This document shows positions 1 through 64,000 of a stretch of 64,000 nucleotides of DNA, piece after piece. The notes under the pieces were generated by a model, which was given only the letters and a program-made list of their open reading frames with translations, had not been told where the DNA came from and made no database searches. Each line of letters opens with the position of its first letter. Within the stretch, counting starts at the first letter, position 1. The position numbers and the translations under genes were made by a program. Origin of the DNA: an uncultured bacterium (GTDB lineage: Bacteria; Armatimonadota; Abditibacteriia; Abditibacteriales; Abditibacteriaceae); the NCBI GenBank assembly GCA_963843795.1, contig CAWJLW010000006.1, forward strand, positions 1,984,001-2,048,000, written 5' to 3'.

Positions 1-104
1 AGTTCGGCTTCTTTCAATCCGGTTTCGACCACGACGTTTCCGGCGCGACGCAAAATTTCCAGACCTTCGCCAGCGATGGGATCGCAAATGAGAATTTCAG
101 GCAT
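1..104 (-). CDS. serA: D-3-phosphoglycerate dehydrogenase, N-terminal fragment running off the window
   Basis: Manual translation from ATG at 104 gives MPEILICDPIAGEGLEILRRAGNVVVETGLKEAE, a typical SerA / D-2-hydroxyacid dehydrogenase start. Confidence 0.65.
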   Translation of the reverse strand, partial: MPEILICDPIAGEGLEILRRAGNVVVETGLKEAE

Positions 105-215
105 GATAAAAAGTTTGACTGCTCCAAATTTTGAAATACTATGAGTTGTTATTGAATTTATTGAATCGCCCGCAGTTTAGCCAATTCTGACGCTGCGTTT
201 AGCCCTTAAATCATC

Positions 216-3200
216 ATGCAAGTACTTGCACCGCGTTTTTCACTCTGCTTTCTGTTACTGCTCTGCACTTTCGCGCGCGCCCAAAACGGGGCGGATAATT
301 GGCAAAAATTTCTTGCGCCACCAGAGCTATCGCCAACCAACTTTCTTTTCACGGTTCAATCCAATGGCGATCAGGCCGAAGGGCAACTTCTGCTGGGGCA
401 AGATGGCTCGTGGCAGGTGCAAGTACTTGCTGGGCCAAATCCAGCGCGCGCAATTATCGGCAATGGCAAAGAAACGCGCGTTGTGGATAACGCGACCAAA
501 CGCGTGCAACGCTTCGATTTCGATGCGCTGAATGAATGGTTTCGGGGCTTCGATGTAGACAACGGCGGGCCGGCGAACGTTTGGCTACGGCCTTCACCGC
601 AACTGGTCGCGCAAAATTACGATGTAAAAATGAGCAGCGTTGGCGGGCAAACCGTGCTCGATTTGACCGCTAATGCGCGTGGCAGGTACTTGCAGCGCGA
701 GGGCGTTCTGGTCGGCGGTGCCGGCGGCGGACGTTATTACGCGGCGCGCAAGATTCCGGCTTGGAACCGACCTTATCGCATTCAATTGAAATTTTCGGCT
801 CCGCAAGTACTTGCCATGCGCACCGATTTCGCGCCCGATAATCGGGTGTTGCAAATGCTGGATTACAGCTACGAAAACGCGCGTCCAAAAACCATCACAG
901 TGCGCGATGCCGATAAACGTGTGCTGGCGACGTGGAGTTATCAGTGGTCAACACCTGATCCAACCGCACCCCCCGGTTTTGTCCTGCCCGATGCGCCAAT
1001 TATCGAAGAAAACACCCCAGGCGAAAATTTCGCCAATCAGGCGTCGCAGGTGTGGAATCAGGGCGTGATTCAAACGCGACGGGAAGATTGGCGCTCGGCG
1101 TTGGCTTCGTTCGCACGCGCCGGACAACTCGCGCCCGCAGCGTTAGCTGCGCCCAGCGCGCAGTTCGATGCCGCGCTGCAAGTGCGAGATACCGCAGCAA
1201 CTTTGGATGCCTTGGCGCACATCGCGAAAATCGCGGGCGACAGCGATTATGAAACCATTTCGCGTCGCTTGCGCTGGTACAGCTTGCAACGCGATTCAAC
1301 CGCGGCGCGCGCCGATTTAAATGCGCTGGCTGCCGATAAAACGCCACGTTCGCAATGGCTGCGCGCGACGACGTGGCGCACTTTGGGCGACCAAGCCGCT
1401 GCCGTTCAAGCGGCCCGCGAGACTTTGGATAATCCGCAAACGCCAGCTAGTCTCGCTTTCGATGCCGCCGCATTTTTGATTGAAATCGCGCCCGCGACTT
1501 TGGCCGCCGAAATCGAAAAAAATACAACCAACGCTCCCGCGCATCAAATTGCCGCACGTTTACTGCGCAACCAAGTCACACCCTTGAGCGCCGCACAACT
1601 CCAAGAAAATGTCACACATGTACGCGCGCTGGTCTTGGTGGCGCGCACGTTGGAAGCACGCGGAGAGGACACGACAACGGTCTGGCAAAAAATCGTGGAC
1701 ACGGCGACAACTCCGCTGCAACAAATCGCGCAACGCCAATTGATGGCGCTGGCCGCACAGCGCGGTGATGCCCCCGCAAGTCTCACGATTTACACCGATT
1801 TGGCTGGGAATTTGAGCGACAACGATGTGGCGAGTTTGCAAAATTACTTGTTCAACGCGTGGGATAAATCAGGCAACATCGAAAAGCTGCGCGTTTCGAT
1901 GCAGAATCGCGCCATCAGCGTGCGCGCCCCTAGTTCCGACGCGCGTTTGTGGCTGGCTTATCAGCAGCAATACGCAAGCGCGGAGGAAGTTGCCAACAGC
2001 CTAAAAACCTTCGCGCTACGTTTTGGTGGTGCCAATGTTGATGGAAAAACGGCGGCGTGGTGGCACAGCGCGCTGGCCGAATATTATACCGGACAGGCCG
2101 AAACTGATAGCGTTTCGGGGACCAATTCCGTGCGCGACACTGCTTATCGCAACGCGCTGACGACGATTGACAAAGCCATTGGCGCTGATCCGGCAACGCG
2201 TTTTTATCAGATTCAAAAAGACTTGATCTCGATTCGTCGCGCCTCGCGCACCGCGCGCATTTCCGATGCAGGCACTGCGGTCGCCGAACGCGAAGCCGCA
2301 CAACGAGCGCTGGAACATCTGCGCACGCTTGATCCCGACGATCTCGATCTTCAAATCACCAGCGGCATCGCGCGCGTGGCAATGAACAAAGATACCGAGC
2401 AGGCGATTGCCGATTTTCGCGGTGCGATTGGTGGAGATGTCAGCTCTCCAGGTGCGCAACTCAACTTGCACGCAGCAATGCTGACGGCGAGGCAAGGTTT
2501 GGCCTCGGCTCTTTTGCAAAATAAAGATAACGCGGGCGCGCTGGCCGAATATGGACGTTTACTGGACGGCGCGCGCGAATCGGTGGTCGAAAGCGGCGTG
2601 GCGCTCAATGCGCTGAATGTTTTCGTCCCCACGCACGATGCAGTGGGCGCAGCAGGCTTGTCGGCACGTCTGGTAGCCGCGCCGTGGCGGTGGAGCGATA
2701 CGCAATCGCTGCTGGGCGACTGGTTTTCCGCTGTAGCGCGCCGTCCCGAATTTTTGCCCGCTGTGCGCGATGCGCTGGGCAAAAATTCCACAGCCGCCGC
2801 GCATTTAGCCGCTGCTTTAATCGACTTCACGCTTTTGGAAAATGCGCAGGCCAAAGCCGCGATGCCACAGGCCACTCCCGAAACCCGCGTCGCGCTTAAT
2901 CAGGTGGTCGCGCTGTGGCAAAATAGCGCGCAGCGCGTGCAGCAGATCGCTGCGAGCGATGATCCGATTTTATCACTGCAAGCTAACGCGCTCCTCGCCC
3001 AAGATGCCCTGACCAAACGCGATTACAACACTGCCGCAACTTACTACGCAGCAGCCATCGCGCGCGAACCGCTCGATTTGAACTTGCGTTTGGCTTATAC
3101 CAGCGCATTGGCCGCTGCGCCCGCGAACGTTGAGAACACAGACAAAATTATCGCAGCCCGCGACGATTACCTGCTGCGCGCGGGTCGCAGCGTTCTCAAT

Positions 3201-3575
3201 CTGCGCTACGCGGCGTCGATGTCGCTGCAAGCCCAACGCAATCAGGACGCCGTGGATTTGGCGCGCGAAGCTTTTCAGCGCGCGACCTTCGATGATAGCC
3301 AACTTTGGTTGTGGCGCGAAAGCGCTTTTCTCTATGCGCGTGCTCTGGCAGCGAACGGCAATAACGACGAAGCACAAAAACGGCTCACCAATTTGAGCGC
3401 GGCGCGCTGGGAAACTTTCCAACGCGTGGCCGCCTTGCAAGACGCGGCACGTCTGGCGCGCGCCGATGGCAAAGAACCCGAAGCCGCGCGTTTGGAGGCG
3501 CAAATACAAGGCATGGGTGCGAGCGCTCAAGATATGGCTTCAGCTCAAAACTTTCTGCGCGGTTTGGACGGTTGA
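216..3575 (+). CDS. Large secreted protein: beta-rich (LolA-like) N-terminal region followed by TPR-like helical repeats
   Basis: 1119-aa ORF with a signal peptide (FSLCFLLLLCTFARA-Q) and Ala/Leu-rich TPR-like helices. The domain names are pattern-based guesses. Confidence 0.7.
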   Translation: MQVLAPRFSLCFLLLLCTFARAQNGADNWQKFLAPPELSPTNFLFTVQSNGDQAEGQLLLGQDGSWQVQVLAGPNPARAIIGNGKETRVVDNATKRVQRFDFDALNEWFRGFDVDNGGPANVWLRPSPQLVAQNYDVKMSSVGGQTVLDLTANARGRYLQREGVLVGGAGGGRYYAARKIPAWNRPYRIQLKFSAPQVLAMRTDFAPDNRVLQMLDYSYENARPKTITVRDADKRVLATWSYQWSTPDPTAPPGFVLPDAPIIEENTPGENFANQASQVWNQGVIQTRREDWRSALASFARAGQLAPAALAAPSAQFDAALQVRDTAATLDALAHIAKIAGDSDYETISRRLRWYSLQRDSTAARADLNALAADKTPRSQWLRATTWRTLGDQAAAVQAARETLDNPQTPASLAFDAAAFLIEIAPATLAAEIEKNTTNAPAHQIAARLLRNQVTPLSAAQLQENVTHVRALVLVARTLEARGEDTTTVWQKIVDTATTPLQQIAQRQLMALAAQRGDAPASLTIYTDLAGNLSDNDVASLQNYLFNAWDKSGNIEKLRVSMQNRAISVRAPSSDARLWLAYQQQYASAEEVANSLKTFALRFGGANVDGKTAAWWHSALAEYYTGQAETDSVSGTNSVRDTAYRNALTTIDKAIGADPATRFYQIQKDLISIRRASRTARISDAGTAVAEREAAQRALEHLRTLDPDDLDLQITSGIARVAMNKDTEQAIADFRGAIGGDVSSPGAQLNLHAAMLTARQGLASALLQNKDNAGALAEYGRLLDGARESVVESGVALNALNVFVPTHDAVGAAGLSARLVAAPWRWSDTQSLLGDWFSAVARRPEFLPAVRDALGKNSTAAAHLAAALIDFTLLENAQAKAAMPQATPETRVALNQVVALWQNSAQRVQQIAASDDPILSLQANALLAQDALTKRDYNTAATYYAAAIAREPLDLNLRLAYTSALAAAPANVENTDKIIAARDDYLLRAGRSVLNLRYAASMSLQAQRNQDAVDLAREAFQRATFDDSQLWLWRESAFLYARALAANGNNDEAQKRLTNLSAARWETFQRVAALQDAARLARADGKEPEAARLEAQIQGMGASAQDMASAQNFLRGLDG

Positions 3576-3608
3576 AGTGCGCTGCAAGTACTTGCAGCGC
3601 ACTTCAAC
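3571..3608. terminator. 38-bp perfect palindrome centred on the motif, between convergent genes
   Basis: GTTGAAGTGCGCTGCAAGT/ACTTGCAGCGCACTTCAAC. It contains both stop codons and has no clear U-tract. Confidence 0.6.
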
Positions 3609-4068
3609 GCGCGAATTTGACGATAATCACACGCAACGCCGAATCAATTTGTGCCAGTTCGTTCACTATGATTTCCAAAGCTTCGACTTCGCTAAAACTG
3701 CCCGCGCCCGAACCGATAATTGGTAAAGCCAGCGAGTTGTAATTGTGCTTTTCGGCCAAGGCGATGGCGTTGCGCACGCTGTGGCGAATCGAAAATTCCG
3801 ACGCGCGCCAGAAGCCATTAATTCCCGCTACATGAACAATACCGCGAAATGGCAATTGGCCCGCTGAAGTGTGAACCGCTTGGCCAAGCGGAATCGGGCC
3901 ATATTGGCCGATTTCTCGAAACGGCTGTAAGCCGCCGCGTTTTTTAATCGCGCCCGAAACGCCATGCGGCCACAACAGCCACCATGGAATAATGTTGCGA
4001 TTCCAAGCGTTCACAATGGCATCAACTTTTTGATTCAACAAATCGCCTTCAATGATTTCGGCTTTCAT
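3604..4068 (-). CDS. Macro domain (ADP-ribose-binding/processing) protein
   Basis: GDLLNQKVDAIVNAWN...GVSGAI...G..P.G.AV.T...SLALP.IGSG macro-domain motifs. Likely start is ATG 4068. Confidence 0.9.
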   Translation of the reverse strand: MKAEIIEGDLLNQKVDAIVNAWNRNIIPWWLLWPHGVSGAIKKRGGLQPFREIGQYGPIPLGQAVHTSAGQLPFRGIVHVAGINGFWRASEFSIRHSVRNAIALAEKHNYNSLALPIIGSGAGSFSEVEALEIIVNELAQIDSALRVIIVKFAR

Positions 4069-4164
4069 ATATTTTCCTGATTTCCGGGTGCAAGTACTTG
4101 CCATATCAGTTTGCCTGAACAACAGATTTACATTTCATTCTTCAATTTTCGATAAAGTATCTTC

Positions 4165-5775
4165 GTGACTAAATCATCCAACACGCGCCCGCTGCAAGCC
4201 GCCAAACTGCTGGCCGGTGCGTTTTTCTTATCCAAAATCATCGGTTTTGTGCAACTTACGCTTATCAAAGCGCTCTTGCCCGGCGGAGATGCCGATGCTT
4301 ATGTGGCCGCGTTTATTCTGCCTGATATTGTGAATTATCTGGTCGCGGGCGGCGCGCTTTCGGTCACCTTCATTCCAATTTTCAATGGTTTGCAGCAAGA
4401 TGGCGACGAGCGCGGCGCGTGGCGTTTTTTTTCGACGGTCGCCACATTGATGGGATTAGCTTTGCTGGTTTTTGTCACGCTGGGCGTGATTTTCACGCCG
4501 CAGTTGGTTGCCATCACCGCGCCCGGGCTGACCGAACCCGATAAAAAAGCCACTTTCGATTTGACCGTCGCCATGACGCGCGTGGTTTTGCCGTCGCAAT
4601 TATTTTTCTATCTGGGCGGTATGTTTGTCGGTGTCTTGAACGCGTTCAAGCGCTTTGCGGCTTCGGGCTTCACCAGCGTTTTAAACAACGTCATTGCCAT
4701 CGGCGCCGGTGTCGGATTGTGGTGGCTTTCCGGCGGCAGTCCGATGGGTTTCGCGTGGGGAATTTTGCTGGGCGCGCTGGGAGGCAATTTCGTGCTGCCA
4801 TTTTTGGCGCTTAAAAGCGGTCCAAAAGAGCATCGACTGCAATTCGGCTTGTCATTCGATTATAAGCAGCCCGCGGTAAAAAAGTTCTTCATCAACACCG
4901 TGCCGATTATGATTGGTGTTTCGCTCCCCGTCGTCGATCAAATTGTGGTGCGCTTCTTTTCGTCGGAATTTAGCGAAGGCGCAATGAGCAATCTGGCGAT
5001 GGGCAATCGCTTCATGGTGGCGCCATTGGCAGTTGTAGCACAAGCGGCAAGCGTGGCGGCGTTTCCTTATCTTGCCAGCGATTCGCACGCGCAGAACTGG
5101 CCCAAGTTCGCCGAATTTTTGCGCACCGGTTTGCGCCGTTTGATGTTTCTGACACTGCCGATGTCGATGTTGCTGATTTTGATTTCTCAGCCTTTATTGC
5201 GCTTGTTCGAATTCGGACAATTGAATCGTTTCAGCGCCGATCAGATCGCGGTTGCCTTCGCGTTTTACTGCGTGGGCTTGTTCGCGTGGGCCGGACAACA
5301 GTTCATTGCGCGCGGCTTTTACGCCCTGCAAGACACCCGCACTCCGACAATTATCGGCTCTTTATTAACCTTTTTCTTTTTTCTGCCGCTAACTTGGTTC
5401 ATGGCACGTTGGGGCATTTTGGGTCTGGCCCTCGCAACCAGTATTGGAGCGGGCGCCCATTTTGTCGCGATTACCTGTTTTCTCAGCAACCGACTGCGCC
5501 GTTACCCGTATCGAGCGCCGCTGCGTTTAATCGCGATTGTCGGCACTATGCTGCGGACGGGAACCGCGTGCGCAATTATGGCCATTGTCGGGCTAAGCGC
5601 CAATCGGCTGGCGCTGTGGGCGCTGGGCGATAACACTGGAAAAGGCAGCGAATTAGTGCGCATAATTTTCGTGACGGTGCTGGCGCTGTGGGCCTTTGGC
5701 AACGCAGCGACGCAATTTAACATTCCCGAATGGTTCTGGCTGCGTCAGAAATTCCTGCGGCGCAAAGGTACTTGA
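4165..5775 (+). CDS. murJ: Lipid II flippase MurJ (MviN)
   Basis: Many TM helices with DAYVAAFILPD...GGALSVTFIP and FYALQDTRTP signatures. Confidence 0.92.
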   Translation: MTKSSNTRPLQAAKLLAGAFFLSKIIGFVQLTLIKALLPGGDADAYVAAFILPDIVNYLVAGGALSVTFIPIFNGLQQDGDERGAWRFFSTVATLMGLALLVFVTLGVIFTPQLVAITAPGLTEPDKKATFDLTVAMTRVVLPSQLFFYLGGMFVGVLNAFKRFAASGFTSVLNNVIAIGAGVGLWWLSGGSPMGFAWGILLGALGGNFVLPFLALKSGPKEHRLQFGLSFDYKQPAVKKFFINTVPIMIGVSLPVVDQIVVRFFSSEFSEGAMSNLAMGNRFMVAPLAVVAQAASVAAFPYLASDSHAQNWPKFAEFLRTGLRRLMFLTLPMSMLLILISQPLLRLFEFGQLNRFSADQIAVAFAFYCVGLFAWAGQQFIARGFYALQDTRTPTIIGSLLTFFFFLPLTWFMARWGILGLALATSIGAGAHFVAITCFLSNRLRRYPYRAPLRLIAIVGTMLRTGTACAIMAIVGLSANRLALWALGDNTGKGSELVRIIFVTVLALWAFGNAATQFNIPEWFWLRQKFLRRKGT

Positions 5776-5864
5776 AAATCGTCACTGCAAGCACTTGCCC
5801 GAAAATGTGCGGCCCCAAATTTGCATTTATTGTCAATATCCCACAGTCGTATGGAGGTAAAACC

Positions 5865-6083
5865 ATGAGTTCTACTGAAGACAAAGTGCGTGGCACCGGC
5901 AACGAAGCCGTCGGCAACGTGAAACAAGCCATTGGTGATGCGACCGATAACGAGCAGATGCAGGCCGAAGGCCAGGCGCAGGAAACCAAGGGTGAGGCAC
6001 AAAAAGCGCTGGGCAATGCCAAAGACGCTATCGGCGATGCCTTACATAACGCGGGCGAAAAGCTCAAAGGCTCTGGCTCTTAA
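5865..6083 (+). CDS. CsbD family stress protein
   Basis: EDKVRG..NEAVGNVKQAIGDATDNEQMQAEG pattern. GGAGG RBS before ATG 5865. Confidence 0.9.
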   Translation: MSSTEDKVRGTGNEAVGNVKQAIGDATDNEQMQAEGQAQETKGEAQKALGNAKDAIGDALHNAGEKLKGSGS

Positions 6084-6111
6084 AATTGGACGCTGCAAGT
6101 GCTTGCAGACG

Positions 6112-6147
6112 AAAACGCGCCCTTCATTGGTTTGAAGGGCGCGTTTT
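6112..6147 (+). terminator. Conventional intrinsic terminator with no motif core
   Basis: AAAACGCGCCCTTCA-ttggtt-TGAAGGGCGCGTTTT downstream of the CsbD gene. Confidence 0.85.
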
Positions 6148-6220
6148 GTGTTAGTTTGCCTTCTGCAAGTACTTGCAGCACACTATCGAGTTCCTAACAA
6201 CCCCAGCAAGGAGTTTTCCG

Positions 6221-6991
6221 ATGAACGCGACGACGCCACAAGTTTTATCCGATGCGCAAAAAGCGCAATTTCACGACGAAGGTTACTGCATTTTGGAAGG
6301 CGTTATTTCAAGTGCGCAACTTGAAATGTTGCGCGAAGAATGCGCGCACTGGATTGCAGCAATGGACGCGGAAATGGATGCCAAAGGCGTAACCACTCTG
6401 GGCATCACGCACAAAGGAAATCGTTATTTTGTTAGCAATAAATGGCAGGAAAGCCCGCGTCTGCAAAGTTTTATCTGGAGCGAACTGATGACGGGCATTT
6501 GTCGCGACACGCTGGGCGAAAACGCGTTTTTATTTCACGAGCAATATGTAGTCAAAGCCGCCGAAAAAGGCATGAAATTCGGCTGGCATCAGGATTCGGG
6601 TTATGTCGGTCACGACCACAAGCCGTATCTCACTTGCTGGTGTACTTTGGATGATGTGAATGAGGAAAACGGCACGGTTTACATCCTGCCCTATGAGCGC
6701 GCGGGCACGCGCGCTTGGGTGCGCCACACAAAAGAAGAAGGCAGCAACGATCTCATCGGCTATAACGGCGACGATCCCGGCATTCCCGTAATTTGTCCTG
6801 CCGGAAGCATCGCGGTATTTTCCAGTACGACTTTTCATCGCAGCGGCCCCAACAAAACCGACCAAATGCGCCGCATTTACTTGCCCCAGTATTCCGCCGA
6901 ACCAATTACCAACCAAGCGGGCGACAAATTGTGGAATCATGCCGCGCCGGTTCTGGAAAACGGGAAAATCGTCGCGCCGCCCGCGGTTTAA
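6221..6991 (+). CDS. Phytanoyl-CoA dioxygenase (PhyH) family Fe/2OG dioxygenase
   Basis: WHQD motif, LTCWCTLDDVNEENG and HRSGPN..R. AAGGAG RBS. Confidence 0.9.
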   Translation: MNATTPQVLSDAQKAQFHDEGYCILEGVISSAQLEMLREECAHWIAAMDAEMDAKGVTTLGITHKGNRYFVSNKWQESPRLQSFIWSELMTGICRDTLGENAFLFHEQYVVKAAEKGMKFGWHQDSGYVGHDHKPYLTCWCTLDDVNEENGTVYILPYERAGTRAWVRHTKEEGSNDLIGYNGDDPGIPVICPAGSIAVFSSTTFHRSGPNKTDQMRRIYLPQYSAEPITNQAGDKLWNHAAPVLENGKIVAPPAV

Positions 6992-6994
6992 CTT

Positions 6995-7648
6995 ATGAAA
7001 CAACCGTTTCCCGGACGCATTACCGCGATTTCCGCACAGGCTCGTTTGCGGAGGCATCTGGGAACGCGCGTCAATATCTCAATCGACGGCGAATATTCCT
7101 TTTCTATCGATCAGGAATTGGCGATTAAGCGCGAATTGCGCATCGGTCACGTTTTAAGCGAAGCCGACTTGTCCGACCTTTTGAATGCCGACGGCGAAGC
7201 CAAAGCTCTCGCAAAAGCCTTGTTTTTCATGGGGTATCGGCCGCGTTCGACGCAGGAAGTGCGCGCGCGTTTGGAGCGCGACGAATGGCCCGATGAAGTT
7301 ATCGAGCGCGTATTACAACGTTTGCGAGAAGCGCGACTTTTGCACGATGCGACGTTCGCGGCCAATTGGGTGGAAAATCGTTCGCATTCCAAACCGCGCG
7401 GCGCGTATGCGCTGCGCCAAGAATTACGTCAGAAAGGCATTGCGCGCGACGACATCGAAGCCGCTCTACCCGATTCGGATCAGGAAAACGAGAATGCGCT
7501 GGCGGCGTTACGCAGCAAACTGCGTTCTTTTGAAAAGTATGAAGGCCGCGAGCGCGAACAGAAAATGATGGCGTTTTTACAACGTCGCGGCTTTAATTTT
7601 GGTGTAGCGCGCGCAGCGATTCGGGCCTTGGATGAAGAGGAGGAATAG
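6995..7648 (+). CDS. recX: Regulatory protein RecX
   Basis: RPRS..EVR.RL, D..FA..WV..R, G...LRQELRQKGI and FLQRRGF motifs. Confidence 0.92.
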   Translation: MKQPFPGRITAISAQARLRRHLGTRVNISIDGEYSFSIDQELAIKRELRIGHVLSEADLSDLLNADGEAKALAKALFFMGYRPRSTQEVRARLERDEWPDEVIERVLQRLREARLLHDATFAANWVENRSHSKPRGAYALRQELRQKGIARDDIEAALPDSDQENENALAALRSKLRSFEKYEGREREQKMMAFLQRRGFNFGVARAAIRALDEEEE

Positions 7649-7682
7649 AAAAGCGCGCTGCAAGTACTTGTAGCGCGCTTTT
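7649..7682. terminator. Bidirectional terminator built on a motif variant
   Basis: AAAAGCGCGCTGCAAGTACTTGTAGCGCGCTTTT (one mismatch) between convergent stop codons. Confidence 0.8.
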
Positions 7683-7935
7683 ATTGAATAATTTTCTTAT
7701 CTGCATCTTCTTTTTCGGTCGAAATTTTAGATTCGCCCCAGCGACTTTCACGCTTCCATAAAACGTAAGCGAGAAGCAGAAATGGCGAAATCGCAATCAA
7801 AATTTGCACCCCCAAATCGGTGACATGGAAATAATCGAAAATCACAAAACACAAGGCACCATATCCCATGATAATCAAGGGAAATATCACAAGTTGCCAA
7901 ATACCTTCGCCGACAAACTCGGTTAGAAACTTCAT
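7681..7935 (-). CDS. Small hypothetical membrane protein (2 TM)
   Basis: 84-aa ORF with two hydrophobic segments, filling the gap between recX and the next gene. Confidence 0.6.
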   Translation of the reverse strand: MKFLTEFVGEGIWQLVIFPLIIMGYGALCFVIFDYFHVTDLGVQILIAISPFLLLAYVLWKRESRWGESKISTEKEDADKKIIQ

Positions 7936-8043
7936 ATTTTGCCTTTGATTTCAATTCTCTCCACAAATCGCGTAGCAAGTACTTGCAGCGCCTTCGTCAA
8001 CCATTAAACTGCGCCCTGATTCCCATTTTTGGAGCTTAAACTT

Positions 8044-9078
8044 ATGAAGCAGTTACGCATTGGATTTATTGGTTCGGGCGGCATGGCCGACGCGCATCTC
8101 AAAGGTTTAGCGGATGCCGAACAGTTTCCCGAAGTGCAGCTTGCCGCGTTTTGCGACATCGCCATCGAACGCGCGCAGGCGCAGTGCGATAAATATCCCG
8201 AACATAACCCGACCGCTTACGCTTCGCCGCAAACCATGATCGCCGAAGCCGGTTTGGATGCGTGCTACGTTTTACTGCCGCCGTTCGCGCATGGTGACGC
8301 CGAGCGCGCTTGCATCGAGGGCCATGTACCGTTTCTGACTGAAAAGCCGATTGGCCTCGATCTAGGTTTATTGCGCGAATTGCGCGATGAAGTGAAAAGC
8401 CAAAATTTGATGGCCGCAGCGGGTTACATGAATCGCTATCAGCCCTCAGTCAAGCGCGCCAAAGAAGCGATGAGCAGCGATGAAGCGGTGTTAGCTTACG
8501 GTTGGTGGCTGGGCGGGCCGCCGTTGCAGCGCGAAGGCAAAACTCCCTTCATTATGCAATGGTGGGCCAAAAAAGAGCGCAGTGGTGGGCAATTTCACGA
8601 ACAAGTCACGCATACCGTAGACTTGGCGCGCTATTTTCTGGGCGATGCGGTCGAAGTTTTCGCGCACGCCACGACCAGTTTTAATCATAAATTGTCCAAC
8701 TTGGTCGAAGGCTACAATATCGATGACGCTCTAACGACCAGTATCAAGTTTAAAAACGGCGCGATTGCGTCGTTGATGGCCTCAGTCGCTACACCGGTGG
8801 GTGGCAATATCACTCTAGATATTTACGGTACCAAAAGCACGGTCAAGTTTTCCGGCTGGGGCCACGACGCGACGATCATGCGCCAAGACGAAGAACCCGA
8901 AATCGTCAAAAGCGCGGGCGAAATTTTCGCTATCGAGGATCGTGCATTTCTGGACGCGGTGCAAACTGGCGATGCGAGAAAAATCCTGGCGCCCTATGTC
9001 GATTCGTTCAAAACTGCGCAGATTACGATTGCCGCCAATCAAAGCGCGCAAAGCGGCAAGCCGGTTGAAATCGATTAA
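8044..9078 (+). CDS. Gfo/Idh/MocA family oxidoreductase
   Basis: IGFIGSGGMA Rossmann fold, EKP motif, H..DLAR. Confidence 0.92.
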   Translation: MKQLRIGFIGSGGMADAHLKGLADAEQFPEVQLAAFCDIAIERAQAQCDKYPEHNPTAYASPQTMIAEAGLDACYVLLPPFAHGDAERACIEGHVPFLTEKPIGLDLGLLRELRDEVKSQNLMAAAGYMNRYQPSVKRAKEAMSSDEAVLAYGWWLGGPPLQREGKTPFIMQWWAKKERSGGQFHEQVTHTVDLARYFLGDAVEVFAHATTSFNHKLSNLVEGYNIDDALTTSIKFKNGAIASLMASVATPVGGNITLDIYGTKSTVKFSGWGHDATIMRQDEEPEIVKSAGEIFAIEDRAFLDAVQTGDARKILAPYVDSFKTAQITIAANQSAQSGKPVEID

Positions 9079-9162
9079 TTTGCTCAATTACCGGCATGCG
9101 TCTTGCCGAATTTCTCGGTCAAATGCTGCTGCAAGTACTTGCAAAGCACGAGGAGAAAAATT

Positions 9163-9660
9163 ATGAGCGAAGATAAAAAACACGATATTGAAAAAGTCAA
9201 TGAACTGATTCAAGACATTGAAATTGCGATGTTGACCACGATAGACGAAAACGGCGATTTGCATGCGCGCCCAATGGCAACGCAAAAAGCTGATTTCGAC
9301 GGCGAAATCTGGTTTTTCACCGATGCCAATTCGCATAAAGTCGATGAAATTAAGGAAGATCAGCGCGTAAACGTCAGCTATTCTTCACCAGGTGGCAACA
9401 GTTTCGTGTCGATTTCGGGCACGGCGAAATTAGTCACGGATAAAGCCAAAATCGAGGAATTGTATACACCCGCTCTCAAAGCCTGGTTTCCCGACGGGAC
9501 GGACACGCCCGGCATCGCGCTGCTGAAAATTACAGCAGAAAGCGCGCAATATTGGGACGCACCCAACAATGCAATTGTCAAATTGGCTGGTTTCGTGAAA
9601 GCAACCGCGACCGGCGAGCGCTATCAACCCGGCGAAAACGAAAAAGTGCAAATTAAATAA
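9163..9660 (+). CDS. Pyridoxamine 5'-phosphate oxidase-like general stress protein
   Basis: IAMLTT...LHARPM...IWFFT...K..EI and AWFPDG. AGGAG RBS. Confidence 0.9.
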   Translation: MSEDKKHDIEKVNELIQDIEIAMLTTIDENGDLHARPMATQKADFDGEIWFFTDANSHKVDEIKEDQRVNVSYSSPGGNSFVSISGTAKLVTDKAKIEELYTPALKAWFPDGTDTPGIALLKITAESAQYWDAPNNAIVKLAGFVKATATGERYQPGENEKVQIK

Positions 9661-9680
9661 ACGCCAAACGCGACAAAACC

Positions 9681-9714
9681 AAACCGCGTGCATCCAAACG
9701 ATGCGCGCGGTTTT
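9681..9714 (+). terminator. Conventional intrinsic terminator
   Basis: AAACCGCGTGCATC-caaac-GATGCGCGCGGTTTT after the stop at 9660. Confidence 0.75.
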
Positions 9715-9746
9715 ACATTGTCAGGTTCACCAGCGCTGGGTTGAAT

Positions 9747-11162
9747 ATGAAAGTTTTCATTGCGACGATTCTTATTCTGGCAGTCAATTGTTTGACTGCG
9801 TTCGCTGCGCCGGAAATATCAAGACAACCATCGTCCGACAAATTACCGAATTACCGTTTGACAAACCAGCTGACTACTGAAACTATAGCGGGGCCAAAGT
9901 GGGCGCATTCTTTGCCGATTTATGAAGTCGATCTCGACAGATATCAATTCCCAAATGGCGCGGCGTTTCGGGAATTCGAAAATCATTTGTCGGTGTTGAA
10001 AGAAATGGGCATTGGCATCGTGTGGTTTATGCCGCTCCATCCGCGCGGCGCAAAAAAATCGTTCGGCACGCCCTACGCGGTGCGCGATTATTTCACGGTG
10101 AATCCGAAGTTGGGCACCCTTGGTGAATTTCGCCATTTGGTAAAGCGCGCGCACCAATTGGGTTTGCACGTTTTGATGGATTGGGTGCCCAACCATACTT
10201 CATGGGATAACACGCTGCTTGACGCGCATCCAGAATTTTATCAACACAAAAATGGCGAAATTCAACACGCCGGGCCGTGGCCGGAGATGGCGCAACTGGA
10301 TTACAGCAACCGCGAGTTATGGCGATATCAGGCTAATGCGATGCAATATTGGCTGCGCGAATGCGATGTGGATGGTTTTCGCGCCGATGTCGCGAGCAAT
10401 GTGCCGCTTGCGTTCTGGCAATGGTTGCGCCCTCAACTGGAAGCCGTCAAGCCGGTTTTCTTGCTAGCCGAAGCCAATGACCCGCGCTTGCATCCGGCCT
10501 TCGATATGACTTACGATTGGGAATTGCCACCCCTATTGTGGGAAATCGCTGCCGGGCACAAACCCGCGACTGCCATTGACGATGTGCTGCGCCAACAGGC
10601 GCGCGATTACCCGCGTGGTGCAATCCGGATGCGTTTTCTGGATAATCACGATTGGCACAACGAGCCCAATCCGTGGTCGGGCAGCCCACCCAAACAAAAA
10701 GTTGAAGGCGATAGCGTGCTTCAGCGTTATGGCCAAGCCCAGAAAGCCATGATGGTTTTGTGCGCAACGTTGCCCGGCAAACCGTTGTTATACAACGGTC
10801 AGGAAATGGGCTTAACCAAAAGCGATCCGCCGCGCTTGGCTTCAATGCGGCGCAACAGTGCGCTATGGAGCTTTTATCGCAGCCTTTACCATTGCTATCA
10901 AAGCCATCCCGCTTTATATCGCGGCGATTTTTTGAAAATCGCCACCGCGCACGACGAAGATATTTACGCATTCGAGAGGCAACAGGGCAAAGATAAAGTG
11001 TTGGTAGTTTTAAATCTTTCACCGCGTCCTCAATCAGTTGTGTTGGAGCAAACGTTAACTGGCGCCTGCAGCGAACTGTTTTCAAGCCGGCGCCAACATT
11101 TTAGCGGTCGCGCTCAACTGCAGATGTCGCCATGGGACTACCTAATTTTTCTCAAAATTTAG
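9747..11162 (+). CDS. Secreted alpha-amylase family (GH13) glycoside hydrolase
   Basis: Signal peptide. GH13 regions DWVPNH, GFRADVA, LAEA and FLDNHD. Confidence 0.92.
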   Translation: MKVFIATILILAVNCLTAFAAPEISRQPSSDKLPNYRLTNQLTTETIAGPKWAHSLPIYEVDLDRYQFPNGAAFREFENHLSVLKEMGIGIVWFMPLHPRGAKKSFGTPYAVRDYFTVNPKLGTLGEFRHLVKRAHQLGLHVLMDWVPNHTSWDNTLLDAHPEFYQHKNGEIQHAGPWPEMAQLDYSNRELWRYQANAMQYWLRECDVDGFRADVASNVPLAFWQWLRPQLEAVKPVFLLAEANDPRLHPAFDMTYDWELPPLLWEIAAGHKPATAIDDVLRQQARDYPRGAIRMRFLDNHDWHNEPNPWSGSPPKQKVEGDSVLQRYGQAQKAMMVLCATLPGKPLLYNGQEMGLTKSDPPRLASMRRNSALWSFYRSLYHCYQSHPALYRGDFLKIATAHDEDIYAFERQQGKDKVLVVLNLSPRPQSVVLEQTLTGACSELFSSRRQHFSGRAQLQMSPWDYLIFLKI

Positions 11163-11170
11163 AACCGATT

Positions 11171-13325
11171 ATGAATTCACGTTTTCTATCCGTCCTCTCC
11201 ATCCTCGTCTGCAGCACGCTAACATCAGGTGCAGCAGAAAAGCCAATTGTCAATTACTCGGTTTCAGTAATCGGCAACAGCTTTTCCGGTGTGCCCGATT
11301 GGGTGCAGCAGGACATTCATGCCCTGCGCGTGACGGCTGATGGCACGGTTTACACCAACGTCGGCTGGGACGAAGCCGGACGTAATGCGGGCGTTTACAA
11401 AGATGGCAAAGTTATCGGCAACGCGCGCCACACGCACGGTTGGGGCTACGATGGCGGCGAAGCGATTGGGCTTAATGACGATTTCGTTTTCATCGCGCAG
11501 ACGGTTGATAACGAGGGCGGCGGTTTAAAGGATGAAGGTAGTTGGCCTCCGAAAAATTTAAAATGGCTGGGCCTTTCGCGACGTTTAAAAAGTGACATCA
11601 GCAAAGCTGCGCCCTTTGAAGGCGGCAAAGGCGGCGCGGGCGATACTTTAAAAAATTCGTTTCTGGTTGTGGCACAAGTGCCGGACAATTTCAAAGAAAA
11701 TCTGGTCGCACTGTGGGCCGACAACAAACGCGTTTACGTCGGCGATCCCTTTGCCAAGCAATTCAAAACCTACGATGCGCAAACCATGAAATTACTGTCC
11801 TCATGGCCGTTACCGCAGAGCGGGCCGATGGTTATCGACGCTGCAAGTTACTTGCTGGATATTAGATAGCTCGAAAGACAACCCGAAAGTCGTGCGTTAT
11901 TCGTTGGATGGCAAGCGCTTGCCGCAGCAGATTAATTTCGAGAAAACCATAGTTCCCGTGGCGTTATGTTTGGATAATCGCGGGCGCTTATTAATTGCTG
12001 ATGACGGCGTAAACCAGCAAATTCGCGTCTACGACAATCTCGCGCAAGCGCCAAAATTCGTTGGGACTTTCGGCACTAAAGGCGGTATCTATTCAGGCAC
12101 AGCGGGCGAGTTTGGTGACCTGAAATTCAATCGCCCGCGTGCCATCGGTTGCGATGCCCACGGCAATATTTTTGTAGCGCACGATGGCCAAAGCGGTGGC
12201 GGCGGAACGGTGTTGGAAAGTTACGCGCCCGGAGGCAAAGTTAACTGGCGCTTGTTCGGCCTGACGTTTGTCGATATGGCCGACTTTGATCCTGCGGATG
12301 AAAACGAAGTGTTCAGCAAAGAAGAACATTTTCAACTTAACAATGCGAAATGGGATTATCGCGGTTACACGATCCAGCGCTTTCGTTATCCACAAGACCC
12401 GCGTTTGCACATCTGGTCGGCAGGCGCATGGGTGCGGCGCATCGCGGGACAAAAGTTTTTGTTCGTCAACGATATGAACGCGGAAAATTTGCAGGTGTAC
12501 CGCTTTGACCCAGCGCAAGGCGAAATTGCCATTCCGTGCGCGCTATTCGCCAAAAAGCACATTCAAACTGACGAGAATTGGCCGCCGCATCAGCCGCAGC
12601 GCGGCGAATGGATTTGGCGCGATTTAAACGGCAACGGCGCGTTCGATGCCGATGAATATTCGACCAACGCAATGAACGACGCGCCCGGCGCGCAAGGCTG
12701 GTGGGTCGATGATGCGGGCAGCGTGTGGTTGGCGACCGAGAAAAGCGGTATTCGCCAATTTACGGTGCAAGGCCTGGATGCGCGCGGAGTTCCAATGTGG
12801 AATTATGAAAAAATGCGCGTCTTTCCGCACTTGGATTCGTTCACCGAAATCAAGCGTTTGCGCTATGATGCGACGCACGATGTGATGTATCTGGGTGGCA
12901 CGAACGCGGAACACAAAAATCAGCATTGGAAACCGATGGGGCCAATAATGGCGCGCTACGACAACTGGCTGAGAGGCAATACAACGGCGCGTTGGCAAAT
13001 CGTCGCGCCGTATGCCAAAGGCTCGCAAGGCCACGAATCGTGCGAACCAATGGGCTTTGATGTCGCAGGCGATTATCTTTTCGTGCCTTATACAGGGGCG
13101 AATAAAGAAATCGGTTTCAGCACGGGACACATCGAAATCTTCCAGTCCGCTGATGGCCAATCAATCGGCGCAATGGAGCCATCGGCGGAAATTGGCGAAA
13201 TTGGTTTGCAAGATATTCGCGAATGCCTGAGCGCATATCGCGCAAAAAATGGCGACTATCGAGTGTTACTGGAGGATGATTACAAAACGAAAATTGTACT
13301 CTATCGCTTTCAGCCAGACAGGTAA
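11171..13325 (+). pseudogene. Secreted NHL/beta-propeller protein split by a +1 frameshift (possibly a sequencing error)
   Basis: ORFs 11132..11869 and 11892..13325 join in frame (..IDAASTCWILDSSKDNPKVVRYS..) if one T at 11848/11849 is removed. Confidence 0.75.
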
Positions 13326-13330
13326 TAACA

Positions 13331-13364
13331 AAAAGCGCCCTGCAAGTACTTGCAGGGCGCTTTT
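13331..13364. terminator. Bidirectional terminator; 34-bp perfect palindrome on the motif
   Basis: AAAAGCGCCCTGCAAGTACTTGCAGGGCGCTTTT between convergent genes. Confidence 0.85.
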
Positions 13365-13379
13365 GACGCGTTCCGATTT

Positions 13380-14531
13380 TTAGTGGCCCAGAAACGCACC
13401 TTTGAGCTTGTCGAAGAAGCCGCGCGGATGTTCTTCGGGGCGCTCGTCCGATAGTTCAGCAAACTCGCGCAGTAACTCTTTCTGACGCTCGTTCAATTGC
13501 CGCGGCACCAACAGGCGCGCTACGCAAATTTGGTCGCCGCGCCGTCCGTAACGATCGGGGAAACCTTTACCATTGACACGGAACAGAGAATTAGGCTGTG
13601 TTCCTGCTGGCACGGTGATTTCCGCGTAAACCGGCTCGCCTTCGGGCGTGAATTCCAATGTCGGCACCTGAATCGTGTCGCCTAGAGCGGCTTGTGCATA
13701 CGACAGCGGCAGAGCGTATAAAACATCACGTTCGCGGCGCTCGAAATGATCGTTGTTGGCCACCGTCACGAAGCAATATAAATCGCCGGCTTCGGCGCCT
13801 TGTGCACCATCTTCGCCACCACCCAGCACGCGCACGCGGTCGCCATCATCAACGCCAGCGGGAATTTGTACCGAAAGCTTGCGTTTGTCGCGCACGCGGC
13901 CATCGCCGTGACATTTCGGGCACGGCGTGGGAATCATTTTGCCCTTGCCGCCACAACGCGCGCACGGAGTTTCCTGCACGAACTGGCCAAAAAACGTCGC
14001 GCGCACTTCGCGCAAACGACCGGTTCCGCCACACGCCACGCACGGTTCGACTTTGGTGCCGGGCGCCGCGCCAGTGGCGTCGCAAGTCTGACAATTGAGC
14101 AATGTCGGCACTTCGATTTCTTTGGTCACACCCGCGTAACACTCGTGCAGCGTGAGTGTGATGTCGGCGCGCACATCCGAGCCGCGTCGCACTTGTTCGC
14201 GCGCACGAGTACCTGTCGCGCCGGTCGCACCAGCGAACAAATCGAACAAATCGTTCAGGTTGACCGCGCCGCCGAAATCGAAATCGCTGGCACCGCCGCC
14301 ATTGGCGGCATCGGCACCGTAGCGGTCGTAGCGCTGACGCTTTTGTGGGTCGGAAAGGACGGCATATGCAGTGCCAATTTCCTTGAATTTAGCTTCAGCT
14401 TCCTCGCGGCGATGCGCGTTGACATCGGGATGATGCTCGCGCGCCAGGCGCCGATAGGCTTTTTTGATTTCGTCTTCGGTCGCTGTGCGCGAAATTTCCA
14501 GGGTCTCGTAATAATCAATCGTCATCGTCAT
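13380..14531 (-). CDS. dnaJ: Chaperone DnaJ
   Basis: J-domain HPD motif and four CxxCxGxG-type zinc-finger repeats. Confidence 0.97.
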   Translation of the reverse strand: MTMTIDYYETLEISRTATEDEIKKAYRRLAREHHPDVNAHRREEAEAKFKEIGTAYAVLSDPQKRQRYDRYGADAANGGGASDFDFGGAVNLNDLFDLFAGATGATGTRAREQVRRGSDVRADITLTLHECYAGVTKEIEVPTLLNCQTCDATGAAPGTKVEPCVACGGTGRLREVRATFFGQFVQETPCARCGGKGKMIPTPCPKCHGDGRVRDKRKLSVQIPAGVDDGDRVRVLGGGEDGAQGAEAGDLYCFVTVANNDHFERRERDVLYALPLSYAQAALGDTIQVPTLEFTPEGEPVYAEITVPAGTQPNSLFRVNGKGFPDRYGRRGDQICVARLLVPRQLNERQKELLREFAELSDERPEEHPRGFFDKLKGAFLGH

Positions 14532-14552
14532 AGTTTCTACAATTTACTTTTC

Positions 14553-15089
14553 TTAACCGGCCACTTTCACACGGGCAGGACGCAGCACCTGATCGCGATA
14601 CAGATAACCACGCGAAGCTTCTTCTAAAATTGTGCCCGCAGGTTCTTCGCTACCTTCAATCTCTTCAATCGCTTCGTGCTGATTCGGATCGAACATTTGG
14701 CCTTTGCTCTGCACAATCGTAATGCCCTGTGATTTTAAGGCTTCATCCAATTGTTGAGCGATGAAAGTCATGCCAATGCGCAGCGTTTCGACATCTTTGG
14801 CATTGGTGGTGGCTTGCACGGCACGGTCGAAATTATCGAAAACCGGAAGCAAATCCTCGAAGGTACGCTTAACGGCGCGCTCGCGAGTTTCAGTTTCACG
14901 GCGCAGTGCTGCGCGCTTGAAGTTTTCAAAATCGGCGGAAACTTGGAGCAGTTGCGCTTTGGTTTTTTCCAATTCAGCTTCCAACTCCGAAGGGGCTTCG
15001 CTCGTTTCATCCGCGACAGTTTCTTCATCATTTACTTCTACATCATCTACGATCTCTTCGTTATCTTTCACGTTTTGATTTCTAAACAC
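14553..15089 (-). CDS. grpE: Nucleotide exchange factor GrpE
   Basis: ADFENFKR, LLPVFDNFDRA, FDPNQHEAI and GY...VLRPARVKV. Confidence 0.96.
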   Translation of the reverse strand: MFRNQNVKDNEEIVDDVEVNDEETVADETSEAPSELEAELEKTKAQLLQVSADFENFKRAALRRETETRERAVKRTFEDLLPVFDNFDRAVQATTNAKDVETLRIGMTFIAQQLDEALKSQGITIVQSKGQMFDPNQHEAIEEIEGSEEPAGTILEEASRGYLYRDQVLRPARVKVAG

Positions 15090-15142
15090 GTTTTGACCTC
15101 GTAATAATTGATAGTAAGTGCTGCAAGTACTTGCAGCACCAG

Positions 15143-16261
15143 TTACAGCGTTTCCAGCGCGGTTTGCAAGCGCGCCGCCAGCGCCGGCACGAGGGAAACC
15201 GCTTCGCTATATTTCATGCGTTTGGGACCCATCACACCGACTGTGCCCAGCACTTCGCCGCCTGCCGCATACGCGATGCCGACAAACGAAAAACGTTCAA
15301 CGGTCGTTCCCGTCAATCCGGCGTTCCAGCGCGCCTCGTGACGCGCGTGCTCGCTTCCGATCACAATCGCGTGCAAACCGCCACCTATTTGCCCGTCCAA
15401 CGCCGTTCCCGCCAAGAGCAAATCGCCCAACGCGCTGCTATTTTCAAATAAACGCACCACGCCGCGCGCGTGTTCGATATCGGAAAATTCCGGTTCGTCC
15501 AGCAGCGTCACCACACCTTGCACGATCAAGCGTTCGTCGCCCAATTCTTCCAGCGAAGCGCGCATTTGTTCCCAAACGCGACGCGCCAATTGCAGCGTGC
15601 CTTCTTCGTGCAAACCTTGCGACACATCCTCAAAACTGGTCGCGCGCACCTGCGCCAAACTTCGTCCGCCCAACTGTTCATTGAGAAAATTGGCAATGGT
15701 GTTCAAGCGCCCCACATTGCAACTTTGTAAATCCTGCGGCGCAACTTCAAATAAACGATTTTCGACGCGTCCGCTTCCTGTTAGCAAAACCAACAGTAAA
15801 CGATGCGGCGGAATCGGCGAAATCTGCACCTGACGCATCGTATCGCGCGCCATCGTCGGCAAGGTTGCTACCGCCGCATAACCGGTCAAACGCGATAGCG
15901 CGCCGGTCGCATCACGAAGCGCATCTTCGACCGAGCTTGCGGGCGCATTCACTTGCTGACGAATTTGCGCCCGTTCGCTGGAACGCAGCGGTCGTGGACG
16001 CAGCATTTCATTGACGTAAAACCGATAACCCGCGTCTGTCGGCACGCGTCCAGCCGAAGTGTGCGGCTGCATCAAAAGCCCCAAATTTTCCAATTCCGCC
16101 AGTTCGTTGCGCAGCGTGGCCGTTGATAAATTGCCTGCCAGCGCACGAAAATTGGCGTCTGAAGCCAGTGCGCTCGAACCGACCGGCTCGGCATTTTCTA
16201 CATAACGTTCGATGACAGCGCCTAGAACGGCGCGCTGGCGTGGCGCAAGTTTAATGTCCAT
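15143..16261 (-). CDS. hrcA: Heat-inducible transcription repressor HrcA
   Basis: EPVGS...SxATLRNELAELE..GLLMQPHTSAGRVPTD.GYR and GPKRMKY. Confidence 0.96.
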   Translation of the reverse strand: MDIKLAPRQRAVLGAVIERYVENAEPVGSSALASDANFRALAGNLSTATLRNELAELENLGLLMQPHTSAGRVPTDAGYRFYVNEMLRPRPLRSSERAQIRQQVNAPASSVEDALRDATGALSRLTGYAAVATLPTMARDTMRQVQISPIPPHRLLLVLLTGSGRVENRLFEVAPQDLQSCNVGRLNTIANFLNEQLGGRSLAQVRATSFEDVSQGLHEEGTLQLARRVWEQMRASLEELGDERLIVQGVVTLLDEPEFSDIEHARGVVRLFENSSALGDLLLAGTALDGQIGGGLHAIVIGSEHARHEARWNAGLTGTTVERFSFVGIAYAAGGEVLGTVGVMGPKRMKYSEAVSLVPALAARLQTALETL

Positions 16262-16408
16262 TTTCAATTCAAATGTATTCACCGCAAAGGCCGCGAAGGT
16301 CGTAAAAACGTTTAAAGACGATACTGCAGATACCTGCAGAGGCCACTAAAAATCAATCTCCAACATTCTCAAATTTTATAGGTGCTTTGCGCTATGTGCG
16401 ATGATTTT

Positions 16409-17482
16409 CTATCCATCAATTGTGCCCGAACCCAGCACTTCATCGCCGCGATACAGCACGCATAACTGGCCCGGCGAAACGCCGTCCTGCGCAGTCTCGA
16501 AGCGCACCGCGAAACCATTTTGGTCGCAATTCAACAGCGTGGCTCGGTCAGGCCGCGCATGAGCGCGCGTTTGCACTTCAATAGTTTCGCCCATTTCGGG
16601 CAGCGCATTCGTCCACGTCGCGCCGCTGCATTGCAAACCCGCACAGTTCAACGCGTCGCGTTCCCCAACAACCAACGCGTTGTTCTCGACATCGATTTTC
16701 GTCACAAACAAGGGGTTGGGCGCGGCGATTCCCAAGCCTTTGCGCTGGCCGACCGTGTAACGCGCGATGCCATGATGTTCGCCCAACTGCTCGCCTTCGA
16801 CGTTCAAAATCGGGCCGGGCGTGGCCAGAATCGGCGCGCGATTAATGACAAAACGCGCGTAATCGCCATCTTCGACAAAACAAATTTCCTGCGAATCCGG
16901 CTTGGCTGCCACGCCCATTCCCAACTCCGCCGCGATGCGCCGCGTTTCGCTTTTTTCCAGATGACCAATCGGCAGCAAGGTGCGGCTCAATTCGGCTTGA
17001 GTCAACATTCCCAGAACGTAACTTTGATCCTTACGATTATCGTCGCCGCGCCGCAGATGCCAACCGTTTTCATCTTCTTCGATGCGCGCGTAATGTCCGG
17101 TGGCGATTAAATCGCAGCCCAGTTCATCGGCGCGGTCGAGAAACGCGCGAAACTTGATGTGCTGATTGCAGCGCGCGCACGGATTGGGCGTACGCCCGCG
17201 ACTGTATTCGGCCACGAAATCATCGACGACTTTCTCGTTAAATTCTTCCTGCAAGTTCAACACATAATAAGGAATGTCCAGCGCACTCGCCACGCGCCGC
17301 GCGTCTTCAGAGCTTCCAATCGTGCAGCAGCCACCGAAACGGTGTGCGGCAAACGGATCGTCTTCGCCCTGCCACAGCTTCATAGTGACGCCGATCACTT
17401 CGTAGCCCTGCTGCACCAGAAGCGCCGCCGCCACGCTCGAATCTACTCCGCCACTCATCGCACACAACACTTTTCGACTCAT
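16409..17482 (-). CDS. mnmA: tRNA 2-thiouridylase MnmA
   Basis: AMSGGVDSSV, TPNPC..CN..IKF, ATGHYA, KDQSY and DSQEICF. Likely start is 17482. Confidence 0.96.
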   Translation of the reverse strand: MSRKVLCAMSGGVDSSVAAALLVQQGYEVIGVTMKLWQGEDDPFAAHRFGGCCTIGSSEDARRVASALDIPYYVLNLQEEFNEKVVDDFVAEYSRGRTPNPCARCNQHIKFRAFLDRADELGCDLIATGHYARIEEDENGWHLRRGDDNRKDQSYVLGMLTQAELSRTLLPIGHLEKSETRRIAAELGMGVAAKPDSQEICFVEDGDYARFVINRAPILATPGPILNVEGEQLGEHHGIARYTVGQRKGLGIAAPNPLFVTKIDVENNALVVGERDALNCAGLQCSGATWTNALPEMGETIEVQTRAHARPDRATLLNCDQNGFAVRFETAQDGVSPGQLCVLYRGDEVLGSGTIDG

Positions 17483-17540
17483 AATTTTCTTCTCTGAAAC
17501 GCGCTGCAAGTACTTCTGCACAGAGGAATCCCGCGCGTTT

Positions 17541-18716
17541 TCAACTGACAATTTCTTTTAATTCACTCAACAATTCATCAATTTCCGCGCGCGTATTAGT
17601 AACGCCCAGCGACACGCGCAGGCTGGCTTTGGCCAATTTTTTTTCAACTCCCATCGCGCGCAAAACGTGCGATGGTTCAATCGCGCCACTGCTGCACGCC
17701 GAACCAGTTCCGACCGCGAAACCTGCCAAATCTAATCTCAATGCCAAACTTTCGCCGCGACAATTTGACAGCGAAAAATTGACGACGTGCGGTGCCCGCG
17801 CGCTCCCCACACCGTGAATTTCCACACCTTTCATGGCAGCCAAACCATTTTCCAAATGCTCGCGCAGCTCGAACAACGCCGCGCGATTAGTTTCCAAATC
17901 GCGTTTAGCAATCGCGCACGCCGCGCCGAATCCGACGATGCCGGGCACGTTTTCAGTGCCCGCGCGCCGTCCGCGCTCCTGACCTCCGCCGCGTAGCAAA
18001 GCGCGCATCGGCGTGCCGCGTTTAATCCATAGCGCGCCCACACCTTTTGGCCCGCCGACTTTATGCGCCGACAAGCTCATCAAATCCAGCCCCCATTCGT
18101 GCGCGCTGATTTTTATTTTGCCCGCCGCTTGTACAGCATCACAATGCAGCATCGCGCCTGTGCCCGCAAGTACTTGCGCAAGGGTTTCCATCTCTTGAAT
18201 GACGCCGGTTTCGTTATTGACCGCCATAATCGAAACCACAGCGGTTTTTTCATCAACCAATTCACGTAGCGCTTCAAGTTCGCAAACACCGTCTTTATCA
18301 ACTGGCGCGATAACGATTTCGCAGCCCAATTCGCGGAGCAGTTCGGCAGTTTCCAAAACCGCATCGTGTTCAATTGCCGACATAACGACACGATTGCGAC
18401 CCTGCGGTAGTTGCGCCAAAGCAACGCCTAAAAGCGCCCAGTTGTCGCTTTCGGTACCACCCGAAGTGAAAACAATTTCATCGGGATGGGCGCCGATAAG
18501 CCGCGCGACTTGCTGCCGTGAGGTGTCGATGGCACCGCGCGCGTGACGGCTGACGGCATACGGGCTGCTGGCATTGCCAAACCAATGCGTCCAAAAAGGC
18601 TCCATCGCCGCGCGTACTTCGTCCAGCAACGGCGTCGTCGCCGCGTGATCGAAATAAATGCGCGTGCGATTATGCGCGGAATTCGTCTTAGGCTTGGTTT
18701 CTAGTATCGCGTTCAT
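17541..18716 (-). CDS. iscS: Cysteine desulfurase (IscS/NifS type)
   Basis: YFDHAATTP, FTSGGTESDN, SAHKVGGPKG and GSACSSG. Lies upstream of mnmA. Confidence 0.9.
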   Translation of the reverse strand: MNAILETKPKTNSAHNRTRIYFDHAATTPLLDEVRAAMEPFWTHWFGNASSPYAVSRHARGAIDTSRQQVARLIGAHPDEIVFTSGGTESDNWALLGVALAQLPQGRNRVVMSAIEHDAVLETAELLRELGCEIVIAPVDKDGVCELEALRELVDEKTAVVSIMAVNNETGVIQEMETLAQVLAGTGAMLHCDAVQAAGKIKISAHEWGLDLMSLSAHKVGGPKGVGALWIKRGTPMRALLRGGGQERGRRAGTENVPGIVGFGAACAIAKRDLETNRAALFELREHLENGLAAMKGVEIHGVGSARAPHVVNFSLSNCRGESLALRLDLAGFAVGTGSACSSGAIEPSHVLRAMGVEKKLAKASLRVSLGVTNTRAEIDELLSELKEIVS

Positions 18717-18827
18717 CACAGAGATTTTAACAGAGCGGCTTGGACAGGGAAAAATGTGCTGCCAGTCATTGCAGTGAATTACAGGCAACTGGAAATCCCG
18801 CTTCATACCGCCGACACTTCTTGCACC

Positions 18828-21800
18828 ATGAATTTCGCCCAGCTTATTGAGCAAACGCCGCGCGACCCCAACGCTCTCGACACGCTGTTAGCGCAACTCG
18901 GCTTTTTCGATCCCAGCGAAAAAAGTTCCGCTGCGCCAATTCAAAACGCCATCAGCGGCCATCGTTTCATCACGCCTGCCGGTGTCAAACCCAAAACTTC
19001 GCGTCGCAAAAAAGTATCTGTCGCGGCGCCCAGCCAAATGCCGATTGTCGCGCCTAACTCGACCCAACGCGCGCAGCGAGTTTTAGAAACCATCGCGCGC
19101 GACGAAGTGGAGCGCGCAGCGTGGCTGCAAATTGTGGACGCGGTGATGCAAGATTGCGCGCGCGCTTCCGACCCGTTCGTATCGCTGTTCAATCTGTCGC
19201 GTTTGAGCGAAGCGGTCTCCGACCGCGCCCTATTTTTCGTTGAATTGCAAGATGATGATTTTCGCGCGCGTTTGTGTCGTCTGCTTTCATTTTCGCAATC
19301 GCTGGCCGATTCGCTGATTCAAAATCCGCACTGGCTCGATTTGCACGCGCCCGCCCAACCGATTTCACGCCCGCAGTTGCGCATTTTGGCGCAAAAAGCG
19401 ATGGACGAATTTTCAACGCCAAACGAAAAATTGGATGCGCTACGACGTTTTCGCCAGCAGCATTTTTTGCGAATAGGCACGTTAGATTTGGAATCGCAAA
19501 CCTGGCGCGATGAAGCGGATTTTGCGATTGTAACGCAGCAAATTTCCGATTTGGCGCAAGTGTGCGTGCAAAAGGCGTTGCAGGTACTTGCACCGGACAA
19601 TCCGCCTTTTTGCGTTTTAATCATGGGCAAGGGCGGTGCGCGCGAATTGAACTATTCGTCTGATATCGACCTGATTTTTCTGCACAACGGCGAAAGTGAA
19701 GCTATGAGCGCCTTAGGCCGCAGTTTACTGCGCGAGCTGGGCGCGACGACCGCGAGCGGCACCTTATATCGCGTCGATATGCGTTTGCGGCCTGAGGGCA
19801 GCAGTGGACCGCTGACGACTTCGTTTGGCTACGCATTGAGCTATTACGAATCGTTCGCCGCGCCGTGGGAATGGCAAGCCTTGATAAAAGCGCGCGCAAT
19901 TGCAGGCGATGCCAAATTGGGCCGACGGTTTTTGCGTTTTACGCGCGGGGTGACGTGGGCGCGACGCGCCGACGACGATCATTTGCAAGCCATCGTAGAT
20001 ATGAAGCGACGCTCGGAAGCAACTGCTGACGGGCGCGATAATCTCAACGTAAAATCCGGACCGGGCGGCATTCGCGATGCCGAGTGGATCGTACAACAGT
20101 TGCAAATGATGGTTGGCCCGCAGCATCCGCGCGCGCGCGTGGCGGCGACACTGGACGCGTTGCAAGTACTTGCCGAACTTGATGCGCTGAGTTTTGAACA
20201 AGCGCGCGAACTGCGCGACGGTTATCTATTTCTGCGCGTTTTAGAGCATCGGTTGCAATTGTGGCAAGAGCGCGCAATTCGCAATTTGCCAACATCCGAA
20301 GCGGAGAAAGCGGCTTTGGCACGTCGCGTCGGTTGTCGCGCGCGCGGTGCCAGTGCGGCGCGCTGGCTAGACGAAGAACACGCGCGCCATCAGAAAAGTA
20401 TTCGCGCGCTGTGCGAACATTTGTTCTGGGGTTGGCGCCAATCATCGCGCGAAGCGGCCACAACTGCAGTGCACGGACTTGTACCGGACGCAGACGCCGA
20501 AATGCAAACGCGCTTGAATCGCTTGCAACGCGGCAGCGAAAATCAGCCGCTACCAGCACCTTTAGCACGACAAATCGGCGCGGTTTTGCCCGCCGCGTTG
20601 CAGCATTTGAACAGCGCCGCGCAGCCCGCACGCGCGCTGGCCAATCTGGAACGTTTGTGCGACAATAGCGGCAATCGCTTGAGCGTTCTGCGCGATTTGG
20701 CCGCTTCGCCCGATTTATCGAGCGCGATTTTCGCCATTTTGGGTGGCGCGCGCGAAGTCGCCGATACCCTGGTCGATACGCCAGAATTGTTGGATTTGGC
20801 GGCCCAGCGCTCTTTGCTGGCGCGCGGTCGTGATGAAAACGAAGCGCGCGCGGCGTGTCGCGATTACTGCCTGACTTTTCGCGATCGTCATGCGGCTTTA
20901 CGGCGCTGGAAACATCGCGAAATGTTGCGCATCGCGCTGCGCGATCTCAGCGTGCGCGCGCCCACCGTTCGCATCAGCGCGGGCATCTCTTATTTGTGCC
21001 GCGCCTGTTTGGAACTGGCTTTGGAAGAAATCGGACGCGAGTTGCATCCGAACTTGGGCGCGCTGGGTTTCGCCGTGTTGGGTATGGGAAAGTTGGGCGG
21101 TGCCGAAATGCATCCGGCTTCAGACGCTGATGTCATCTGGGTGCACGACGCGCCCGCCGATTGGGAAAATGCGGGCAAAATCGCCGCGCAACTGGCCAAT
21201 GAAATCACGCATTATTTGGGCGCGCACAGCGGCGGCGTGCGCGTTTGGGAAGTCGATGCGCGCCTGCGCCCCGAAGGTCGCAATGGAATTTTAGCGCCCT
21301 CGGTCGAAGGTTTCGTGCATTACTTCGAGCGTCAAAGCGGTGGTTTGAGCGTTTGGGAGCGACAAGCCTTGACGCGCGCGCGTTTCGTAGCGGGCGATGC
21401 GCGCACGGGCGCGCGCTTGATGGCCTTGATTCGTCACGTCGCTTATCCCGAAACGTGGCAAGCGCAATGGAGCGATGAACTGCGCCACATTAAACATCGC
21501 GTCGAAACCGAACGCGCGCGCGCCGGAAGCGAGACGATTTACGATGTGAAATTGGGACGCGGCGCGCTCAGCGACATCGAATGGGCGGCGCAATGGCTGG
21601 CGATGAAACACGGCGCGCAATTTCTCGAATTGCAGCGCCCGAACACGCTGCAAGTACTTGCAGCCGCCAAAGATGCGCAGTTGTTGGGTGAAAGCGAAGA
21701 ACGCGCTTTGCGCGAAGCGTATGAGTTTTTGCAGCGCGCCCAAATTCGCCTGCATTGGGCGCTGGACAATCCAAGCGCCGCGCAAATCGAAAATTCAATC

Positions 21801-21935
21801 GCGTGGCAAAGCTGGGCCGGCGCAGTTTTCCCCGAATTGTCGCGTGAGGCGGCGTGTGAAGAATTTGCCAATCAATGGAAAATGCACACGAGTGCGGTTC
21901 GTAACGTGTTTGAACGTGTGCGCGATGCGTTGTGA
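18828..21935 (+). CDS. glnE: Glutamine synthetase adenylyltransferase / adenylyl-removing enzyme
   Basis: Two nucleotidyltransferase modules: MGKGGARELNYSSDIDL...VDMRLRPEG and MGKLGG...SDAD...VDARLRPEG. Confidence 0.93.
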   Translation: MNFAQLIEQTPRDPNALDTLLAQLGFFDPSEKSSAAPIQNAISGHRFITPAGVKPKTSRRKKVSVAAPSQMPIVAPNSTQRAQRVLETIARDEVERAAWLQIVDAVMQDCARASDPFVSLFNLSRLSEAVSDRALFFVELQDDDFRARLCRLLSFSQSLADSLIQNPHWLDLHAPAQPISRPQLRILAQKAMDEFSTPNEKLDALRRFRQQHFLRIGTLDLESQTWRDEADFAIVTQQISDLAQVCVQKALQVLAPDNPPFCVLIMGKGGARELNYSSDIDLIFLHNGESEAMSALGRSLLRELGATTASGTLYRVDMRLRPEGSSGPLTTSFGYALSYYESFAAPWEWQALIKARAIAGDAKLGRRFLRFTRGVTWARRADDDHLQAIVDMKRRSEATADGRDNLNVKSGPGGIRDAEWIVQQLQMMVGPQHPRARVAATLDALQVLAELDALSFEQARELRDGYLFLRVLEHRLQLWQERAIRNLPTSEAEKAALARRVGCRARGASAARWLDEEHARHQKSIRALCEHLFWGWRQSSREAATTAVHGLVPDADAEMQTRLNRLQRGSENQPLPAPLARQIGAVLPAALQHLNSAAQPARALANLERLCDNSGNRLSVLRDLAASPDLSSAIFAILGGAREVADTLVDTPELLDLAAQRSLLARGRDENEARAACRDYCLTFRDRHAALRRWKHREMLRIALRDLSVRAPTVRISAGISYLCRACLELALEEIGRELHPNLGALGFAVLGMGKLGGAEMHPASDADVIWVHDAPADWENAGKIAAQLANEITHYLGAHSGGVRVWEVDARLRPEGRNGILAPSVEGFVHYFERQSGGLSVWERQALTRARFVAGDARTGARLMALIRHVAYPETWQAQWSDELRHIKHRVETERARAGSETIYDVKLGRGALSDIEWAAQWLAMKHGAQFLELQRPNTLQVLAAAKDAQLLGESEERALREAYEFLQRAQIRLHWALDNPSAAQIENSIAWQSWAGAVFPELSREAACEEFANQWKMHTSAVRNVFERVRDAL

Positions 21936-21937
21936 AA

Positions 21938-22360
21938 TCAAACACTTTTATTGATGCGCTTTTGCAAGGCGCGAAAGAACAGACAAAAATAGTAAACGGC
22001 ACTTCCAGCTAAAAACAATGTCGGTGCCACCAAACCAATAACAAGAGTGGGTTCAGGTTGAGAATTGCCCGGAAAAGATTGCAAGGTTTGCAACGCGCGC
22101 CAAGCAACCAACACAAACGAAATCAAGGACGCACTTAAAAAACAAGCCATAGCGCCCTTCAGAAAAATTTGCAATTTCCGTTGCGAGTCGGGCGCGAGAC
22201 GGCTGTAAACCCAAAACGCAGCACCGCCAACTATAGCGACAGCAGCGATGATCATAGCATCACTGAGCTGAAAAGAGGAATAAGCAGACCTGTCCAAGAA
22301 GATGACACTGCCCAAAGTAATCAACACACCGCAAATGGCGAGTTTGGAAGAACTAGTCAT
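21938..22360 (-). CDS. Hypothetical membrane protein (4 TM)
   Basis: 140-aa ORF with four hydrophobic segments. Confidence 0.65.
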   Translation of the reverse strand: MTSSSKLAICGVLITLGSVIFLDRSAYSSFQLSDAMIIAAVAIVGGAAFWVYSRLAPDSQRKLQIFLKGAMACFLSASLISFVLVAWRALQTLQSFPGNSQPEPTLVIGLVAPTLFLAGSAVYYFCLFFRALQKRINKSV

Positions 22361-22445
22361 GGCTCGTTCTCGTTTTATGAGATGAATTTCTAATAAATCA
22401 TCGTAATCAAATTTCTATCGCTGCATTTTGCGGCCAAGACCGTGC

Positions 22446-22477
22446 AAACTGTGCTGCGAGTACTTGCAGCACAGTTT
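22446..22477. repeat. 32-bp near-perfect palindrome on a motif variant, in a divergent promoter region
   Basis: AAACTGTGCTGCGAGTACTTGCAGCACAGTTT. Confidence 0.85.
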
Positions 22478-22539
22478 AGAGACACACATATTCGTGCATG
22501 TACTTGGTTGCATTCTAACCTTAAGTATCAATCTCAATT

Positions 22540-25218
22540 ATGACTCATCCCGATTTAGTTTCCGACCTGCGCAAATACTTGCACGACGAGCGCACCGAAT
22601 TACTCCGCGTCCAATCGCCTGCGCGCATGGGACGCAACTGGCTCAAAGCGCACACTTCTGTCATCGACATCGTGCTGGCGCGCATCTACGAATTTGCGTG
22701 GGACAACGCGCGCGCCAGTTTGAACGAAAGCGAGCGCGCGCAGATGGAGCGCGAAGGCGGTTTGGCCTTAGTCGCGATTGGCGGTTACGGGCGCGGTGAG
22801 TTGTGTCCGCATTCCGACATTGACATCGCGTTTTTGGCCGCCGAGGAAGAAAATCATCTGCTCAATGGCGTGGTTAAAGAAGCCTTTCGTTTAATTGTCG
22901 AAATTCTCATCGACGGCGAAAAGTTGGATGTTTCTTATTCTTACCGGCCTTTGATTGATATGGGACGACTCGACCCGAAAGATAAAACTTCGCTCCTCGA
23001 CGCGCGCCTCCTCGCGGGCAGCCCGTGGCTTATCGAGCGCGCCCTGCATGATTTGCACGATCATTGGGACGGCGTGGAATATTTGCTGGACAAAGAGCGC
23101 GAGCGGCGCGAAGTCGGGCGGCAGATCGAGTATTCGATGTATGGCATCGAGCCGCATCTCAAAGAAGGCAGCGGAATGTTGCGCGATTTGCAAAGCGCGC
23201 TATGGGTAACTTCAGCGATGCTGGAAACCAATGAACCAATGCGCGAACTGGAATGGCGCGGCATTGTGACCGGCGACGATTGCGAGCGCGCCATTAAAGC
23301 GCGCGATTGGATGCTGAGCATTCGGACTTGGCTTCACTTAGTCGAAGACCGTAAAACCGATGTGCTGCGCGTCGATTTGCAAGATCGTTGTGCTCGCTGG
23401 CGCGGCTTTACTGGCATCGGCGCTGTGCCTTCGCAATTGTTGCTCGGCGAAGGTTATCAACACGCCGAAGCGACACACAATTTCGCTTTTAAAGTGTTTC
23501 GGCGCTTGCTCGATGGCACGCTGCATTTGGACGACCATTTCGTGGCTCATCATCAGCGCGTCAAATGCGCACACCCTTATATGTTGTCCAACCATCCCGA
23601 ATTGCTCATCGCACCATTTGCTCAGGCCCGCAAATATGGTTTTGGTCTGGACAGCGAACTCGACCGCGCAGTCGAGGAAGCTTTGCCTCTGGTCGATGAT
23701 AAAACACGCACTTCACCGATTGCGCGCGCCGGTTTGTGGTCGTTGTTGGAACATCCCGAAAGTGCGGCTGAAGCCTTGACCGAACTGCGTGAACGTGGAG
23801 TTTTGCAGCGTTTTATTCCCGAATTTGAAAGTATGCTGCGTTTGGCGCCCGCCGACCCTTCGCATCAGTTGACGGTTGGAGAACACTCGCTTGAAGCGCT
23901 GCGCCAGATGGCGCGCCTGTATGAAGAGCGCAACGAGGACGACGAAATGTATGCGGTATGGAGCGGCGTCGATGACCGTCAATTATTAATGCTTGCCACG
24001 CTGCTGCACGACGTCGGCAAAATTCAGCAGGGAACGGATCATTCGGTTTCGGGCGAAAAGTTGGCCAAGAAAATCGGGACGCGTCTGGGTCTGAGTGGCG
24101 AACGCTTGAAGCGTTTGGGCGTTTTGGTGCGGCGTCATCTGCTTTTGCCGCGCGCGGCACGTTTGCGCGATTTGAATGCGCCGGGCACGACCAAAGAAGT
24201 GATGAAATTTGTCAACGATGTTTCCACTCTAAAAATGCTTTATCTGCTGTCGATTGCCGATACCTGCGCGGTTGGCGAACGCACTTATTCGCGCACCGAT
24301 TTGGAAGGCATGCGCGAAATTTACGAGCGCACTTTGCTGGCGATGACGCGCGACGAAGCCGCCGAAGTGCTGACCGATAGTGAAAAGCGCGAGCAGATGG
24401 TGCAACGCGAACGCGTGCGTTTGCGGCGCGAACTGCGCAATTTCGAGTGGGACGACGACACGCTCAAGCGCGTCACGGACAGCCTACCGACTTCATATAT
24501 TTTGAATACGCCGCTGCCAGTTATCGCCACGCACATGAAGTTCATGGAGCAACTGCCGCGCGAAAAACTCATCGTCGATTTCACCACGACAGCGGGCGGC
24601 AATCGCACCGAAATGACGGTTGTGACTTATGATGATGCTGAGCCAGGTCTGCTATCGAAAATTTGCGGTGTGATTCACGCCATCGGAGCCGAAACCAAAG
24701 CCGCGCACGTTTACACTCTGCACGTCACTGAAGCGATTGGAGATGAGCATCCGCCCGACCGCGACATCGTTTTGGATCGTTTGAAACTGGAACACAAAGG
24801 CCGCGCTTTGCCCGAAGCGCGTTGCGCGCGTCTGGCGGCAGCGCTGCGCGAAGTGATCGTCGGCGGTCGCGATGTGGAAGATGTGATTAAAAGCGCGGGC
24901 AAAGAAGCTCACGCCCGCGTCGTGCCTCAACGCATCGAAGCGCGCAACGATTTATCGGATGAGCACACCGTTATTAACGTGGTAAGCGATAACACATCGG
25001 GCTTGCTGTATGCGATTACCGACACACTGGCCGATATGAGCATGGACATTCACACCGCGAAAATCACCAGTTGGGGCGGTCGCGCCGAAGATGCGTTTTA
25101 CGTCACCCGTCGTCCCGAAAACGGCAACGGCTTGTCGATTACTTCGACCAAACCCGACGACGACGACATCAGCGAACTCATGGAAACCCTGCGTGACCGC
25201 TTGATTCGCGCCAAATAA
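22540..25218 (+). CDS. glnD: [Protein-PII] uridylyltransferase
   Basis: AIGGYGRGELCPHSDIDI, EPHLKEG.G.LRD, HD domain (LLHDVGK) and two C-terminal ACT domains. Confidence 0.93.
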   Translation: MTHPDLVSDLRKYLHDERTELLRVQSPARMGRNWLKAHTSVIDIVLARIYEFAWDNARASLNESERAQMEREGGLALVAIGGYGRGELCPHSDIDIAFLAAEEENHLLNGVVKEAFRLIVEILIDGEKLDVSYSYRPLIDMGRLDPKDKTSLLDARLLAGSPWLIERALHDLHDHWDGVEYLLDKERERREVGRQIEYSMYGIEPHLKEGSGMLRDLQSALWVTSAMLETNEPMRELEWRGIVTGDDCERAIKARDWMLSIRTWLHLVEDRKTDVLRVDLQDRCARWRGFTGIGAVPSQLLLGEGYQHAEATHNFAFKVFRRLLDGTLHLDDHFVAHHQRVKCAHPYMLSNHPELLIAPFAQARKYGFGLDSELDRAVEEALPLVDDKTRTSPIARAGLWSLLEHPESAAEALTELRERGVLQRFIPEFESMLRLAPADPSHQLTVGEHSLEALRQMARLYEERNEDDEMYAVWSGVDDRQLLMLATLLHDVGKIQQGTDHSVSGEKLAKKIGTRLGLSGERLKRLGVLVRRHLLLPRAARLRDLNAPGTTKEVMKFVNDVSTLKMLYLLSIADTCAVGERTYSRTDLEGMREIYERTLLAMTRDEAAEVLTDSEKREQMVQRERVRLRRELRNFEWDDDTLKRVTDSLPTSYILNTPLPVIATHMKFMEQLPREKLIVDFTTTAGGNRTEMTVVTYDDAEPGLLSKICGVIHAIGAETKAAHVYTLHVTEAIGDEHPPDRDIVLDRLKLEHKGRALPEARCARLAAALREVIVGGRDVEDVIKSAGKEAHARVVPQRIEARNDLSDEHTVINVVSDNTSGLLYAITDTLADMSMDIHTAKITSWGGRAEDAFYVTRRPENGNGLSITSTKPDDDDISELMETLRDRLIRAK

Positions 25219-25250
25219 GCGTTGCAAGTACTTGCCGACACAACAACAAT

Positions 25251-26276
25251 ATGGATGAACCAGCGCGCGCCGATTTCCCACTGCATAAATATCAAGGCGC
25301 TGGATTGTCGATTATAGGATTGCTCTGGTCAATTTACTGGCTTTATTTGTTGTGGCACCAACAGCCCGATTTCGTTGGGCGCGACTTTTTTCCGCTCTAT
25401 TATGGCGCACTTTCGCTGCAAAATGGTCACAGTCCTTACGCAGCGGATGTGACGTGGCGCATGAACGAACTATCGCCCGCCACCAAAATGATGGGCTTTG
25501 CTTACCCAATGCCCGCGCTTTTAGGCTTGTGGCCGCTGTTCTATTTTTCGCTACCAATCGCAACTGCCATTTGGACGGGCGCGGGCGCGGCGGGCAGTTT
25601 CGCGGCAGCGCGATTAAAAGCCGATAACACGCTCTTGTTTTTGCCCTTAGCGTTCTGGCCGTTTTTTCAAGCCGTGCAATCGAAACAGGCGACTTTGATC
25701 TGGTTTGGTCTGTGCGTGCTTTTGTTAATCGCGATAGAAAAGCGCTGGACAATAATCATCGCTTACTGCATCGCCGTTTTGCCTGCCAAGCCACAAACCG
25801 GAATCGTGTTCGCATTGTATGGCGTTTGGTGGGCCTGGCATTACAATCGTTGCATCTTGAAATATTTGCTGGGGTGGATGCTTTTGATCTGGGGTGGGAG
25901 CTTTTTGATCGTCCCCGACTGGCCGCTCCAGTTTTTCGCTATTGCCAAAACGTACAACCAATTCAATTACACCGCGACTTTATTACCGTGGGGATTGCTG
26001 CTCATTGCAGCGACGTGGAAATTGCCGATTTATGCGCGTCTGGCGGTTTGGCAAGTGGTGATTTTTCCCATCACCAACGTTTACAGCGTCTTGCCGCTTT
26101 TGCTGGTGTGGATCGCCGTTGGCGGCGGATTAGCTTACGTTGGTGCGGCGCTTTCGATGTTGCCCTTTTTGCTGGGCTGGCCCAATAATCTGGCGACACT
26201 GTGGGCCTTTATTCTCGTCCCGCTGCTTGTGTGTTGCGCCTGGCGCTGGAAATATAACCTGCTCTCAGAAACCTAA
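25251..26276 (+). CDS. Polytopic membrane glycosyltransferase (GT-C / GT87-like)
   Basis: DF..LY.G......SPY, YPMPA and KPQ motifs with many TM helices. Confidence 0.7.
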   Translation: MDEPARADFPLHKYQGAGLSIIGLLWSIYWLYLLWHQQPDFVGRDFFPLYYGALSLQNGHSPYAADVTWRMNELSPATKMMGFAYPMPALLGLWPLFYFSLPIATAIWTGAGAAGSFAAARLKADNTLLFLPLAFWPFFQAVQSKQATLIWFGLCVLLLIAIEKRWTIIIAYCIAVLPAKPQTGIVFALYGVWWAWHYNRCILKYLLGWMLLIWGGSFLIVPDWPLQFFAIAKTYNQFNYTATLLPWGLLLIAATWKLPIYARLAVWQVVIFPITNVYSVLPLLLVWIAVGGGLAYVGAALSMLPFLLGWPNNLATLWAFILVPLLVCCAWRWKYNLLSET

Positions 26277-26303
26277 AACGCGCGCTGCAAGTACTTACGT
26301 TAC

Positions 26304-27887
26304 TTATTTTTTCTGCAGACTGTCCAGCGTCGCTCGCGACAGGAAGAAAATTCCGGTGCGCGCGCCGATCCACAAGCCTTGGGGCATAAGTTGCAACGCT
26401 TGCAATTCGCTATCGAGCTGTGGCAAGAACGATTGGCAATTCATGACGCGACCTGCTTTATCGTGTAGCCATAAACCGTGGCGCGTGGCAATCCACCAAC
26501 CATCGCCATCGCGCGCCATCGCCGTTACGTTTTCGCCTTGTAAAGCTTCTGCGCTTTGCCATTTTTTATCAACGCGCCACGCGGCACCACCGACAAAAGT
26601 GCCTAAAGCCAAATCATCATTTCGGCCCGCGATGGTCGTAATCCAATCATCGGGCAAAGCATGACGTTCATCCCAAAATTTCAAATCGTAAGAACCTTGC
26701 GTGCGCTTGGCTTCGATTAAACCGCGACTTTGCGTACCAAACCACAATGTGTTGGCGGTCGCGTGCAAGCTCAAAGGCGGCAATCCCTGCAAGGCGGAAA
26801 AGCGCAGAAAATGTGTAATTCGGATGCCGTCCCATTCACTCCAACCGCCCCATTGCCCCAGAAACAAATGATTCTCATCGGCGCACAACGCCAGAATTTT
26901 GCCGCGCGGCAATTTGGGGAACACGTTTTTCTGCCATTTTTTGCCATCGAATTTATCGACTTGCCCGCCGCCGTAACGCACATACAACTCATTGCCGAAA
27001 CGCACAATTTGGCGCGGCGCGTTCGACGACAATTCGCCTATTTCGTAATGCTTCCAACCCTCTGCGGTGCGCGCGACCAAACCCTCTTCAAGCGTGCTAA
27101 ACCACAGCGCGCCATCGAACGCCGCGATGTTTTGCACGTTGGTATCGAAAGGCTCGCGCTCGAAGCTCCACTGCGCCATCTGCCAAATTTTGTTCTCGAA
27201 ATCGTAACGCCAAATCCCACCGCGCCGCGTGCCGACCCACAAATTCCGCGCGTCACCCGCCAGCGCCGTTATATCTCGCGCTTCAGCGGGCAGACCCAAT
27301 TCTATGCGCGACCAGTGGGTGCCATCGAAGCGCCACAAATCATCGCCAAAAAGCGCCGCCCACAACGCATCGCCGCGCACCAAAAGCGCGCTGATGTGCG
27401 TGCCTTTCGACGGCGGCAACGCGATGACACGCGCGTTTTCGCCAACGCGCTTATGTAAACCATTTACATCCGCAGTCCAAACTGCACCGCGCCACGACAC
27501 GCTGCAAGTACTTGCGGGCACATTTTGTCCCTTCTGGCGTTCGATCACGCGCCATTGTTGGTTTTCGTAAACCGCGTCTGAAACCGGAAACTGTGCGCGC
27601 GGCGGGCTATCGTCCAGCGTGATGCGTCGCGCTTCGTGAGATGGCAAACCGTCTTGCCGCGTCCATTTTGTCCATTTGCCATCATACGCGCGCCGCAAAA
27701 TGCCGCCCGCTGTGGCCGCCCACAACGTGCCATCAGGCGCGATTTGCAAATCATTAATCTGCCGCGTTGTCGTGAAAATTGTGTCGCGCACGGGCGTAAC
27801 CGGCGTGTAATCTTCGCTGGGAGCGGCCACGCAAGCGCGCGCGAAAACGACGATTCCCACTAGCGCAACACAGAAAAAATGTTTCAT
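26304..27887 (-). CDS. Secreted beta-propeller repeat protein (ligand-binding sensor propeller-like)
   Basis: Signal peptide and repeated G.LW..T..G blades. Likely start is ATG 27887. Confidence 0.75.
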   Translation of the reverse strand: MKHFFCVALVGIVVFARACVAAPSEDYTPVTPVRDTIFTTTRQINDLQIAPDGTLWAATAGGILRRAYDGKWTKWTRQDGLPSHEARRITLDDSPPRAQFPVSDAVYENQQWRVIERQKGQNVPASTCSVSWRGAVWTADVNGLHKRVGENARVIALPPSKGTHISALLVRGDALWAALFGDDLWRFDGTHWSRIELGLPAEARDITALAGDARNLWVGTRRGGIWRYDFENKIWQMAQWSFEREPFDTNVQNIAAFDGALWFSTLEEGLVARTAEGWKHYEIGELSSNAPRQIVRFGNELYVRYGGGQVDKFDGKKWQKNVFPKLPRGKILALCADENHLFLGQWGGWSEWDGIRITHFLRFSALQGLPPLSLHATANTLWFGTQSRGLIEAKRTQGSYDLKFWDERHALPDDWITTIAGRNDDLALGTFVGGAAWRVDKKWQSAEALQGENVTAMARDGDGWWIATRHGLWLHDKAGRVMNCQSFLPQLDSELQALQLMPQGLWIGARTGIFFLSRATLDSLQKK

Positions 27888-27966
27888 ATCCAACACCAAA
27901 ATTTTCTCATATCCGCAAGTACCTGCAGCGCACGATTTGTACGCTGCAAGTACTTGCAGACACGCT

Positions 27967-30769
27967 TTATCGCGAAACATCGACTTCGATTGTGGTGCGG
28001 TTGTGCGCCAGATCGGTGAGAATGTAGGTCACTTTTTCGGGCGCAGATTCGCCGCCAGGAACCGTAGCCAAAGCAAAGAAGCGATGTTCTCCGTTGGGCG
28101 AAAGTTTGAGTTCAATTTTTTCGCCCCATGGCAACAAAGCGAACACGCGTGCCGTGCCGCGATCACCGCTTATTTCCAAACGCAACGTCGCGGAATCGGC
28201 ACTTTTCAACTCGCTCAAACGCGCCGCGCCTTCGCCAGTTGGCGCCGTCATATCGACGTTATATCGCACCGAATTTTCGCGCCGCGCGCCATCTTTTTCG
28301 ACTACGATGACGCGAATTTCATACGCGCCCTCGGTTGCGTAACTGGGAATATCGAAGCGCGCCTCCCAGCGTTTGGCGTCATCGTTCCACTGCAAACGCT
28401 TGATTTGTCCGTCCGGCATAACCGCGACGACTTGCAGCGCATCGCGCGGCGCATCAATGGCAATCAACGGGTCGCCCAGACGCAGATGATAGCGCGTGGC
28501 ATAAGACAATTTGGCCGCTTTTTCCCGGCGCAATTTCTCCAGTTGCGCACGTTGTCCGAAGTCGGGTTGAGCGCGCATTTGTGCATCGAGATTATCGACA
28601 TCAGTGCGCAAATCGACAATTTTGGGTAGTTGCAGCGGATTGCGCGTTTTGTCGATAGTCGCCAAATTCGGCGTTGACCAATCGCCACTCGCGCCTTTAT
28701 AAAGCGGATCAGCGTAAATTTTGGTCACGCGATTTTCCAGTTCGCGCAAAATTTTGGCATCTGGATTCTTGCTAAGCAGTTGAGAATCGTAGGCTTGTTT
28801 GGTTTCTTGCATCAGCGCAAACAGCGAATACTCTTCATAACCACCGCGATTAAGGGTGGAAGATGGCACTAATTTCGTCACACGCTCGATGCTGGCTTGC
28901 AGATTTGTCAAGCGCGTCTCATCAGCGTCCACATATTTGGCTTTGGCTAATTGCGTAATAAGCACGCGCAGTTGATTTTCGGCCCAATTTGAGCGCGAAG
29001 CATTCATTAGCGATTGTGCTTGATCGCGTCCGACCAAATTGCGCAATTGTTTCGCTGCCTGCGCGGTAGATGGGGAATCGCGCTTTTCATACAAATTGCG
29101 CACGTATTCGTTCGCCAGATTGTAGGCTTTGTTCGCTTCTTGGTTACTGTAAATCGAATCCCAACTACGATTGTAACGGGAACTTTTCGCGCTGCGCTCC
29201 AAAGCCGAGCGCAGTTGCATGGCGCGACGACTGCCACCGCGTCCGGCCATTTTTTCTTCTACCAACTGTTCGCTCAAAGCTTGCATACGCGCATCCAAAC
29301 GCTGGTCGCGCAAGCGGGCTTGAGATTCAGCACGCTCGGCGGCGTCGAGCAGCATTTGCGTGCGCGCGATTTGCCGGTTCAATTGTGCGACTTTGCGCGC
29401 ATTGGGTTTGGTTTTGGCTTTTTCATCGGCCTGCTGCTGCACGAGTTCCTGCAAAACGTTGTAGACGTAATTGTTCAACGAAACCCGATAGCTCGACTGT
29501 TTGTTCAAAGCCTCGAACTGTGCTTTGAATTGCTTGGCCGCACGACTGTTTCTGCCATTTTTTGCCGATTCCAGAACGTAACGACGGCCCGCAATTTCCA
29601 AATCGGCCTGCAATTTTTCCTCCTTGAAACGCTCCAGTTCGGCTTGAGGAATCGCCAACCACGAACTCCATTTCGAAGGCAACGTGAACTGCGTCGATAA
29701 TTTCAAAACCGCCGCGCGATTTTTCTCGCTGGCGCTCAAAGTTTCGATGCGCCGCGCGGCCCACAAACGCGTTGCCAGATTATTGTTTTCGGCTTGCGCG
29801 CCGAACTTGACATACGAGACGCCCAAACCGGCAATTTCAATGGCGCCTGTGCCGCTGCCTTTGTAGCGCCCACAAATCACCGCGACCTGTCCGGCTTTGA
29901 GCGCGGGCAAAATTGCAGGCGCGAGATCGTAAGTCGTGAGGCCGCGAATTTTCACTCGCGGCTTTTGCACATTTCGATTCGCTGTCAAAGCCAAGGCGAA
30001 AAATCCATCCGCTCCGCTCGAAGGCGCGGCGAAAATTTGCGCGCGCAAAGCCGGCGGCGGCGTGGTCGCAACGCGCTGTTCCAAATTCAGCACAAAATCT
30101 GCGGTCGGCTGAAAATTTTGCTGCTTCAATTTCATCGACAAACGACCATTATTGCGCGCAATCGGCTGCTGATAATTGTTCGATGCACGAGTAATTCCAA
30201 CATCCGAAGCAACGGCAATTTGCAAATCTAGATTATCCAGAACGCCTTTGCCCTTAACTTCGGGCGCGAGTGGAAAACGATACTGCAAGCCGGTTGGCGT
30301 GGAAGCAAGTACTTGCACCCAGCGCATTTCGACGCGCAAATCGGCATTGGGCATGACAGGAAAAATACGCGCGCGAAACGTGTTTTTGCCGATCATTTCA
30401 ACTAAAGCCGGATCGCGCATACGAGACGTAATATGTTGGTAAATTGCAGCAGCGCGCTCTTTTTCCACGATGCGCGCCACAACTTTTTCTTCACCATACC
30501 AGTAAGCGAAATAGGTCACGACCGCGCCAACAGGTACCGTCATCAGGAAATCGGCTTCAATGCGTCGCGAACTTTCGTTGGCAAAGGTCATCGTGTTCGT
30601 GGTTTCCCCAAATTGACCGCGAATTTGCACTTTGGCCGCCACACTTTTGACGCGCAATTCCACACCGTCGCCGCCTTTGGGCTTCAACACGACACTCGCC
30701 TGAGTCACCCAAGAAGTCGCAGAGTACTTGCCACAAGAGCAAAGCCCAACACCATCTTTTTTCTCGCAT
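27967..30769 (-). CDS. Secreted VIT-domain protein with a long helical insert; apparent frameshift in the signal-peptide region
   Basis: VIT signature (A..IY..I....RDPALVE.....F.ARIFPV.P). The true start is likely ATG 30769 (GAGGTG RBS), which requires removing G30722. Confidence 0.75.
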
Positions 30770-30849
30770 GCCTTCACCTCGAAATAAGAAATTTATATTA
30801 TCTTAATTCTGATTTTGCATTCTGTCAAGCGTGCAGAGAAAAGAATGCC

Positions 30850-30885
30850 AAAAATGCCCGCGCAGGTACTTGCGCGGGCATTTTT
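30850..30885. terminator. Terminator on a motif variant
   Basis: AAAAATGCCCGCGCAGGTACTTGCGCGGGCATTTTT downstream of the FKBP stop. Confidence 0.8.
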
Positions 30886-30909
30886 TTATTTTTGGTTTTT
30901 GGCTGAGAT

Positions 30910-31974
30910 TTATTTAACGCCGAGCAGTTCGACATCGAACATGAGTGTGGCATTGGGGGGGATGACGCCGCCAGCGCCGCGCGCGCCGTAGCCCAAATTC
31001 GGCGGAATGGTCAAGCGACGTTTGCCGCCGACTTTCATTCCAGCGACGCCCTGATCCCAGCCTTTGATGACTTGGCCCGCGCCCAATTTAAAGGTGAAGG
31101 GTTCGTTTCGGTCGGTCGAGGCGTCGAATTTGGTGCCGTCGGTGAGGGTTCCGACGTAATGCACGGTCACGTTCTGTCCGGCTTTGGCTTCGGCTCCGTC
31201 GCCGACTTTCAAATCTTCAATTTTCAATTCGTCCATGTTGGCTCCATTATTTTTGGCGGGTATGGCAGCAGTCGCTGCGTTGGCCGCACCTGTCAGTTCG
31301 GGTTTTTCGGATCCGGTCGAGGAATAAGCGTCGACCGTCACTTGCTGCGTCGGTGCAATTTTCAGTTTGGCCATGTCGGGCAAATCGATACCGAAATCTT
31401 TCAGCACCAGAGGAAACTGCGCGCGAATACGCATTAAGTCGCCGGGCAGGCGCGATTTGGTGGCTTCGCTTTGACCGATAGTTTCGATCATCAACTTGGC
31501 GCGCACTGGTTTGGTCACGCCGTGAACGGTAAGATTGCCTTCAACTTCGCCATCCATTTTCTTGCCCTGCACCAGCGCCACGCGCCCTTTGGGCGTGATG
31601 ACGCGAGTGAGAACGAAAGTGGCGGTCGGATATTTGGCGGTGTCAAGCCAGGCTGGCGAACGCATCTGCTCGTTGCGCGCTTCGATACCGGTATCGAGCG
31701 AAGCCATATCAATTTGAAAGCTGGCGCGCGGATTATTCAGCACGTTGGTTGTATCAATCGCGATGTTGGCCTTGATGTTGGATGTGCGCGTCAGCATGGT
31801 TTCCAATTGCGCATCGGACATAATCGAAACTACATTACGACCAACCGGATCGTTGACGTAATACATCCGCATCGCGTCCTGTGCCTCGACCGCGCCCAGC
31901 AACAGCGCGCCGCTGCCTAGCACGCTCAAAGCGCCGCGCACGGCAAATGTGGCGGTGCGATTCATTGTTTTCAT
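30910..31974 (-). CDS. YceI-family domain in frame with an FKBP-type peptidyl-prolyl isomerase
   Basis: YceI motifs SLDTG...RNEQMRS..WLD..KYP and [14 protein letters not shown] motifs VHYVGTL.DG.KFD and VIKGWDQG...IPP.LGYG. Confidence 0.85.
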
Positions 31975-32107
31975 TTTTACTCCTGTGAGCGGCGCATATT
32001 GCCAGAAGACCATGGCAAGTACTTGCGGGCCGCAAAATACTCAATCTATTTTAACTGATGCGTGCAACACAAATAAAAGCGCCGCAAGTACTTGCGGCGC
32101 ATCAAAT

Positions 32108-33685
32108 TCATGCCGCAGATATTTTGGCCAGCACATCATGGTGATGGGTCACGCGGTTTCGGCCACTTTCTTTGGATTGGTACAAAGCTTCGTCGGCACT
32201 TTTCAACAGTTCGGCAGCGGCTTTCGTGTTTGGTTGCAACGTGGCAACTCCAAAACTCGAGGTGATGGCGCGCACTTTCCAGCCGTGATTTTCGATGGCG
32301 GCGCGTAGCCGTTCGGCCAAAATTAGCGCGCCTTGAGCATCGGTGCTGGGCAGCAGCAAAGCGAATTCTTCACCGCCATAGCGCGCGGCGAAGTCGATGT
32401 TGCGCACGCCTTCGCCCAGAATTTTGCCCACGGATTTCAAAACTTCGTCGCCCGCGGGATGGCCGAAAGTGTCGTTGAACGATTTGAATTTATCCACATC
32501 CAACAGAATGAGCGAAAGCGGCGTTTTATAACGAAGGGCGCGCTGATATTCCGCCGTCAATTGTTCATCCAAAGCGCGACGATTTTTCAGGCCAGTTAAA
32601 CCGTCTTGAGTTGCCAATCGCTCCAACTCATCGGCGGCGCGCAGCAGTTCGATTTGCTGCTGTTCCAATTGTTCTCGCGCCTGGCGACGTTCCAATTCTC
32701 CGCCCAGCCAGCCCACCATCAGCATCAAAAATTGACTGTCGTCTTCCTCGAAAGCAGGACGCGCTTCGGCATCAGAAAACGTCAGTGTCGCCCAGATGTT
32801 GTCTCCCACAATAATCGGTGCGCTCAAAATGGTTTCCGGCGCAGCCAATAGTTTGATGGCGCGCGAATTTTCAAACGCGCCATGCACCAAACCGCGAGGT
32901 CCACGCGGACGCACCAGTTCGCGCTCGATTTGCGCGATAGATAAATCGTAAGTTTGGCCGCGCCGGATGCGCTGATCCGCCGACCGCACATCCAAAATGC
33001 GCAATTGGTTATCGACCGTCTGCCCGACAAACGCCGTCTCGACATTGAAGCGCCTTCGCCCCAGTTCAAGCAGCGCCCCAATGCGCGATTCCAAAGCGCC
33101 GCTTCCGGCCACGACCGCACCCAATTCGCCCAGAGCCTGTCGCGTGAGCAAAGCTTCTTGCTGGGCCCCGAGCAGCGGCGAAATATCTTCGACCAAGCAG
33201 CTCATCTGCTGGCCGTGCGGACGCAAATGCCAGCGCCCAGAAAACGATGAGCCATCAGCACGAAAAAATTGTCGTTCTTCGCTGCGCGCTCGAGCCTGAT
33301 CTTGCGCGATCTGCTTCAGCAAATGCGCGATGTCGTCGCGATCGTCAGGCGGCAAAAGTTGCGTCAAAACGATGTTCTCAGAATGCAGCGCAAACAAAGT
33401 CCGAAACTCGGCGTTGCTGTTGACAATTCGGCCCTGAGCATCAAATTCGCCCAGCGCAATCGGCCAATCGACACTCAGCGAAGCGGGCGATGGCGCCGTA
33501 TCGGCATCGGCGATGGTGCGCGGAGAGCGCAGCGCAAGGGGCAACAGCAATAAATGTAAACTGGCGACAATTCCCAGAACAAAAGCAGGCGCAACGGGCC
33601 AATTCGTATCGGGCGCGCGCCATAAAAAAACCGCTATCAAAGCCGCGAAATCAAGCGCGCATAAAACGCCCACAACAATTTTCAT
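32108..33685 (-). CDS. Membrane-anchored PAS/GAF diguanylate cyclase
   Basis: Two TM helices, PAS-like and GAF-like segments, D.LTGLKNR and RYGGEEF. Likely start is 33685. Confidence 0.92.
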   Translation of the reverse strand: MKIVVGVLCALDFAALIAVFLWRAPDTNWPVAPAFVLGIVASLHLLLLPLALRSPRTIADADTAPSPASLSVDWPIALGEFDAQGRIVNSNAEFRTLFALHSENIVLTQLLPPDDRDDIAHLLKQIAQDQARARSEERQFFRADGSSFSGRWHLRPHGQQMSCLVEDISPLLGAQQEALLTRQALGELGAVVAGSGALESRIGALLELGRRRFNVETAFVGQTVDNQLRILDVRSADQRIRRGQTYDLSIAQIERELVRPRGPRGLVHGAFENSRAIKLLAAPETILSAPIIVGDNIWATLTFSDAEARPAFEEDDSQFLMLMVGWLGGELERRQAREQLEQQQIELLRAADELERLATQDGLTGLKNRRALDEQLTAEYQRALRYKTPLSLILLDVDKFKSFNDTFGHPAGDEVLKSVGKILGEGVRNIDFAARYGGEEFALLLPSTDAQGALILAERLRAAIENHGWKVRAITSSFGVATLQPNTKAAAELLKSADEALYQSKESGRNRVTHHHDVLAKISAA

Positions 33686-33919
33686 AGCCTTATTGTTCCA
33701 TATCACGACAAAGCCAGCAGGCTGCAAGTTACTTGCAGCGCAGAAGTCTTTAGCAGCTTCATTGCAACACTTATTTTCTACACGCAACATCACGACGTTT
33801 CAAGATGCGTTGGCAACCTGTTTACAACTTGTCTTGACGTGGGTAATATACATTTGCATTATCGTGTTCGGCTGGCGCAAACCACGCACAGCCAAACATT
33901 CATCATTCGAGGAGACAAA

Positions 33920-35251
33920 ATGCGTGTTTTTCGTTTTGGTTTTTTACTGGTTCCGCTGTTAGCTTTTTCGCCGCTGGCACGCGCCGATTTTCAGACAGAT
34001 TTGAAAGCGCCATTGGCGCTTTTAGATCAAAACAAATTTGTGCCCGCCGTTCAATCGCTCCAAGCAATGACCGCACGCTATCCCGACGAATTTTTGTTGT
34101 ATTATCTGCTCGGCGCAGCACAGTTGAACTTACTTGACAAGGAAGCCGACAACGCTACAAACATCAAAATCGCGCAAGAATCGCGGGCTTCGCTTTTGCG
34201 CGCTCAAAAATTGGCGGGCACGAACACGGAAAACCGCGATCTTGTCACCGAACCAATCAAAGCCGCCGAAGACCTGTTGCGCGCTTTGAATGCACCACTT
34301 GATGTACCAGCAGCCACCGATAAAGACGCCGAAATCGCTGCGCTCAAGGCGAAATTGGCTGCACTCGAAGCATCGAAAAAAACTCCTGCGCCAGCCCAAG
34401 CACCAGCGAAAATCGGTGTAAACGCCGTCAAACCGGTCGGCAATCTTCAATTGCCCAAACTCGCGCCGCGCGCGGGTTACATCATCGGTCGTTGCATCGA
34501 TATGCGCGGCAAACCCTTGGCAGGCGTCGGTGTTCGCGTTTTCGGCACCACGCAGAAAGGCGGGGAAACCACCAGTTTCGAAACCAAAACCGATGCAACG
34601 GGCAAGTATGCCGTGAAGTTGCCCGCTGGCAATTTTCATGTGGGTTGGGCGCATTATTTCACCGACGCGCCCAGCGGCCCGCCCTACGCGCTGCCACTGC
34701 ATCCTCTTGATGGCAGCAACGATGATCAGAACAGCACACCCGGCATTGTTGAAGATTTGGTTTTGAAAATCAATGGGCGCATTTCGCCCAAAAACGATCC
34801 TGACAGCGATTTGTCCTATTACGGCGGTTTCATCACGGTTGAAGGCGGCACACTGGAAAACGGCAATTTTCTCGACGGCTACAACTACAAATTCCCCGCA
34901 GGCTCCTCTGTCGAACTGACGCTGACGCCATCTGGCAAATTGGCCGACGGCTCGACCGGCCAAATCTTGACATTGCGCCGTCCCATCGAGCGCGGGTATC
35001 TCGCAGAATTTCGCGATGTGCCGCTCGGTGCTTACAGCCTAACGGCGCGCCTAGTCTCTGCTGATGGAACGATCAGACTGCTGCGTATCGCCGCCGCCAA
35101 ATTTTTCTCCGGCACCAGCCCGACCGCGCGCCCTGTCGAATTGGCCGATTTCGGTGATAAAGCCAGCATCTATTTCCCCTCGCGGGGCGATTCCATTCCT
35201 CTTTTACGTTATGGAGGCGCAGCCAAAGCGGTGCTTTATGTAAAACCATAA
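33920..35251 (+). CDS. Secreted protein with a TPR-like helix and a carboxypeptidase-regulatory-like domain
   Basis: Signal peptide, G..ID.RGKPLAGV.V...TDATGKY pattern, GAGGAG RBS. Confidence 0.7.
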   Translation: MRVFRFGFLLVPLLAFSPLARADFQTDLKAPLALLDQNKFVPAVQSLQAMTARYPDEFLLYYLLGAAQLNLLDKEADNATNIKIAQESRASLLRAQKLAGTNTENRDLVTEPIKAAEDLLRALNAPLDVPAATDKDAEIAALKAKLAALEASKKTPAPAQAPAKIGVNAVKPVGNLQLPKLAPRAGYIIGRCIDMRGKPLAGVGVRVFGTTQKGGETTSFETKTDATGKYAVKLPAGNFHVGWAHYFTDAPSGPPYALPLHPLDGSNDDQNSTPGIVEDLVLKINGRISPKNDPDSDLSYYGGFITVEGGTLENGNFLDGYNYKFPAGSSVELTLTPSGKLADGSTGQILTLRRPIERGYLAEFRDVPLGAYSLTARLVSADGTIRLLRIAAAKFFSGTSPTARPVELADFGDKASIYFPSRGDSIPLLRYGGAAKAVLYVKP

Positions 35252-35273
35252 TTCCATTTTGTTCCTTGCATCA

Positions 35274-35320
35274 ACGAAAACGCCCGCAAGTCTAGGTCGA
35301 GTACTTGCGGGCGTTTTCGT
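35274..35320. terminator. Hairpin with an 11-bp insert at the motif centre
   Basis: ACGAAAACGCCCGCAAGT-ctaggtcgagt-ACTTGCGGGCGTTTTCGT. Confidence 0.8.
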
Positions 35321-35382
35321 CGTTTCGCTAACGCGTGCTCGCGCGACGCGCTGCAAGTACTTGCACAGCGTATAATGCGTTC

Positions 35383-36189
35383 ATGTTTTTACAATCGCTG
35401 CGCCTTCAACTTTCCTGCGGCTGGCCGTGGACAATTCCGGCTTTGAGCGCTTTGAATGAGCTTCATTTCAATGCGCCGGTTACGATTTTTTGTGGCGAAA
35501 ACGGCACCGGCAAATCGACTTTGCTGGAAGCCATCGCGCGCAAGAGCGGTCGCATCGCGCTGGGCCGCGCCGATGCCGCACACGACCAAACTCTTTCCCA
35601 TCTCGACCCACTCTGCGATCATTTGCATTTGCGCTGGCGCACACAAAGCGCGCGCGGTTTTTTCCTGCGCGCTGAAGACGTGTTCGCTTATACGCAACGC
35701 TTGCAAGTCCTTGCTGCCGACTTACAAGCCCAAGCCGATATTTATAGCGAGGAACTGGAAAATTACGACAATGAAAACCAGCCGCGCGACGAAGCCATCA
35801 AGCGCGCACGCGGCTCGCTTTTGGGTCAAAAACGCGAACTCACGCACCGCTACGGCGAAAACCCTGACGCGCGCTCACACGGCGAAACATTTCTGCACTT
35901 ATTCCAAGAACGCTTATCGCCACGCGGCTTGTATCTTTTAGATGAACCCGAAGCCGCACTTTCGCCATTACGCCAGCTAGCATTGTTAGGTTTATTGAAA
36001 AGCGCGATAAACGACGGCAGTCAGTTCATTATCGCTACACACTCACCATTCCTGATGGCATTTCCTGAGGCGCAATTATTGGATTTCAATCAATTACCAC
36101 CCGCACCGATTGATTACGATGAAGTCGAAAGCATCAAATTGTGGCGTGCATTTCTGCGCGACCCCGCAGCGTTTACGCATCGATTGTAA
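35383..36189 (+). CDS. Stand-alone ABC/AAA-type ATPase
   Basis: GENGTGKST Walker A, SHGE signature, LDEPEAALSP and IIATHSP. Confidence 0.88.
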   Translation: MFLQSLRLQLSCGWPWTIPALSALNELHFNAPVTIFCGENGTGKSTLLEAIARKSGRIALGRADAAHDQTLSHLDPLCDHLHLRWRTQSARGFFLRAEDVFAYTQRLQVLAADLQAQADIYSEELENYDNENQPRDEAIKRARGSLLGQKRELTHRYGENPDARSHGETFLHLFQERLSPRGLYLLDEPEAALSPLRQLALLGLLKSAINDGSQFIIATHSPFLMAFPEAQLLDFNQLPPAPIDYDEVESIKLWRAFLRDPAAFTHRL

Positions 36190-36194
36190 AATGA

Positions 36195-36228
36195 AAAAGC
36201 GCGCTGCAAGTACTTGCAGCGCGCTTTT
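36195..36228. terminator. Bidirectional terminator; 34-bp perfect palindrome on the motif
   Basis: AAAAGCGCGCTGCAAGTACTTGCAGCGCGCTTTT between convergent genes. Confidence 0.85.
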
Positions 36229-36242
36229 CTCGCCTGATTTCA

Positions 36243-39200
36243 TCAGTGCAAACGTACCAACAAATCTTTGCTATCGACGGTATCACCGACGGCAACGGTG
36301 ATTTCATCGACCACACCATCTTCGGGTGCGTTGATTGTGGTGTACATTTTCATTGCTTCGAGCGTCACCAATTTATCACCTTTGCTCACTTTGCCACCGA
36401 CCGAGCAACCGATGCTTGTCACCATGCCGGGAATGGGCGCGCCGATTTGCTTATTGTCGCCCGCTTCGGCTTTGGGCCGCGTTACGACCTGTATCGCCAA
36501 GTTTTTATCAACAATCGAGGCGCTGCGCGCCATGCCGTTGAGTTCAAAGTTCACTGAACGCCGTCCGTCTTTATCGGGCGCGCCAACCGAGATTAGCTTG
36601 ATTATCAAGGTTTTTCCGGCTTCGATTTCGACAGCGATTTCTTCGTCTAACTGCAAACCGTAGAAATAAGCGGGCGTTGGCAAAACGGAAACATCGCCGA
36701 ACTGCTCGACAAACTTGGCAAATTCGGCCTGCACTTGCGGATACATCAAGGCATCGTATAAATCGTCGTCTGTGGCCGCGCGATCCAGTTGATCTTCCAA
36801 CACTTCCGAAAGCTTTGCGCGCTCGCCATCCAAATCTAAAGGCGGCAAATCTTCGCCGGGACGTTTATCGGAAGCGGGTTTATCGCCTAAAACCACCCGC
36901 TGCAATTGTTCGGGCCAGCCGCCCAGCGGTTGACCCAGACCGCCCGAGAGCATATCAATCACCGATTCGGGAAACGGCGTCGTGCCCGGCTCCAAATTCA
37001 GAATATCTTGCGGCTTGATGCCGCGCGTGATGCAGAACATCGCTAAATCGCCGACGACTTTGGAACTTGGCGTTACCTTCACGATGTCGCCGAACAAATC
37101 GTTCACTTCCGCATAGGTGCGCGCGATTTCCGGCCAACGCGAACTCAATCCCATGCCAGCGGCTTGCTCTTTTAAATTGGTATATTGACCGCCCGGCATT
37201 TCGTGCAAGTAGACTTCGGCGGTGCCACTGCGCGGCGCGGTATCGAAGGGCGCGTAAAACGCCGAGACTCCCTCGAAATAATCGCTGATTTCGTTCAGCG
37301 CGTCCAAATCCAAACCGGTATCGCGCTCGGTGTGTTCTAAAGCCGCGACGACCGAATTTAAGTTTGGCTGTGCCGTCGAACCCGACCACGCGGCCAAAGC
37401 CAAATCGACAATATCGACGCCCGCTTCGCTGGCTTTCAAGACGCTGGCCGCATTGATGCCGCTGGTGTCATGCGTGTGAAAATGAATAGGCAAACCGATT
37501 TCATCGCGCAACGCGGCTACCAAACGCTGCGCTGCATACGGACGGCACAAGCCGGCCATATCTTTAATCGCCAGAACATGCGCCCCCATGCTTTCCAGTT
37601 CTTTAGCCAAATCAACGTAATAGCGCAGCGTGTATTTATCGCGCGTGGGGTCGAGAATATCACCGGTGTAGCAAATCGCGGCTTCGCAAACCGCGTGCGT
37701 GTTCTGCACCGCTTCCATCGCCACACGCAAATTCGGCACATAGTTCAAGCTGTCGAAAATACGGAAAATGTCGATGCCCGATTCCGCTGCATGGGTGACA
37801 AATCCAGCGACGACGTTATCCGGATAATTCGAATATCCGACAGCGTTGCTACCGCGAAACAGCATTTGAAAGCAGATATTGGGAATTTTTTCGCGCAGAT
37901 GGCGCAAACGCTCCCAAGGGTCTTCGCGCAGAAAACGCATCGAAGTATCGAAAGTCGCGCCACCCCACATTTCCAATGAATACAATTGCGGTGCGCGCCG
38001 CGCAATCGCGTCCGCCGCGCGCAACATATCGTAAGTGCGCACGCGCGTGGCGAAAAGCGATTGATGCGCATCGCGCAAGGTCGTATCCGTGACTAACAAT
38101 TGCTTTTGCTCGCGCGTCCAATGAGCAAAGTTACGCGCGCCCAGTTCAAGCAACTTTTGGCGCGTGCCAGAAGGTGCAAGTACTTGCGGGTCGTAAGAAG
38201 GCGCTTTCACGGTCGCAAAGGTAGATGCGGGCTGAAAACCTTTGGAGTTGGGGTTGCCATTGACAATGGTTTCGCCCAGGAAATTGAGCAATTTGGTAGC
38301 GCGGTCGCGGCGCGGCGAGAAATCGAAAAGCGAAGGCGTGCTATCAATCAGCGTGGTTGTGGCCTGACCGCTGCGAAAAGTCGGATCGGCGACAACGTTT
38401 TCCAGAAACGGAATATTGGTCTTAACACCGCGCACGCGAAACTCGCGCAAACCGCGATCTAACCTGTCCAACGCTTGCTCGAAAGTGCGCGCGCTGGCAG
38501 TTAGTTTCACCAAAAGCGAATCGTAAAATGGCGTTATCACTGTGCCGACGCCCGCCATGCCGCCATCCAGACGAATGCCGAAACCAGCGGCCGAACGATA
38601 GGCGACGATTTTTCCATAATCGGGCGTAAAATTGTTCTCCGGGTCTTCGGTCGTGATGCGCGCCTGCACCGCGTAGCCGTTACGCGGAATCGCGTCTTGC
38701 GCGGGAATGCCAATTTCATCGCCGTGCAAAAGCAAACCTTGCGCGATTAAGATTTGCGAGCGCACAAGGTCAATGCCAGTAATCTGTTCGGTCACGGTGT
38801 GCTCGACTTGAATGCGCGGATTCATTTCGATGAAGAACCATTCGTCGGCGTCAATATCAAGCAAGAATTCCACCGTGCCCGCATTATCGTAGCCAATTTC
38901 GCGCGCCAGACGCGCTGCGGCGTCGCATAATTCATGGCGCACTTGCTCATTCAAATTTATGCTGGGCGCGATTTCAATGACTTTCTGATGGCGGCGCTGC
39001 ACGCTGCAATCGCGTTCGTGCAAATGCACCGCTTCGCCGTGTTGATCGCCTAAAATCTGCACTTCGATGTGCTTGGCGCGCGCGATATATTTCTCCAAAA
39101 ACACGCTGCTATCGCCAAAAGCGCGACCAGCTTCGCCTTGCGCTTCGTCCAAAAGCGCATCCAAATCTTCTTCGCGATGCACCACGCGCATTCCGCGCCC

Positions 39201-39704
39201 GCCGCCACCGGCAGCGGCTTTAATGATAAGTGGAAAACCGATTTTACGCGCCGCGTTTTGCGCATCCGCGCGGTCGCTGATCGGGTCGGGCGTGCCGGGC
39301 AAAATCGGCACACCGGCGCGTTCGGCCAATTCGCGCGCCTGCACTTTATCGCCCATTTGTTCGAGCAATTCGGGGCGCGGACCGATGAAAATAATGCCCG
39401 CTTCCTGACACGCGCGCGCGAAACGCGCATTTTCGGACAGAAAACCGTAGCCGGGATGAATCAGATCGACACCTTTATCGCGAGCAAGTGCGACAATGCC
39501 TTCGATATCGAGATAAGCGCCGACCGGGCCTTTGCCCTGCCCGACCAGATACGATTCGTCGGCTTTGAAACGATGAGTGGCGAAACGGTCTTCTTCGGCA
39601 TAAATGGCGACGGTGCGCAGACCGAGTTCGGTGGCGGCGCGAAAAACGCGAATCGCAATTTCACTGCGATTGGCGACCATAAGTTTGAGCGGGCGAGTGG
39701 ACAA
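36243..39704 (-). CDS. pyc: Pyruvate carboxylase
   Basis: Biotin carboxylase domain (VANRSEIAIR, HPGYGFLSE), carboxyltransferase domain (RDAHQSL, EMWGGATFD) and biotinyl EAMKM. TTG start with AGGAG RBS. Confidence 0.97.
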   Translation of the reverse strand: MSTRPLKLMVANRSEIAIRVFRAATELGLRTVAIYAEEDRFATHRFKADESYLVGQGKGPVGAYLDIEGIVALARDKGVDLIHPGYGFLSENARFARACQEAGIIFIGPRPELLEQMGDKVQARELAERAGVPILPGTPDPISDRADAQNAARKIGFPLIIKAAAGGGGRGMRVVHREEDLDALLDEAQGEAGRAFGDSSVFLEKYIARAKHIEVQILGDQHGEAVHLHERDCSVQRRHQKVIEIAPSINLNEQVRHELCDAAARLAREIGYDNAGTVEFLLDIDADEWFFIEMNPRIQVEHTVTEQITGIDLVRSQILIAQGLLLHGDEIGIPAQDAIPRNGYAVQARITTEDPENNFTPDYGKIVAYRSAAGFGIRLDGGMAGVGTVITPFYDSLLVKLTASARTFEQALDRLDRGLREFRVRGVKTNIPFLENVVADPTFRSGQATTTLIDSTPSLFDFSPRRDRATKLLNFLGETIVNGNPNSKGFQPASTFATVKAPSYDPQVLAPSGTRQKLLELGARNFAHWTREQKQLLVTDTTLRDAHQSLFATRVRTYDMLRAADAIARRAPQLYSLEMWGGATFDTSMRFLREDPWERLRHLREKIPNICFQMLFRGSNAVGYSNYPDNVVAGFVTHAAESGIDIFRIFDSLNYVPNLRVAMEAVQNTHAVCEAAICYTGDILDPTRDKYTLRYYVDLAKELESMGAHVLAIKDMAGLCRPYAAQRLVAALRDEIGLPIHFHTHDTSGINAASVLKASEAGVDIVDLALAAWSGSTAQPNLNSVVAALEHTERDTGLDLDALNEISDYFEGVSAFYAPFDTAPRSGTAEVYLHEMPGGQYTNLKEQAAGMGLSSRWPEIARTYAEVNDLFGDIVKVTPSSKVVGDLAMFCITRGIKPQDILNLEPGTTPFPESVIDMLSGGLGQPLGGWPEQLQRVVLGDKPASDKRPGEDLPPLDLDGERAKLSEVLEDQLDRAATDDDLYDALMYPQVQAEFAKFVEQFGDVSVLPTPAYFYGLQLDEEIAVEIEAGKTLIIKLISVGAPDKDGRRSVNFELNGMARSASIVDKNLAIQVVTRPKAEAGDNKQIGAPIPGMVTSIGCSVGGKVSKGDKLVTLEAMKMYTTINAPEDGVVDEITVAVGDTVDSKDLLVRLH

Positions 39705-39883
39705 AATGCGCTCCTAAAAATGAATTTTTATTGGATGTTGGCGCAGGAAATTATATCAACTGTGGCGAACCTTTACGGAATTTACACAAAAATACCGGCA
39801 AGTACTTGCCGAACGTTTCGCCATAGTCAGTTACAATATCGACGGCAGAATCGTTTTGTAGCGGCTCGAATCCAGCAAAAAAT

Positions 39884-40426
39884 ATGGGGAAGATTATAAT
39901 CCAACATCACGAAAAACTGAGCGCGGCTGAACCCTCCTCGCAACCAAGCGCGCCGAGTCGCCTACAGATATTTGCAGCGCATCGTTGGAAATGGTTAATT
40001 ATCGCTGCGCCATTCGCGGCGTTTTTAGTCGCGGCCAAACTGCTTAACAGTTCGCCACCGACGAACCGCGCGCAAACCGCGCCCGACGCAGCGCCCGAAC
40101 TGCGAACGCGGCTTTACTCGCACAATTTGAACACGACTTTCGACCTCGCGCGCGAAGTAGCGCAAAATCAAACCACATATAGGCAAAGTTGGCGCATCGG
40201 TGCCCTCGCGAACGCTGGCGCGGATTCAACGACGCGACAGTTAAAAATTGAAGTTCCAGTCTTAGTTTTCACTGACGATTTGACGGTAACTTTGCACGCG
40301 CAGGGCGACCAAACGAGCGTCGATGTCGAATCGAAATCGCGCGTGGGCGAAGGCGATTTCGGCGAAAATCGCCGTCATATCGTGCAGTTTTTAAGCGCGT
40401 TGGATGCGAAGCTGGCGAAGTCCTAA
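39884..40426 (+). CDS. DUF1499-like membrane-anchored protein
   Basis: One TM helix followed by FTDDL.V.....VDV.S.SRVG.GDFG.NRR.I. Confidence 0.8.
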   Translation: MGKIIIQHHEKLSAAEPSSQPSAPSRLQIFAAHRWKWLIIAAPFAAFLVAAKLLNSSPPTNRAQTAPDAAPELRTRLYSHNLNTTFDLAREVAQNQTTYRQSWRIGALANAGADSTTRQLKIEVPVLVFTDDLTVTLHAQGDQTSVDVESKSRVGEGDFGENRRHIVQFLSALDAKLAKS

Positions 40427-40444
40427 ACGATTGTTTTTCAATCC

Positions 40445-40480
40445 AAAAAGCGTCCTGCAAGTACTTGCAGGACGCTTTTT
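40445..40480. terminator. Bidirectional terminator; 36-bp perfect palindrome on the motif
   Basis: AAAAAGCGTCCTGCAAGTACTTGCAGGACGCTTTTT. Confidence 0.85.
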
Positions 40481-40492
40481 TGCGAGCTTTTC

Positions 40493-40593
40493 GCAGGATA
40501 CGGGTCTCTGACCCGCCCTGTGTGCGTTATTCTATTGTTTCAGATTTTCCGAACAAACATTGAAGAAAGGCGGGGCAGAAACCCGCATCCTAC
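40493..40593. repeat. Inverted pair of GTAG-type REP-like units (REPIN-like)
   Basis: GCAGGATACGGGTCTCTGACCCGCCCT (40493-40519) and, on the minus strand, GTAGGATGCGGGTTTCTGCCCCGCCT (40568-40593). Confidence 0.6.
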
Positions 40594-40618
40594 ACATTTT
40601 CATCTCAGCGACGCAAAT

Positions 40619-41314
40619 TCAATTCACATCAGCAACTTCCACAACCACGGCCAGCGCAGGAGCCAACCCAACAGTGTGCTCCACATTGCCAATGCGTAAT
40701 TGCAAAACGCCTTCGGTGGGGACGGCGCGCAGCACTTCGATTTCAGCGCCCGGCACTAAACCGACTTGCTGTAAATGTCGCAACAAGGCCGCGTCTTCAT
40801 CGCTGACACGCCGTACGACAACACGATTTCCGGCTGCGATTTGCGCCAAGGGCCGCCCGCCATCGCGCGCGATATTGCCATCTAACGTCGGAATCGGTGC
40901 CCCGTGCGGGTCGTGCGTCGGGTCGCCCAGAAGCGCGGCCATGCGCGCCTCGACTTCCTCGCTGAGAACGTGCTCCCATTTATCGGCTTCCTGATGTGCC
41001 AGGTCCCAATCCAAACCCAAAATTTGGGTGAGAAAAGTTTCGCTCAGACGGTGATGACGAATCACTTCCAAAGCCACGCGCTCGCCCTCGGCGCTCAGCT
41101 CCACCCCGCGATACGGAGTGTGATGTGCCAAACCCAGCGCGGCCAATTTCTTAATCATCGCCGTCGCCGAAGGTGCGGCCACGCCCAAGCGACCGGCCAG
41201 AGCTTGCGTCGTAATGCCTTCACCGCGCGTTTCAGCGGTGCCTTGACTTTCTTCGCTTTCAGTGCGCAGATGATAAATAGTTTTTAGATAATCTTCGGTG
41301 GTGGAACTCAGCAT
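40619..41314 (-). CDS. DtxR/MntR family metal-dependent repressor with a FeoA-like domain
   Basis: EDYLKTIY, RHHRL.E.FL, EA..WEH and DPHGAPIP. Start is 41314 or 41323. Confidence 0.92.
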   Translation of the reverse strand: MLSSTTEDYLKTIYHLRTESEESQGTAETRGEGITTQALAGRLGVAAPSATAMIKKLAALGLAHHTPYRGVELSAEGERVALEVIRHHRLSETFLTQILGLDWDLAHQEADKWEHVLSEEVEARMAALLGDPTHDPHGAPIPTLDGNIARDGGRPLAQIAAGNRVVVRRVSDEDAALLRHLQQVGLVPGAEIEVLRAVPTEGVLQLRIGNVEHTVGLAPALAVVVEVADVN

Positions 41315-41362
41315 TTTGTGCATGATTTTTCGCCTGCAAGTACTCAGCAGAGCGTGAAAAAC

Positions 41363-42178
41363 TTAAAACCGGTGCGATAGACCGGCGCCATAGAAGAAGT
41401 CAGGGCCGCCAACGTTGTTGCCCAGACCAAATCCCATACTGGCGTCGATCTGCGTATTGTTATTCAGTAAATAAGTGAAACCACCATCGACAAACTTCGA
41501 ATTATCGCGTCCGCCGCTGGGGAAAAGCCCATATGCTTCGATAAAACTCCCCGCTCGCTCGCTTAGCGAAAATCCCAACGAAACGCTGGCATCAAATTCG
41601 TGATAGCGCTGGCTATCTTTAAGATAAGAATAGATAAAATTCGTGGTCAGCGAAACATTCGAGGACAAATTGTTGCCAACCAGTAACTTCACTGTTGGCT
41701 GCACACCACTACTACGAAATTTACGTTTGCCAACCGGCACATTCAGCGCACCCAAAATCGAAATCTTTGGATTTTTCAAACCAAATCCATCCGAACCCGC
41801 CGAAATTTTGTGCTTGAAACCAATTGAACCATCGCCAAACCCCGACATACTATTGCCATTGTCACGCATTCGTAGATAAGACGGCACGGCTAACCGCAAT
41901 TCGGTTTTATCGTTCAATCCACTTCGCACTAGCAATTCGCCGAACGAGTAGCTGCGCTCATCACCTTGACGGTTAGCGGTGAATCCGGCTTCAAACTGAA
42001 TGCGACCCGGCGCTACCGTCGAGGTGCCCGTGCTGAAACCGGGTCGACCGCTGCTCAGCGGATCCTCTTTTGGGGTGGAATTCTGGCCTTGAGCGCCCGC
42101 AGTCGAAATGATGGCTGGACTCAATCCCACCATCACACAATATGCGAAAACCTGAGCCTTCCGTTTGTTAATATTCAT
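41363..42178 (-). CDS. Putative outer-membrane beta-barrel (MetA-pathway / phenol-degradation transporter family)
   Basis: Signal peptide, RP......TV.PG.IQ.E.G, GFGD, amphipathic strands and a C-terminal Phe. Confidence 0.75.
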   Translation of the reverse strand: MNINKRKAQVFAYCVMVGLSPAIISTAGAQGQNSTPKEDPLSSGRPGFSTGTSTVAPGRIQFEAGFTANRQGDERSYSFGELLVRSGLNDKTELRLAVPSYLRMRDNGNSMSGFGDGSIGFKHKISAGSDGFGLKNPKISILGALNVPVGKRKFRSSGVQPTVKLLVGNNLSSNVSLTTNFIYSYLKDSQRYHEFDASVSLGFSLSERAGSFIEAYGLFPSGGRDNSKFVDGGFTYLLNNNTQIDASMGFGLGNNVGGPDFFYGAGLSHRF

Positions 42179-42203
42179 AATTTTTATCTTAACAAAACAA
42201 TTT

Positions 42204-42217
42204 TTAGACACATCTAA
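42204..42217. promoter_or_regulatory. Candidate DtxR/MntR operator
   Basis: Inverted repeat TTAGA-CACA-TCTAA about 25 bp upstream of the barrel gene that precedes the DtxR-family gene. Confidence 0.55.
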
Positions 42218-42313
42218 TTTTGATTTTAAACCTTGTCACCTTTGTGGTCAAGTTTTATGCGCTCGCGCGCATCTCTTTGCAGAGCGCAGCAGTTGAGTTA
42301 CAATTTCGCTGCG

Positions 42314-44194
42314 ATGGCAACCAAAAAAAGAAGTAAAACACCCAATCCGGCGCTCGCTCCCAAAGTGACACACAGTCACGAGCTGATTGGCGCGGCGATA
42401 GAATTGGGCACCATTTTGCGCACCGCCAAAATCGAACCCGCCTTGCGCTCGCGCGTAATCGGTGCCATTATCGCAGCGCTTGCCCAAAGCGAAATCAACT
42501 CAGCGCCAAAATTTGCTTTGCAATCTATCAATCTGGGATTAGAGAAAACTATCCATAGTTTCAAACATTGCGATTTACAAAAACAAAGCAATCTAATTGA
42601 TGCTCTCACGCTCTCGGGTGCCGCTTTCGCCAATCTCCCGCCCTGCGTCGCTTCGATTGTGGCGATTTTAGAAAAATTGAATGTGCGCGTTTTGTTACAA
42701 ACCGATACCGATTTTCTGGGAATGTTTTATGAAGCATTTTTGCGTTACGGCTCTGATAACAATGCTCTGGGCGTCGTGTTCACGCCCCGCCACATCACAC
42801 GTTTTTGCGTGGAATTGGCCGACGTTGGCCCTAAAGATCGCGTGATTGACATTGCTTCGGGTACTGGCGGTTTTTTGGTGGCCGCGTTCGATACGATGAT
42901 GGCGCAAGCGAAAACGCCAAAGATGCGCGAGAAAATCAAAAATGCTCTGACGGGCTTTGATACTAATCCGACGGTATGGGCGCTGGCTTCATTGAATATG
43001 TTTTTTCGCGGCGATGGCAAGAGTCATATTCAGTTGGGAAGTTCGTTAGAACAACAGCATAGAGACGAAGTTGCCGGTCGTTTCACGCGCGCGTTTCTTA
43101 ATCCGCCCTTTTCACAGCGCGGCGAACCCGAACGAGATTTTCTCGACGCTTCAATGAATGCTTTAGAACCCGAAGGCCTTTTAACGGCTGTGGTCGCGGC
43201 GGGCATTTTCGCCGATGATGAACATAAAAACTGGCGCGTGCGCTTTCTCAAAAATCATTCGCTGCTGGCAATGATTAATTTACCGGACGATTTGTTTTAT
43301 CCCACCGCCGCGCCATCTTCGTTATTGGTCGCGCGCGCTCATGTGCCGCAAGATTCAGCAGCACCCGTGATGTTAGCGCGAGTTTGGAATGATGGCTTTG
43401 AAAAAACAAAAGGCCGCCGTATCGATCGTGAGGGCAGCCAACTCCCCGAAATCAAAAGGGCTTACCGCGCACTGCAAAATGGCAAAAACATAAATTCCGA
43501 ATTTGCGACTATTGTTCCAGGGGCAGCAATTCAAAACGGCGCAGAATGGAGCGCGCAGCAGCATTTGCCGCAGCCAAAACTTTCACCAGACGAATTACGA
43601 GAACAGCAAAGTGCGGTGCAGAAATCTATTTATCAAGCCATCGCTCAAATGCCAGAACTGGCCGATATTATCAGCGAAAATTTCACTGAGCACTGGGCGT
43701 ATCAAGACGCTTTGGCGTTAAATCTTCAAGGTACAATTGAAGATTTTTTCACGGTCGAAACCGGGCGTTCCTTGGGTGAAAAGAATTATCTTGATGGAAC
43801 ATTGCCTTATATTTCCAGCGGTGACAGTTTCAATAGCATTGTGCGCTTAGTCGAAGGCGATAGAACGCAAATTATAAATGATGCCGCGATCACAGTCACA
43901 GCGTTTGGAAAAGCGTGCGTGCAGCCGTGGCCGTTTCTGGCGCGCGGCAATGGTGGCAGCGCGGTACGCGTGTTGCGCCCGAATTTTGCGATGAATTTTC
44001 GAGAACTGGTGTGGTTTGCCGCACAAATCAACGCCCACAAATGGCGCTTTTTTTATGCGCGCATGGCGATCAAATCGCGTCTGGAACGTTTGATAGTGTG
44101 CAGTCCAAGCGTTCAAATGCCAGATGAGTGCAATTTGGCCGCTAACGTTCGTGCATTTAAAAACTCGCTCGACGAATATAGTCGCATTGATTAA
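42314..44194 (+). CDS. N6-adenine DNA methyltransferase (HsdM / type IIG-like) with a fused C-terminal specificity domain
   Basis: GVVFTPRHI, motif I DIASGTGGFL, motif IV NPPF, and a C-terminal TRD-like segment (LPYISS...ITV...VRVLRP). Confidence 0.85.
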   Translation: MATKKRSKTPNPALAPKVTHSHELIGAAIELGTILRTAKIEPALRSRVIGAIIAALAQSEINSAPKFALQSINLGLEKTIHSFKHCDLQKQSNLIDALTLSGAAFANLPPCVASIVAILEKLNVRVLLQTDTDFLGMFYEAFLRYGSDNNALGVVFTPRHITRFCVELADVGPKDRVIDIASGTGGFLVAAFDTMMAQAKTPKMREKIKNALTGFDTNPTVWALASLNMFFRGDGKSHIQLGSSLEQQHRDEVAGRFTRAFLNPPFSQRGEPERDFLDASMNALEPEGLLTAVVAAGIFADDEHKNWRVRFLKNHSLLAMINLPDDLFYPTAAPSSLLVARAHVPQDSAAPVMLARVWNDGFEKTKGRRIDREGSQLPEIKRAYRALQNGKNINSEFATIVPGAAIQNGAEWSAQQHLPQPKLSPDELREQQSAVQKSIYQAIAQMPELADIISENFTEHWAYQDALALNLQGTIEDFFTVETGRSLGEKNYLDGTLPYISSGDSFNSIVRLVEGDRTQIINDAAITVTAFGKACVQPWPFLARGNGGSAVRVLRPNFAMNFRELVWFAAQINAHKWRFFYARMAIKSRLERLIVCSPSVQMPDECNLAANVRAFKNSLDEYSRID

Positions 44195-44198
44195 AACG

Positions 44199-44230
44199 AA
44201 AGCGCGCTGCAAGTACTTGCAGCGCGCTTT
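44199..44230. terminator. Bidirectional terminator; 32-bp perfect palindrome on the motif
   Basis: AAAGCGCGCTGCAAGTACTTGCAGCGCGCTTT between convergent genes. Confidence 0.85.
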
Positions 44231-44269
44231 TTCCAACAATCATCAAATGTTTCTGTGGCGGTTGTCTGG

Positions 44270-45676
44270 TTATTGAACGGTATTCTTCTCGTCCAAACGT
44301 TGACGGAGCTGTTGCAACGCTTCGCGGCGACGGCCTCCGCCGCCAAAGGTGAAGGGCAAACGCGGCGCGGTCTTGCCTTCAAGCAAATGCTCCTCATCGA
44401 CCGTATAGGGAATGAAAGCGATGCACATTTCGTCCGTGGTCTGCTCTCCCCAGCGCACGGCGCGAGGAGGGTCGCTGGGATTGGTCGGATTCTGAGCGCT
44501 GTTATCGTAGCGCGCCATCAAATCGATTTTGCTGCCTTTGGGCAGCTTAATCGGTTCGTTGAATACGTAAGTCATCTGCCAGTTAAAATCCCAATCATCG
44601 ACGCGCACCAGCTTCTTTTTGGTGTCGTCGGGCAAGGTCGCCGTCAGTTCCATTTCTTTGCCCAGCAGATGCATGTGAGGCGTGGTGGCCAGCGCCGTGA
44701 TATCGATGGGAACGGTAGTCGAAGCGCGCTCGATGTGATTGGCTTCACCAGCGGGAATGCGAATTCCGGGATTGACAACCAGCATCATGCGGACCTGCTT
44801 ATCAATCGGGCCATCGGCGAAAAACAAACCGATTTTAGTTTGATCGACTTCGGGCTTACCGCTCTTGTGATAATGCACTTGCAGCACAATATCGGCACCT
44901 TTGGGCAGCAAAATTCCTGAACCTGCGGGTGTTTTACGCGGCACCAATCCGGGTGCCCAACCGCCCAGGGAACCCGAAGGCAAAATGCCGATGCCACCGA
45001 ACGAAGTGTAGCCCGGCCCAGCGTCGGCCATATCTTTTTCGCGTGCCTGCCCCGTCGTATCCAGATACGCAATGACATGATGCACAACGGCGCGGTTGCC
45101 GGGCCGCACTTCCATCGCCGAAACGTAACGGTCTTCATCGTAGTTAGTGGGAATCACAAAGCAGCGATACACATCGTCGCCTTCAGCCGCCAGCTCGTAG
45201 GGAGCTTCGGGTTGCAGCACTAAATCGGGCTTGCCGTTGTGCCAATCGGAAGTAAAAGTCGGTGCTTTGGGCGCCTGAGCTGCGTCGCCTTCGGGCGCGC
45301 CATCTTCGGCCCACTGCCCGATCATTCCGATTTCTGTATCGGTTAGGCGATGCGCGTCCTGAAATTTTTCCTTTCCTTCATCGACTTTCCACGGCGGCAT
45401 AAAACGACTTTGCGTGACAATTGCGATCTGGCGCGCGCGTTTTTTGGCATCAGCGTAATTCATCAGCGGAAACGGCGCGACTTCGCCGGGTCGATGGCAG
45501 TTGCTACAATTGTTGAACACAATGGGCGCGATCTGCTTGCTCCACGTCACGCTACCTTTGGGCAGTGGCACATAAGCATTGTCCGCCGCGCGCGTGCTTT
45601 GTGAGGTGCGCGCTAAAAAGACCGCGCTGCCAAAAAGGAGGCAAACCAGAGCCAAACGCTGTAAAAAAGTTTTCAT
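44270..45676 (-). CDS. Secreted heme-c / copper type II ascorbate-dependent monooxygenase-like protein
   Basis: Signal peptide, CSNCH heme motif, and VHH, HYH, HMH and EMC copper-ligand motifs. Confidence 0.85.
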   Translation of the reverse strand: MKTFLQRLALVCLLFGSAVFLARTSQSTRAADNAYVPLPKGSVTWSKQIAPIVFNNCSNCHRPGEVAPFPLMNYADAKKRARQIAIVTQSRFMPPWKVDEGKEKFQDAHRLTDTEIGMIGQWAEDGAPEGDAAQAPKAPTFTSDWHNGKPDLVLQPEAPYELAAEGDDVYRCFVIPTNYDEDRYVSAMEVRPGNRAVVHHVIAYLDTTGQAREKDMADAGPGYTSFGGIGILPSGSLGGWAPGLVPRKTPAGSGILLPKGADIVLQVHYHKSGKPEVDQTKIGLFFADGPIDKQVRMMLVVNPGIRIPAGEANHIERASTTVPIDITALATTPHMHLLGKEMELTATLPDDTKKKLVRVDDWDFNWQMTYVFNEPIKLPKGSKIDLMARYDNSAQNPTNPSDPPRAVRWGEQTTDEMCIAFIPYTVDEEHLLEGKTAPRLPFTFGGGGRRREALQQLRQRLDEKNTVQ

Positions 45677-45698
45677 AAGTCTTCAAATTTTCTCTATT

Positions 45699-46292
45699 TC
45701 AATTAATGCCATCGGGAATGAAACAGCCGATGGCAGTTGTCGTAGCTTGCGGGACTGCTTTTCCAGCCACAATTGCATCCAGAGTTTGACGCAAATCGTG
45801 CCGGGTGACTCGCGCGCGTTTCTTTCCGAAACCGACATATAAATTATTGATGCGGCCCAGATAAACGCGCTTGCCATCCGCATTCAACACCGCGACTTGT
45901 GGCGTGACGGTCGCACCGGTCGCGCGCACCAGTTGATATTTGCCATCAATGACCAATGGCATTTTGTAACCGAAATCTTTGGCGTGGCTTCGCGCTTTTT
46001 CTGCGCTGATTTCTTTATCGGCATAAACCAAAAAGAAGCGCACATTTTTCGCATATTGCACTGCGATGCGATTAATTTCGGGCGCATAAGCGTTGGAAAT
46101 CGGACAATCGTGCGCCACAAACAGTAACACGGTCGCGCGCGCTTTTTTATCGGCCAAAGCGTGCCGCTTTCCACTCAAATCGCCGAACGAAAGCGGCGCA
46201 GCGCTCGCTACTGCAGTCGTCAAAAAACCGCACATTAATGCGATTGATAAAACCGATAGTTTTCGTTGATAACAATTAACAAATTTCTTCAT
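45699..46292 (-). CDS. Redoxin (thioredoxin-fold) partner protein
   Basis: CP...Y.P, GATVTPQ, Y.GRI and C-terminal GC.I. Likely start is 46292. Confidence 0.85.
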   Translation of the reverse strand: MKKFVNCYQRKLSVLSIALMCGFLTTAVASAAPLSFGDLSGKRHALADKKARATVLLFVAHDCPISNAYAPEINRIAVQYAKNVRFFLVYADKEISAEKARSHAKDFGYKMPLVIDGKYQLVRATGATVTPQVAVLNADGKRVYLGRINNLYVGFGKKRARVTRHDLRQTLDAIVAGKAVPQATTTAIGCFIPDGIN

Positions 46293-46427
46293 TTGATGAA
46301 TTGAGCTTCTGACGGGCGCTGCAAGTACTTGCGATACATTATAAAGCAATTGGGACACAAAAATGCGCGTTTCTTTCGACAGTAGAGCGTTGAATAGTTG
46401 CGAGTTTTCGGATAGCTTAAAATCTTC

Positions 46428-48566
46428 TCAGCTGCCCCACAATTCAATTTCGGTCAGGCCCGCAACGGCGCCGTTTCGATGCTCGATTTGCACGCGCATT
46501 TTTGCGGTTTCCACTGGCGCAAACTCGATGCGATTGGCGCGATGGCCAACCGGGGCAGTGAAATCGCGTTTTTGCTTGACCACTGCGCGCCACACTTGGC
46601 CATTCCACCATTGCAATTGAGCAGTTTGGGGCGCGCGCACTTGGGAATTTTCGCCGTCATCGAGCCAATAAAAGAACGCTCGCGATATTTTCCGCTGGCT
46701 GCCGAAATCGATTTCTATCCAATCGTTTTGATGAGGTGAACCTTCAAATATCCAACGATTGTGCGGTTTTTCCGAATAAAAATGTACGCCGTCGACCAGA
46801 TTTTTCAAGTCTGCAAGTACTTGCGAACGGGAAAACGACGCGGTGATTTTCGGGTACGCGGTTTTTTCATTATTAACCGCATAATTCACCCAAGATTTCT
46901 CCGCTTTATCCGATTTTTTGATCGACTTTGGCAAAGCGACTTCCAAACGCCCAAGAGTTTCGCGCTGTGTCGCGCGTTTTCCATCAACCCAAATTTGCAA
47001 ACCGCGCCCGCGTTCGTAGCGCGAACCATCAGCGTCCCAAAATATCGAAAGTTGATGGCCGCGATAGAGAACATCATCCAAAGCGAAATATTTCCAATCT
47101 AAGGGCGCGAGAGGATTGACTTCAATGATATCGTCGTCGCGCGGGCGCAGGCCGATTAAACCGGTGATGACTTGATCGTTGTAGCTGGAGTGAAAATAAT
47201 GCTCGGAATGTTGAGGGTTGTCGTAGCCTTGCCACGAACCGGTGTCAGAATTGGCAGCTTCGGCCAAATAAGGCTGACCCGCTTTTCTATGAGTTTTCGT
47301 ATATGTTTGCAGCAATTCGAAATAATCAGCGCGCGTCACGACATTTTGCGGATAATCATTCAAAACATTGGCTAAAGCCGTCAATGTTTGCGCAGTCGCA
47401 TAAGGCCACGATTGGCCGCTCCACCAACAGCAAGTTTCGGTAATTTTGAACAAAGGATCGTTGCGCCCGACAAACGATGGCCCGAACTCAGCTTGAAAAA
47501 ATTTCGGATCGTTGAGAAATTTCCATGCCGCTTCATAACCGCGATTTTTCTCCGGCAATTCAAATTGCCACGGAATGTAACCCATCAATTCGCGTCCTTG
47601 ATTGCTGCCAGCGAACGGCCCGCTTTGGTAGGTCAGAGTTCCTGCCAGATTAGGTTTTGGTGCGCCGTTTTTGGTCAAGCCATCGGCTTCGTTATCACGG
47701 AACTGATGAAAGAAAAACTGGCGTTTTTCGTCCCATAATTGTTGCTGAACATTATCTTTTAATTGCGCAGCGATTTGTTCGTAGAAGCGCGCGGTTTCCA
47801 GGTCTTTGTCCAGTCGCGCCATTTTTGACAAGGCGCGCGCATCGGCGAACAGATAGGAATTTAAAGTCGGACGATAACCGGGCGCGCCTTTGACAATATC
47901 AGTGGTCTGGCGCGAATTGATGTTCAATTCCATGCCGTCGTCGTGGCCGGTTTGCCAGAACATTCCGGCATCAGCGCGGAAGTGTTCGCGCTGCCAACCG
48001 GCAAAGTTTTCCTGCAAGCCCGCGCGCAATTCGAGCAGCCAATTTTTATCGCCCTGCACGCGGTAAGTTTCCCAGATAGCGTCGGCCAACCACGTCGAAT
48101 AGCGGCGCGGTTCGCTACCTTTGGTGTTCGTCCAGTAACGCGCATAATCGCGTGCAATGCGCGTCGTTTTCAACCAGCGCGCCTCCTGCAACTGATGACC
48201 AGCCGGACACGAAATCGCGCCGTAACGTCCCGACCAGTGAGGCCGGTCGATAAATTCGGTGAAAATGTAACCGGTTTGCGGCGAAGCATACACCAGATGT
48301 TTGGTCAAAAGTTCCCAGCGATAGTAATACGTTGTGTTGATATCATCGTCTGGTGTGTCGAGGAAAGGCACGTTGGTTTCATACCAACTCCAATCGCGAT
48401 TGTCCCAGAAAGTTTGCGCTTCGAGAATGGCGCGCTTGTTTAGCAAAAGCGCGCCATTTTTCAAGACCATATTTGGTGGAATTTTCCTTTGTTTCAATAT
48501 CCAAGCCCCGAACGCAAATACGCCGATAAAAGCGGCGCTGGCGAGAATGCGGATACTGAATTTCAT
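46428..48566 (-). CDS. Secreted (alpha/alpha)6 glycoside hydrolase (GH63/MGH1-like) with a C-terminal discoidin-type domain
   Basis: YYYRW, DGME, RPTLNSY and W.G.SWPY.T motifs; C-terminal WIEIDFG...EIE. Confidence 0.75.
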   Translation of the reverse strand: MKFSIRILASAAFIGVFAFGAWILKQRKIPPNMVLKNGALLLNKRAILEAQTFWDNRDWSWYETNVPFLDTPDDDINTTYYYRWELLTKHLVYASPQTGYIFTEFIDRPHWSGRYGAISCPAGHQLQEARWLKTTRIARDYARYWTNTKGSEPRRYSTWLADAIWETYRVQGDKNWLLELRAGLQENFAGWQREHFRADAGMFWQTGHDDGMELNINSRQTTDIVKGAPGYRPTLNSYLFADARALSKMARLDKDLETARFYEQIAAQLKDNVQQQLWDEKRQFFFHQFRDNEADGLTKNGAPKPNLAGTLTYQSGPFAGSNQGRELMGYIPWQFELPEKNRGYEAAWKFLNDPKFFQAEFGPSFVGRNDPLFKITETCCWWSGQSWPYATAQTLTALANVLNDYPQNVVTRADYFELLQTYTKTHRKAGQPYLAEAANSDTGSWQGYDNPQHSEHYFHSSYNDQVITGLIGLRPRDDDIIEVNPLAPLDWKYFALDDVLYRGHQLSIFWDADGSRYERGRGLQIWVDGKRATQRETLGRLEVALPKSIKKSDKAEKSWVNYAVNNEKTAYPKITASFSRSQVLADLKNLVDGVHFYSEKPHNRWIFEGSPHQNDWIEIDFGSQRKISRAFFYWLDDGENSQVRAPQTAQLQWWNGQVWRAVVKQKRDFTAPVGHRANRIEFAPVETAKMRVQIEHRNGAVAGLTEIELWGS

Positions 48567-48616
48567 GGAAAAATGATGCTGCAAGTACTTGCCACTCGCA
48601 GTGCGGCGATTGAGTT

Positions 48617-49444
48617 TTAAAGTTCTTCAACCAAATATGGTTGGCACAATTTCATAATACGGCGCACATAATCGCCGTCATATGAATCTAATTCGATCAT
48701 GCTCACATCAATGGCAATCGCGTCTTCTTCTCCGTTGCAGGCGCGTGCGTAATCTAATAGCACACGATACGAAGCGTTTTTCGGCTTTAAGGTCAAAGCG
48801 CGCGCGAACTGCGGCACGGCTTCTTCGGTGTGAAAATTCTTCAGCAAAGCTGCACCCAAACGCAAATAATAATAATCGTCGCGCGGCGCGAGGCGCACGA
48901 CTTCGCGCAGAGAATCGAGAGCTTCCTCATCACGTCGCATCATCATCAAAAGTTCGGCAAATTGAAAACGATAAAACGCATCGTCGGGCGACAATTCCAG
49001 AATCGCTTCAAACTGTATTTTGGCCTGATCGTACATTCCGGTCGCGGTTAAAGCAACGGCCAATTTCCAGCGAATGAAAGCGTTTTTCGGACGCGAACGC
49101 ACGGCGCGCGTGTACGATTTCACTGCGGCCTGGCTCAGAGCCATCGTGCGACACATGTCGCCCAACCCAATGTGCGCTTCAGTCATATCGACGCCGCTGC
49201 GCGCTTCTTCGGATTGCAACGCGCGCTGATACATTTCCAGCGCCTTGTGCGGCACGTCCATCGCGGCATACGAATCGGCCAGTTTGGTCAGGCGCGCGCC
49301 CGATTGCGGCGCGATGTCGATGGCTTTTTTGTATTCGCCCAGAGCGCCGCTAAAGTCTCCGTTATCGGCGCGCGTGTCGCCGCGCGTAGTGTGTTCTTGC
49401 AAACGCTCGGCTAAAATTTCTTCTTCGCTTTTTTCCTCGTGCAT
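48617..49444 (-). CDS. Tetratricopeptide repeat protein
   Basis: Tandem repeats of about 34 aa (A...Y.KA....P). Confidence 0.85.
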   Translation of the reverse strand: MHEEKSEEEILAERLQEHTTRGDTRADNGDFSGALGEYKKAIDIAPQSGARLTKLADSYAAMDVPHKALEMYQRALQSEEARSGVDMTEAHIGLGDMCRTMALSQAAVKSYTRAVRSRPKNAFIRWKLAVALTATGMYDQAKIQFEAILELSPDDAFYRFQFAELLMMMRRDEEALDSLREVVRLAPRDDYYYLRLGAALLKNFHTEEAVPQFARALTLKPKNASYRVLLDYARACNGEEDAIAIDVSMIELDSYDGDYVRRIMKLCQPYLVEEL

Positions 49445-49472
49445 CCCTTTCTCCGCTCTTATGGCGCGTTTT

Positions 49473-49910
49473 CTACGCCGTCAAAATCATCGTCACTGGC
49501 CCATCGTTTTCCACATCGACTTTCATGTGCGCGCCGAAACGTCCGCACTGCGTTTCCACGCCGTGCTCTTGCAAAAGTGTAACAAAGCCTTGCATCAATT
49601 CCCGCGCTTCGTTTGGCGCAGCAGCAGTTCCAAAATCGGGCCGCGTGCCCTTCTTGGTCGCGCCGCACAATGTAAAGTTGGAAATCGCCAGAATCGCACC
49701 GTTCACATCGCGCACGCTGCGGTCAAATTTGCCCTCGTCATTATCGAATATGCGCAGTGCAACAATTTTGCGTGCCAGAATCGCGGCTGTGTTCAAATCA
49801 TCGTCGCGCTCGATGGCGACAAATAAAACCAAACCCTGTGCAATTTCGCCGACGTTTTCGTTTTCAACGCGCACACTGGCGCGCGTACAACGCTGTAAAA
49901 CAATTTTCAT
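49473..49910 (-). CDS. dtd: D-aminoacyl-tRNA deacylase
   Basis: MK.VLQR...ASV.V, SNFTL, G.RPDF and FGA.M.V...NDGPVT. Start is 49910. Confidence 0.95.
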   Translation of the reverse strand: MKIVLQRCTRASVRVENENVGEIAQGLVLFVAIERDDDLNTAAILARKIVALRIFDNDEGKFDRSVRDVNGAILAISNFTLCGATKKGTRPDFGTAAAPNEARELMQGFVTLLQEHGVETQCGRFGAHMKVDVENDGPVTMILTA

Positions 49911-50028
49911 GTTCGATTTAGCCCTGCAAGTACTTGCAGACAAGTTTGACAGATAAAAACTTTTCGCAAGCACTTGCGGCGTAAAATTGGCTCTGAAAAT
50001 TCGCCACACAATTTCAAGGAGACGAACA

Positions 50029-50991
50029 ATGGAATATCGACGTTTGGGCAAAGCCGGAATCAAAGTTTCGGAAGTAGGTTTAGGTTCGTGGCTCACTTAT
50101 GGCGGCGCGACCGAAAATGAAACCGCTACGAAATGCATTCATCGCGCTTATGAAATCGGCATCAATTTTTTCGACACTGCCAACGCTTATGCGCGCGGCG
50201 AAAGCGAACGAGTGGTCGGTGCAGCGCTGAAAGATTTTCCGCGCGATTCGTATGTCCTGGCGACCAAAGTGTTCTTCCCGATGGGCGACAAGCCCAATCA
50301 ACGCGGCTTGTCACGCAAGCACATCATGGAGCAATGCAACCTGTCATTGCAACGTTTGGGCGTCGATTATATTGATTTATATCAATGCCATCGTTACGAT
50401 GACGAAACGCCCTTGGAAGAAACCCTGCGCGCGCTGGACGATTTAATTTCGCAGGGCAAAGTTTTATATATTGGTGTTTCGCAGTGGAGCGCCGAGCAAA
50501 TTGAAAGCGCGCTGAGTTTGGCCGACAAGTTGAATCTGGATCGCATCAGCAGTAATCAGCCCTATTACAACGCGATTGGGCGCGATTTGGAAAAAGAAGT
50601 TTTGCCAGTGTGCGAGCGCGAAGGCATCGGACAAGTTGTTTATTCGCCATTGGCTCAGGGCGTTTTAACCGGCAAATACAAGCCGGGCCAAGCTCCACCT
50701 GAAGATTCGCGTGCCAGCGATGAAAAGCAGAACATGTTTATGAACGGCGGCAAATTAGACGACGAGCAACTGGAACGCGTGCAGAAATTGGCGCCAATTG
50801 CCGAACGCGAAAATTTGTCGATAGCGCAATTGGCCCTCGCGTGGTGTCTGCGCAAACCGATTATCTCCAGCGTAATCGTTGGCGCCAGCCGTCCGAGCCA
50901 AGTCGATGACAATGCCGCTGCAGCGGGCAAAATTTTGAGCGAGAAAACCTTGCAGCAGATGGATGAAGCGCTGGGCTTCACGGAAAAATAA
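50029..50991 (+). CDS. Aldo/keto reductase
   Basis: FFDTANAY, LATK, DYIDLYQCH and YSPLAQG. AAGGAG RBS. Confidence 0.94.
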   Translation: MEYRRLGKAGIKVSEVGLGSWLTYGGATENETATKCIHRAYEIGINFFDTANAYARGESERVVGAALKDFPRDSYVLATKVFFPMGDKPNQRGLSRKHIMEQCNLSLQRLGVDYIDLYQCHRYDDETPLEETLRALDDLISQGKVLYIGVSQWSAEQIESALSLADKLNLDRISSNQPYYNAIGRDLEKEVLPVCEREGIGQVVYSPLAQGVLTGKYKPGQAPPEDSRASDEKQNMFMNGGKLDDEQLERVQKLAPIAERENLSIAQLALAWCLRKPIISSVIVGASRPSQVDDNAAAAGKILSEKTLQQMDEALGFTEK

Positions 50992-51005
50992 CCCAACGAC
51001 AATTG

Positions 51006-51051
51006 ACGTATAAAAGCCCGCTGCAAGTACTTGCAGCGGGCTTTTATACGT
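51006..51051. terminator. 46-bp perfect palindrome on the motif (terminator)
   Basis: ACGTATAAAAGCCCGCTGCAAGT/ACTTGCAGCGGGCTTTTATACGT. Confidence 0.85.
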
Positions 51052-51082
51052 GCGATGTTCAAAATACTGCTAATTTGGGTAC

Positions 51083-51958
51083 ATGATTTTCATGCGACGC
51101 CCGATTTTTCTGATTCTTATCAACGCCATGATTTTACTGGTGATTTTTGCGCTTTTGACGCAATCGCTGGTGATCGTGCAGCGCCTGGCAGTCGCGGATG
51201 AAATTATGGGCACAGTGGAAGTTCAGCGCAACGGACGCGGCGATTTTCATGCTTTGGCTCAGCGCGAATTTATCAAATCGGGCGATGTCGTGCGTTCGAG
51301 CCACAACAGCAGCGGAGAATTCGTGTGGGCCGATGGAACACGCTGGAAATTGATGGCCGACACGCAATTGCTCGTTAAAAAAGCGACCAGCAACTTGGTT
51401 CAGGGTGCCGATAATAGCCAGCTGGAACTCGAACGTGGCAAGGTGTTTCTGCGCGTCGCCAAACAATTCAAAGCCAATTCACAATTCAGCATTAACACGC
51501 CACACGCTCACGTCGCTGTCACCGGCACAGTTTTCAGCGTTGCCGAGCAAAAAGAAGGCACGCGCGTCGAAGTTTTCAAAGGTCAGGTCCAAGTGCAAGC
51601 TCTCAAGCAGAGCGGTAGTCCGCGCAGCATTGCGCCCGACCATTACGCTTTAGTGGGCGAAACCATTCAAAGTTGGCCCGCCAAAGCTGATGTGCAGACT
51701 AATTTCCAAAACCTCAGCAGTATCACGCTGCCGCAGTTAGACGCCAGCTTACAAAATAATAACGACGGTACATTCATCATCAATGGCAGCACGGAAAGCA
51801 GCGACCGCGTGACTATCAACGGCGAAAACGTGCGCACTCTGGGCAACGGTGTCTTTCGCCACAAAATGTCGCGCCCTCAAAGCGGACAATTCATCGTCAT
51901 TAGCACCGATATTCACGGCGCGACGCGAGTGCAAACGCTTCTCGTGCCATTGCAATGA
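51083..51958 (+). CDS. FecR-domain membrane protein
   Basis: N-terminal TM helix and L..G.V......F.INTP.A.V.V.GT.F.V......V.V..G.V.V pattern. Confidence 0.8.
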   Translation: MIFMRRPIFLILINAMILLVIFALLTQSLVIVQRLAVADEIMGTVEVQRNGRGDFHALAQREFIKSGDVVRSSHNSSGEFVWADGTRWKLMADTQLLVKKATSNLVQGADNSQLELERGKVFLRVAKQFKANSQFSINTPHAHVAVTGTVFSVAEQKEGTRVEVFKGQVQVQALKQSGSPRSIAPDHYALVGETIQSWPAKADVQTNFQNLSSITLPQLDASLQNNNDGTFIINGSTESSDRVTINGENVRTLGNGVFRHKMSRPQSGQFIVISTDIHGATRVQTLLVPLQ

Positions 51959-51969
51959 GGAAATTTGCT

Positions 51970-52013
51970 AACGAAAAATGTTCCTGCGAGTACTTGCAGG
52001 AACATTTTTCGTT
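51970..52013. terminator. Bidirectional terminator; 44-bp palindrome (one mismatch) on a motif variant
   Basis: AACGAAAAATGTTCCTGCGAGTACTTGCAGGAACATTTTTCGTT between convergent genes. Confidence 0.85.
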
Positions 52014-52026
52014 TGTCAACCCAAAG

Positions 52027-53064
52027 TCAACCAAATAGCATCTGTGCTGTGCGGTAAATCTCGGGATCAAGCTCTTTGATTCCGCTTGTAGCTTCGTCCA
52101 GCGAACACGTTGTCATCAGGCTTCCACGCATCGCCGCCATTTGGCCCCACTGCTCGTTCAATACCATTTCGACCGCGTGCAAACCGTAACGCGTGCCCAG
52201 AACGCGGTCGCGCGCGGTCGGCGTACCGCCGCGCTGCACATAACCTAGAACTGTAACGCGGGTTTCCATTTCGGTTTCTCGCTCGATTTCGCGCGCTAAC
52301 TGGCGACCGATGCCGCCCAGATTGCGCTCGTTGTAAAGCATTTTTTTGGTGTCGTCGCTGAGAAAATCTTCGTCATCGTGCGGACGCGCTGCTTCGGACA
52401 CCACAATAATCGAAAAAGAGCGCTTTTGCTTGCGGCGCTGTTCCAGCAGTTGCACGATTTGTGACAATCGAAACGGATGTTCGGGAACGAGAATAATATC
52501 GGCGCCACCGGCAATTCCCGCATAAGCCGCTATCCAGCCGACATGACGGCCCATGACTTCCAGAATCATCACGCGATCGTGGCTTTCCGCTGTCGTGTGC
52601 AACCGATCTATGGCGTCGGTGGCGATAGAAACGGCGGTATCGAAGCCGAAGGTGTAATCGGTGCCGCGCAAATCGTTGTCGATGGTTTTGGGCACACCGA
52701 CAATTGGCCAGTCGTAGCGCGTGTGCATTTCGCGCGCGGCGGCCAAAGTGCCGTTGCCGCCGACGACGATCAACCCGCGCAAATCGCATTTCTCGAAGTT
52801 GTCGCGAATCGCATCCAAACCGTCGGGATCTTCAAGGGGATTGGTGCGACTAGTGCCCAAAATTGTGCCACCGCGGGGTAAAATTCCCGAAACGGCATAG
52901 CGCGACAGCGGCATCGTATCACCGTCGCGCAAACCGTCCCACCCGCGCTTAATGCCCAGAACGCTAATACCTTCGGCGTTAGCACGCCGCACCGTAGCGC
53001 GAATGACTGCGTTAAGGCCGGGACAATCGCCGCCGCCGGTCAAAATTCCAATTGAACCTTCCAT
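52027..53064 (-). CDS. pfkA: 6-phosphofructokinase
   Basis: LTGGGDCPGLNAVIR, GGTILGTSR, PKTIDND, EVMGR and LGYVQRGG. Confidence 0.95.
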   Translation of the reverse strand: MEGSIGILTGGGDCPGLNAVIRATVRRANAEGISVLGIKRGWDGLRDGDTMPLSRYAVSGILPRGGTILGTSRTNPLEDPDGLDAIRDNFEKCDLRGLIVVGGNGTLAAAREMHTRYDWPIVGVPKTIDNDLRGTDYTFGFDTAVSIATDAIDRLHTTAESHDRVMILEVMGRHVGWIAAYAGIAGGADIILVPEHPFRLSQIVQLLEQRRKQKRSFSIIVVSEAARPHDDEDFLSDDTKKMLYNERNLGGIGRQLAREIERETEMETRVTVLGYVQRGGTPTARDRVLGTRYGLHAVEMVLNEQWGQMAAMRGSLMTTCSLDEATSGIKELDPEIYRTAQMLFG

Positions 53065-53208
53065 GGTTTTTCCTTTGTGTTTTCAGCCGTCGCGCACCAT
53101 TTTAGCAACCTTTTGTTTCGCCCGCGTTAAATTAGCAAGCTGCAAGTACTTGCAGTGAGCTGCAGGCGCGATAAGCTAAGGTTACAAATTCAGCAGCGAG
53201 GATAATTC

Positions 53209-54213
53209 ATGAAATGTATTCTGACCGGTTTGGGTGGACGCGGACGCCACTGGCTGAGCATCTTGAACCAGCGAGATGATGTCGAAGTCGTAGCCGCCGT
53301 CGAGCCATTTGAAACTAATCGCCAGCGCGCCATCGACGACAACGCAATTGATGCCGAACGCATTTTTCCAACTTTAGAAGAAGCCATCGCCAAAAGCAAT
53401 GCCGACTTTGTCATGGACGTGACGCCCCCCAAAGTGCATCATGAAATCGCTCTACAAGCTTTCGCTTCCGGCTTACACGTTCTGGGCGAAAAGCCGCTTT
53501 CCGACGATTTCGAGACCGCAAGAAAAGTTGTGCAAGCGGGTAAAAGCGCGGGCGTGACGCACATGATTACGCAAAATTATCGTTTCGGCGCGCAGCCGCG
53601 CACTACACGGCAAGTACTTGCCGACGGTTTAATCGGCAAGCCCGGACAGTGCGACGTGCGTTTTGCGATGCCGTGGGCCGATCAGCCGGGAAGCCATTAT
53701 GTCACCGAGCCTTATATGATGATTAATGACATGATGGTGCATCATTTCGATTTGATGCGCTACGTTCTCAACGACACGCCGCAAACCATTCAAGCGATTA
53801 CGTGGAATCAGCCGTGGGGATGGCATCAGGGCGATTCGTGTCACGCAATTGTCGTGGAATGGAAGTCCGGCCTGCACGCGACGCACGTTTGCATCGCGTG
53901 CGCGAATGGCAGTCAGACTTCGTGGAACGGCGATTGGTCAATCCAAGGTCCGAACGGTTCGATTGATTGGGACAAAGAAGGCACATGGCATTCGCATTTG
54001 CATCGCACGGACAACAAAGTTGAACGCCAGCGCATCGCGCATTTGGATGTGAAGCCACAAGCCGAAGCAATGGTAGACGAATTTTTTGATTCGATTCGTG
54101 AAAATCGCGAACCCGAATGCTCGGCCCAAGACAATCTACAATCGCTCGCGATGGTTTTCAGCGCTATTGAAAGCGCCCAAAGCGGGCGCAAAGTCGAGAT
54201 AGCAAGGGTTTGA
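53209..54213 (+). CDS. Gfo/Idh/MocA family oxidoreductase
   Basis: GLGGRG, EKPL, QNYRF and HHFDL. Confidence 0.92.
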   Translation: MKCILTGLGGRGRHWLSILNQRDDVEVVAAVEPFETNRQRAIDDNAIDAERIFPTLEEAIAKSNADFVMDVTPPKVHHEIALQAFASGLHVLGEKPLSDDFETARKVVQAGKSAGVTHMITQNYRFGAQPRTTRQVLADGLIGKPGQCDVRFAMPWADQPGSHYVTEPYMMINDMMVHHFDLMRYVLNDTPQTIQAITWNQPWGWHQGDSCHAIVVEWKSGLHATHVCIACANGSQTSWNGDWSIQGPNGSIDWDKEGTWHSHLHRTDNKVERQRIAHLDVKPQAEAMVDEFFDSIRENREPECSAQDNLQSLAMVFSAIESAQSGRKVEIARV

Positions 54214-54246
54214 GTTTCTTTCTCACATTCTGCGCATTATCCCATT

Positions 54247-56346
54247 ATGCAACAGTTATTCTCACCTATCCAACTCGAAACTCTGCGCGCCCTTTGGCAG
54301 CGCTTGATTCCCACCGATGAACAATGGCCCGGTGCCTTACAAAATGGCGTCGAGAATTATCTCGAACGCCAATTGAACGGCCAATTACAAGACCAGTTAC
54401 CGCTTTATCGCAACGCTCTAGACGCTTTGGAAACCCGCGCGCAAGAAGATACACAGCAAAGTTTCGCGTCGCTGGAAGCCAATCGTGCCGACGAATTACT
54501 GCACGAAATAGACTCTTCAAAAGGTGACAATTCGTTGCGCGATTGGCTTCGTTTGGCCATCAACCACACGATGGAAGGCTTTTACAGCGACCGGAGCAAC
54601 GGCGGCAATTCAGAACATTTGTCGTGGCAAATGACCGGGTTCATGCGCAACAGCGAACCGGCCACTTCGCCCGATACTCTGCAATTCTGGGCACAAAATG
54701 ATCCGCAAGTACTTGCAGACACTTACGACGCAATCATTATCGGCGCGGGCGCGGGCGGCGGCGTTTCAGCGTGCATTCTTAGCGAAGCGGGCCACCGAGT
54801 TCTGGTTTTAGAACGCGGGCGCGATCTCAGTTTCGAGGATATTCACCACGATCATTTGCGTTCACAACGGATGTCACTTTACGGCCATAATGCTGGCCCA
54901 AGCGACGAACATCCGCGCGTCGCAGAAGACGATAAACGCACTTTCACCATGCTACCGTGGCAAGGCGGCTACAGCAACAACGCCGCGTGCGTCGGCGGCG
55001 GCACGCGCGTTTATGGCGCACAGGCGTGGCGTTTCATGGCGCAAGATTTCCGCATGGCCTCGCATTATGGCGTGCCAGAAAATTCATCTCTCGCCGATTG
55101 GCCGCTGAGCTACGATGACCTCGCGCCATTTTATGAGCGCATCGAAAACGAACTTGGCGTCTGCGGTTCGGGCGCGCGCATGACAGGTCACACACAACGC
55201 CGCGGCGATTATCCGATGCCTCCACTTGCGCCAACCGCGAAAACGCGTTTTTTGCAAGGCGGCGCCGATAAACTGGGCTGGCCGACTTTTCCCGTTCCCC
55301 TCGCGATTAATTCCGTCCCTTATGGCGGACGCGGCGCCTGCATTCGCTGTACAGAGTGCGTCGGTTTCGCTTGTCCGACTGCAGCCAAAGCCGGTTCGCA
55401 CAACACGTTTTTACCGCGCGCGCTTCGTGCGGGCGCGACTTTAGTGACTGGAGCAATGGTCGCGCGTATCGAATGCGATTCTCAAGGCAAAGCCATCGGC
55501 GTGGAATGGCTGCAACACGACGGCGACAACTGGCAGAGCCGCACCACGCGCGCAAAAATGATTTTGTGTGCCAGTGGCGCGATTGAAACCGCGCGTTTGT
55601 TGTTGAATTCCGCCACGCCACAAGAACCCAACGGTCTGGGCAACGCGCACGACCATGTCGGACGCAATTTGCAAGGCCATTTATATGCGGGCGCATGGGG
55701 CGTGACAGAAGAACGTGTCAATAACAACGAAGGGCCGGGCGTTTCGATTTCTACCAATCGATGGAGCCACGACAACGACGGCATTATTGGCGGCGGAATG
55801 TTGGCAGACGACTTTCTCAAGCCGCCAATCGAATTCTGGCGCAACGCGCTGCCGCCGGAGTTAACACGTTGGGGCACCGAAAACAAAAACTGGATGCGCG
55901 ACAATTATCAGCGCACGCTGCAAGTCGCCGGGCCGATTCAAGAAATTCCTAACCCGGAAGCGCGCGTGCGCCTTGACCCAAATGTGCGCGATGCTTGGGG
56001 CATTCCAGTAGCGCACCTGAGTGGCGTGGCGCATTCGGCATCGGTCGAGGCCGCCGATTTTCTGCGCCATCGCGCCGAAGAATGGCTCCAAGCCAGCGGC
56101 TGTCATCGCGTGTGGAGCTACGCACCGGGCACTTATTTATCGGGAGGTCAGCATCAGGCCGGAACCTGTCGCATGAGCGAACGCGCAGAAGATGGCGTGT
56201 GCGATAAATTCGGGCGCGTGCATGGCCACGATAATCTATTTTTGGTCGACAGTTCAGTTCACGTCACCAATGGCGGCTTCAATCCGTTCCTCACAGTAAT
56301 GTCACTCTCGGCGCGCTGCGCGGAGAATATTGTGGCACAAGGGTAA
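54247..56346 (+). CDS. GMC family oxidoreductase fused to an N-terminal gluconate 2-dehydrogenase subunit-3-like domain
   Basis: N-terminal LIP.D...PGA....EGFY.D...GGN....W...GF, then GAGAGG, VGGGT, C..C..C...C and HQAGTCRM. Confidence 0.9.
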   Translation: MQQLFSPIQLETLRALWQRLIPTDEQWPGALQNGVENYLERQLNGQLQDQLPLYRNALDALETRAQEDTQQSFASLEANRADELLHEIDSSKGDNSLRDWLRLAINHTMEGFYSDRSNGGNSEHLSWQMTGFMRNSEPATSPDTLQFWAQNDPQVLADTYDAIIIGAGAGGGVSACILSEAGHRVLVLERGRDLSFEDIHHDHLRSQRMSLYGHNAGPSDEHPRVAEDDKRTFTMLPWQGGYSNNAACVGGGTRVYGAQAWRFMAQDFRMASHYGVPENSSLADWPLSYDDLAPFYERIENELGVCGSGARMTGHTQRRGDYPMPPLAPTAKTRFLQGGADKLGWPTFPVPLAINSVPYGGRGACIRCTECVGFACPTAAKAGSHNTFLPRALRAGATLVTGAMVARIECDSQGKAIGVEWLQHDGDNWQSRTTRAKMILCASGAIETARLLLNSATPQEPNGLGNAHDHVGRNLQGHLYAGAWGVTEERVNNNEGPGVSISTNRWSHDNDGIIGGGMLADDFLKPPIEFWRNALPPELTRWGTENKNWMRDNYQRTLQVAGPIQEIPNPEARVRLDPNVRDAWGIPVAHLSGVAHSASVEAADFLRHRAEEWLQASGCHRVWSYAPGTYLSGGQHQAGTCRMSERAEDGVCDKFGRVHGHDNLFLVDSSVHVTNGGFNPFLTVMSLSARCAENIVAQG

Positions 56347-56353
56347 AAAGAAG

Positions 56354-56395
56354 GGTAGAAAGCGCGCTGCAAGTACTTGCAGCGCGCTTTCTACC
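56354..56395. terminator. 42-bp perfect palindrome on the motif (terminator)
   Basis: GGTAGAAAGCGCGCTGCAAGT/ACTTGCAGCGCGCTTTCTACC. Confidence 0.8.
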
Positions 56396-56429
56396 GATAA
56401 ATCGACAAAGCTAATTAAAGTCGACGGTT

Positions 56430-56927
56430 ATGGACAAGTTTCCATTTTTTTATGCGTGGCATGGCCGCTGGACAGGTGGCGATTGGTTCTACAAAATTTA
56501 TATCGCGCCCCACGCTTTGTACGGAGCCGTCATCGGCAATCAGTTTCCCCTGCCAGCCGAAACAGCTTCCATCCAGATTCAGCCGGTGGAGCCCAAAAAT
56601 TGGCTGGCATCGTGGAACAGTTCGCTGTTCTATCAGGTAGATGAAATTCATCGTCCACTCGAAAACTTTTATGATTCTTTAGAGCCTGATAACCTGGAAT
56701 TATTGACAACAGATGCACGCAACTTTTGTTTCGTGCGTGAACAAATCAAAGAAATTCGCTTCAGTCCGCGTTTTCATTGGTGGACGTTTCCAACACTCAA
56801 TAGTGGCACAATGCACATCCACTTGCACGACCAAAAGAAATTATGGTTCGTCATTCAGAAAAATCAGAACACGCGCGCCATCGCCAATCAGGTTCAAACC
56901 GTCACCCCAAATATCAAGATCAAATAA
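56430..56927 (+). CDS. Hypothetical protein
   Basis: 165-aa ORF filling the gap, with no recognisable motif. Confidence 0.6.
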
Positions 56928-56951
56928 TCGCGCTGCCAGTGCTTGCGATAC

Positions 56952-57005
56952 GAAAAGCCAAAAATGCCCGCTGCAAGTACTTGCAGCGGGCATTTTTGGC
57001 TTTTC
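56952..57005. terminator. 54-bp perfect palindrome on the motif (bidirectional terminator)
   Basis: GAAAAGCCAAAAATGCCCGCTGCAAGT/ACTTGCAGCGGGCATTTTTGGCTTTTC. Confidence 0.88.
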
Positions 57006-57014
57006 TATTGGAGA

Positions 57015-58485
<1,471 letters not shown>

Positions 58486-58513
58486 GGATTTTTCTCCTCG
58501 AAATCAATCGTTC

Positions 58514-58529
58514 ATCAAGATATTATGAT
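58514..58529. promoter_or_regulatory. Candidate SahR operator
   Basis: ATCAAGATATTATGAT, an ATCA-N8-TGAT dyad between the divergent ahcY and ArsR-methyltransferase genes. Confidence 0.5.
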
Positions 58530-58556
58530 AAATTGATGAGTAGGTCAACAACTATT

Positions 58557-59483
58557 ATGGAATTATTGAAAATTATTCGCGTGTTGGGCGATGCCAATCG
58601 CGTGCGTTTGCTACATTTATTGTCGGTCGAGGAATTGAGCGTGGCAGAATTGCAGGAAATCATGGGCATGGCGCAAAGTCGAATTTCGATGCAATTGTCG
58701 CAATTGAAAGCGGCGGAGTTGGTCGAACTGCGTCGCGTCGGGCAGAAAAGTTTGTATCGTGCTGCGCCCTTAGCGAGCGATGCTTTGGTGAATGAATTGT
58801 TAGAGCGCGGCGCGCTGGAAATTGCGGAGAGCGCGCACGATGAGGAAGGTTTGCGTTTGGTTTTGGCGCGGCGCAAGGACGCTTTGCGCCATCATTTCGA
58901 CGAATTGGCGGGGCGTTTCGGGCGCGATCATCTGCCGGGCCGCAGTTGGAAAGCCCTTTCGGAAGGCTTGCTGCGCTTGCTGCCACCCATGGAAATCGCC
59001 GATTTGGGCGCCGGTGAAGCGACGATGGCGCTGCTTTTGGCACAGCGCGCCACACGCGTCGTGGCGATTGATAACGCGCAGAAAATGGTGGAATATGGAC
59101 GCAAGTTGGCGGTGGAAAATGGCGTGCAGAATTTGGATTATCGGCTGGGCGACATGGAAGAATTGCCGCTGAACGATGCGGAAATGGATTTGGTTTTGAT
59201 GCACCAAACCTTGCATCACAGCCTCCATCCAGCGATTGCTTTAAAGGAAGCCGCGCGGGTTTTGCGCGCGAATGGGCGCGTGGTAATTTTCGATTTGCTG
59301 CGTCACGAATACGAAGCAGCGCGCGAATTATACGCCGATGTGTGGCTGGGCTTTTCGCAAGTCGAGTTGCGGCAAATGCTATCAGACGCGGGCTTTGTGG
59401 ACACTGAAGTTTCGGTGGTGGATCGCGAAGGTCAGGCGCCCTATTTTCAGACAATTTTGGCGATTGGGCGCAAGCCAGCCTAA
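58557..59483 (+). CDS. sahR: ArsR-family HTH fused to a SAM-dependent methyltransferase-like domain (SahR type)
   Basis: LGD.NR.R.L..L...EL.V.EL......Q.RIS HTH and DLGAGE SAM motif. Divergent from ahcY. Confidence 0.8.
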   Translation: MELLKIIRVLGDANRVRLLHLLSVEELSVAELQEIMGMAQSRISMQLSQLKAAELVELRRVGQKSLYRAAPLASDALVNELLERGALEIAESAHDEEGLRLVLARRKDALRHHFDELAGRFGRDHLPGRSWKALSEGLLRLLPPMEIADLGAGEATMALLLAQRATRVVAIDNAQKMVEYGRKLAVENGVQNLDYRLGDMEELPLNDAEMDLVLMHQTLHHSLHPAIALKEAARVLRANGRVVIFDLLRHEYEAARELYADVWLGFSQVELRQMLSDAGFVDTEVSVVDREGQAPYFQTILAIGRKPA

Positions 59484-59649
59484 GAAAAGCGAAGCGCAAG
59501 TACTTGCAGCGGGGTTTACCCTGCTCGCTTGATTCCATCAGCGATCTTGCTAAATTCAAAAACGCCATTGAAAGTTAGATTCGCGGCCACGTCATCTCTC
59601 ACCTCTAACTCATCGGCATCCCCACATCCAAAACAACCACTGCAAGTAC

Positions 59650-59678
59650 TTGCACCAGCGCGCTACTCCATCTATACT
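59650..59678 (+). promoter_or_regulatory. Candidate sigma70-type promoter for recA
   Basis: TTGCAC (right arm of a motif copy), 17-bp spacer, TATACT; about 60 bp before the recA ATG. Confidence 0.5.
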
Positions 59679-59739
59679 ATCGCTATCATTGAGGACAATG
59701 AAACCGATTCGATAAATCAATTGAGAGAGGAAAAAAGAT

Positions 59740-60858
59740 ATGGCACGCGAAAAGACAGGGCCGAGTAAAGTGGAGCAGGCGATTGCCAGCGCCAACGGCA
59801 GCAACAGCGACAAAATGAAATCGCTGGACGAAGCCGTTTTGCGCATGGAAAAAACTTTTGGCAAAGGTTCGATCATGCGTTTGGGCGAGCGCACACATAT
59901 GCAGGTCGATACCACACCGACCGGAAGCTTAAGTTTGGACGTGGCTTTGGGCGGCGGTTTGCCGCGCGGTCGCATGGTGGAAATTTTCGGTGCCGAAGGT
60001 GGCGGAAAGACGACGCTGGTTTTACATTGTATCGCCGAAATGCAAAAGTCGGGCGGCATCTGCGCTTTCATCGACGCCGAGCACGCGCTCGACCCGAAAT
60101 ACGCCAAAACTCTGGGCGTCGATATCGATAACTTGTTTATTTCGCAGCCGGACAACGGCGAGCAAGCCCTGGAAATTGCCGATACTTTAGTGCGTTCGGG
60201 CGCGATTGACATGGTCGTCATCGACTCTGTTGCCGCTCTCACACCGCGCGCGGAAATCGAAGGGGAAATGGGCGACTTGCAGGTCGGCGCAATGGCGCGC
60301 ATGATGAGCCAAGGTTGTCGCAAATTGGCTTCGTCCGTTGGTCGCGCCAATGCGACAGCGATTTTCATTAACCAGATTCGTGAGAAAATTGGCGTGATGT
60401 ATGGCTCGCCCGAGACCACACCAGGTGGTCGCGCCCTGAAATTTTTCGCCAGCGTTCGTATGCGCGTCAGTCGCGGAGAGCAGATGAAAGACGGAACCGT
60501 GCCGATTGGCAACCGCACCAAAGTGCGCGTTGATAAGAACAAAATTGCGCCGCCGTTCCGCGAAGCCGAATTCGATTTGATTTACGGCAAGGGCATCAAC
60601 AAATACGGCGACATTTTGGATTTGGCGGTTGGCAAAGGCCTGATTCAAAAAGGCGGCGCGTGGTTCACGGTCGGAGAAGAACGTTTTCAAGGCCGCGACA
60701 ACGTGCGTCAGTATTTGGAAGAAAATCCCGAATTCGCCGATGATCTGGAAAACCAGATTCGCATCGCGTATGATTTGCGCCCTGTCGGCGAAAAAGTTCC
60801 GGTTTCGCCCGATGCTGATAAAGACGACGAAGAATTTAGCGAAGACGACGACGCGTAA
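59740..60858 (+). CDS. recA: Recombinase RecA
   Basis: [34 protein letters not shown] and IFINQIR.KIGV.YG.PETT.GG.ALKF. Confidence 0.98.
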
Positions 60859-60875
60859 ATCGTGTTGGTCGGAAA

Positions 60876-60913
60876 CAAAAATCCCGCTGCAAGTACTTGC
60901 AGCGGGATTTTTG
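60876..60913. terminator. Bidirectional terminator; 38-bp perfect palindrome on the motif
   Basis: CAAAAATCCCGCTGCAAGTACTTGCAGCGGGATTTTTG between convergent genes. Confidence 0.85.
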
Positions 60914-60928
60914 CATTTTGAATCGTAT

Positions 60929-61798
60929 TTATTTTCCGCGTTTCAGGCCCAGGCGTTGCAGCCACAAGCCTCCCAGAACTTTAACGGCTTCGAGGATAAT
61001 TCTGCGGCTCATTTTGCTTTCGCCAGCGGTGCGGTCGGCGAAGATGATCGGCACTTCGCCGATTTTCGCTTTGACTTTGCGGCAGCGATCGAGCGTGAGG
61101 AACAAGAACGCATAACCTTCGACTTCGACATCCAAAATTCCGGCGCGCTCAATGAGTTCGCGTTTCCAGCAGCGAAAACCGCCGGTGCAATCGCGCGTAT
61201 TCAAGCCAAGCAGCGTGCGCGCCAGCATATTGGCGCTACCCGACAATAATTTGCGTTCCAAGCCCCAATGTTTGGTGCCACCGCCACGAATATAGCGCGA
61301 ACCGACGACTAAATCGCAACTGGCGCTTTTAGCCAGAATTCGCGGCAAATAGCGCGGATGGTGCGAAAAATCGGCATCCATCTGCAAAATCAGTTCGGCG
61401 CCATGTTCGATGGCATAGCGCATTCCGTTTTGCACTGCTGAAGCGTAGCCCATTTTGCAACCGCGCTCGACCAGATGTATGCGATTTTGGCCGCTGGCAT
61501 CAACGTATTGCCCCGCGCCGTGCATCGAGATTTCACGCACATACTGCGGCGTGCCATCTTTGGAACCATCATCGACGACGATGATGTGCAAATCTTTATC
61601 AATCGCGGTGATCTCTTCGAGCAACGAAGCGATATTGTCGCGCTCGTTGAGAGTTGGCACCACGACAGCGCGTTCGAAGCGCAGCGGCACCAAAGCGGGC
61701 AGCGGCGCTGAAGAAGCGGTTTGCATATCGCTGGCAGCCAGCGAGTTTAACTTCATCGAATCGAAATCATGTGTCAAAACAGAAGGTGAAATGTTCAT
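60929..61798 (-). CDS. GT2 polyprenol-phosphate mannose synthase-like glycosyltransferase
   Basis: VVPTLNERDN, VDDGSKDGT, QMDADFSH and GSRYI.GG. Start is uncertain. Confidence 0.9.
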   Translation of the reverse strand: MNISPSVLTHDFDSMKLNSLAASDMQTASSAPLPALVPLRFERAVVVPTLNERDNIASLLEEITAIDKDLHIIVVDDGSKDGTPQYVREISMHGAGQYVDASGQNRIHLVERGCKMGYASAVQNGMRYAIEHGAELILQMDADFSHHPRYLPRILAKSASCDLVVGSRYIRGGGTKHWGLERKLLSGSANMLARTLLGLNTRDCTGGFRCWKRELIERAGILDVEVEGYAFLFLTLDRCRKVKAKIGEVPIIFADRTAGESKMSRRIILEAVKVLGGLWLQRLGLKRGK

Positions 61799-61870
61799 AG
61801 CGTTGCAATCTCCCGGTCTCCGCGAAGTATGTGGCAAAATATCTGCGGTTACCGGTTTGCGACGCATCGT

Positions 61871-62629
61871 TTATGCCAAGTGGCCCATTTCGCGCAAATT
61901 GTCGAGCGAAATTTTGATGCTGTCGAACGGATCACCCGCGCACACATCTTGTTCCACAATATACGCTTTCACACCAGCGTCTTCGGCGGCTGCGAAAATT
62001 TCCGGCCAATTCAGTGTCCCCTGCCCGACTTCGGCGAATGTTTGATTGGCGTCGTTTGTCATATCTTTGATGTGCAAAAGCGGTACGCGGCCCGAATATT
62101 GGCGAATGAATGCCGCGGGATCACTGCCGCCTTTTTGAATCCAAAAGGTATCAATTTCGGCTTGCACAAGGTCTTTATCGGAATTGAGATAGAGCATTTC
62201 CAAACCGTTGATATCGTCGAAGCGGTCTTCGAGTTCAAAGGCGTGATTGTGATAGCACAACGTCATGCCCGCACCTTTGATTTCGCGCCCGATGGATTCC
62301 AACTGATGCGCGAATTCGACATAACCGACCACATTGCGCTGCGGTCCGGGAATTGACGGGCATACCAGATGTGTGTTGTTCATGCGCTCGTTTTCCGCAA
62401 CGATGCCTCCCAAATCTTCCTGCAATGAGCCGAAACCGACGTGACTGCCGACAACTTTTAGCTCTAAGTCTTCCAGTGCGCGCATTAAATCGCCCGGGGC
62501 AAGATCGCCATAACCGGCCAATTCAACGCCTTCGTAGCCAATTTCTTTAACTCGGCGCAGCGTTTCCAGCATATTCTTGGCGGCTGCATCACGCAGCGTG
62601 TACATTTGAACGGCAATCGTCGGTCGCAT
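61871..62629 (-). CDS. Sugar phosphate isomerase/epimerase (xylose-isomerase-like TIM barrel)
   Basis: QMYTLRD, GYEGVELAG, YHNHAFE, HIKD and VEQD. Confidence 0.9.
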   Translation of the reverse strand: MRPTIAVQMYTLRDAAAKNMLETLRRVKEIGYEGVELAGYGDLAPGDLMRALEDLELKVVGSHVGFGSLQEDLGGIVAENERMNNTHLVCPSIPGPQRNVVGYVEFAHQLESIGREIKGAGMTLCYHNHAFELEDRFDDINGLEMLYLNSDKDLVQAEIDTFWIQKGGSDPAAFIRQYSGRVPLLHIKDMTNDANQTFAEVGQGTLNWPEIFAAAEDAGVKAYIVEQDVCAGDPFDSIKISLDNLREMGHLA

Positions 62630-62701
62630 TTACAAATTCCTTTAAAAATTAAAAAACTCTATAACGTCGTGCGTGTACTTACACGGCGAAATCTATTGAT
62701 T

Positions 62702-63943
62702 TTAAGTGTGGTATTCGGCGTTGATTTTAACGTAGTCATACGAAAAATCACACGTCCAAGCTGTCCAATTGGACGCGCCTGCGCCAATGCGCACGCGAAT
62801 CGTCAAATCTTCGTGGCTCATCGCAGTTTCAGCTTCTGAAACATCGAAATTCAACGGCTCACCGTTCTCGAAAACTTTCACGTCACCGATTTCAATCGAC
62901 AACTGGGCCGCATCGAAATCGACACCAGCGCGTCCCGCCGCCATTGCCAAACGGCCCCAGTTCGGGTCGCGACCAAAAATCGCGGTTTTTACCAGAGGGG
63001 AATTGGCGATTGTCATCGCAATTTTTTTGGCGTCGCCTTCGGTGTTGGCGCCCGTAACCTCAATCGTAACCAGCTTAGTCGCGCCTTCGCCATCGCGCGC
63101 AATTTTGCGCGCCAATTCGTCGCAAACCTGCTGCAGCAATTGTATAAATTGCTCTTGATTATCGTCATCGATTTCGACGCCGCTCTGCCCGCCCGCAATC
63201 AGAATTGCGGTGTCGTTGGTTGAAGTGTCGCCATCGACAGTGACGGAGTTGAACGAGCGCGCAACGGCCCGCTCCAGCAAAGTTTGCAAACGCGCTTTGT
63301 CGATTTTCGCGTCGGTTGTCAAAAACGCCAGCATCGTGGCGTGTAAATTCGTGCTGCAAGTACTTGTGGGAACGAAATGCGCCATGTCGGGGCCAATCAT
63401 GCCGACGCCCTTGGCCTGTCCGCCGACCGTCACAATGTGGCCGTCGATTTCGGTTTGCGCGGCGCAGTGTTTGGGCACGACATCGGTTGTCATTGATGCG
63501 CGCGCGCTGGCTGCAGAAAATTCATCGCCATGACCCACTGCAAGTACTTGCAGCGCGCTTTCAACTTTTTCCAGTGGCAAAGCGTGGCCGATAATTCCGG
63601 TCGAGCAGATCAAAACTTCTTCGCTGACACAGCCGATTTTCTGTGCCGCCAGCTCGCACATTCTTTCGGCATTTTTCAAACCTTGCGCGCCGGTGCAGCA
63701 ATTCGCGTTGCCAGAATTGAACACGATGGCGCGCGTAGTCGCGTTGGTGGCGTGCTGCGCGCACACCAAAACTGGCGCGGCTTTGACCTGATTTTGTGTC
63801 CAGACCGCAGCAGCGACCGAGTTTTCGGGCGCGATAATTAATCCGACATCTTCGCCGCTTTGTTTGATGCCGCCGCGCGCGCCACCGGCTTGAAAACCGC
63901 GCGGCGACGCGACGCCACCATTGGCAAGTACTTGCAGTGTCAT
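62702..63943 (-). CDS. argJ: Glutamate N-acetyltransferase ArgJ
   Basis: NSGNANC.TG, STGIIG, MTTD, AKG.GMI.P.M...ATML, DGDTSTND, DGEGATK and INAEYHT. Likely start is ATG 63943. Confidence 0.96.
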   Translation of the reverse strand: MTLQVLANGGVASPRGFQAGGARGGIKQSGEDVGLIIAPENSVAAAVWTQNQVKAAPVLVCAQHATNATTRAIVFNSGNANCCTGAQGLKNAERMCELAAQKIGCVSEEVLICSTGIIGHALPLEKVESALQVLAVGHGDEFSAASARASMTTDVVPKHCAAQTEIDGHIVTVGGQAKGVGMIGPDMAHFVPTSTCSTNLHATMLAFLTTDAKIDKARLQTLLERAVARSFNSVTVDGDTSTNDTAILIAGGQSGVEIDDDNQEQFIQLLQQVCDELARKIARDGEGATKLVTIEVTGANTEGDAKKIAMTIANSPLVKTAIFGRDPNWGRLAMAAGRAGVDFDAAQLSIEIGDVKVFENGEPLNFDVSEAETAMSHEDLTIRVRIGAGASNWTAWTCDFSYDYVKINAEYHT

Positions 63944-64000
63944 ATTTGAGGAAAATTCTTGGGAAATTAGGGCCACGGAAAACTGGGTGCCGACCATCCG

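Follow-up and report, generated by a model that had tools for sequence, protein, structure and literature searches.

The 12-bp palindrome GCAAGTACTTGC is repeated throughout the 64,000-nucleotide stretch of DNA analyzed here (the window) and throughout the genome from which it comes. With moderate confidence, and by analogy with known systems, we interpret it as a DNA uptake signal, which would represent a third such system, evolved independently of the Neisseria DUS and the Pasteurellaceae USS, probably in the Abditibacteriaceae, a family with Abditibacterium utsteinense as its single named species. We show that its copies originated mostly by point substitution, that they occur about once per 1 to 2 kb of native chromosome, that they are embedded in a coherently curved, A/T-phased zone of about 140 bp, and that the word turns over among relatives. 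In the literature consulted, two families are established as taking up DNA in a sequence-specific manner. Highly iterated palindromes such as HIP1 have awaited a functional explanation for three decades.

Abundance and distribution of the palindrome

The preliminary description had reported some 40 copies in 64 kb. The window contains exactly 40 perfect copies between positions 218 and 63935 (Table 1), about one per 1.6 kb, and none of 100 dinucleotide shuffles of the window yielded even a single copy. The frequent extension that had been remarked upon corresponds to 20 of the 40 copies for TGCAAGTACTTGCA and 16 of the 40 for CTGCAAGTACTTGCAG, and 14 additional sites differ from GCAAGTACTTGC by one mismatch. 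Based on gene calls made in this analysis, which underlie the location counts for both the window and the genome, 15 of the 40 copies are coding, as expected from the earlier mention of copies inside genes, and the others are found in convergent (6), divergent (6), and tandem (13) gaps.

Table 1. Positions of the palindrome copies and associated features in the window
Feature	Position	Strand	Remark
Perfect GCAAGTACTTGC starts, first half	218, 419, 803, 3584, 4090, 6165, 7975, 9131, 13342, 15123, 18166, 20162, 21650, 25224, 27504, 27946, 30305, 32015, 32084, 35353		
Perfect GCAAGTACTTGC starts, second half	36206, 38176, 39798, 40457, 44209, 46321, 46813, 48581, 49926, 51023, 53142, 53610, 54705, 56369, 56973, 59496, 59642, 60889, 63540, 63924		
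Copy between convergent genes, forming with a 13-bp extension a perfect, locus-specific palindrome of 38 bp	3571..3608	.	Terminator-like
Convergent-gap copy with A/T tails and a stem lengthened by 11 bp, 3' of dnaJ	13331..13364	.	Terminator-like
Convergent-gap copy fitting the family consensus aaaagcgcgCT-core-AGcgcgctttt, 3' of pyruvate carboxylase	36195..36228	.	
Coding copy in the Q-V-L-A frame, variable linker of pyruvate carboxylase	38176..38187	-	
Convergent-gap hairpin copy 3' of the N6 methyltransferase gene	44199..44230	.	
Gene with N6 DNA methyltransferase domain	42314..44194	+	Tested, no link to the motif
Tandem-gap copy with 17-bp stem extension	51006..51051	.	
Copy whose stem is lengthened by 21 bp, overlapping ahcY at its 3' end	56952..57005	.	
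recA (59740-60858) with upstream copy (59642) and downstream hairpin copy (60889)	59642..60900	+	

The source genome (G000) harbors 2,567 copies in 4,299,948 bases, on 11 of its 11 contigs. Markov models of the motif-masked genome predict 0.12 copies (order 3), 7.4 (order 5), or 57 (order 7), the last value being inflated by near-copies of the motif. GCAAGTACTTGC is the top 12-mer of this genome and contains the highest-ranking 8- and 10-mers as sub-words, and the consensus is sharp, with 2,567 perfect, 506 one-mismatch, and 371 two-mismatch sites. About 30% of the copies are genic and 70% intergenic. The motif is present in 278 of 434 convergent, 235 of 454 divergent, and 519 of 989 and 587 of 1183 tandem gaps of at least 12 bp, so that the statement that copies lie in most intergenic gaps is correct as to a majority, but this majority amounts to only 51 to 64% of such gaps, all orientations considered.

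The motif is confined neither to the window nor to this assembly. Related species account for 28 of 33 metagenome loci (66 to 80% nucleotide identity where aligned, GC content of 62 to 69%) and carry 1 to 6 copies per 3- to 10-kb locus. An assembly or adapter artifact is excluded because these independent metagenome assemblies contain the motif densely. Contigs from run X1, which may be the source sample itself, span the copies at 35353 and 39798 with zero differences there. The exact 12-mer is nearly missing from 40 database relatives, with 0 to 3 copies each, because those relatives use other words. At least 36 single, chance-like matches to the 16-mer were found in database contigs from unrelated taxa, six viral loci have one motif copy each, and no RNA holding the motif was listed. 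In the literature searched, which covered few subscription journals, no paper contains GCAAGTACTTGC, nothing was found on AGTACT as an overrepresented palindrome of bacterial genomes, and none of the reports listed concerns such a motif in this lineage. This agrees with the earlier remark that the motif was not recognized as described, an earlier mention being possible.

Copies are more evenly spaced than random ones (coefficient of variation of 0.755, versus 0.840 ± 0.012 in 300 simulations). Coding copies fill stretches far from any intergenic copy: their density is 0.09/kb up to 200 bp from an intergenic copy versus 0.48/kb at 2 to 3 kb, and in genes of 600 to 1200 nt it falls from 0.37 through 0.22 to 0.06 copies/kb as the number of flanks bearing the motif rises from 0 through 1 to 2. 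Gap filling was not seen in genes longer than 2 kb (0.25, 0.27, and 0.21/kb, respectively). Checked for depletion as proposed initially, IS-rich and foreign islands proved poor in the motif, with no copy in two IS-rich islands of about 26 kb or in the last 33 kb of contig C6. A phage- or satellite-like replication module (L256) is richer in the motif than chromosomes. In G000, no density gradient between origin and terminus was detected, and local counts never exceeded 6 copies in 1.5 kb. Intergenic pairs of copies 16 to 110 bp apart are helically in phase in this genome (n = 171), with an R of 0.33 that exceeds each of 5,000 jitter nulls.

Origin of the copies and architecture of their flanks

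Outside pyruvate carboxylase, 27 of 34 orthologue comparisons are gap-free at the motif. In the linker of pyruvate carboxylase that contains the copy at 38176..38187, five relatives (G006, G009, G012, G015, and G016) carry their own, different words. The QVLA tetrapeptide occurs 569 times in the G000 proteome versus a mean of 43 for its permutations, and the motif codons are used in 506 of these 569 occurrences. Judging from sequence comparisons, genic copies arose mostly via substitution at variable sites, often altering amino acids. The genome-wide drive of the HIP or uptake-sequence kind put forward in the preliminary description is supported, as it fits the substitution origin, the distortion of proteins, the even spacing, the loss in islands, and the lineage-specific dialects described below.

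Where two genes converge, the copies at their ends additionally serve as terminator hairpins. The stems of 63% of the convergent copies of G000 are extended by at least 8 bp, and these extensions are locus-specific. The RNA hairpin predicted for the copy at 3571..3608 has a GUAC loop and a free energy of -33 kcal/mol, calculated for the 52-nt stretch around the copy.

Each copy represents the center of a symmetric zone of about 140 bp in which A/T tracts are phased at 10.5 bp, with peaks approximately 15, 25, 36, 46, 57, and 67 bp on either side of the center. Phasing is also found around coding copies, with an amplitude of 0.031 versus a null maximum of 0.007. The A/T phase about the motif presumably matches the nucleosome pattern. 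Measured between 30 and 75 bp from the motif with tract-anchored controls, the amplitude is 0.028 in G000. In the same interval, it reaches 0.030 around the Neisseria DUS (n = 84, p ≤ 0.005; one genome) and 0.024 around the Pasteurellaceae-type USS (n = 95, p between 0.005 and 0.045; one genome). Phasing is not significant in the flanks of the G016 word (p of 0.07 and 0.29).

Word dialects, competence genes, and a proposed uptake mechanism

A word of this kind was identified in 11 of 27 genomes of the family. There are seven GTAC-core dialects, one of which is non-palindromic, and two unrelated non-palindromic words; the seven genomes with the GTAC core share this inner core, and the two further word groups have no core in common with them. 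GAGTACTC is common to G009 and G012. CACAGATGA in G010 was discounted as a dialect, being clustered in few loci. A dominant word is absent from the other 16 genomes, assessed on samples of 24 to 97 kb, and sister genomes differ, with 2,295 word copies in G020 versus 25 in G042. GTAC itself is nearly missing from many genomes devoid of a GTAC-core dialect (for example, 0 versus 24 to 38 expected in G005, G008, G013, G018, and G024).

The non-palindromic words have no strand bias, with counts of 1473/1508 in G006, 1530/1561 in G007, 1773/1730 in G016, 1348/1328 in G018, and 1191/1104 in G020. Both orientations are mixed within 20-kb pieces of G006, G007, G016, and G018, and the words of G006, G016, and G020 often form close inverted pairs. 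The flank asymmetry of the G000 word is unbiased as well (365 versus 337), one variant being mildly skewed (42 versus 76). A polar site of the Chi or KOPS type was rejected, as neither the 20-kb pieces nor the G000 flank asymmetry revealed a replichore-skewed orientation.

The genomes of the family encode ComEC (27/27), ComEA (25/27), PilT (24/27), and a large PilX-like protein (25/27). DprA-like and ComM-like genes were found in G000 by a crude motif scan, and the competence set comprises ComEC, ComEA, PilB/T/C/D, pilins, and the ComZ-like, DprA-like, and ComM-like proteins. At the pilin locus, four pilins are followed by one large ComZ-like protein. A model of the G009 protein (79-1196) aligned with ComZ (6qvi) with a Z score of 10.2 and an rmsd of 4.6 over 259 residues, a score tied with those of ice-binding proteins (10.1 to 10.5), which are the closest relatives of the ComZ solenoid according to the available text of PMC6561018. 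For a sub-domain model, ComZ was the top match (Z 5.6, rmsd 4.0, 181 aligned residues). Foldseek recovered neither ComZ nor any other protein at E ≤ 0.001, re-alignment gave only a small beta-barrel, and sequence searches against PDB and Pfam returned nothing useful. With a predicted pilin-like domain, a beta-solenoid, and its position last after four pilins, the G009 protein is most likely a ComZ-like tip pilin and a candidate receptor. Its frame includes a variable basic region around residues 700-900, to which dialect-specific binding might map.

In a tree of the ComZ-like gene that did not include G001, G006, G015, G019, and G020, G009 and G012, both of which have GAGTACTC, are grouped (98/97), but G012 clusters with the motif-less G017 in the trees of the pilus motor genes (99.4/98) and of the four pilins (96.7/85); this conflict is a single case, with a long-branched G017 and a G009 of atypical composition. 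Frameshifts split three genes of the G000 pil locus (the comZ-like gene, pilC, and a pilin gene), probably because of an assembly error, the alternative being that competence was lost. The 16 genomes in which no word was detected have the competence genes and the ComZ-like gene to the same extent, and therefore gene content does not track the motif. There is no difference in pil locus content between genomes with and without a word, no feature of the ComEA sequences inspected by eye separates the two sets, and no candidate reader emerged when genes were screened for an unusual density of copies in their flanks.

Biased uptake, one of the drives considered at the outset, gains support from the DUS-like dialects, from flanks phased as in the DUS and USS controls, and from the ComZ-like tip pilin; the gene content, which does not track the motif, counts against it. 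We also count in its favor the sharp consensus, the distortion of proteins, the substitution origin, the filling of gaps, the loss in islands, the lack of strand bias of the dialects, the competence genes, and the ComZ-like locus with its tree conflict. Against it, the G000 word is palindromic whereas USS and DUS words are not, helically phased close pairs also suit cooperative binding inside the cell, the mobile module L256 is motif-rich, and genes longer than 2 kb show no gap filling.

If the palindrome is an uptake signal, the competence pilus, most likely via the ComZ-like tip pilin, would bind the word on double-stranded DNA outside the cell, and the phased flanks would make it less costly to fold this DNA into the loop presented to the secretin pore. 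The tagged DNA would then be brought in and recombined by ComEC, ComEA, DprA, and RecA. As tagged fragments would be taken up more, tagged alleles would spread by drive until there is one copy per kb-scale fragment, since a second copy on an already tagged fragment would add little, and copies near gene ends might later be extended into terminator hairpins. More tentatively, the observations might all be combined into a third independent uptake system in which the species word, whether a palindrome or not, sits at the apex of about 140 bp of pre-curved DNA and is read by an enlarged tip pilin of the ComZ type whose inserted domains can be swapped; specificity would have been repeatedly gained, switched, and lost in one family, and long-range phased curvature would be an overlooked common feature of uptake signals, including DUS and USS.

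The family links sequence-specific uptake with highly iterated palindromes: palindromic and non-palindromic words alternate among close relatives with the same density and layout. Its motif-less sisters represent natural controls, and the ComZ-like gene is a concrete candidate receptor with which the origin, switching, and loss of uptake specificity become testable. The phased flank of about 140 bp yields a measurable prediction for the folding of stiff DNA at entry. The words also provide practical lineage tags with which contigs can be binned and the foreign DNA or mobile elements of these hosts recognized.

Competing explanations and related systems

The main rival explanation, which we consider unlikely, is that the word is bound by a cytoplasmic protein, present in abundance, which organizes the nucleoid by bending or wrapping about 140 bp of DNA, as a loop anchor or a plectoneme tip, with selection keeping one site per 1 to 2 kb. 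The symmetric A/T phasing, coding copies included, the intergenic pairs in helical phase, and the even spacing fit the chromosome-organizing protein proposed initially, and the dyad would suit a dimer. This proposal is at odds with the lack of a histone fold (PF00808) detected in G000 and of a density gradient from origin to terminus, with the 16 of 27 genomes that have no dominant word in samples of 24 to 97 kb, and with the disparity between the sisters G020 and G042. The DUS and USS are similarly phased, yet they are not known nucleoid sites. Fixation of thousands of new sites after a switch in specificity would be hard without drive, and in-phase pairs would also be expected where two curved zones must agree.

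Somewhat less probable still is a role after entry or in repair, the word being a mark resembling Chi or HIP1 by which incoming DNA is protected or recombination stimulated, while drive still spreads the tagged alleles. The same substitution origin, spacing, and island depletion are predicted, and the enrichment of L256 is what mimicry of a self mark would give. HIP1 is reported to raise transformation and is possibly Chi-like, according to the available part of 10.1101/2024.09.10.611283. However, neither the non-palindromic dialects, within 20-kb pieces, nor the G000 flanks have a replichore bias, and long curved flanks imply that double-stranded DNA is being read.

It is improbable that the word is driven upward by a GTAC or AGTACT methyltransferase coupled to biased mismatch repair, a ratchet that has been proposed for cyanobacterial HIP1. 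The GTAC core of seven dialects and the near-absence of GTAC from many genomes that lack a GTAC-core dialect indicate that something acts on GTAC in the family. However, no PF00145 (C5) or PF02086 (Dam-type) match was found in G000, which is 92% complete such that the enzyme may be missing, and its only PF01555 enzyme is M.RsrI-like (E = 1.6e-36), with orthologues 57 to 74% identical in genomes with and without a word. The N6 enzyme of the window has full-length orthologues only in G018 and in the motif-less G008. The methylation-coupled repair invoked earlier is thus left with no candidate enzyme in this 92% complete genome and with enzymes that do not track the word, and it would not explain words of 12 to 16 bp, unrelated non-palindromic words, or curved flanks.

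We give very little credit to the idea that a transposase or nuclease spread the copies as a mobile hairpin element, REP-like or Ssn-associated: 70% of the copies are intergenic and many form hairpins, but the stems are locus-specific, coding copies mostly align gap-free, the GIY-YIG matches are in frames of 672 and 450 aa rather than in small Ssn-type proteins, the one weak Y1 transposase match has just 2 motif copies in 3.3 kb, and no clusters exceed 6 copies per 1.5 kb. A REP/RAYT or SRM/Ssn element was rejected given 30% coding copies, a mostly gap-free origin, no clustering, no small GIY-YIG protein, and an ordinary motif density at the Y1 match. A strong DNA gyrase site is just as hard to credit: the Escherichia coli motif is symmetric and similar in size, with about 130 bp and 10.75-bp periodic flanks in the available text of PMC6379681, but the A+T profiles are anti-correlated at aligned centers (r = -0.48) and agree only when displaced by -4 or +6 bp, and the E. 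coli motif is devoid of a strict core. A drive by phage or GTA packaging was rejected on the basis of the one terminase family checked, Terminase_6N, found in 3 of 5 motif-bearing genomes, with none in G009 or G016 and the sole G000 match at the C4 end, in a mobile-looking region.

The systems closest to the palindrome are the Neisseriaceae DUS, with ComP as receptor, and the Pasteurellaceae USS, for which PpdA/ComN has been proposed. The shared features include about one copy per 1 to 2 kb, substitution origin at permissive sites, spacing more even than random, no strand bias, co-option as terminators, and helically phased A/T flanks. A sharp consensus is a stated property of USS and DUS (PMC1626085, available text), and DUS often occur in close inverted pairs (PMC3630211, available text). 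DUS and USS dialects follow subclades with a shared inner core; here, the GTAC core is common to seven genomes, the two further word groups lack it, and 16 of 27 genomes show no word in the samples assessed. In contrast to DUS and USS, the words belong to another phylum and are unrelated in sequence, the G000 word is perfectly palindromic and its flanks are symmetric, three unrelated word groups and many word-less genomes coexist in one family, and the candidate receptor is a ComZ-like tip pilin rather than a small ComP- or PpdA-type pilin. The USS is stated to be non-palindromic, and the inner cores of known DUS and USS words are CTG or GCGG (PMC12616744), neither of which the 12-mer matches, as had been noted. 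The G000 12-mer is not a member of these systems by sequence, and at most it would work like them.

The initial likening of the distribution to HIP1, DUS, and USS agrees with the density, sharp consensus, genic copies, and even spacing. Like cyanobacterial HIP1 (GCGATCGC) and the alternate HIPs, the motif is an iterated palindrome of coding and non-coding DNA spread by substitution, with quasi-regular spacing and a suspected link to transformation (PMC13756078, available text). It differs from HIP1 by words of 12 to 16 bp, no cognate methyltransferase found in G000 (92% complete), rapid turnover including non-palindromic relatives, and a strong intergenic bias with terminator stems. It also resembles the E. 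coli gyrase motif and BIME-2/REP sites in its symmetric zone of about 130 to 140 bp with helical A/T periodicity; the gyrase motif has the opposite phase at aligned centers and no strict core, and REPs are extragenic. Finally, the pilin locus is similar to pilA1-4-comZ of Thermus thermophilus, where four pilin genes precede that of a large protein composed of a pilin and a beta-solenoid, and the available text of PMC6561018 describes DNA binding by ComZ and mentions no sequence preference. The ComZ-like protein of the family has 1,250 to 1,400 aa with extra inserted domains, versus 518 residues in 6qvi.

Abundance and island depletion of the palindrome

The window holds exactly 40 perfect copies of the palindrome GCAAGTACTTGC (GTAC core), as the preliminary description had estimated, and none of 100 shuffles yielded any. 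The source genome G000 (4.30 Mb in 11 contigs, 92% complete) contains 2,567 copies, and the outward extension noted earlier recurs as 1,290 14-mers and 879 copies of CTGCAAGTACTTGCAG. Averaged over all copies, the flanks read aaaa-gcgcgCT-core-AGcgcgc-tttt. Near-copies are few (506 sites with one mismatch and 371 with two), indicating a sharp consensus. Copy density is flat along contig C6, and the anticipated island depletion was found, as three stretches lack the word (see the table). The motif-free end of C6 is either foreign in origin or the product of a chimeric join. A metagenome scan returned 33 loci, 28 of which belong to related species whose DNA is dense in the same word; the other five have no homologue in G000. 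The palindrome is a real feature.

Coordinates of features in the source genome G000 and in fetched loci
Feature	Location	Strand	Observations
glnE and glnD neighbours	window 18828-25218	+	
Motif-free stretch	C6:56-82 kb		IS elements, type I restriction system (both islands; read from translations)
Motif-free stretch	C6:518-543 kb		as for C6:56-82 kb
Motif-free stretch	last 33 kb of C6		
Contig end	C6:3,600,000-3,623,414		67% GC, VirB-type genes, no motif
M.RsrI-like beta-class methyltransferase (L102)	C6:2,517,365-2,518,135		apparently solitary, conserved across much of the family
Mobile-looking region (L313)	C4:80,000-100,350		integrase-, replication-initiator-, ParA/ParB- and terminase-like ORFs (by reading)
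Phage- or satellite-like contig L256 (also L253, L255)	L256 1960-5040		helicase, primase-like and tape-measure-like ORFs on the contigs (by reading); 5 perfect copies and 10 AGTACT in 5 kb, mainly in the replication module

Placement, spacing and protein cost

According to our own gene calls (3,462 genes, 86% coding, in an assembly that contains frameshifts), of the 2,563 copies that were classified, 756 fall in coding sequence, 1,793 are intergenic and 14 lie across a gene end, in line with the earlier observation of copies in both genes and gaps. Copies in convergent gaps have locus-specific stems with a mean extension of 9.5 bp (0.9 bp for coding copies) and A/T tails, and folding of three example copies gave GUAC-loop hairpins. 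Divergent gaps also hold copies (235 of 454), and the terminator role is therefore secondary.

Coding copies reshape proteins, with QVLA and ASTC occurring 569 and 133 times in G000 proteins against permutation means of 43 and 4, respectively. The most codon-adapted genes are poorer in coding copies (0.13 versus 0.30/kb). The copies originated mostly by substitution: in 219 orthologue alignments, 53 comparisons span a G000 copy, 19 of them at one pyruvate carboxylase site, and 27 of the 34 comparisons outside pyruvate carboxylase are gap-free by our own count. The relative retains AGTACT with its own flanks in 4 of the 53.

Spacing shows saturation. Its coefficient of variation was 0.755, versus 0.840 +/- 0.012 when coding copies were placed randomly with intergenic copies held fixed, and was lower than in 300 of 300 simulations. 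Coding copies become five times as dense as the nearest intergenic copy recedes. At gene ends beside a motif-bearing gap, copies are half as frequent (0.11 to 0.15/kb) as at those beside an empty gap (0.26 to 0.29/kb), an effect absent from genes over 2 kb. The maintained quantity is roughly one copy per 1 to 2 kb.

Curved flanks

Around G000 copies, AA/TT/AT steps peak on both sides at about 15, 25, 36, 46, 57 and 67 bp, with a best period of 10.6 bp and an amplitude of 0.036. Coding copies alone gave 0.031 (null maximum, 0.007), and T-tract-anchored controls gave 0.007 to 0.008 in a different phase. Phasing is about half as strong at one- and two-mismatch sites and absent at three-mismatch sites, and copy pairs 16 to 110 bp apart share helical phase. 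We infer that the DNA bends in one plane, with the TA step at the middle of the bend. The background AA/TT/AT periodicity of G000 is near 11.2 bp, from which the 10.5-bp motif phasing differs. The E. coli gyrase site was rejected as a counterpart, the motif flanks being out of phase with the gyrase matrix (r -0.48; matrix from PMC6379681).

At 30 to 75 bp, flanks of the uptake word DUS in the Neisseria genome G043 reached an amplitude of 0.030, and those of the USS in G347, whose 1,065 USS point to a Pasteurellaceae, reached 0.024, both above tract-anchored controls (one genome per uptake word, sampled over 199 and 151 kb, respectively; L315-L333). These 10.5-bp phased A/T flanks extend past the flanking tracts described in the literature consulted. 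For relatives with a different word, the values were 0.026 (G006), 0.053 (G007 plus G018) and 0.014 (G009); phasing in G016 was not significant in the same kind of test.

Dialect turnover and candidate readers

When the phylogenetic range was mapped, the exact 12-mer was nearly missing from 40 relatives (0 to 3 copies in each), but AGTACT was abundant in 6 of 27 Abditibacteriaceae-family genomes (2,813 to 4,733 copies) and rare in the remaining 21 (1 to 285). No AGTACT excess appeared in 274 genomes sampled outside the family. Relatives have their own words: CAAAGTACTTTG in G001, TCGAGTACTCGA in G009, G015 and G019, GAGTACTC in G012, the non-palindromic AAGTACGGTCGAA in G006, CGTGGCTG in G007, G016 and G018, and CCACAAAAAATGAAG in G020, those of G006 and G020 having been counted in 5 genomes each of the 27. 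Samples of 24 to 97 kb from sixteen family genomes revealed no dominant word. Dialects have turned over: in a FastTree phylogeny of ComEC plus pyruvate carboxylase, GTAC words occupy several deep branches, and two other word groups are nested among motif-less genomes.

GTAC is nearly absent from the sampled loci of G005, G008, G011, G013, G014, G016, G007, G018 (0 observed versus 38 expected), G020, G022, G024, G041 and G042. Such scarcity is typical of many genomes without a GTAC-core word (exceptions are G010, G021 and G023), and it may reflect the past action of a restriction or repair system that targets GTAC. The G006 word, as AAAGTACGGTCGAATT (L080, L163, L164), resembles the extended Haemophilus USS, quoted as AAAGTGCGGTCAATTTT in PMC12616744, but lacks the GCGG core; the likeness is probably convergence or chance.

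Competence genes are present family-wide. In 19 family genomes whose pil locus was inspected, the order is pilB, pilT, pilC, pilD and four pilins. In 17 of these the retrieved sequence continues into a large PilX-like gene, and a family search found this gene in 25 of 27 genomes. The layout is like that of Thermus pilA1-4-comZ, four pilins then a large protein, as described in PMC6561018. When the G009 protein was modelled with AlphaFold (mean pLDDT 69.5), ComZ gave the longest aligned stretch among the hits listed, and it was the top hit of a sub-domain model (pLDDT 93.8), with a modest Z of 5.6. Contrary to neighbouring genes, the ComZ-like gene tree unites the two GAGTACTC genomes (G009, G012), most clearly at residues 700 to 900, basic patch included. 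The gene forms a tandem pair in all three CGTGGCTG genomes, and the motif-less G017 likewise has several copies. From sequence and models, the ComZ-like protein is a candidate reader of the word, a lead and not a demonstration. G000 encodes 58 prepilin-type N-terminal motifs, and one Atlas cluster holding a relative's pilin consists mostly of Armatimonadota members. Searches for Ssn-type nucleases, RAYT, a histone fold and terminases of one family (Terminase_6N) found none tracking the word.

We infer that a drive rewarding each site directly lies behind the word. Biased DNA uptake would be the simplest such drive, with a tip receptor that would fold DNA at the word during uptake; DNA kinking at initiation is described in PMC7811141. 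We lean towards spread of the word by biased uptake via a DNA-folding tip receptor. Binding of the word by a DNA-bending nucleoid protein seems unlikely, and its use as a post-entry recombination mark slightly more so. A methylation ratchet is very improbable; the suggested correlation failed to emerge, no methyltransferase among those examined tracking the word. Each remaining reading is more improbable still. No report of GCAAGTACTTGC was found in the literature searched. By sequence, the G000 word is a member neither of the DUS/USS (PMC1626085, PMC3630211, PMC12616744) nor of HIP (PMC13756078, 10.1101/2024.09.10.611283), and would at most work in their manner.

What the first reader, a model, noticed from the sequence alone, without database searches (positions are those of the whole stretch)
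216..63936. The motif is written into protein sequences, almost always as Q-V-L-A
Seen: about 20 exact or variant copies fall in real CDSs: ORF 216 (x4, one overlapping the start ATG), iscS, glnE (x3), glnD, the VIT protein (x2), the ATPase, pyc, the glycoside hydrolase, the Gfo enzyme, the GMC enzyme, argJ (x3) and two propeller proteins. About 16 use the frame CAA-GTA-CTT-GCN (QVLA). Only about 3 use the A-S-T-C frame and about 2 the K-Y-L frame. The same codons recur even though GTA and CTT look like minor codons here. In glnE, copies at 20162 and 21650 sit at near-equivalent positions of the two duplicated modules. Inference: the DNA word is generated or selected, and protein constraint filters the frame, as reported for HIP1 and USS.
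Basis: partly seen in the sequence, partly recalled or inferred. Interest (0 to 1): 0.75.

Follow-up and report, generated by a model that had tools for sequence, protein, structure and literature searches.

The report
Abundant DNA palindrome written into proteins
A 12-16-base DNA palindrome (GCAAGTACTTGC) occurs about 2,600 times in this verrucomicrobial genome, and inside genes it was written by point changes and is read mostly as Gln-Val-Leu-Ala, likely because proteins tolerate that reading frame best.

Summary
The window has 40 exact GCAAGTACTTGC copies (expected about 0.2). Of these, 21 lie in ORF calls: 15 QVLA, 4 ASTC, 2 KYL. After curation, 12 of 13 secure coding copies read QVLA.

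Genome-wide there are 2,567 copies in 4.3 Mb. About half are non-coding. Strictly coding copies split 348 QVLA, 107 KYL, 69 ASTC.

- **Codon test:** 435 of 489 QVLA tetrapeptides are spelled CAAGTACTTGCN, against 0.37% expected from codon usage.
- **Relatives:** QVLA is 9-13 times rarer per codon in the comparison sets.
- **Origin:** 30 of 38 orthologous sites align without gaps, so copies arose by substitution.
- **Sister species:** it carries its own word, CAAAGTACTTTG, with other peptides (QSTL, KYF, KVL) and a different frame order.
- **Non-coding copies:** they form the core of hairpins like AAAAGCGCGCTGCAAGTACTTGCAGCGCGCTTTT, a median 29 nt after stop codons.

What drives the word is unknown. 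The scan noted similar palindromes in two other genomes.

The parts
218..229 (+). Exact 12-mer overlapping the ATG (216) of ORF 216..3575 and read M-Q-V-L-A. The true start is uncertain.
419..430 (+). Exact 12-mer in the QVLA frame, in ORF 216..3575 (no Pfam family).
682..693 (+). One-mismatch variant GCAGGTACTTGC in ORF 216..3575, in the KYL register.
803..814 (+). Exact 12-mer in the QVLA frame, in ORF 216..3575.
18166..18177 (-). Exact 12-mer in the QVLA frame, in the class-V aminotransferase (IscS-like). The G001 orthologue reads QRTR, ungapped.
19580..19591 (+). Variant GCAGGTACTTGC in the QVLA frame, in glnE. G001 reads KVLC, ungapped.
20162..20173 (+). Exact 12-mer in the QVLA frame, in glnE module 1 (aa 470-473). 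G001 reads EVLR, ungapped.
21650..21661 (+). Exact 12-mer in the QVLA frame, in glnE module 2. It is offset by 3 residues from the module-1 copy in the alignment of the two modules.
22571..22582 (+). Variant GCAAATACTTGC in the KYL register, in glnD. G001 reads ETL, ungapped.
27504..27515 (-). Exact 12-mer in the ASTC frame, in the Reg_prop propeller protein. It is the only secure non-QVLA coding copy in the window.
27946..27957 (-). Exact 12-mer in the QVLA register at codon 8 of the same ORF. Whether it is coding is uncertain.
30305..30316 (-). Exact 12-mer in the QVLA frame, in the VIT-domain protein. G001 reads QPLS, ungapped.
35703..35714 (+). Variant GCAAGTCCTTGC in the QVLA frame, in the AAA ATPase.
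38176..38187 (-). Exact 12-mer in the QVLA frame, in pyruvate carboxylase. G001 reads QQLP, ungapped.
46813..46824 (-). Exact 12-mer in the QVLA frame, in the MGH1/GH65-type glycoside hydrolase.
53610..53621 (+). Exact 12-mer in the QVLA frame, in the GFO_IDH_MocA oxidoreductase. G001 reads KVLE, ungapped.
54705..54716 (+). Exact 12-mer in the QVLA frame, in the GMC oxidoreductase.
63356..63367 (-). Variant GCAAGTACTTGT in the ASTC register, in argJ.
63540..63551 (-). Exact 12-mer in the QVLA frame, in argJ.
63924..63935 (-). Exact 12-mer in the QVLA frame, in argJ.
56951..57006 (.). 54-nt perfect hairpin (-45.5 kcal/mol) centred on the copy at 56973. It was scored 'KYL' in ORF 56920..58485 but lies after the true SAHH stop, so it is a non-coding, terminator-like copy.
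13331..13364 (.). Non-coding copy: aaaaagcgccctGCAAGTACTTGCagggcgctttt, 17 nt after a stop, predicted hairpin -28.7 kcal/mol. It is one example of the terminator-like class. Others of this class are at 3584, 7660, 36206, 40457, 44209, 51023, 56369 and 60889.

Best explanation
The QVLA tetrapeptides are a by-product of a hyper-abundant DNA palindrome (GCAAGTACTTGC, extended consensus CTGCAAGTACTTGCAG) that was written into existing codons by point substitution. Which of its three reading frames persists is likely decided by what the proteins tolerate.

Shown directly:
- The word is about 10,000-fold over-represented.
- It is enriched in all three frames and even more in non-coding DNA.
- It fixes otherwise rare codons (GTA, CTT, GCA).
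- It raises QVLA, ASTC and xKYLx in this proteome only.
- It aligns without gaps to orthologues that lack it.

Inferred:
- A sequence-specific, genome-wide bias or selection acts on the DNA word itself. The closest analogues are the DNA uptake sequences of Neisseriaceae and Pasteurellaceae and HIP1 of cyanobacteria. This force keeps creating and retaining copies.
- Purifying selection on proteins then removes copies in frames that force Cys, Trp or stop codons or rarely tolerated peptides. This leaves about 66% QVLA, 20% KYL and 13% ASTC.
- Non-coding DNA just after genes is the most permissive place. There the palindrome is built into longer hairpins flanked by A- and T-runs, which would act as bidirectional intrinsic terminators.

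The agent that reads the word is not identified. It could be an uptake receptor, a methyltransferase or another DNA-binding protein.
For: - **Abundance:** 2,567 12-mers in 4.30 Mb, making it the top k-mer at every k from 8 to 16. The mismatch spectrum for 0/1/2/3 mismatches is 2567/506/371/1534, against 0.25/9/150/1504 expected.
- **Frames:** 348 QVLA, 107 KYL and 69 ASTC among 524 strictly coding copies; 405/133/97 among 635 interior copies.
- **Codons:** 89% of QVLA is spelled by the word against 0.37% expected. ASTC: 106 of 121. xKYLx: 139 of 150. The most over-represented tetrapeptides in the proteome are all word-derived: CKYL 52x, ASTC 38x, KYLQ 24x, QVLA 15x.
- **Species specificity:** the 12-mer has 0-3 copies in each of 40 relatives. 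QVLA per 100,000 codons is 47.2 here, 3.6 in G001 and 5.2 in other loci.
- **Substitution origin:** 30 of 38 orthologous sites are ungapped. G001 often already has x-V-L-x there.
- **Independent replicate 1:** same-genus G001 has the dialect CAAAGTACTTTG. AAAGTACTTT occurs 214 times in 347 kb, and the core AAGTACTT 2,725 times in the genome. G001 is enriched for its own peptides: QSTL 57.0 against 2.2, KYF 46.3 against 6.1. Its frame order differs: 46 QSTL, 33 KVL, 31 KY[FL].
- **Independent replicate 2:** GC-rich metagenome contigs (GC 0.58-0.71, 66-88% nt identity to this genome) carry the same 10-mer at about 1 per kb. Their frames are 43 QVL, 26 KYL and 6 ASTC among 75 coding sites.
- **Frame order and peptides:** the order matches the background peptide frequency in motif-free sets (QVLA 3.6-5.2, xKYLx 0.5-1.8, ASTC 0 per 100,000 codons).
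- **Even spread in genes:** coding copies lie along the whole gene at 0.16-0.24 per kb in all gene-length classes.
- **Literature parallels:** reading-frame bias and peptide enrichment for uptake sequences (PMC2817400, abstract and section 18). Dialects and terminator pairing (PMC3630211, passages). HIP1 enriched in all three frames and in non-coding DNA (PMC5861425, passages).
Against: - Gene calls are my own crude codon-score ORF picker, not a curated annotation. At least three window copies first scored as coding proved to be non-coding, so the KYL and ASTC shares may be somewhat inflated.
- Relative to composition, ASTC (38x) and CKYL (52x) are more enriched than QVLA (15x). QVLA dominates because its baseline is high, not because the other frames are excluded.
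- 8 of 38 orthologue alignments have a gap within the 10-residue window, so a few insertions cannot be excluded.
- The comparison sets are small. The G001 sample is 112,000 codons. The 80 other loci are all pyc neighbourhoods and are not independent.
- Nothing identifies the driving agent. ComEC is present in motif-free relatives too. No Vsr or C5 methylase was found. The single PF01555 methylase has similar matches in motif-free relatives. The Y1_Tnp hit is weak.
- GTAC outside the word is only mildly depleted (observed/expected 0.61).
- Unlike the report for uptake sequences, codon preference does not explain the frame order here. The KYL register has the best codons (0.0415) against QVLA (0.0037) (PMC2817400 section 18).
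Confidence: 0.85

Rival explanations
1. Uptake-signal version of the drive. The word is a self-recognition tag for natural transformation. Fragments that carry it would be taken up preferentially, and recombination would spread new copies, as with DUS and USS.
For: - Density is about 0.6 per kb, and the ratio of exact to one-mismatch copies is 5:1, similar to the 21% extra reported for kingDUS (PMC3630211 passages).
- The two same-genus species use mutually exclusive dialects: 2706 against 46 in one and 0 against 214 in the other. One dialect differs by an inserted base pair per half-site, as wadDUS differs from AT-DUS.
- Copies are recruited to terminator-like hairpins.
- Frame bias and peptide enrichment match what is reported for uptake sequences.
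- A ComEC gene is present.
- Spacing is more even than random: 35 gaps over 5 kb against 85 expected.
Against: - Known uptake sequences are asymmetric; this word is a perfect palindrome.
- ComEC is equally present in three motif-free relatives.
- No receptor was identified.
- Among the papers listed, none holds both Verrucomicrobi* and 'uptake sequence'.
- Competence is untested.
Confidence: 0.3
2. HIP1-like version of the drive. The word is the site of a methyltransferase or another abundant DNA-binding protein, and it is kept by selection at the DNA level, for example for chromosome organisation, repair or self-marking.
For: - It is a palindrome, as expected for a dimeric reader.
- It is enriched in all frames and in non-coding DNA, like HIP1 (PMC5861425 passages).
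- The core AAGTACTT is strikingly avoided in several same-family genomes (0 copies against 77-153 for the reversed control). This suggests that enzymes in this family target GTAC or AGTACT.
- 5 of 30 orthologous coding sites carry the exact core in both species.
Against: - Only one PF01555 methylase is present, with similar matches in motif-free relatives. No C5 methylase was found.
- GTAC outside the word is only mildly depleted (0.61).
- There are no methylome data.
Confidence: 0.25
3. Terminator-first. The functional unit is the roughly 34-bp hairpin after genes. Its inner stem-loop is homogenised among terminators, and coding copies are spill-over from the same conversion process.
For: - 1,323 of 2,567 copies are intergenic, with the consensus AAAA.cGCgCTGCAAGTACTTGCAGcGCg.TTTT.
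- Density is 4.05 per kb in convergent, 2.99 in tandem and 1.68 in divergent spacers. The median distance after a stop is 29 nt.
- The outer stems vary with compensating changes.
- Predicted hairpins in the window reach about -24 to -45 kcal/mol.
Against: - About 650 interior coding copies exist against 0.2 expected, and almost all lack the extended palindrome.
- Copies are spread evenly along genes.
- 40% of divergent spacers, which have no 3' ends, carry one.
- A and T runs are symmetric even when oriented by the upstream gene: 599 against 555.
- G001's dialect is rarely inside a long palindrome: 10 of 115 have an extension of 7 or more.
- The GC-rich relatives show no A/T-tract consensus.
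- Termination itself is untested.
Confidence: 0.15
4. Mobile mini-element. The copies are insertions of a REP- or MITE-like palindromic element, including in-frame insertions into genes.
For: - The copies are interspersed palindromes, with many in intergenic DNA.
- 8 of 38 orthologue alignments have gaps nearby.
- A weak Y1_Tnp-like match exists.
Against: - 30 of 38 sites are ungapped.
- Conservation ends within about 36 bp: 2,566 distinct 40-mers among the copies counted, with only one 40-mer seen twice.
- The Y1_Tnp hit is partial (E 4e-7), is not specially flanked by the word, and is much stronger in motif-free relatives.
Confidence: 0.04
5. Protein-level motif. QVLA, or LQVLA, is a selected peptide, and the DNA identity is secondary.
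For: QVLA is 15x over the composition expectation.
Against: - 89% of QVLA shares one spelling that uses rare codons.
- The other two frames are even more enriched.
- Half of all copies are non-coding.
- The host proteins are unrelated.
- Orthologues carry other residues at those sites.
Confidence: 0.01

Closest known systems
DNA uptake sequences (DUS of Neisseriaceae, USS of Pasteurellaceae)
   Same: - A word of about 10-12 bases at roughly 0.6 per kb.
- Many copies lie inside genes, with a strong reading-frame bias and enrichment of the encoded peptides.
- Copies sit at poorly constrained residues.
- Copies are recruited into terminator-type stem-loops.
- Related species use dialects that share a core, one of them differing by an inserted base.

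(This report. Papers: PMC2817400 abstract and section 18; PMC3630211 passages.)
   Different: - This word is a perfect palindrome, so a single copy makes the stem-loop, not an inverted pair.
- The phylum is Verrucomicrobiota.
- Peptide enrichment is about 10-fold or more, not about 2-fold.
- Frame choice follows peptide frequency, not codon preference.
- Uptake bias, competence and a receptor are all untested.
HIP1 (GCGATCGC) and variant highly iterated palindromes of cyanobacteria
   Same: - A hyper-abundant palindrome.
- It is enriched in all three frames and in non-coding DNA.
- It is made of non-preferred codons.
- Lineage variants exist.
- Its function is unresolved.

(PMC5861425 passages; PMC4390886 abstract seen in the listing.) That HIP1 spreads by nucleotide substitution is my recollection of Robinson et al. 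1997, which I did not read here.
   Different: - The word is longer (12-16 bp against 8), with a different sequence and phylum.
- About half of the copies are embedded in terminator-like hairpins just after genes.
- No cognate methyltransferase was identified.
REP/BIME-type intergenic palindromes with RAYT transposases
   Same: Interspersed palindromic units of 30-36 bp lie between genes, with compensatory stem variation.
   Different: - A quarter or more of the copies are inside genes and arose by substitution.
- No convincing RAYT was found, and it is not flanked by the word.
Bidirectional intrinsic (Rho-independent) terminators
   Same: The non-coding copies have a GC-rich stem, a 4-nt loop, an upstream A-run and a downstream T-run. 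They lie a median 29 nt after stop codons and are densest between convergent genes.
   Different: - The inner 16 bp of the stem-loop is the same sequence at over a thousand sites.
- The T-runs are short (about 4).
- Function is not shown; no RNA run was listed.

Membership tests
DNA uptake sequences (DUS/USS) | A short word over-represented by orders of magnitude, at about 1 per kb, on the whole chromosome | tested here: met
   2,567 copies in 4.30 Mb against 0.25 expected.
DNA uptake sequences (DUS/USS) | Preferential uptake of, or transformation by, DNA that carries the word | not testable with these tools
   This needs a cultured strain and uptake assays.
DNA uptake sequences (DUS/USS) | Competence machinery with a word-specific receptor (ComP-type minor pilin in Neisseria) | tested here: inconclusive
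   ComEC (PF03772) is present, but it is also present in 3 motif-free relatives. A receptor cannot be recognised by homology.
DNA uptake sequences (DUS/USS) | Reading-frame bias and enrichment of the encoded peptides in the organism's own proteome only | tested here: met
DNA uptake sequences (DUS/USS) | Dialects sharing a core among related species | tested here: met
   GCAAGTACTTGC in this genome against CAAAGTACTTTG in G001; the shared core is AAGTACTT.
DNA uptake sequences (DUS/USS) | An asymmetric (non-palindromic) word, paired in inverted orientation at terminators | tested here: not met
   The word is its own reverse complement. Single copies form the hairpin core.
HIP1-type highly iterated palindromes | A palindromic word enriched in all three frames and in non-coding DNA | tested here: met
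HIP1-type highly iterated palindromes | The sequence GCGATCGC (or a GATC-centred variant) in cyanobacteria | tested here: not met
   The sequence is different and the phylum is Verrucomicrobiota.
HIP1-type highly iterated palindromes | Orphan methyltransferases that recognise sequences inside the word | tested here: inconclusive
   There is one PF01555 gene, with similar matches in motif-free relatives, and no PF00145. Specificity is unknown.
REP/RAYT elements | Confined to extragenic DNA | tested here: not met
   524-649 copies lie securely inside coding sequence.
REP/RAYT elements | A cognate RAYT (Y1 transposase) gene flanked by the repeats | tested here: not met
   Only a partial Y1_Tnp match (E 4e-7), with ordinary motif spacing around it.
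Intrinsic terminators (non-coding copies only) | A GC-rich hairpin followed by a T-run, just downstream of genes | tested here: met
   Consensus and positions. Folds reach about -24 to -45 kcal/mol for the long hairpins.
Intrinsic terminators (non-coding copies only) | Transcripts end at the T-run | not testable with these tools
   No RNA run was listed for this DNA.

The most novel reading that the evidence does not exclude
A clade of Verrucomicrobiota uses a palindromic self-recognition word with species dialects: GCAAGTACTTGC here and in GC-rich relatives, CAAAGTACTTTG in the sister species. It is an uptake-sequence-type system outside the Proteobacteria. Because the word is palindromic, one copy also serves as the core of a bidirectional terminator. 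The word has visibly rewritten each species' proteome: QVLA here, QSTL/KYF/KVL in the sister species.
Probability: 0.3. Interest if true: 0.8.

Novelty: new variant of a known kind. Interest (0 to 1): 0.6.

Why it matters
The frame bias itself is the expected footprint of a DNA-level word on proteins, as described for uptake sequences and HIP1. What is new is the system that carries it:
- a 12-16-bp palindrome in Verrucomicrobiota, about 10,000-fold over-represented;
- two mutually exclusive dialects in two species of one genus;
- the same word kept in relatives whose GC content ranges from 53% to about 70%;
- use as the invariant core of over a thousand terminator-like hairpins.

Full-text searches for the two word strings found only unrelated papers. 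Searches combining Verrucomicrobia with palindrome, terminator and uptake-sequence terms found nothing on it.

The two dialects give a natural experiment. The same genes were rewritten to different peptides by a one-base-pair change per half-site. This could help to find the protein that reads such words, a question still open for HIP1 after about 30 years.

In practice, the word distorts codon and peptide statistics. It can also mislead gene callers: terminator hairpins were read as coding sequence in this window.

Tried and rejected
- **Earlier notes of this scan:** none exist for this genome. A words look-up gave two notes on other genomes.
- **Literature by motif string:** only primers and unrelated hits.
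- **RNA evidence for termination:** no RNA holder was listed, so transcript ends could not be examined.
- **Positional conservation of 3'-flank copies between this genome and G001:** no association, 27 of 65 against 21 of 43. Paralogous hits blur this test.
- **Gene-content clues:**
  - ComEC is present in all 5 genomes tested.
  - Y1_Tnp is weak here and strong in motif-free relatives.
  - Vsr is absent here and in G001.
  - PF01555 has one copy, with similar matches in motif-free relatives.
  - PF00145 is absent.
  - The neighbourhoods of these genes show ordinary motif spacing.
- **Restriction-avoidance signal:** GTAC outside the word has observed/expected 0.61, weaker than GATC and CTAG (both 0.47), so this is not diagnostic.
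- **Motif deserts as islands:** there are only a few gaps over 10 kb (4 against 3 expected) and none over 15 kb.
- **Phage carriage:** 6 viral contigs, each with one copy of the 16-mer, so no enriched phage was seen.
- **Rejected explanations:**
  - Chance.
  - A peptide motif.
  - Assembly or adapter artefact: the copies are in frame in genes and align to orthologues, and the word is present in independent assemblies.
- **First gene-calling pass:** it missed genes because of overlap limits and was redone.

Full report
**1. The observation**

CAAGTACTTG occurs 42 times in the 64-kb window (dinucleotide shuffles gave a mean of 0.03). GCAAGTACTTGC occurs 40 times exactly, with 14 more one-mismatch copies. 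The word is its own reverse complement, so it has only three reading registers: G|CAA|GTA|CTT|GCN (Q-V-L-A), GCA|AGT|ACT|TGC (A-S-T-C) and GC|AAG|TAC|TTG|C (K-Y-L).

No annotation is available. I built a crude gene caller from long ORFs scored by a self-trained codon log-odds. It gave 3,371 ORFs covering 88.5% of the genome.

With argJ added by hand, 29 of the 54 exact or variant sites fall inside ORF calls: 18 QVLA (15 exact), 7 ASTC (4 exact) and 4 KYL (2 exact).

Several non-QVLA copies are not really coding:
- The copy at 56973 is the centre of a 54-nt perfect hairpin (-45.5 kcal/mol). It lies beyond the true end of the S-adenosylhomocysteine hydrolase gene. The canonical C-terminus ...[10 protein letters not shown] is read in another frame and stops near 57019.
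- 49926 and 49966 lie upstream of profile position 1 of the D-Tyr-tRNA deacylase domain.
- Six further copies sit within the first 10 codons of longest-ORF starts, so their coding status is uncertain.

The secure interior exact copies are 12 QVLA and 1 ASTC. For the window, 'almost always' is fair.

GTA (7.5% of Val codons), CTT (8.5% of Leu) and GCA (12.5% of Ala) are minor codons. The two glnE copies sit in the same aligned helix of the two homologous modules, offset by three residues.

**2. The whole genome**

The window lies in a 4.30-Mb assembly of 11 contigs with 53.5% GC. The 12-mer occurs 2,567 times and the 10-mer 2,706 times. The word and its overlapping sub-words top every k-mer list from k = 8 to 16. 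The extended consensus is the 16-bp palindrome CTGCAAGTACTTGCAG, with 879 copies.

The mismatch spectrum is very sharp. For 0/1/2/3 mismatches the counts are 2567/506/371/1534, against 0.25/9/150/1504 expected from composition. The one-mismatch copies are mostly transitions at two symmetric positions.

By my ORF calls, 1,323 copies are intergenic, 134 straddle a gene border and 1,110 are inside ORFs. Many apparent in-ORF copies lie in the uncertain first 30-60 nt of longest ORFs, where the frames are nearly equal. I therefore counted two stricter sets:
- Interior copies of confident ORFs: 405 QVLA, 133 KYL, 97 ASTC (n = 635).
- Copies with an open frame and a positive coding score on both sides: 348/107/69 (n = 524 of 2,564 examined).

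So QVLA is about 66% genome-wide, not 'almost always'.

**3.

*(a) Codon spelling.* In 1.04 M codons of confident CDS there are 489 QVLA tetrapeptides. Of these, 435 (89%) are spelled CAAGTACTTGCN and 19 more are CAGGTACTTGCN. Codon usage predicts 0.37%. The other 23 orderings of the same four residues occur 17-111 times each.

ASTC occurs 121 times, 106 of them spelled by the word; its permutations occur 0-14 times. [SGRC]KYL[LPHQR] occurs 150 times, 139 of them spelled by the word. The most over-represented tetrapeptides of the whole proteome are all products of the word: CKYL 52x, ASTC 38x, KYLQ 24x, QVLA 15x.

*(b) Relatives.* The 12-mer has 0-3 copies in each of 40 relatives, including a same-genus genome, G001 (63% complete). 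QVLA per 100,000 codons is 47.2 here, 3.6 in a 347-kb sample of G001 and 5.2 in 80 loci of other genomes. A control set of six permutations is flat at 15.4, 16.9 and 21.0. Those 80 loci are all pyc neighbourhoods and are not independent.

Both refutation criteria fail, so the DNA word is primary.

**4. Substitution or insertion**

G001 is about 70% identical in DNA. All 7 window sites with an alignable orthologue are ungapped. Examples are QVLA against QRTR, EVLR, QPLS, QQLP and KVLE.

I then fetched 60 G001 contigs. Of the 524 strict sites, 38 could be aligned. Thirty are ungapped across a 10-residue window and 8 have a gap nearby, mostly in poorly aligned stretches.

At the 30 ungapped sites, the G001 DNA matches the 12-mer at a mean of 6.6 of 12 positions. 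Five sites carry the exact core AAGTACTT at the same place. The usual partner is x-V-L-x.

So copies arise by point substitution at sites that were already similar, and they often change amino acids.

**5. An independent replicate: dialects**

G001 has its own hyper-abundant palindrome, CAAAGTACTTTG. AAAGTACTTT occurs 214 times in 347 kb, or 0.62 per kb. The shared core AAGTACTT occurs 2,965 times here and 2,725 times in G001. It occurs 0-90 times in the 39 other relatives. In several same-family genomes it is strikingly avoided: 0 copies against 77-153 for the reversed control.

The two dialects are mutually exclusive: 2706 against 46 here, and 0 against 214 in the G001 sample.

G001's proteome is enriched for its own word's peptides, per 100,000 codons:
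- QSTL: 57.0 against 2.2 here.
- KYF: 46.3 against 6.1.
- KVL: 78.4 against 24.7.

Its frame order also differs: 46 QSTL, 33 KVL and 31 KY[FL] among 110 coding sites out of 302. The register that gives QVLA here would need TGN (Cys, Trp or stop) after K-V-L in the full G001 word, and it loses its lead. This is the best evidence here that protein constraint chooses the frame.

A metagenome scan for the 16-mer found many contigs (L184-L263) with the following features:
- GC content of 0.58-0.71.
- 66-88% nt identity to this genome.
- The same 10-mer at about one per kb.

There the frames, assigned by GC3, are 43 QVL, 26 KYL and 6 ASTC among 75 coding sites out of 265 unique sites. These loci were picked by a central 16-mer, but only 6 of the 75 coding sites are that 16-mer.

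The word is therefore a trait of a clade and is kept across a wide GC range.

**6. Why QVLA**

- **Peptide background.** The frame order follows the background frequency of the peptides in motif-free sets: QVLA 3.6-5.2, xKYLx 0.5-1.8 and ASTC 0 per 100,000 codons.
- **Codon preference.** The order does not follow codon preference. The product of relative codon use is 0.0415 for KYL, 0.0037 for QVL and 0.0020 for ASTC.
- **Comparison with uptake sequences.** Findlay and Redfield found that codon scores explained the frames better than peptide frequency did (PMC2817400 section 18).

Relative to its own baseline, ASTC is actually more enriched than QVLA. The pressure acts in all frames, and QVLA wins on tolerance.

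**7. The other half of the copies**

The intergenic consensus is AAAA.cGCgCTGCAAGTACTTGCAGcGCg.TTTT. Perfect palindromy beyond the 12-mer has a second mode at 10-12 further base pairs per side.

Density per kb, with the share of spacers that carry a copy:
- Convergent spacers: 4.05 (67%).
- Tandem spacers: 2.99 (47%).
- Divergent spacers: 1.68 (40%).

This compares with about 0.2-0.3 per kb in coding DNA. The median distance from the stop codon is 29 nt.

The outer stems vary with compensating changes. AAAGCGCGCT...AGCGCGCTTT occurs 45 times...GCGCCC...GGGCGC... 18 times and ...GCGCTC...GAGCGC... 12 times. Beyond about 36 bp nothing is shared: there are 2,566 distinct 40-mers. Folds of the long window examples reach -24 to -45 kcal/mol.

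These look like bidirectional intrinsic terminators with a fixed inner stem-loop, but termination is untested; no RNA run was listed. The A and T runs are symmetric even when oriented by the upstream gene. G001's dialect is rarely inside a long palindrome. The GC-rich relatives show no A/T-run consensus. I therefore read the word as primary and the terminator context as a permissive or co-opted niche in this species.

Coding copies lack the extended palindrome. They are spread evenly along genes at a similar density in all gene-length classes.

**8. What drives it**

This is not resolved.
- A mobile element is unlikely: sites are ungapped, there is no shared body beyond about 36 bp, and there is only a partial Y1_Tnp match that is stronger in motif-free relatives.
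- ComEC is present, but it is also present in motif-free relatives.
- Vsr and C5 methylases were not found. The single N6/N4 methylase has similar matches in motif-free relatives.
- GTAC outside the word is only mildly depleted.
- Spacing is more even than random, roughly one copy per gene.

The pattern matches uptake sequences in these respects: density, sharp spectrum, dialects (one with an inserted base pair per half-site), frame bias, peptide enrichment and terminator niche (PMC3630211 passages; PMC2817400). It matches HIP1 in being a palindrome enriched in all frames with unknown function (PMC5861425 passages).

I give about 0.3 to an uptake-type drive, 0.25 to a methylase or DNA-binding-site selection and 0.15 to a terminator-first conversion process.

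**9. Novelty**

- Full-text searches for both word strings gave only unrelated papers.
- Searches combining Verrucomicrobia with palindrome, terminator, over-representation or uptake-sequence terms gave nothing on such a word.
- The taxon is Verrucomicrobiota, judged from the nearest pyc loci.
- Earlier notes of this scan describe similar hyper-abundant palindromes written into genes in a flavobacterium and in a Deinococcus relative. I did not check them.

The frame effect is a known kind of footprint. The system that carries it is a new variant.

**Limits**

- The gene calls are home-made.
- G001 is fragmentary.
- Comparison samples are 0.1-0.2 M codons.
- Frames in the metagenome contigs rest on GC3.
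- No expression, methylation or uptake data are available.

Noticed in passing
window 56920-57180 (- strand): The S-adenosylhomocysteine hydrolase ORF runs on in a wrong frame at its 3' end. The canonical C-terminus [10 protein letters not shown] is read in another frame and stops near 57019. This suggests a frameshift, real or an assembly error, somewhere upstream of that point.
   Followed up: partly
genomes G005, G008, G011, G018, G021, G022, G024: The 8-mer AAGTACTT is absent (0 copies) in several same-family genomes whose reversed control has 40-153 copies. This suggests strong avoidance, perhaps from restriction systems that target GTAC or AGTACT, in the very family where one genus has it thousands of times.
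   Followed up: no
G001 sample, loci L038-L097: The same-genus relative uses a different hyper-abundant palindrome, CAAAGTACTTTG. It has one extra A·T pair per half-site and is mostly not embedded in long hairpins.
   Followed up: yes
loci L184-L263 (metagenome contigs): Related organisms with 58-71% GC carry the same CAAGTACTTG word at about one per kb. None of the 24 same-family species representatives searched has it.
   Followed up: partly
whole genome: GATC and CTAG are each at 0.47 of their Markov expectation, which is lower than GTAC outside the word (0.61).
   Followed up: no
contig C6, genome-wide: 24 pairs of copies lie 12 or 13 nt apart (head-to-tail doublets such as GCAAGTACTTGCTGCAAGTACTTGC). 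Peaks also occur at 29-30 and 39 nt.
   Followed up: no
contigs C3, C11, C2, C4, C1: The small contigs have a much lower word density (0.07-0.33 per kb against 0.66 on the main contig). They may be mobile or recently acquired DNA.
   Followed up: no
contig C6 517681-543430: A region of about 26 kb has 49-50% GC and only one internal copy of the word. It is a candidate island.
   Followed up: no

Follow-up and report, generated by a model that had tools for sequence, protein, structure and literature searches.

REP/RAYT sequences and MITEs are short extragenic palindromes that lie near gene ends. The known uptake sequences, to our knowledge, are not palindromes. In the available parts of PMC1852404, PMC3630211 and PMC13714241, the uptake sequences of Neisseria (DUS) and the Pasteurellaceae (USS) are described as words in thousands of highly conserved copies, with AT-rich extended flanks (helically phased in the USS type) and family dialects that share a short common core. 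As far as these sources go, more than half of the predicted terminators of Neisseria carry the word, and its inverted pairs are biased towards one orientation, 226 vs 5 (PMC1852404). The cyanobacterial HIP1 appears in the accessible portions of PMC4390886 and PMC5861425 as a hyper-abundant palindrome of 8 bp with lineage variants, in a lineage that has an orphan DNA methyltransferase; the word 'terminator' is absent from PMC5861425. PMC5941160 deals with the correction of inverted repeats by template switching; its short E. coli repeats, in the part available, have arms under 20 bp, and according to excerpts of PMC5941160, PMC7202029 and 10.1101/2023.04.19.537475 such quasi-palindrome correction perfects hairpins in single events.

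The stretch of DNA analysed here, a window of 64,000 nucleotides from an uncultured member of the Abditibacteriaceae, brings together two phenomena already known, in a geometry and a lineage that are new. Its word, GCAAGTACTTGC, is a self-complementary 12-mer and a genome-wide tag: the genome (G000) has 2,567 exact copies where 0.3 would be expected, and variants with one mismatch number only 506. The intergenic share of the copies is 70%, and predicted coding frames contain 751, with 494 of these in one and the same frame. The preferred flanks are a GC-rich run followed, 8-10 nt out in both directions, by a T-tract, and this is seen inside genes too; at deep coding sites T makes up 35-38% of outward positions 9-10, as compared to 23-24% in frame-matched controls. 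The spacing of neighbouring copies follows a phase of about 10.5 bp (spacings 18-130 bp, n=258, Rayleigh p=3e-13). The window has 40 exact copies between 218 and 63935, 14 coding (including the site at 56952), 14 tandem, 6 divergent and 6 convergent. The copy number and its conservation, the flanks, the phasing and the dialects described below are all shared with DUS and USS; the differences are that the word here is palindromic, that the phylum is another one, and that the likeness to uptake is read from sequence. The word being palindromic, one copy forms the tip of a hairpin, whereas in DUS and USS two copies form the stem. HIP1 is likewise a hyper-abundant short palindrome with lineage variants, but the word here is 12 bp instead of 8, mostly intergenic and linked to terminators. 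Literature searches in the main texts of freely readable papers found none with the exact 12-mer, and none on the motif or on such terminators in Abditibacteriaceae. A viral scan gave no motif-rich phage, but 6 loci with a single 12-mer copy each. A 16-mer scan of genome contigs returned at least 36 single matches in diverse genomes and was uninformative.

The preliminary description had reported about 15 motif-centred palindromes, and exactly 15 of 22-54 bp are found in the window when the motif is allowed up to 2 substitutions, of which 11 are perfect and 4 have a single mismatch. In forty third-order Markov copies of the window, palindromes of at least 22 bp numbered 5 in total, the longest being 22 bp. 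The seven stretches first cited are palindromes with the boundaries given below, six perfect and one (51970-52013) with a mismatch inside the motif, and all seven arm types that had been named as locus-specific are present. Convergent gaps hold perfect palindromes of 38 bp at 3571-3608, centred on the motif and with both predicted stop codons inside it as mirror images; of 34 bp at 13331-13364 (dnaJ 3' end, a predicted bidirectional terminator) and 36195-36228 (pyruvate carboxylase 3' end); of 36 bp at 40445-40480 (mntR 3' end); of 32 bp at 44199-44230, 3' of an N-6 DNA methylase gene (PF02384); of 54 bp at 56952-57005 (ahcY 3' end); and of 38 bp at 60876-60913, 3' of recA. The 44-bp palindrome 51970-52013 lies 3' of the phosphofructokinase gene, likewise in a convergent gap, and the 34-bp one at 7649-7682, with one motif mismatch, directly 3' of the recX stop and convergent with a short predicted ORF. 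The palindrome 56952-57005 falls apparently inside the ahcY frame because the assembly has an extra base at 57303, which is absent from a short-read contig; when this base is discounted the stop is near 57015. In tandem positions are a 36-bp palindrome with one motif mismatch on the minus strand at 30850-30885, 3' of an FKBP-type isomerase gene, and two perfect ones on the plus strand, 46 bp at 51006-51051, 3' of an aldo-keto reductase gene and symmetric 6 nt beyond its T-run, and 42 bp at 56354-56395, 3' of a GMC oxidoreductase gene. The perfect 22-bp palindrome 32079-32100, 3' of a GGDEF gene on the minus strand, has a T-tract on the transcribed strand (minus) and none on the other and is therefore predicted to be a one-way terminator.

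Most of the palindromes thus stand at terminator positions, as had been proposed, but not all of them are two-way terminators, since the 32-bp palindrome 22446-22477 (one motif mismatch) is in a divergent gap upstream of glnD with no gene-end position, and the perfect 22-bp palindrome 15118-15139, between the same-strand genes hrcA and grpE, is without a T-tract and is probably no terminator. They had also been called loop-less, which is correct for the DNA, but as RNA the 4 motif hairpins that were folded all have a 4-nt GUAC loop. Of two motif-free hairpins named for comparison, 6112-6147 on the plus strand has perfect arms of 15 bp around a 6-nt loop, and 9681-9714, with coordinates off by one, is an imperfect repeat whose loop has 5 nt. 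Rfam and tRNA scans of the window gave no match.

Judged from position and predicted folding, it is likely that the palindromes are intrinsic terminators, often acting in both directions. The 12-mer is its own reverse complement and is flanked by an A-tract and GC on one side and by GC and a T-tract on the other, and therefore one copy is a ready-made hairpin. With gene positions taken from a simple gene caller on an assembly with indel errors, 276 of the 467 convergent gaps hold a copy, and arms of at least 15 bp are found at 181/290 convergent, 267/1,258 tandem and 20/264 divergent sites. The motif is apical in 544 of 949 predicted gene-end terminators (57%, as compared to 54-57% in what is reported for Neisseria; convergent ones may count twice here) and in 384 of 609 hairpins detected without gene calls. 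The 544 predicted terminators have a mean energy of -20 to -22 kcal/mol, a 12-bp stem and a 4-nt loop. At tandem sites the T-tract on the downstream side is greater than the A-tract upstream in 136 cases, and the reverse holds in 93 (p=0.005).

In the whole genome 643 perfect palindromes centred on the exact 12-mer are at least 22 bp long, 477 at least 30, 130 at least 40 and 45 at least 50, and the longest is 78 bp. The symmetry often continues past the T-tract, as the preliminary description had claimed, by at least 5 nt in 59 of 207 sites against 1.2 expected (convergent 38/99, 0.8 expected; tandem 21/108, 0.4 expected). It ends abruptly; after the first mismatch the match rate at 448 sites is 0.22-0.31, as compared to 0.27-0.30 when shuffled. 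The mirror-image stop codons are not a general feature, the distances being equal in 7 of 200 convergent sites, not above neighbouring offsets.

We consider it probable that these are intrinsic, often two-way terminators with the 12-mer at their tip, and that their arms were equalised by template switching during replication, at hairpins without the word as well. The 12-mer is a genome-wide tag with its preferred GC-rich and T-tract flanks, and would be read by a DNA-binding protein, for which a receptor of uptake sequences is our leading guess, with about equal weight for and against. A copy behind a stop codon has the shape of a hairpin with a GUAC loop, which selection may retain as a terminator. 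The replicating strand may then fold back so that one arm of the hairpin is copied over the other; mismatches would be erased and the symmetry carried beyond the T-tract until the polymerase switches back. The product would be perfect, locus-specific arms with sharp ends. Template switching had been suggested from the beginning, and the arms do look copied from their partners as DNA, with mirroring past the T-tract and sharp ends, but the part given to the motif as the nucleus is not supported.

Perfect, locus-specific and sharp-ended arms beyond functional need are what the sources cited above for quasi-palindrome correction also describe. Here the process is deduced from the pattern, and the scale is different, with arms of at least 20 bp in 205 perfect repeats over 4.3 Mb and in none over a 350-kb sample of E. 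coli. Perfect arms of this length amount to 47.7 per Mb, as compared to 5.3 in a 379-kb sample of Neisseria; the baselines for hairpin extension are small, 13 hairpins in E. coli and 18 in Neisseria. A comparison of the palindromes between replichores, with the events unpolarised, showed no difference, and 26 pairs of paralogous sites, examined for a state before and after copying, included none that was informative. The instability caused by SbcCD concerns much longer palindromes. The study in PMC4245961 used, in the part available, one of 460 bp, and the accessible part of PMC7999016 gives no length threshold for palindrome instability. A homologue of sbcD is present in the genome, and all 5 genomes that were searched for xseA, sbcD and rho have each of the three. 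A lack of repair genes as a cause is not supported by the searches, which covered mutS, xseA, sbcD and rho; mutS was matched in 27/27 family genomes, 24 over the cut-off, and its split into two frames in this genome is probably an assembly indel.

The preliminary description had made the motif the origin of the symmetry, in that an enzyme would nick, or a bound protein stall the fork, at the 12-mer, and fold-back synthesis would build the palindrome outward with the terminators as a by-product. In the available part of PMC7202029, roadblocks formed by proteins stimulate the switching of templates in E. coli, and an orphan adenine methyltransferase (PF01555) conserved in the family, whose genomes have GTAC either in great abundance or hardly at all, could be taken as a candidate. 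This enzyme is present in our genome, at C6:2517365-2518135, and in 21 of 26 relatives, even those nearly lacking GTAC, it does not track motif enrichment, and a nicking enzyme specific to the motif was not identified. Symmetrisation does not require the motif, as hairpins without it extend at a similar rate: at least 5 nt past the tract in 63/384 motif and 15/129 motif-free hairpins (p=0.2), the latter against 0.5 expected, and in 63/229 and 15/59 when the A and T runs are equal (p=0.87). This is largely the outcome that the preliminary description had itself named as its refutation. An extension of at least 3 nt is also alike (p=0.29), and hairpins in eight relatives without an AGTAC dialect extend too, 4/46 against 0.6 expected. 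The longest extensions, at least 8 nt, are about three times commoner at motif hairpins (35/384 vs 4/129, uncorrected p=0.03), a modest excess, and so are equal A and T runs more frequent there (229/384 vs 59/129, uncorrected p=0.008). Deep coding sites also show a small excess, with symmetry of at least 5 nt in 2.5% of 630 as compared to 0.6% when shuffled. Against this, in 1,024 of the 1,812 intergenic copies the symmetry goes no more than 2 bases further than the 12-mer, and it is gene-end context, not the presence of the motif, that predicts long arms; terminators as a by-product are not supported. In the relative G012 none of 74 sampled sites is extended. We find an origin directed by the motif unlikely.

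It is also conceivable that selection on the RNA, for two-way termination or transcript protection, favoured long perfect stems built by compensatory point mutations. The strong enrichment in convergent gaps fits such a selection, and so do the mismatches of tandem stems, where G-T is slightly more frequent than A-C (25 vs 13, p=0.07); a G-U against A-C count on the terminator list was set aside, as the finder favours G-U. Bases beyond the U-tract are outside the terminated transcript. They are mirrored 40-50 times above the shuffled expectation, at one-way sites too, the symmetry stops without residual pairing, and 92% of the convergent motif stems are free of wobble or mismatch. Selection on the RNA by itself therefore appears quite improbable.

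A mobile palindromic element of the REP or MITE type, placed at gene ends by a transposase, would also be short, palindromic and mainly extragenic near gene ends, and the genome has a weak match to a Y1 transposase (E=4e-7). The Y1 locus has only 2 copies of the 12-mer in 3.2 kb, and such matches number 0 in G006, which has a dialect, and 11 in G010, which has none, so that no transposase tracks the motif. A common full-length sequence is missing, 410 of the 477 long palindromes being distinct and the most frequent occurring 14 times, there is no excess of target-site duplications (e.g. 4-mers 1 vs 2.0 expected), and the bare 12-mer is written into many coding frames. This explanation is largely refuted and very improbable. 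The chance of an assembly or fold-back artefact of long-read sequencing is close to negligible, for although the assembly has indel errors (the base at 57303, mutS in two frames) and among the listed fragmentary contigs of runs X1-X3, the best-matching of which may be the source sample itself, none bridges a whole palindrome, a short-read contig is identical to 56354-56395 up to 56382, 8 nt past the centre, the palindromes follow gene ends and their orientation, and the same architecture is found in independently assembled relatives (metagenome loci L037-L069, G001, G009).

Dialect words with an AGTAC core occur in G000 and in its relatives G001, G009, G012 and G006; G015 and G019 are AGTAC-rich and were not part of the dialect sampling. 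The palindromic dialects are often single at the hairpin apex, as is CAAAGTACTTTG in G001 in palindromes up to 60 bp. Long apex palindromes are few in G009 (11/248) despite an equally dense palindromic dialect, and in G012, equally dense, no sampled site had an 11-bp arm; co-option therefore differs by lineage. In G006 the word is non-palindromic and makes 73 close inverted pairs among 242 sites, 73/73 in the same orientation, the bias also seen in the pairs of Neisseria. Aligned coding DNA of metagenome relatives gave too few sites for a use of motif conservation (exact in 4/14 and 4/11, as compared to 2.7% for random 12-mers). Five MWW-prefixed loci carry the motif and stay unplaced because they have no match to proteins of our genome. 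The genome has comEC, 58 genes of the prepilin type and a helix-hairpin-helix protein of the comEA type. The distribution of competence genes does not follow that of the dialects, comEC being present in 27/27 family genomes with or without one.

It is a rather doubtful but conceivable extension that a code for recognition of self DNA, in palindromic AGTAC dialects, exists in the Abditibacteriaceae as the third bacterial lineage to have one, and that a protein bound to the motif, possibly together with the orphan methyltransferase, stalls or nicks the DNA, so that hairpin-templated copying would continually make and polish terminators on a scale that the E. coli sample does not show. The findings carry the connection of terminators with uptake-type sequences beyond Neisseria and the Pasteurellaceae, and one family contains both a palindromic word standing single at the tip (G000, G001) and a non-palindromic word used as an inverted pair (G006). 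With hundreds of sharp-ended perfect arms, the genome preserves, as a natural record, an unusually large number of what are likely template-switch events, and a few close strains would give the rates, tract lengths and strand bias of template-switch mutation in a wild bacterium.

All seven palindromes cited in the preliminary description (3571-3608, 40445-40480, 51006-51051, 51970-52013, 56354-56395, 56952-57005 and 60876-60913) were found, six of them perfect and one with a single mismatch, and a systematic scan of the window gave 15 such palindromes, 22-54 bp long and centred on the self-complementary 12-mer GCAAGTACTTGC or a one-base variant of it. The feature itself is real; across 40 Markov-shuffled windows there were five palindromes of 22 bp, and this was the greatest length reached. 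Genes were called with a hexamer method of our own (3,460 genes, 86% coding) and given family names; on these calls nine of the 15 sites fall in convergent gaps, five between genes on the same strand and one between divergent genes, the site at 56952 being classed as convergent after discounting an extra assembly base in ahcY. The term loop-less, used for them earlier, fits the DNA only, since all four motif hairpins that were folded as RNA carry an ordinary 4-nt loop, GUAC. The window also encodes a 626-aa N-6 DNA methylase (PF02384) at 42314-44194, with unannotated neighbours.

It is unlikely that the palindromes are an assembly artefact, because the same design appears in independent assemblies of other organisms and the position of the palindromes tracks gene orientation; among the contigs listed, none bridges a palindrome. 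The extra base in ahcY, at 57303, shifts the frame and is missing from a short-read contig; at G000:C6:2529270 (G000 being the genome carrying the window, and C6 its contig) mutS is broken into two reading frames. Both are likely assembly indels.

The 12-mer is a genome-wide tag, with 2,567 exact copies in the 4.3-Mb genome where 0.3 would be expected; variants with one mismatch number only 506. The copies are found in predicted genes (751, split by frame 494/141/116), in tandem (1,258), convergent (290) and divergent (264) gaps, and at contig edges (4). On each side the preferred flank is AG, then a GC-rich run, then T at positions 8-10, and the same preference is seen in the 1,024 intergenic copies that lack long arms as well as in 630 deep-genic copies, where T reaches 35-38% as compared to 23-24% in frame-matched controls. 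Where neighbouring copies lie 18-130 bp from each other, their spacing follows a 10.5-bp phase (n=258, p=3e-13). Such flanks and phasing would be expected if a protein recognises the word in double-stranded DNA. There are 45 pairs of copies 12-13 bp apart genome-wide, many of them double-motif terminator hairpins. Two stretches of about 26 kb, G000:C6:56010-82495 and 517680-543429, lack the motif. The second, possibly acquired DNA, is lower in GC (49%), contains a homopolymer run of 289 bases and has a tRNA-Ala close to its end. The exact word was not matched in the openly available main texts searched.

Arms of at least 15 bp occur at 181/290 convergent and 267/1,258 tandem motif sites, and at 20/264 divergent and 8/751 coding sites. 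Terminators were predicted at 949 of the 3,452 gene ends examined, and the motif sits exactly at the apex in 544 of them, where convergent hairpins may count twice; a hairpin search free of gene calls placed it at the apex in 384/609. Among long-armed tandem sites, the longer T-tract was the downstream one in 136 cases vs 93. The apex share can be set beside Neisseria, where 54-57% of such terminators are reported to contain the uptake sequence (PMC1852404), and where co-option of uptake sequences as terminators is described as confirmed by 3'-end data (PMC13714241).

The symmetry does exceed what a terminator needs, as had been proposed. Among sites identical through the T-run it continued at least 5 nt further in 38/99 convergent and 21/108 tandem cases, as compared to 0.8 and 0.4 after shuffling of partners, and beyond the first mismatch the match rate fell to background (448 sites). 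Sequence past the U-tract is not part of the terminated transcript, which implies that RNA pairing cannot easily select its symmetry. The arms also differ between loci, 410 of the 477 long palindromes having sequences of their own, and target-site duplications showed no excess. The excess symmetry, sharp ends and locus-specific arms form a pattern that fits template-switch copying; no copying event was observed directly in the data examined. Template switching is the accepted account both of excess perfect inverted repeats (PMC5941160) and of hairpins that arise in a single step in primates (10.1101/2023.04.19.537475).

The suggestion that the motif nucleates the symmetrisation mostly did not hold, as motif-free hairpins extend past the T-run at a similar rate. 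In the gene-free set, extension of at least 5 nt was seen in 63/384 motif and 15/129 motif-free hairpins (p=0.2), and of at least 3 nt in 100/384 and 27/129 (p=0.29). Only extension of at least 8 nt (35/384 vs 4/129, uncorrected p=0.03) and A/T runs of equal length (229/384 vs 59/129, uncorrected p=0.008) favoured the motif in this set; a small gene-based count leaned the same way (28/115 vs 5/42). A protein bound to the motif could add this modest excess of the longest extensions, and in E. coli protein roadblocks are reported to promote template switching (PMC7202029). Eight relatives without an AGTAC dialect gave 4/46 extended hairpins, E. coli (350 kb) 0/13, with equal runs in 1/13, and a Neisseria sample (379 kb) 0/18. 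Perfect arms of at least 20 bp numbered 47.7 per Mb in G000 (6.0 if only motif-free repeats are counted) and 7.3 in the eight relatives; the small outside baselines were 5.3 for Neisseria and 0 for E. coli. Thus the motif supplies most of the hairpins in G000, and their polishing seems to be a general process, perhaps family-wide, as far as such small outside baselines go.

One protein of the genome has homologues assigned to Abditibacterium utsteinense (77% identity), to Abditibacteriaceae and to Armatimonadota, and this places the organism within or close beside Abditibacteriaceae. Across 26 family genomes the exact 12-mer has 0-3 copies per genome. Metagenome contigs about 65-80% alike to G000 carry it densely with the same palindromes (33 loci, picked by 22-mer, so that the palindrome density there is inflated); contigs L046, L060, L062, L063 and L066 have the same 12-mer and the same terminator-like palindromes, and no G000 protein matches. 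Samples of 60-115 kb from 12 family genomes revealed related words: CAAAGTACTTTG in G001, of the same genus, TCGAGTACTCGA in G009, GAGTACTC in G012 and the non-palindromic AGTACGGTCGA in G006. No such word was seen in six of the 12. In G007 (L104-L107) and G016 (L145-L147), where GTAC is nearly absent, the over-represented word is weaker and unrelated; it is non-palindromic, around CAGCCACG, and possibly another dialect class. Dialects around a small core parallel those reported for Neisseriaceae (PMC3630211). The apex design is repeated in G001, with arms of at least 11 bp at 7/62 sites and palindromes of up to 60 bp in all; extended sites numbered 11/248 in G009 and 0/74 in G012. AGTACGGTCGA has 242 sites in 260 kb of G006, and the 73 close pairs that they form all share a single orientation and spacing; 146 of the 242 are in inverted pairs, often with A- and T-tracts (L142-L144, L229-L238). 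In the G012 (L135-L138) and G021 (L148-L150) samples a word repeated 45-59 times dominates the k-mer lists, probably from CRISPR arrays. In every family sample examined, GGWCC ranks with the most depleted 5-mers and CTAG with the most depleted 4-mers.

As to candidate machinery, comEC is present in 27/27 family genomes, and G000 also has a comEA-type gene, 58 prepilin-type genes, homologues of sbcD, xseA, rho and mutS, and a weak match only to a Y1 transposase. An orphan beta-class adenine methyltransferase (G000:C6:2517365-2518135, L166) has orthologues in 21/26 relatives (L196-L216, 56-75% identity). RAGTACY counts split 28 genomes into six with about 2,800-4,700, 14 with at most 31 and eight between, and the methyltransferase is found in all three groups, so that a methyltransferase-motif link like that described for HIP1 (PMC4390886) is a lead only.

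The best reading of the palindromes is as putative terminators that arose on a self-complementary genome tag and were perfected through template switching. Both phenomena are already known; what is new here is the geometry and the lineage.
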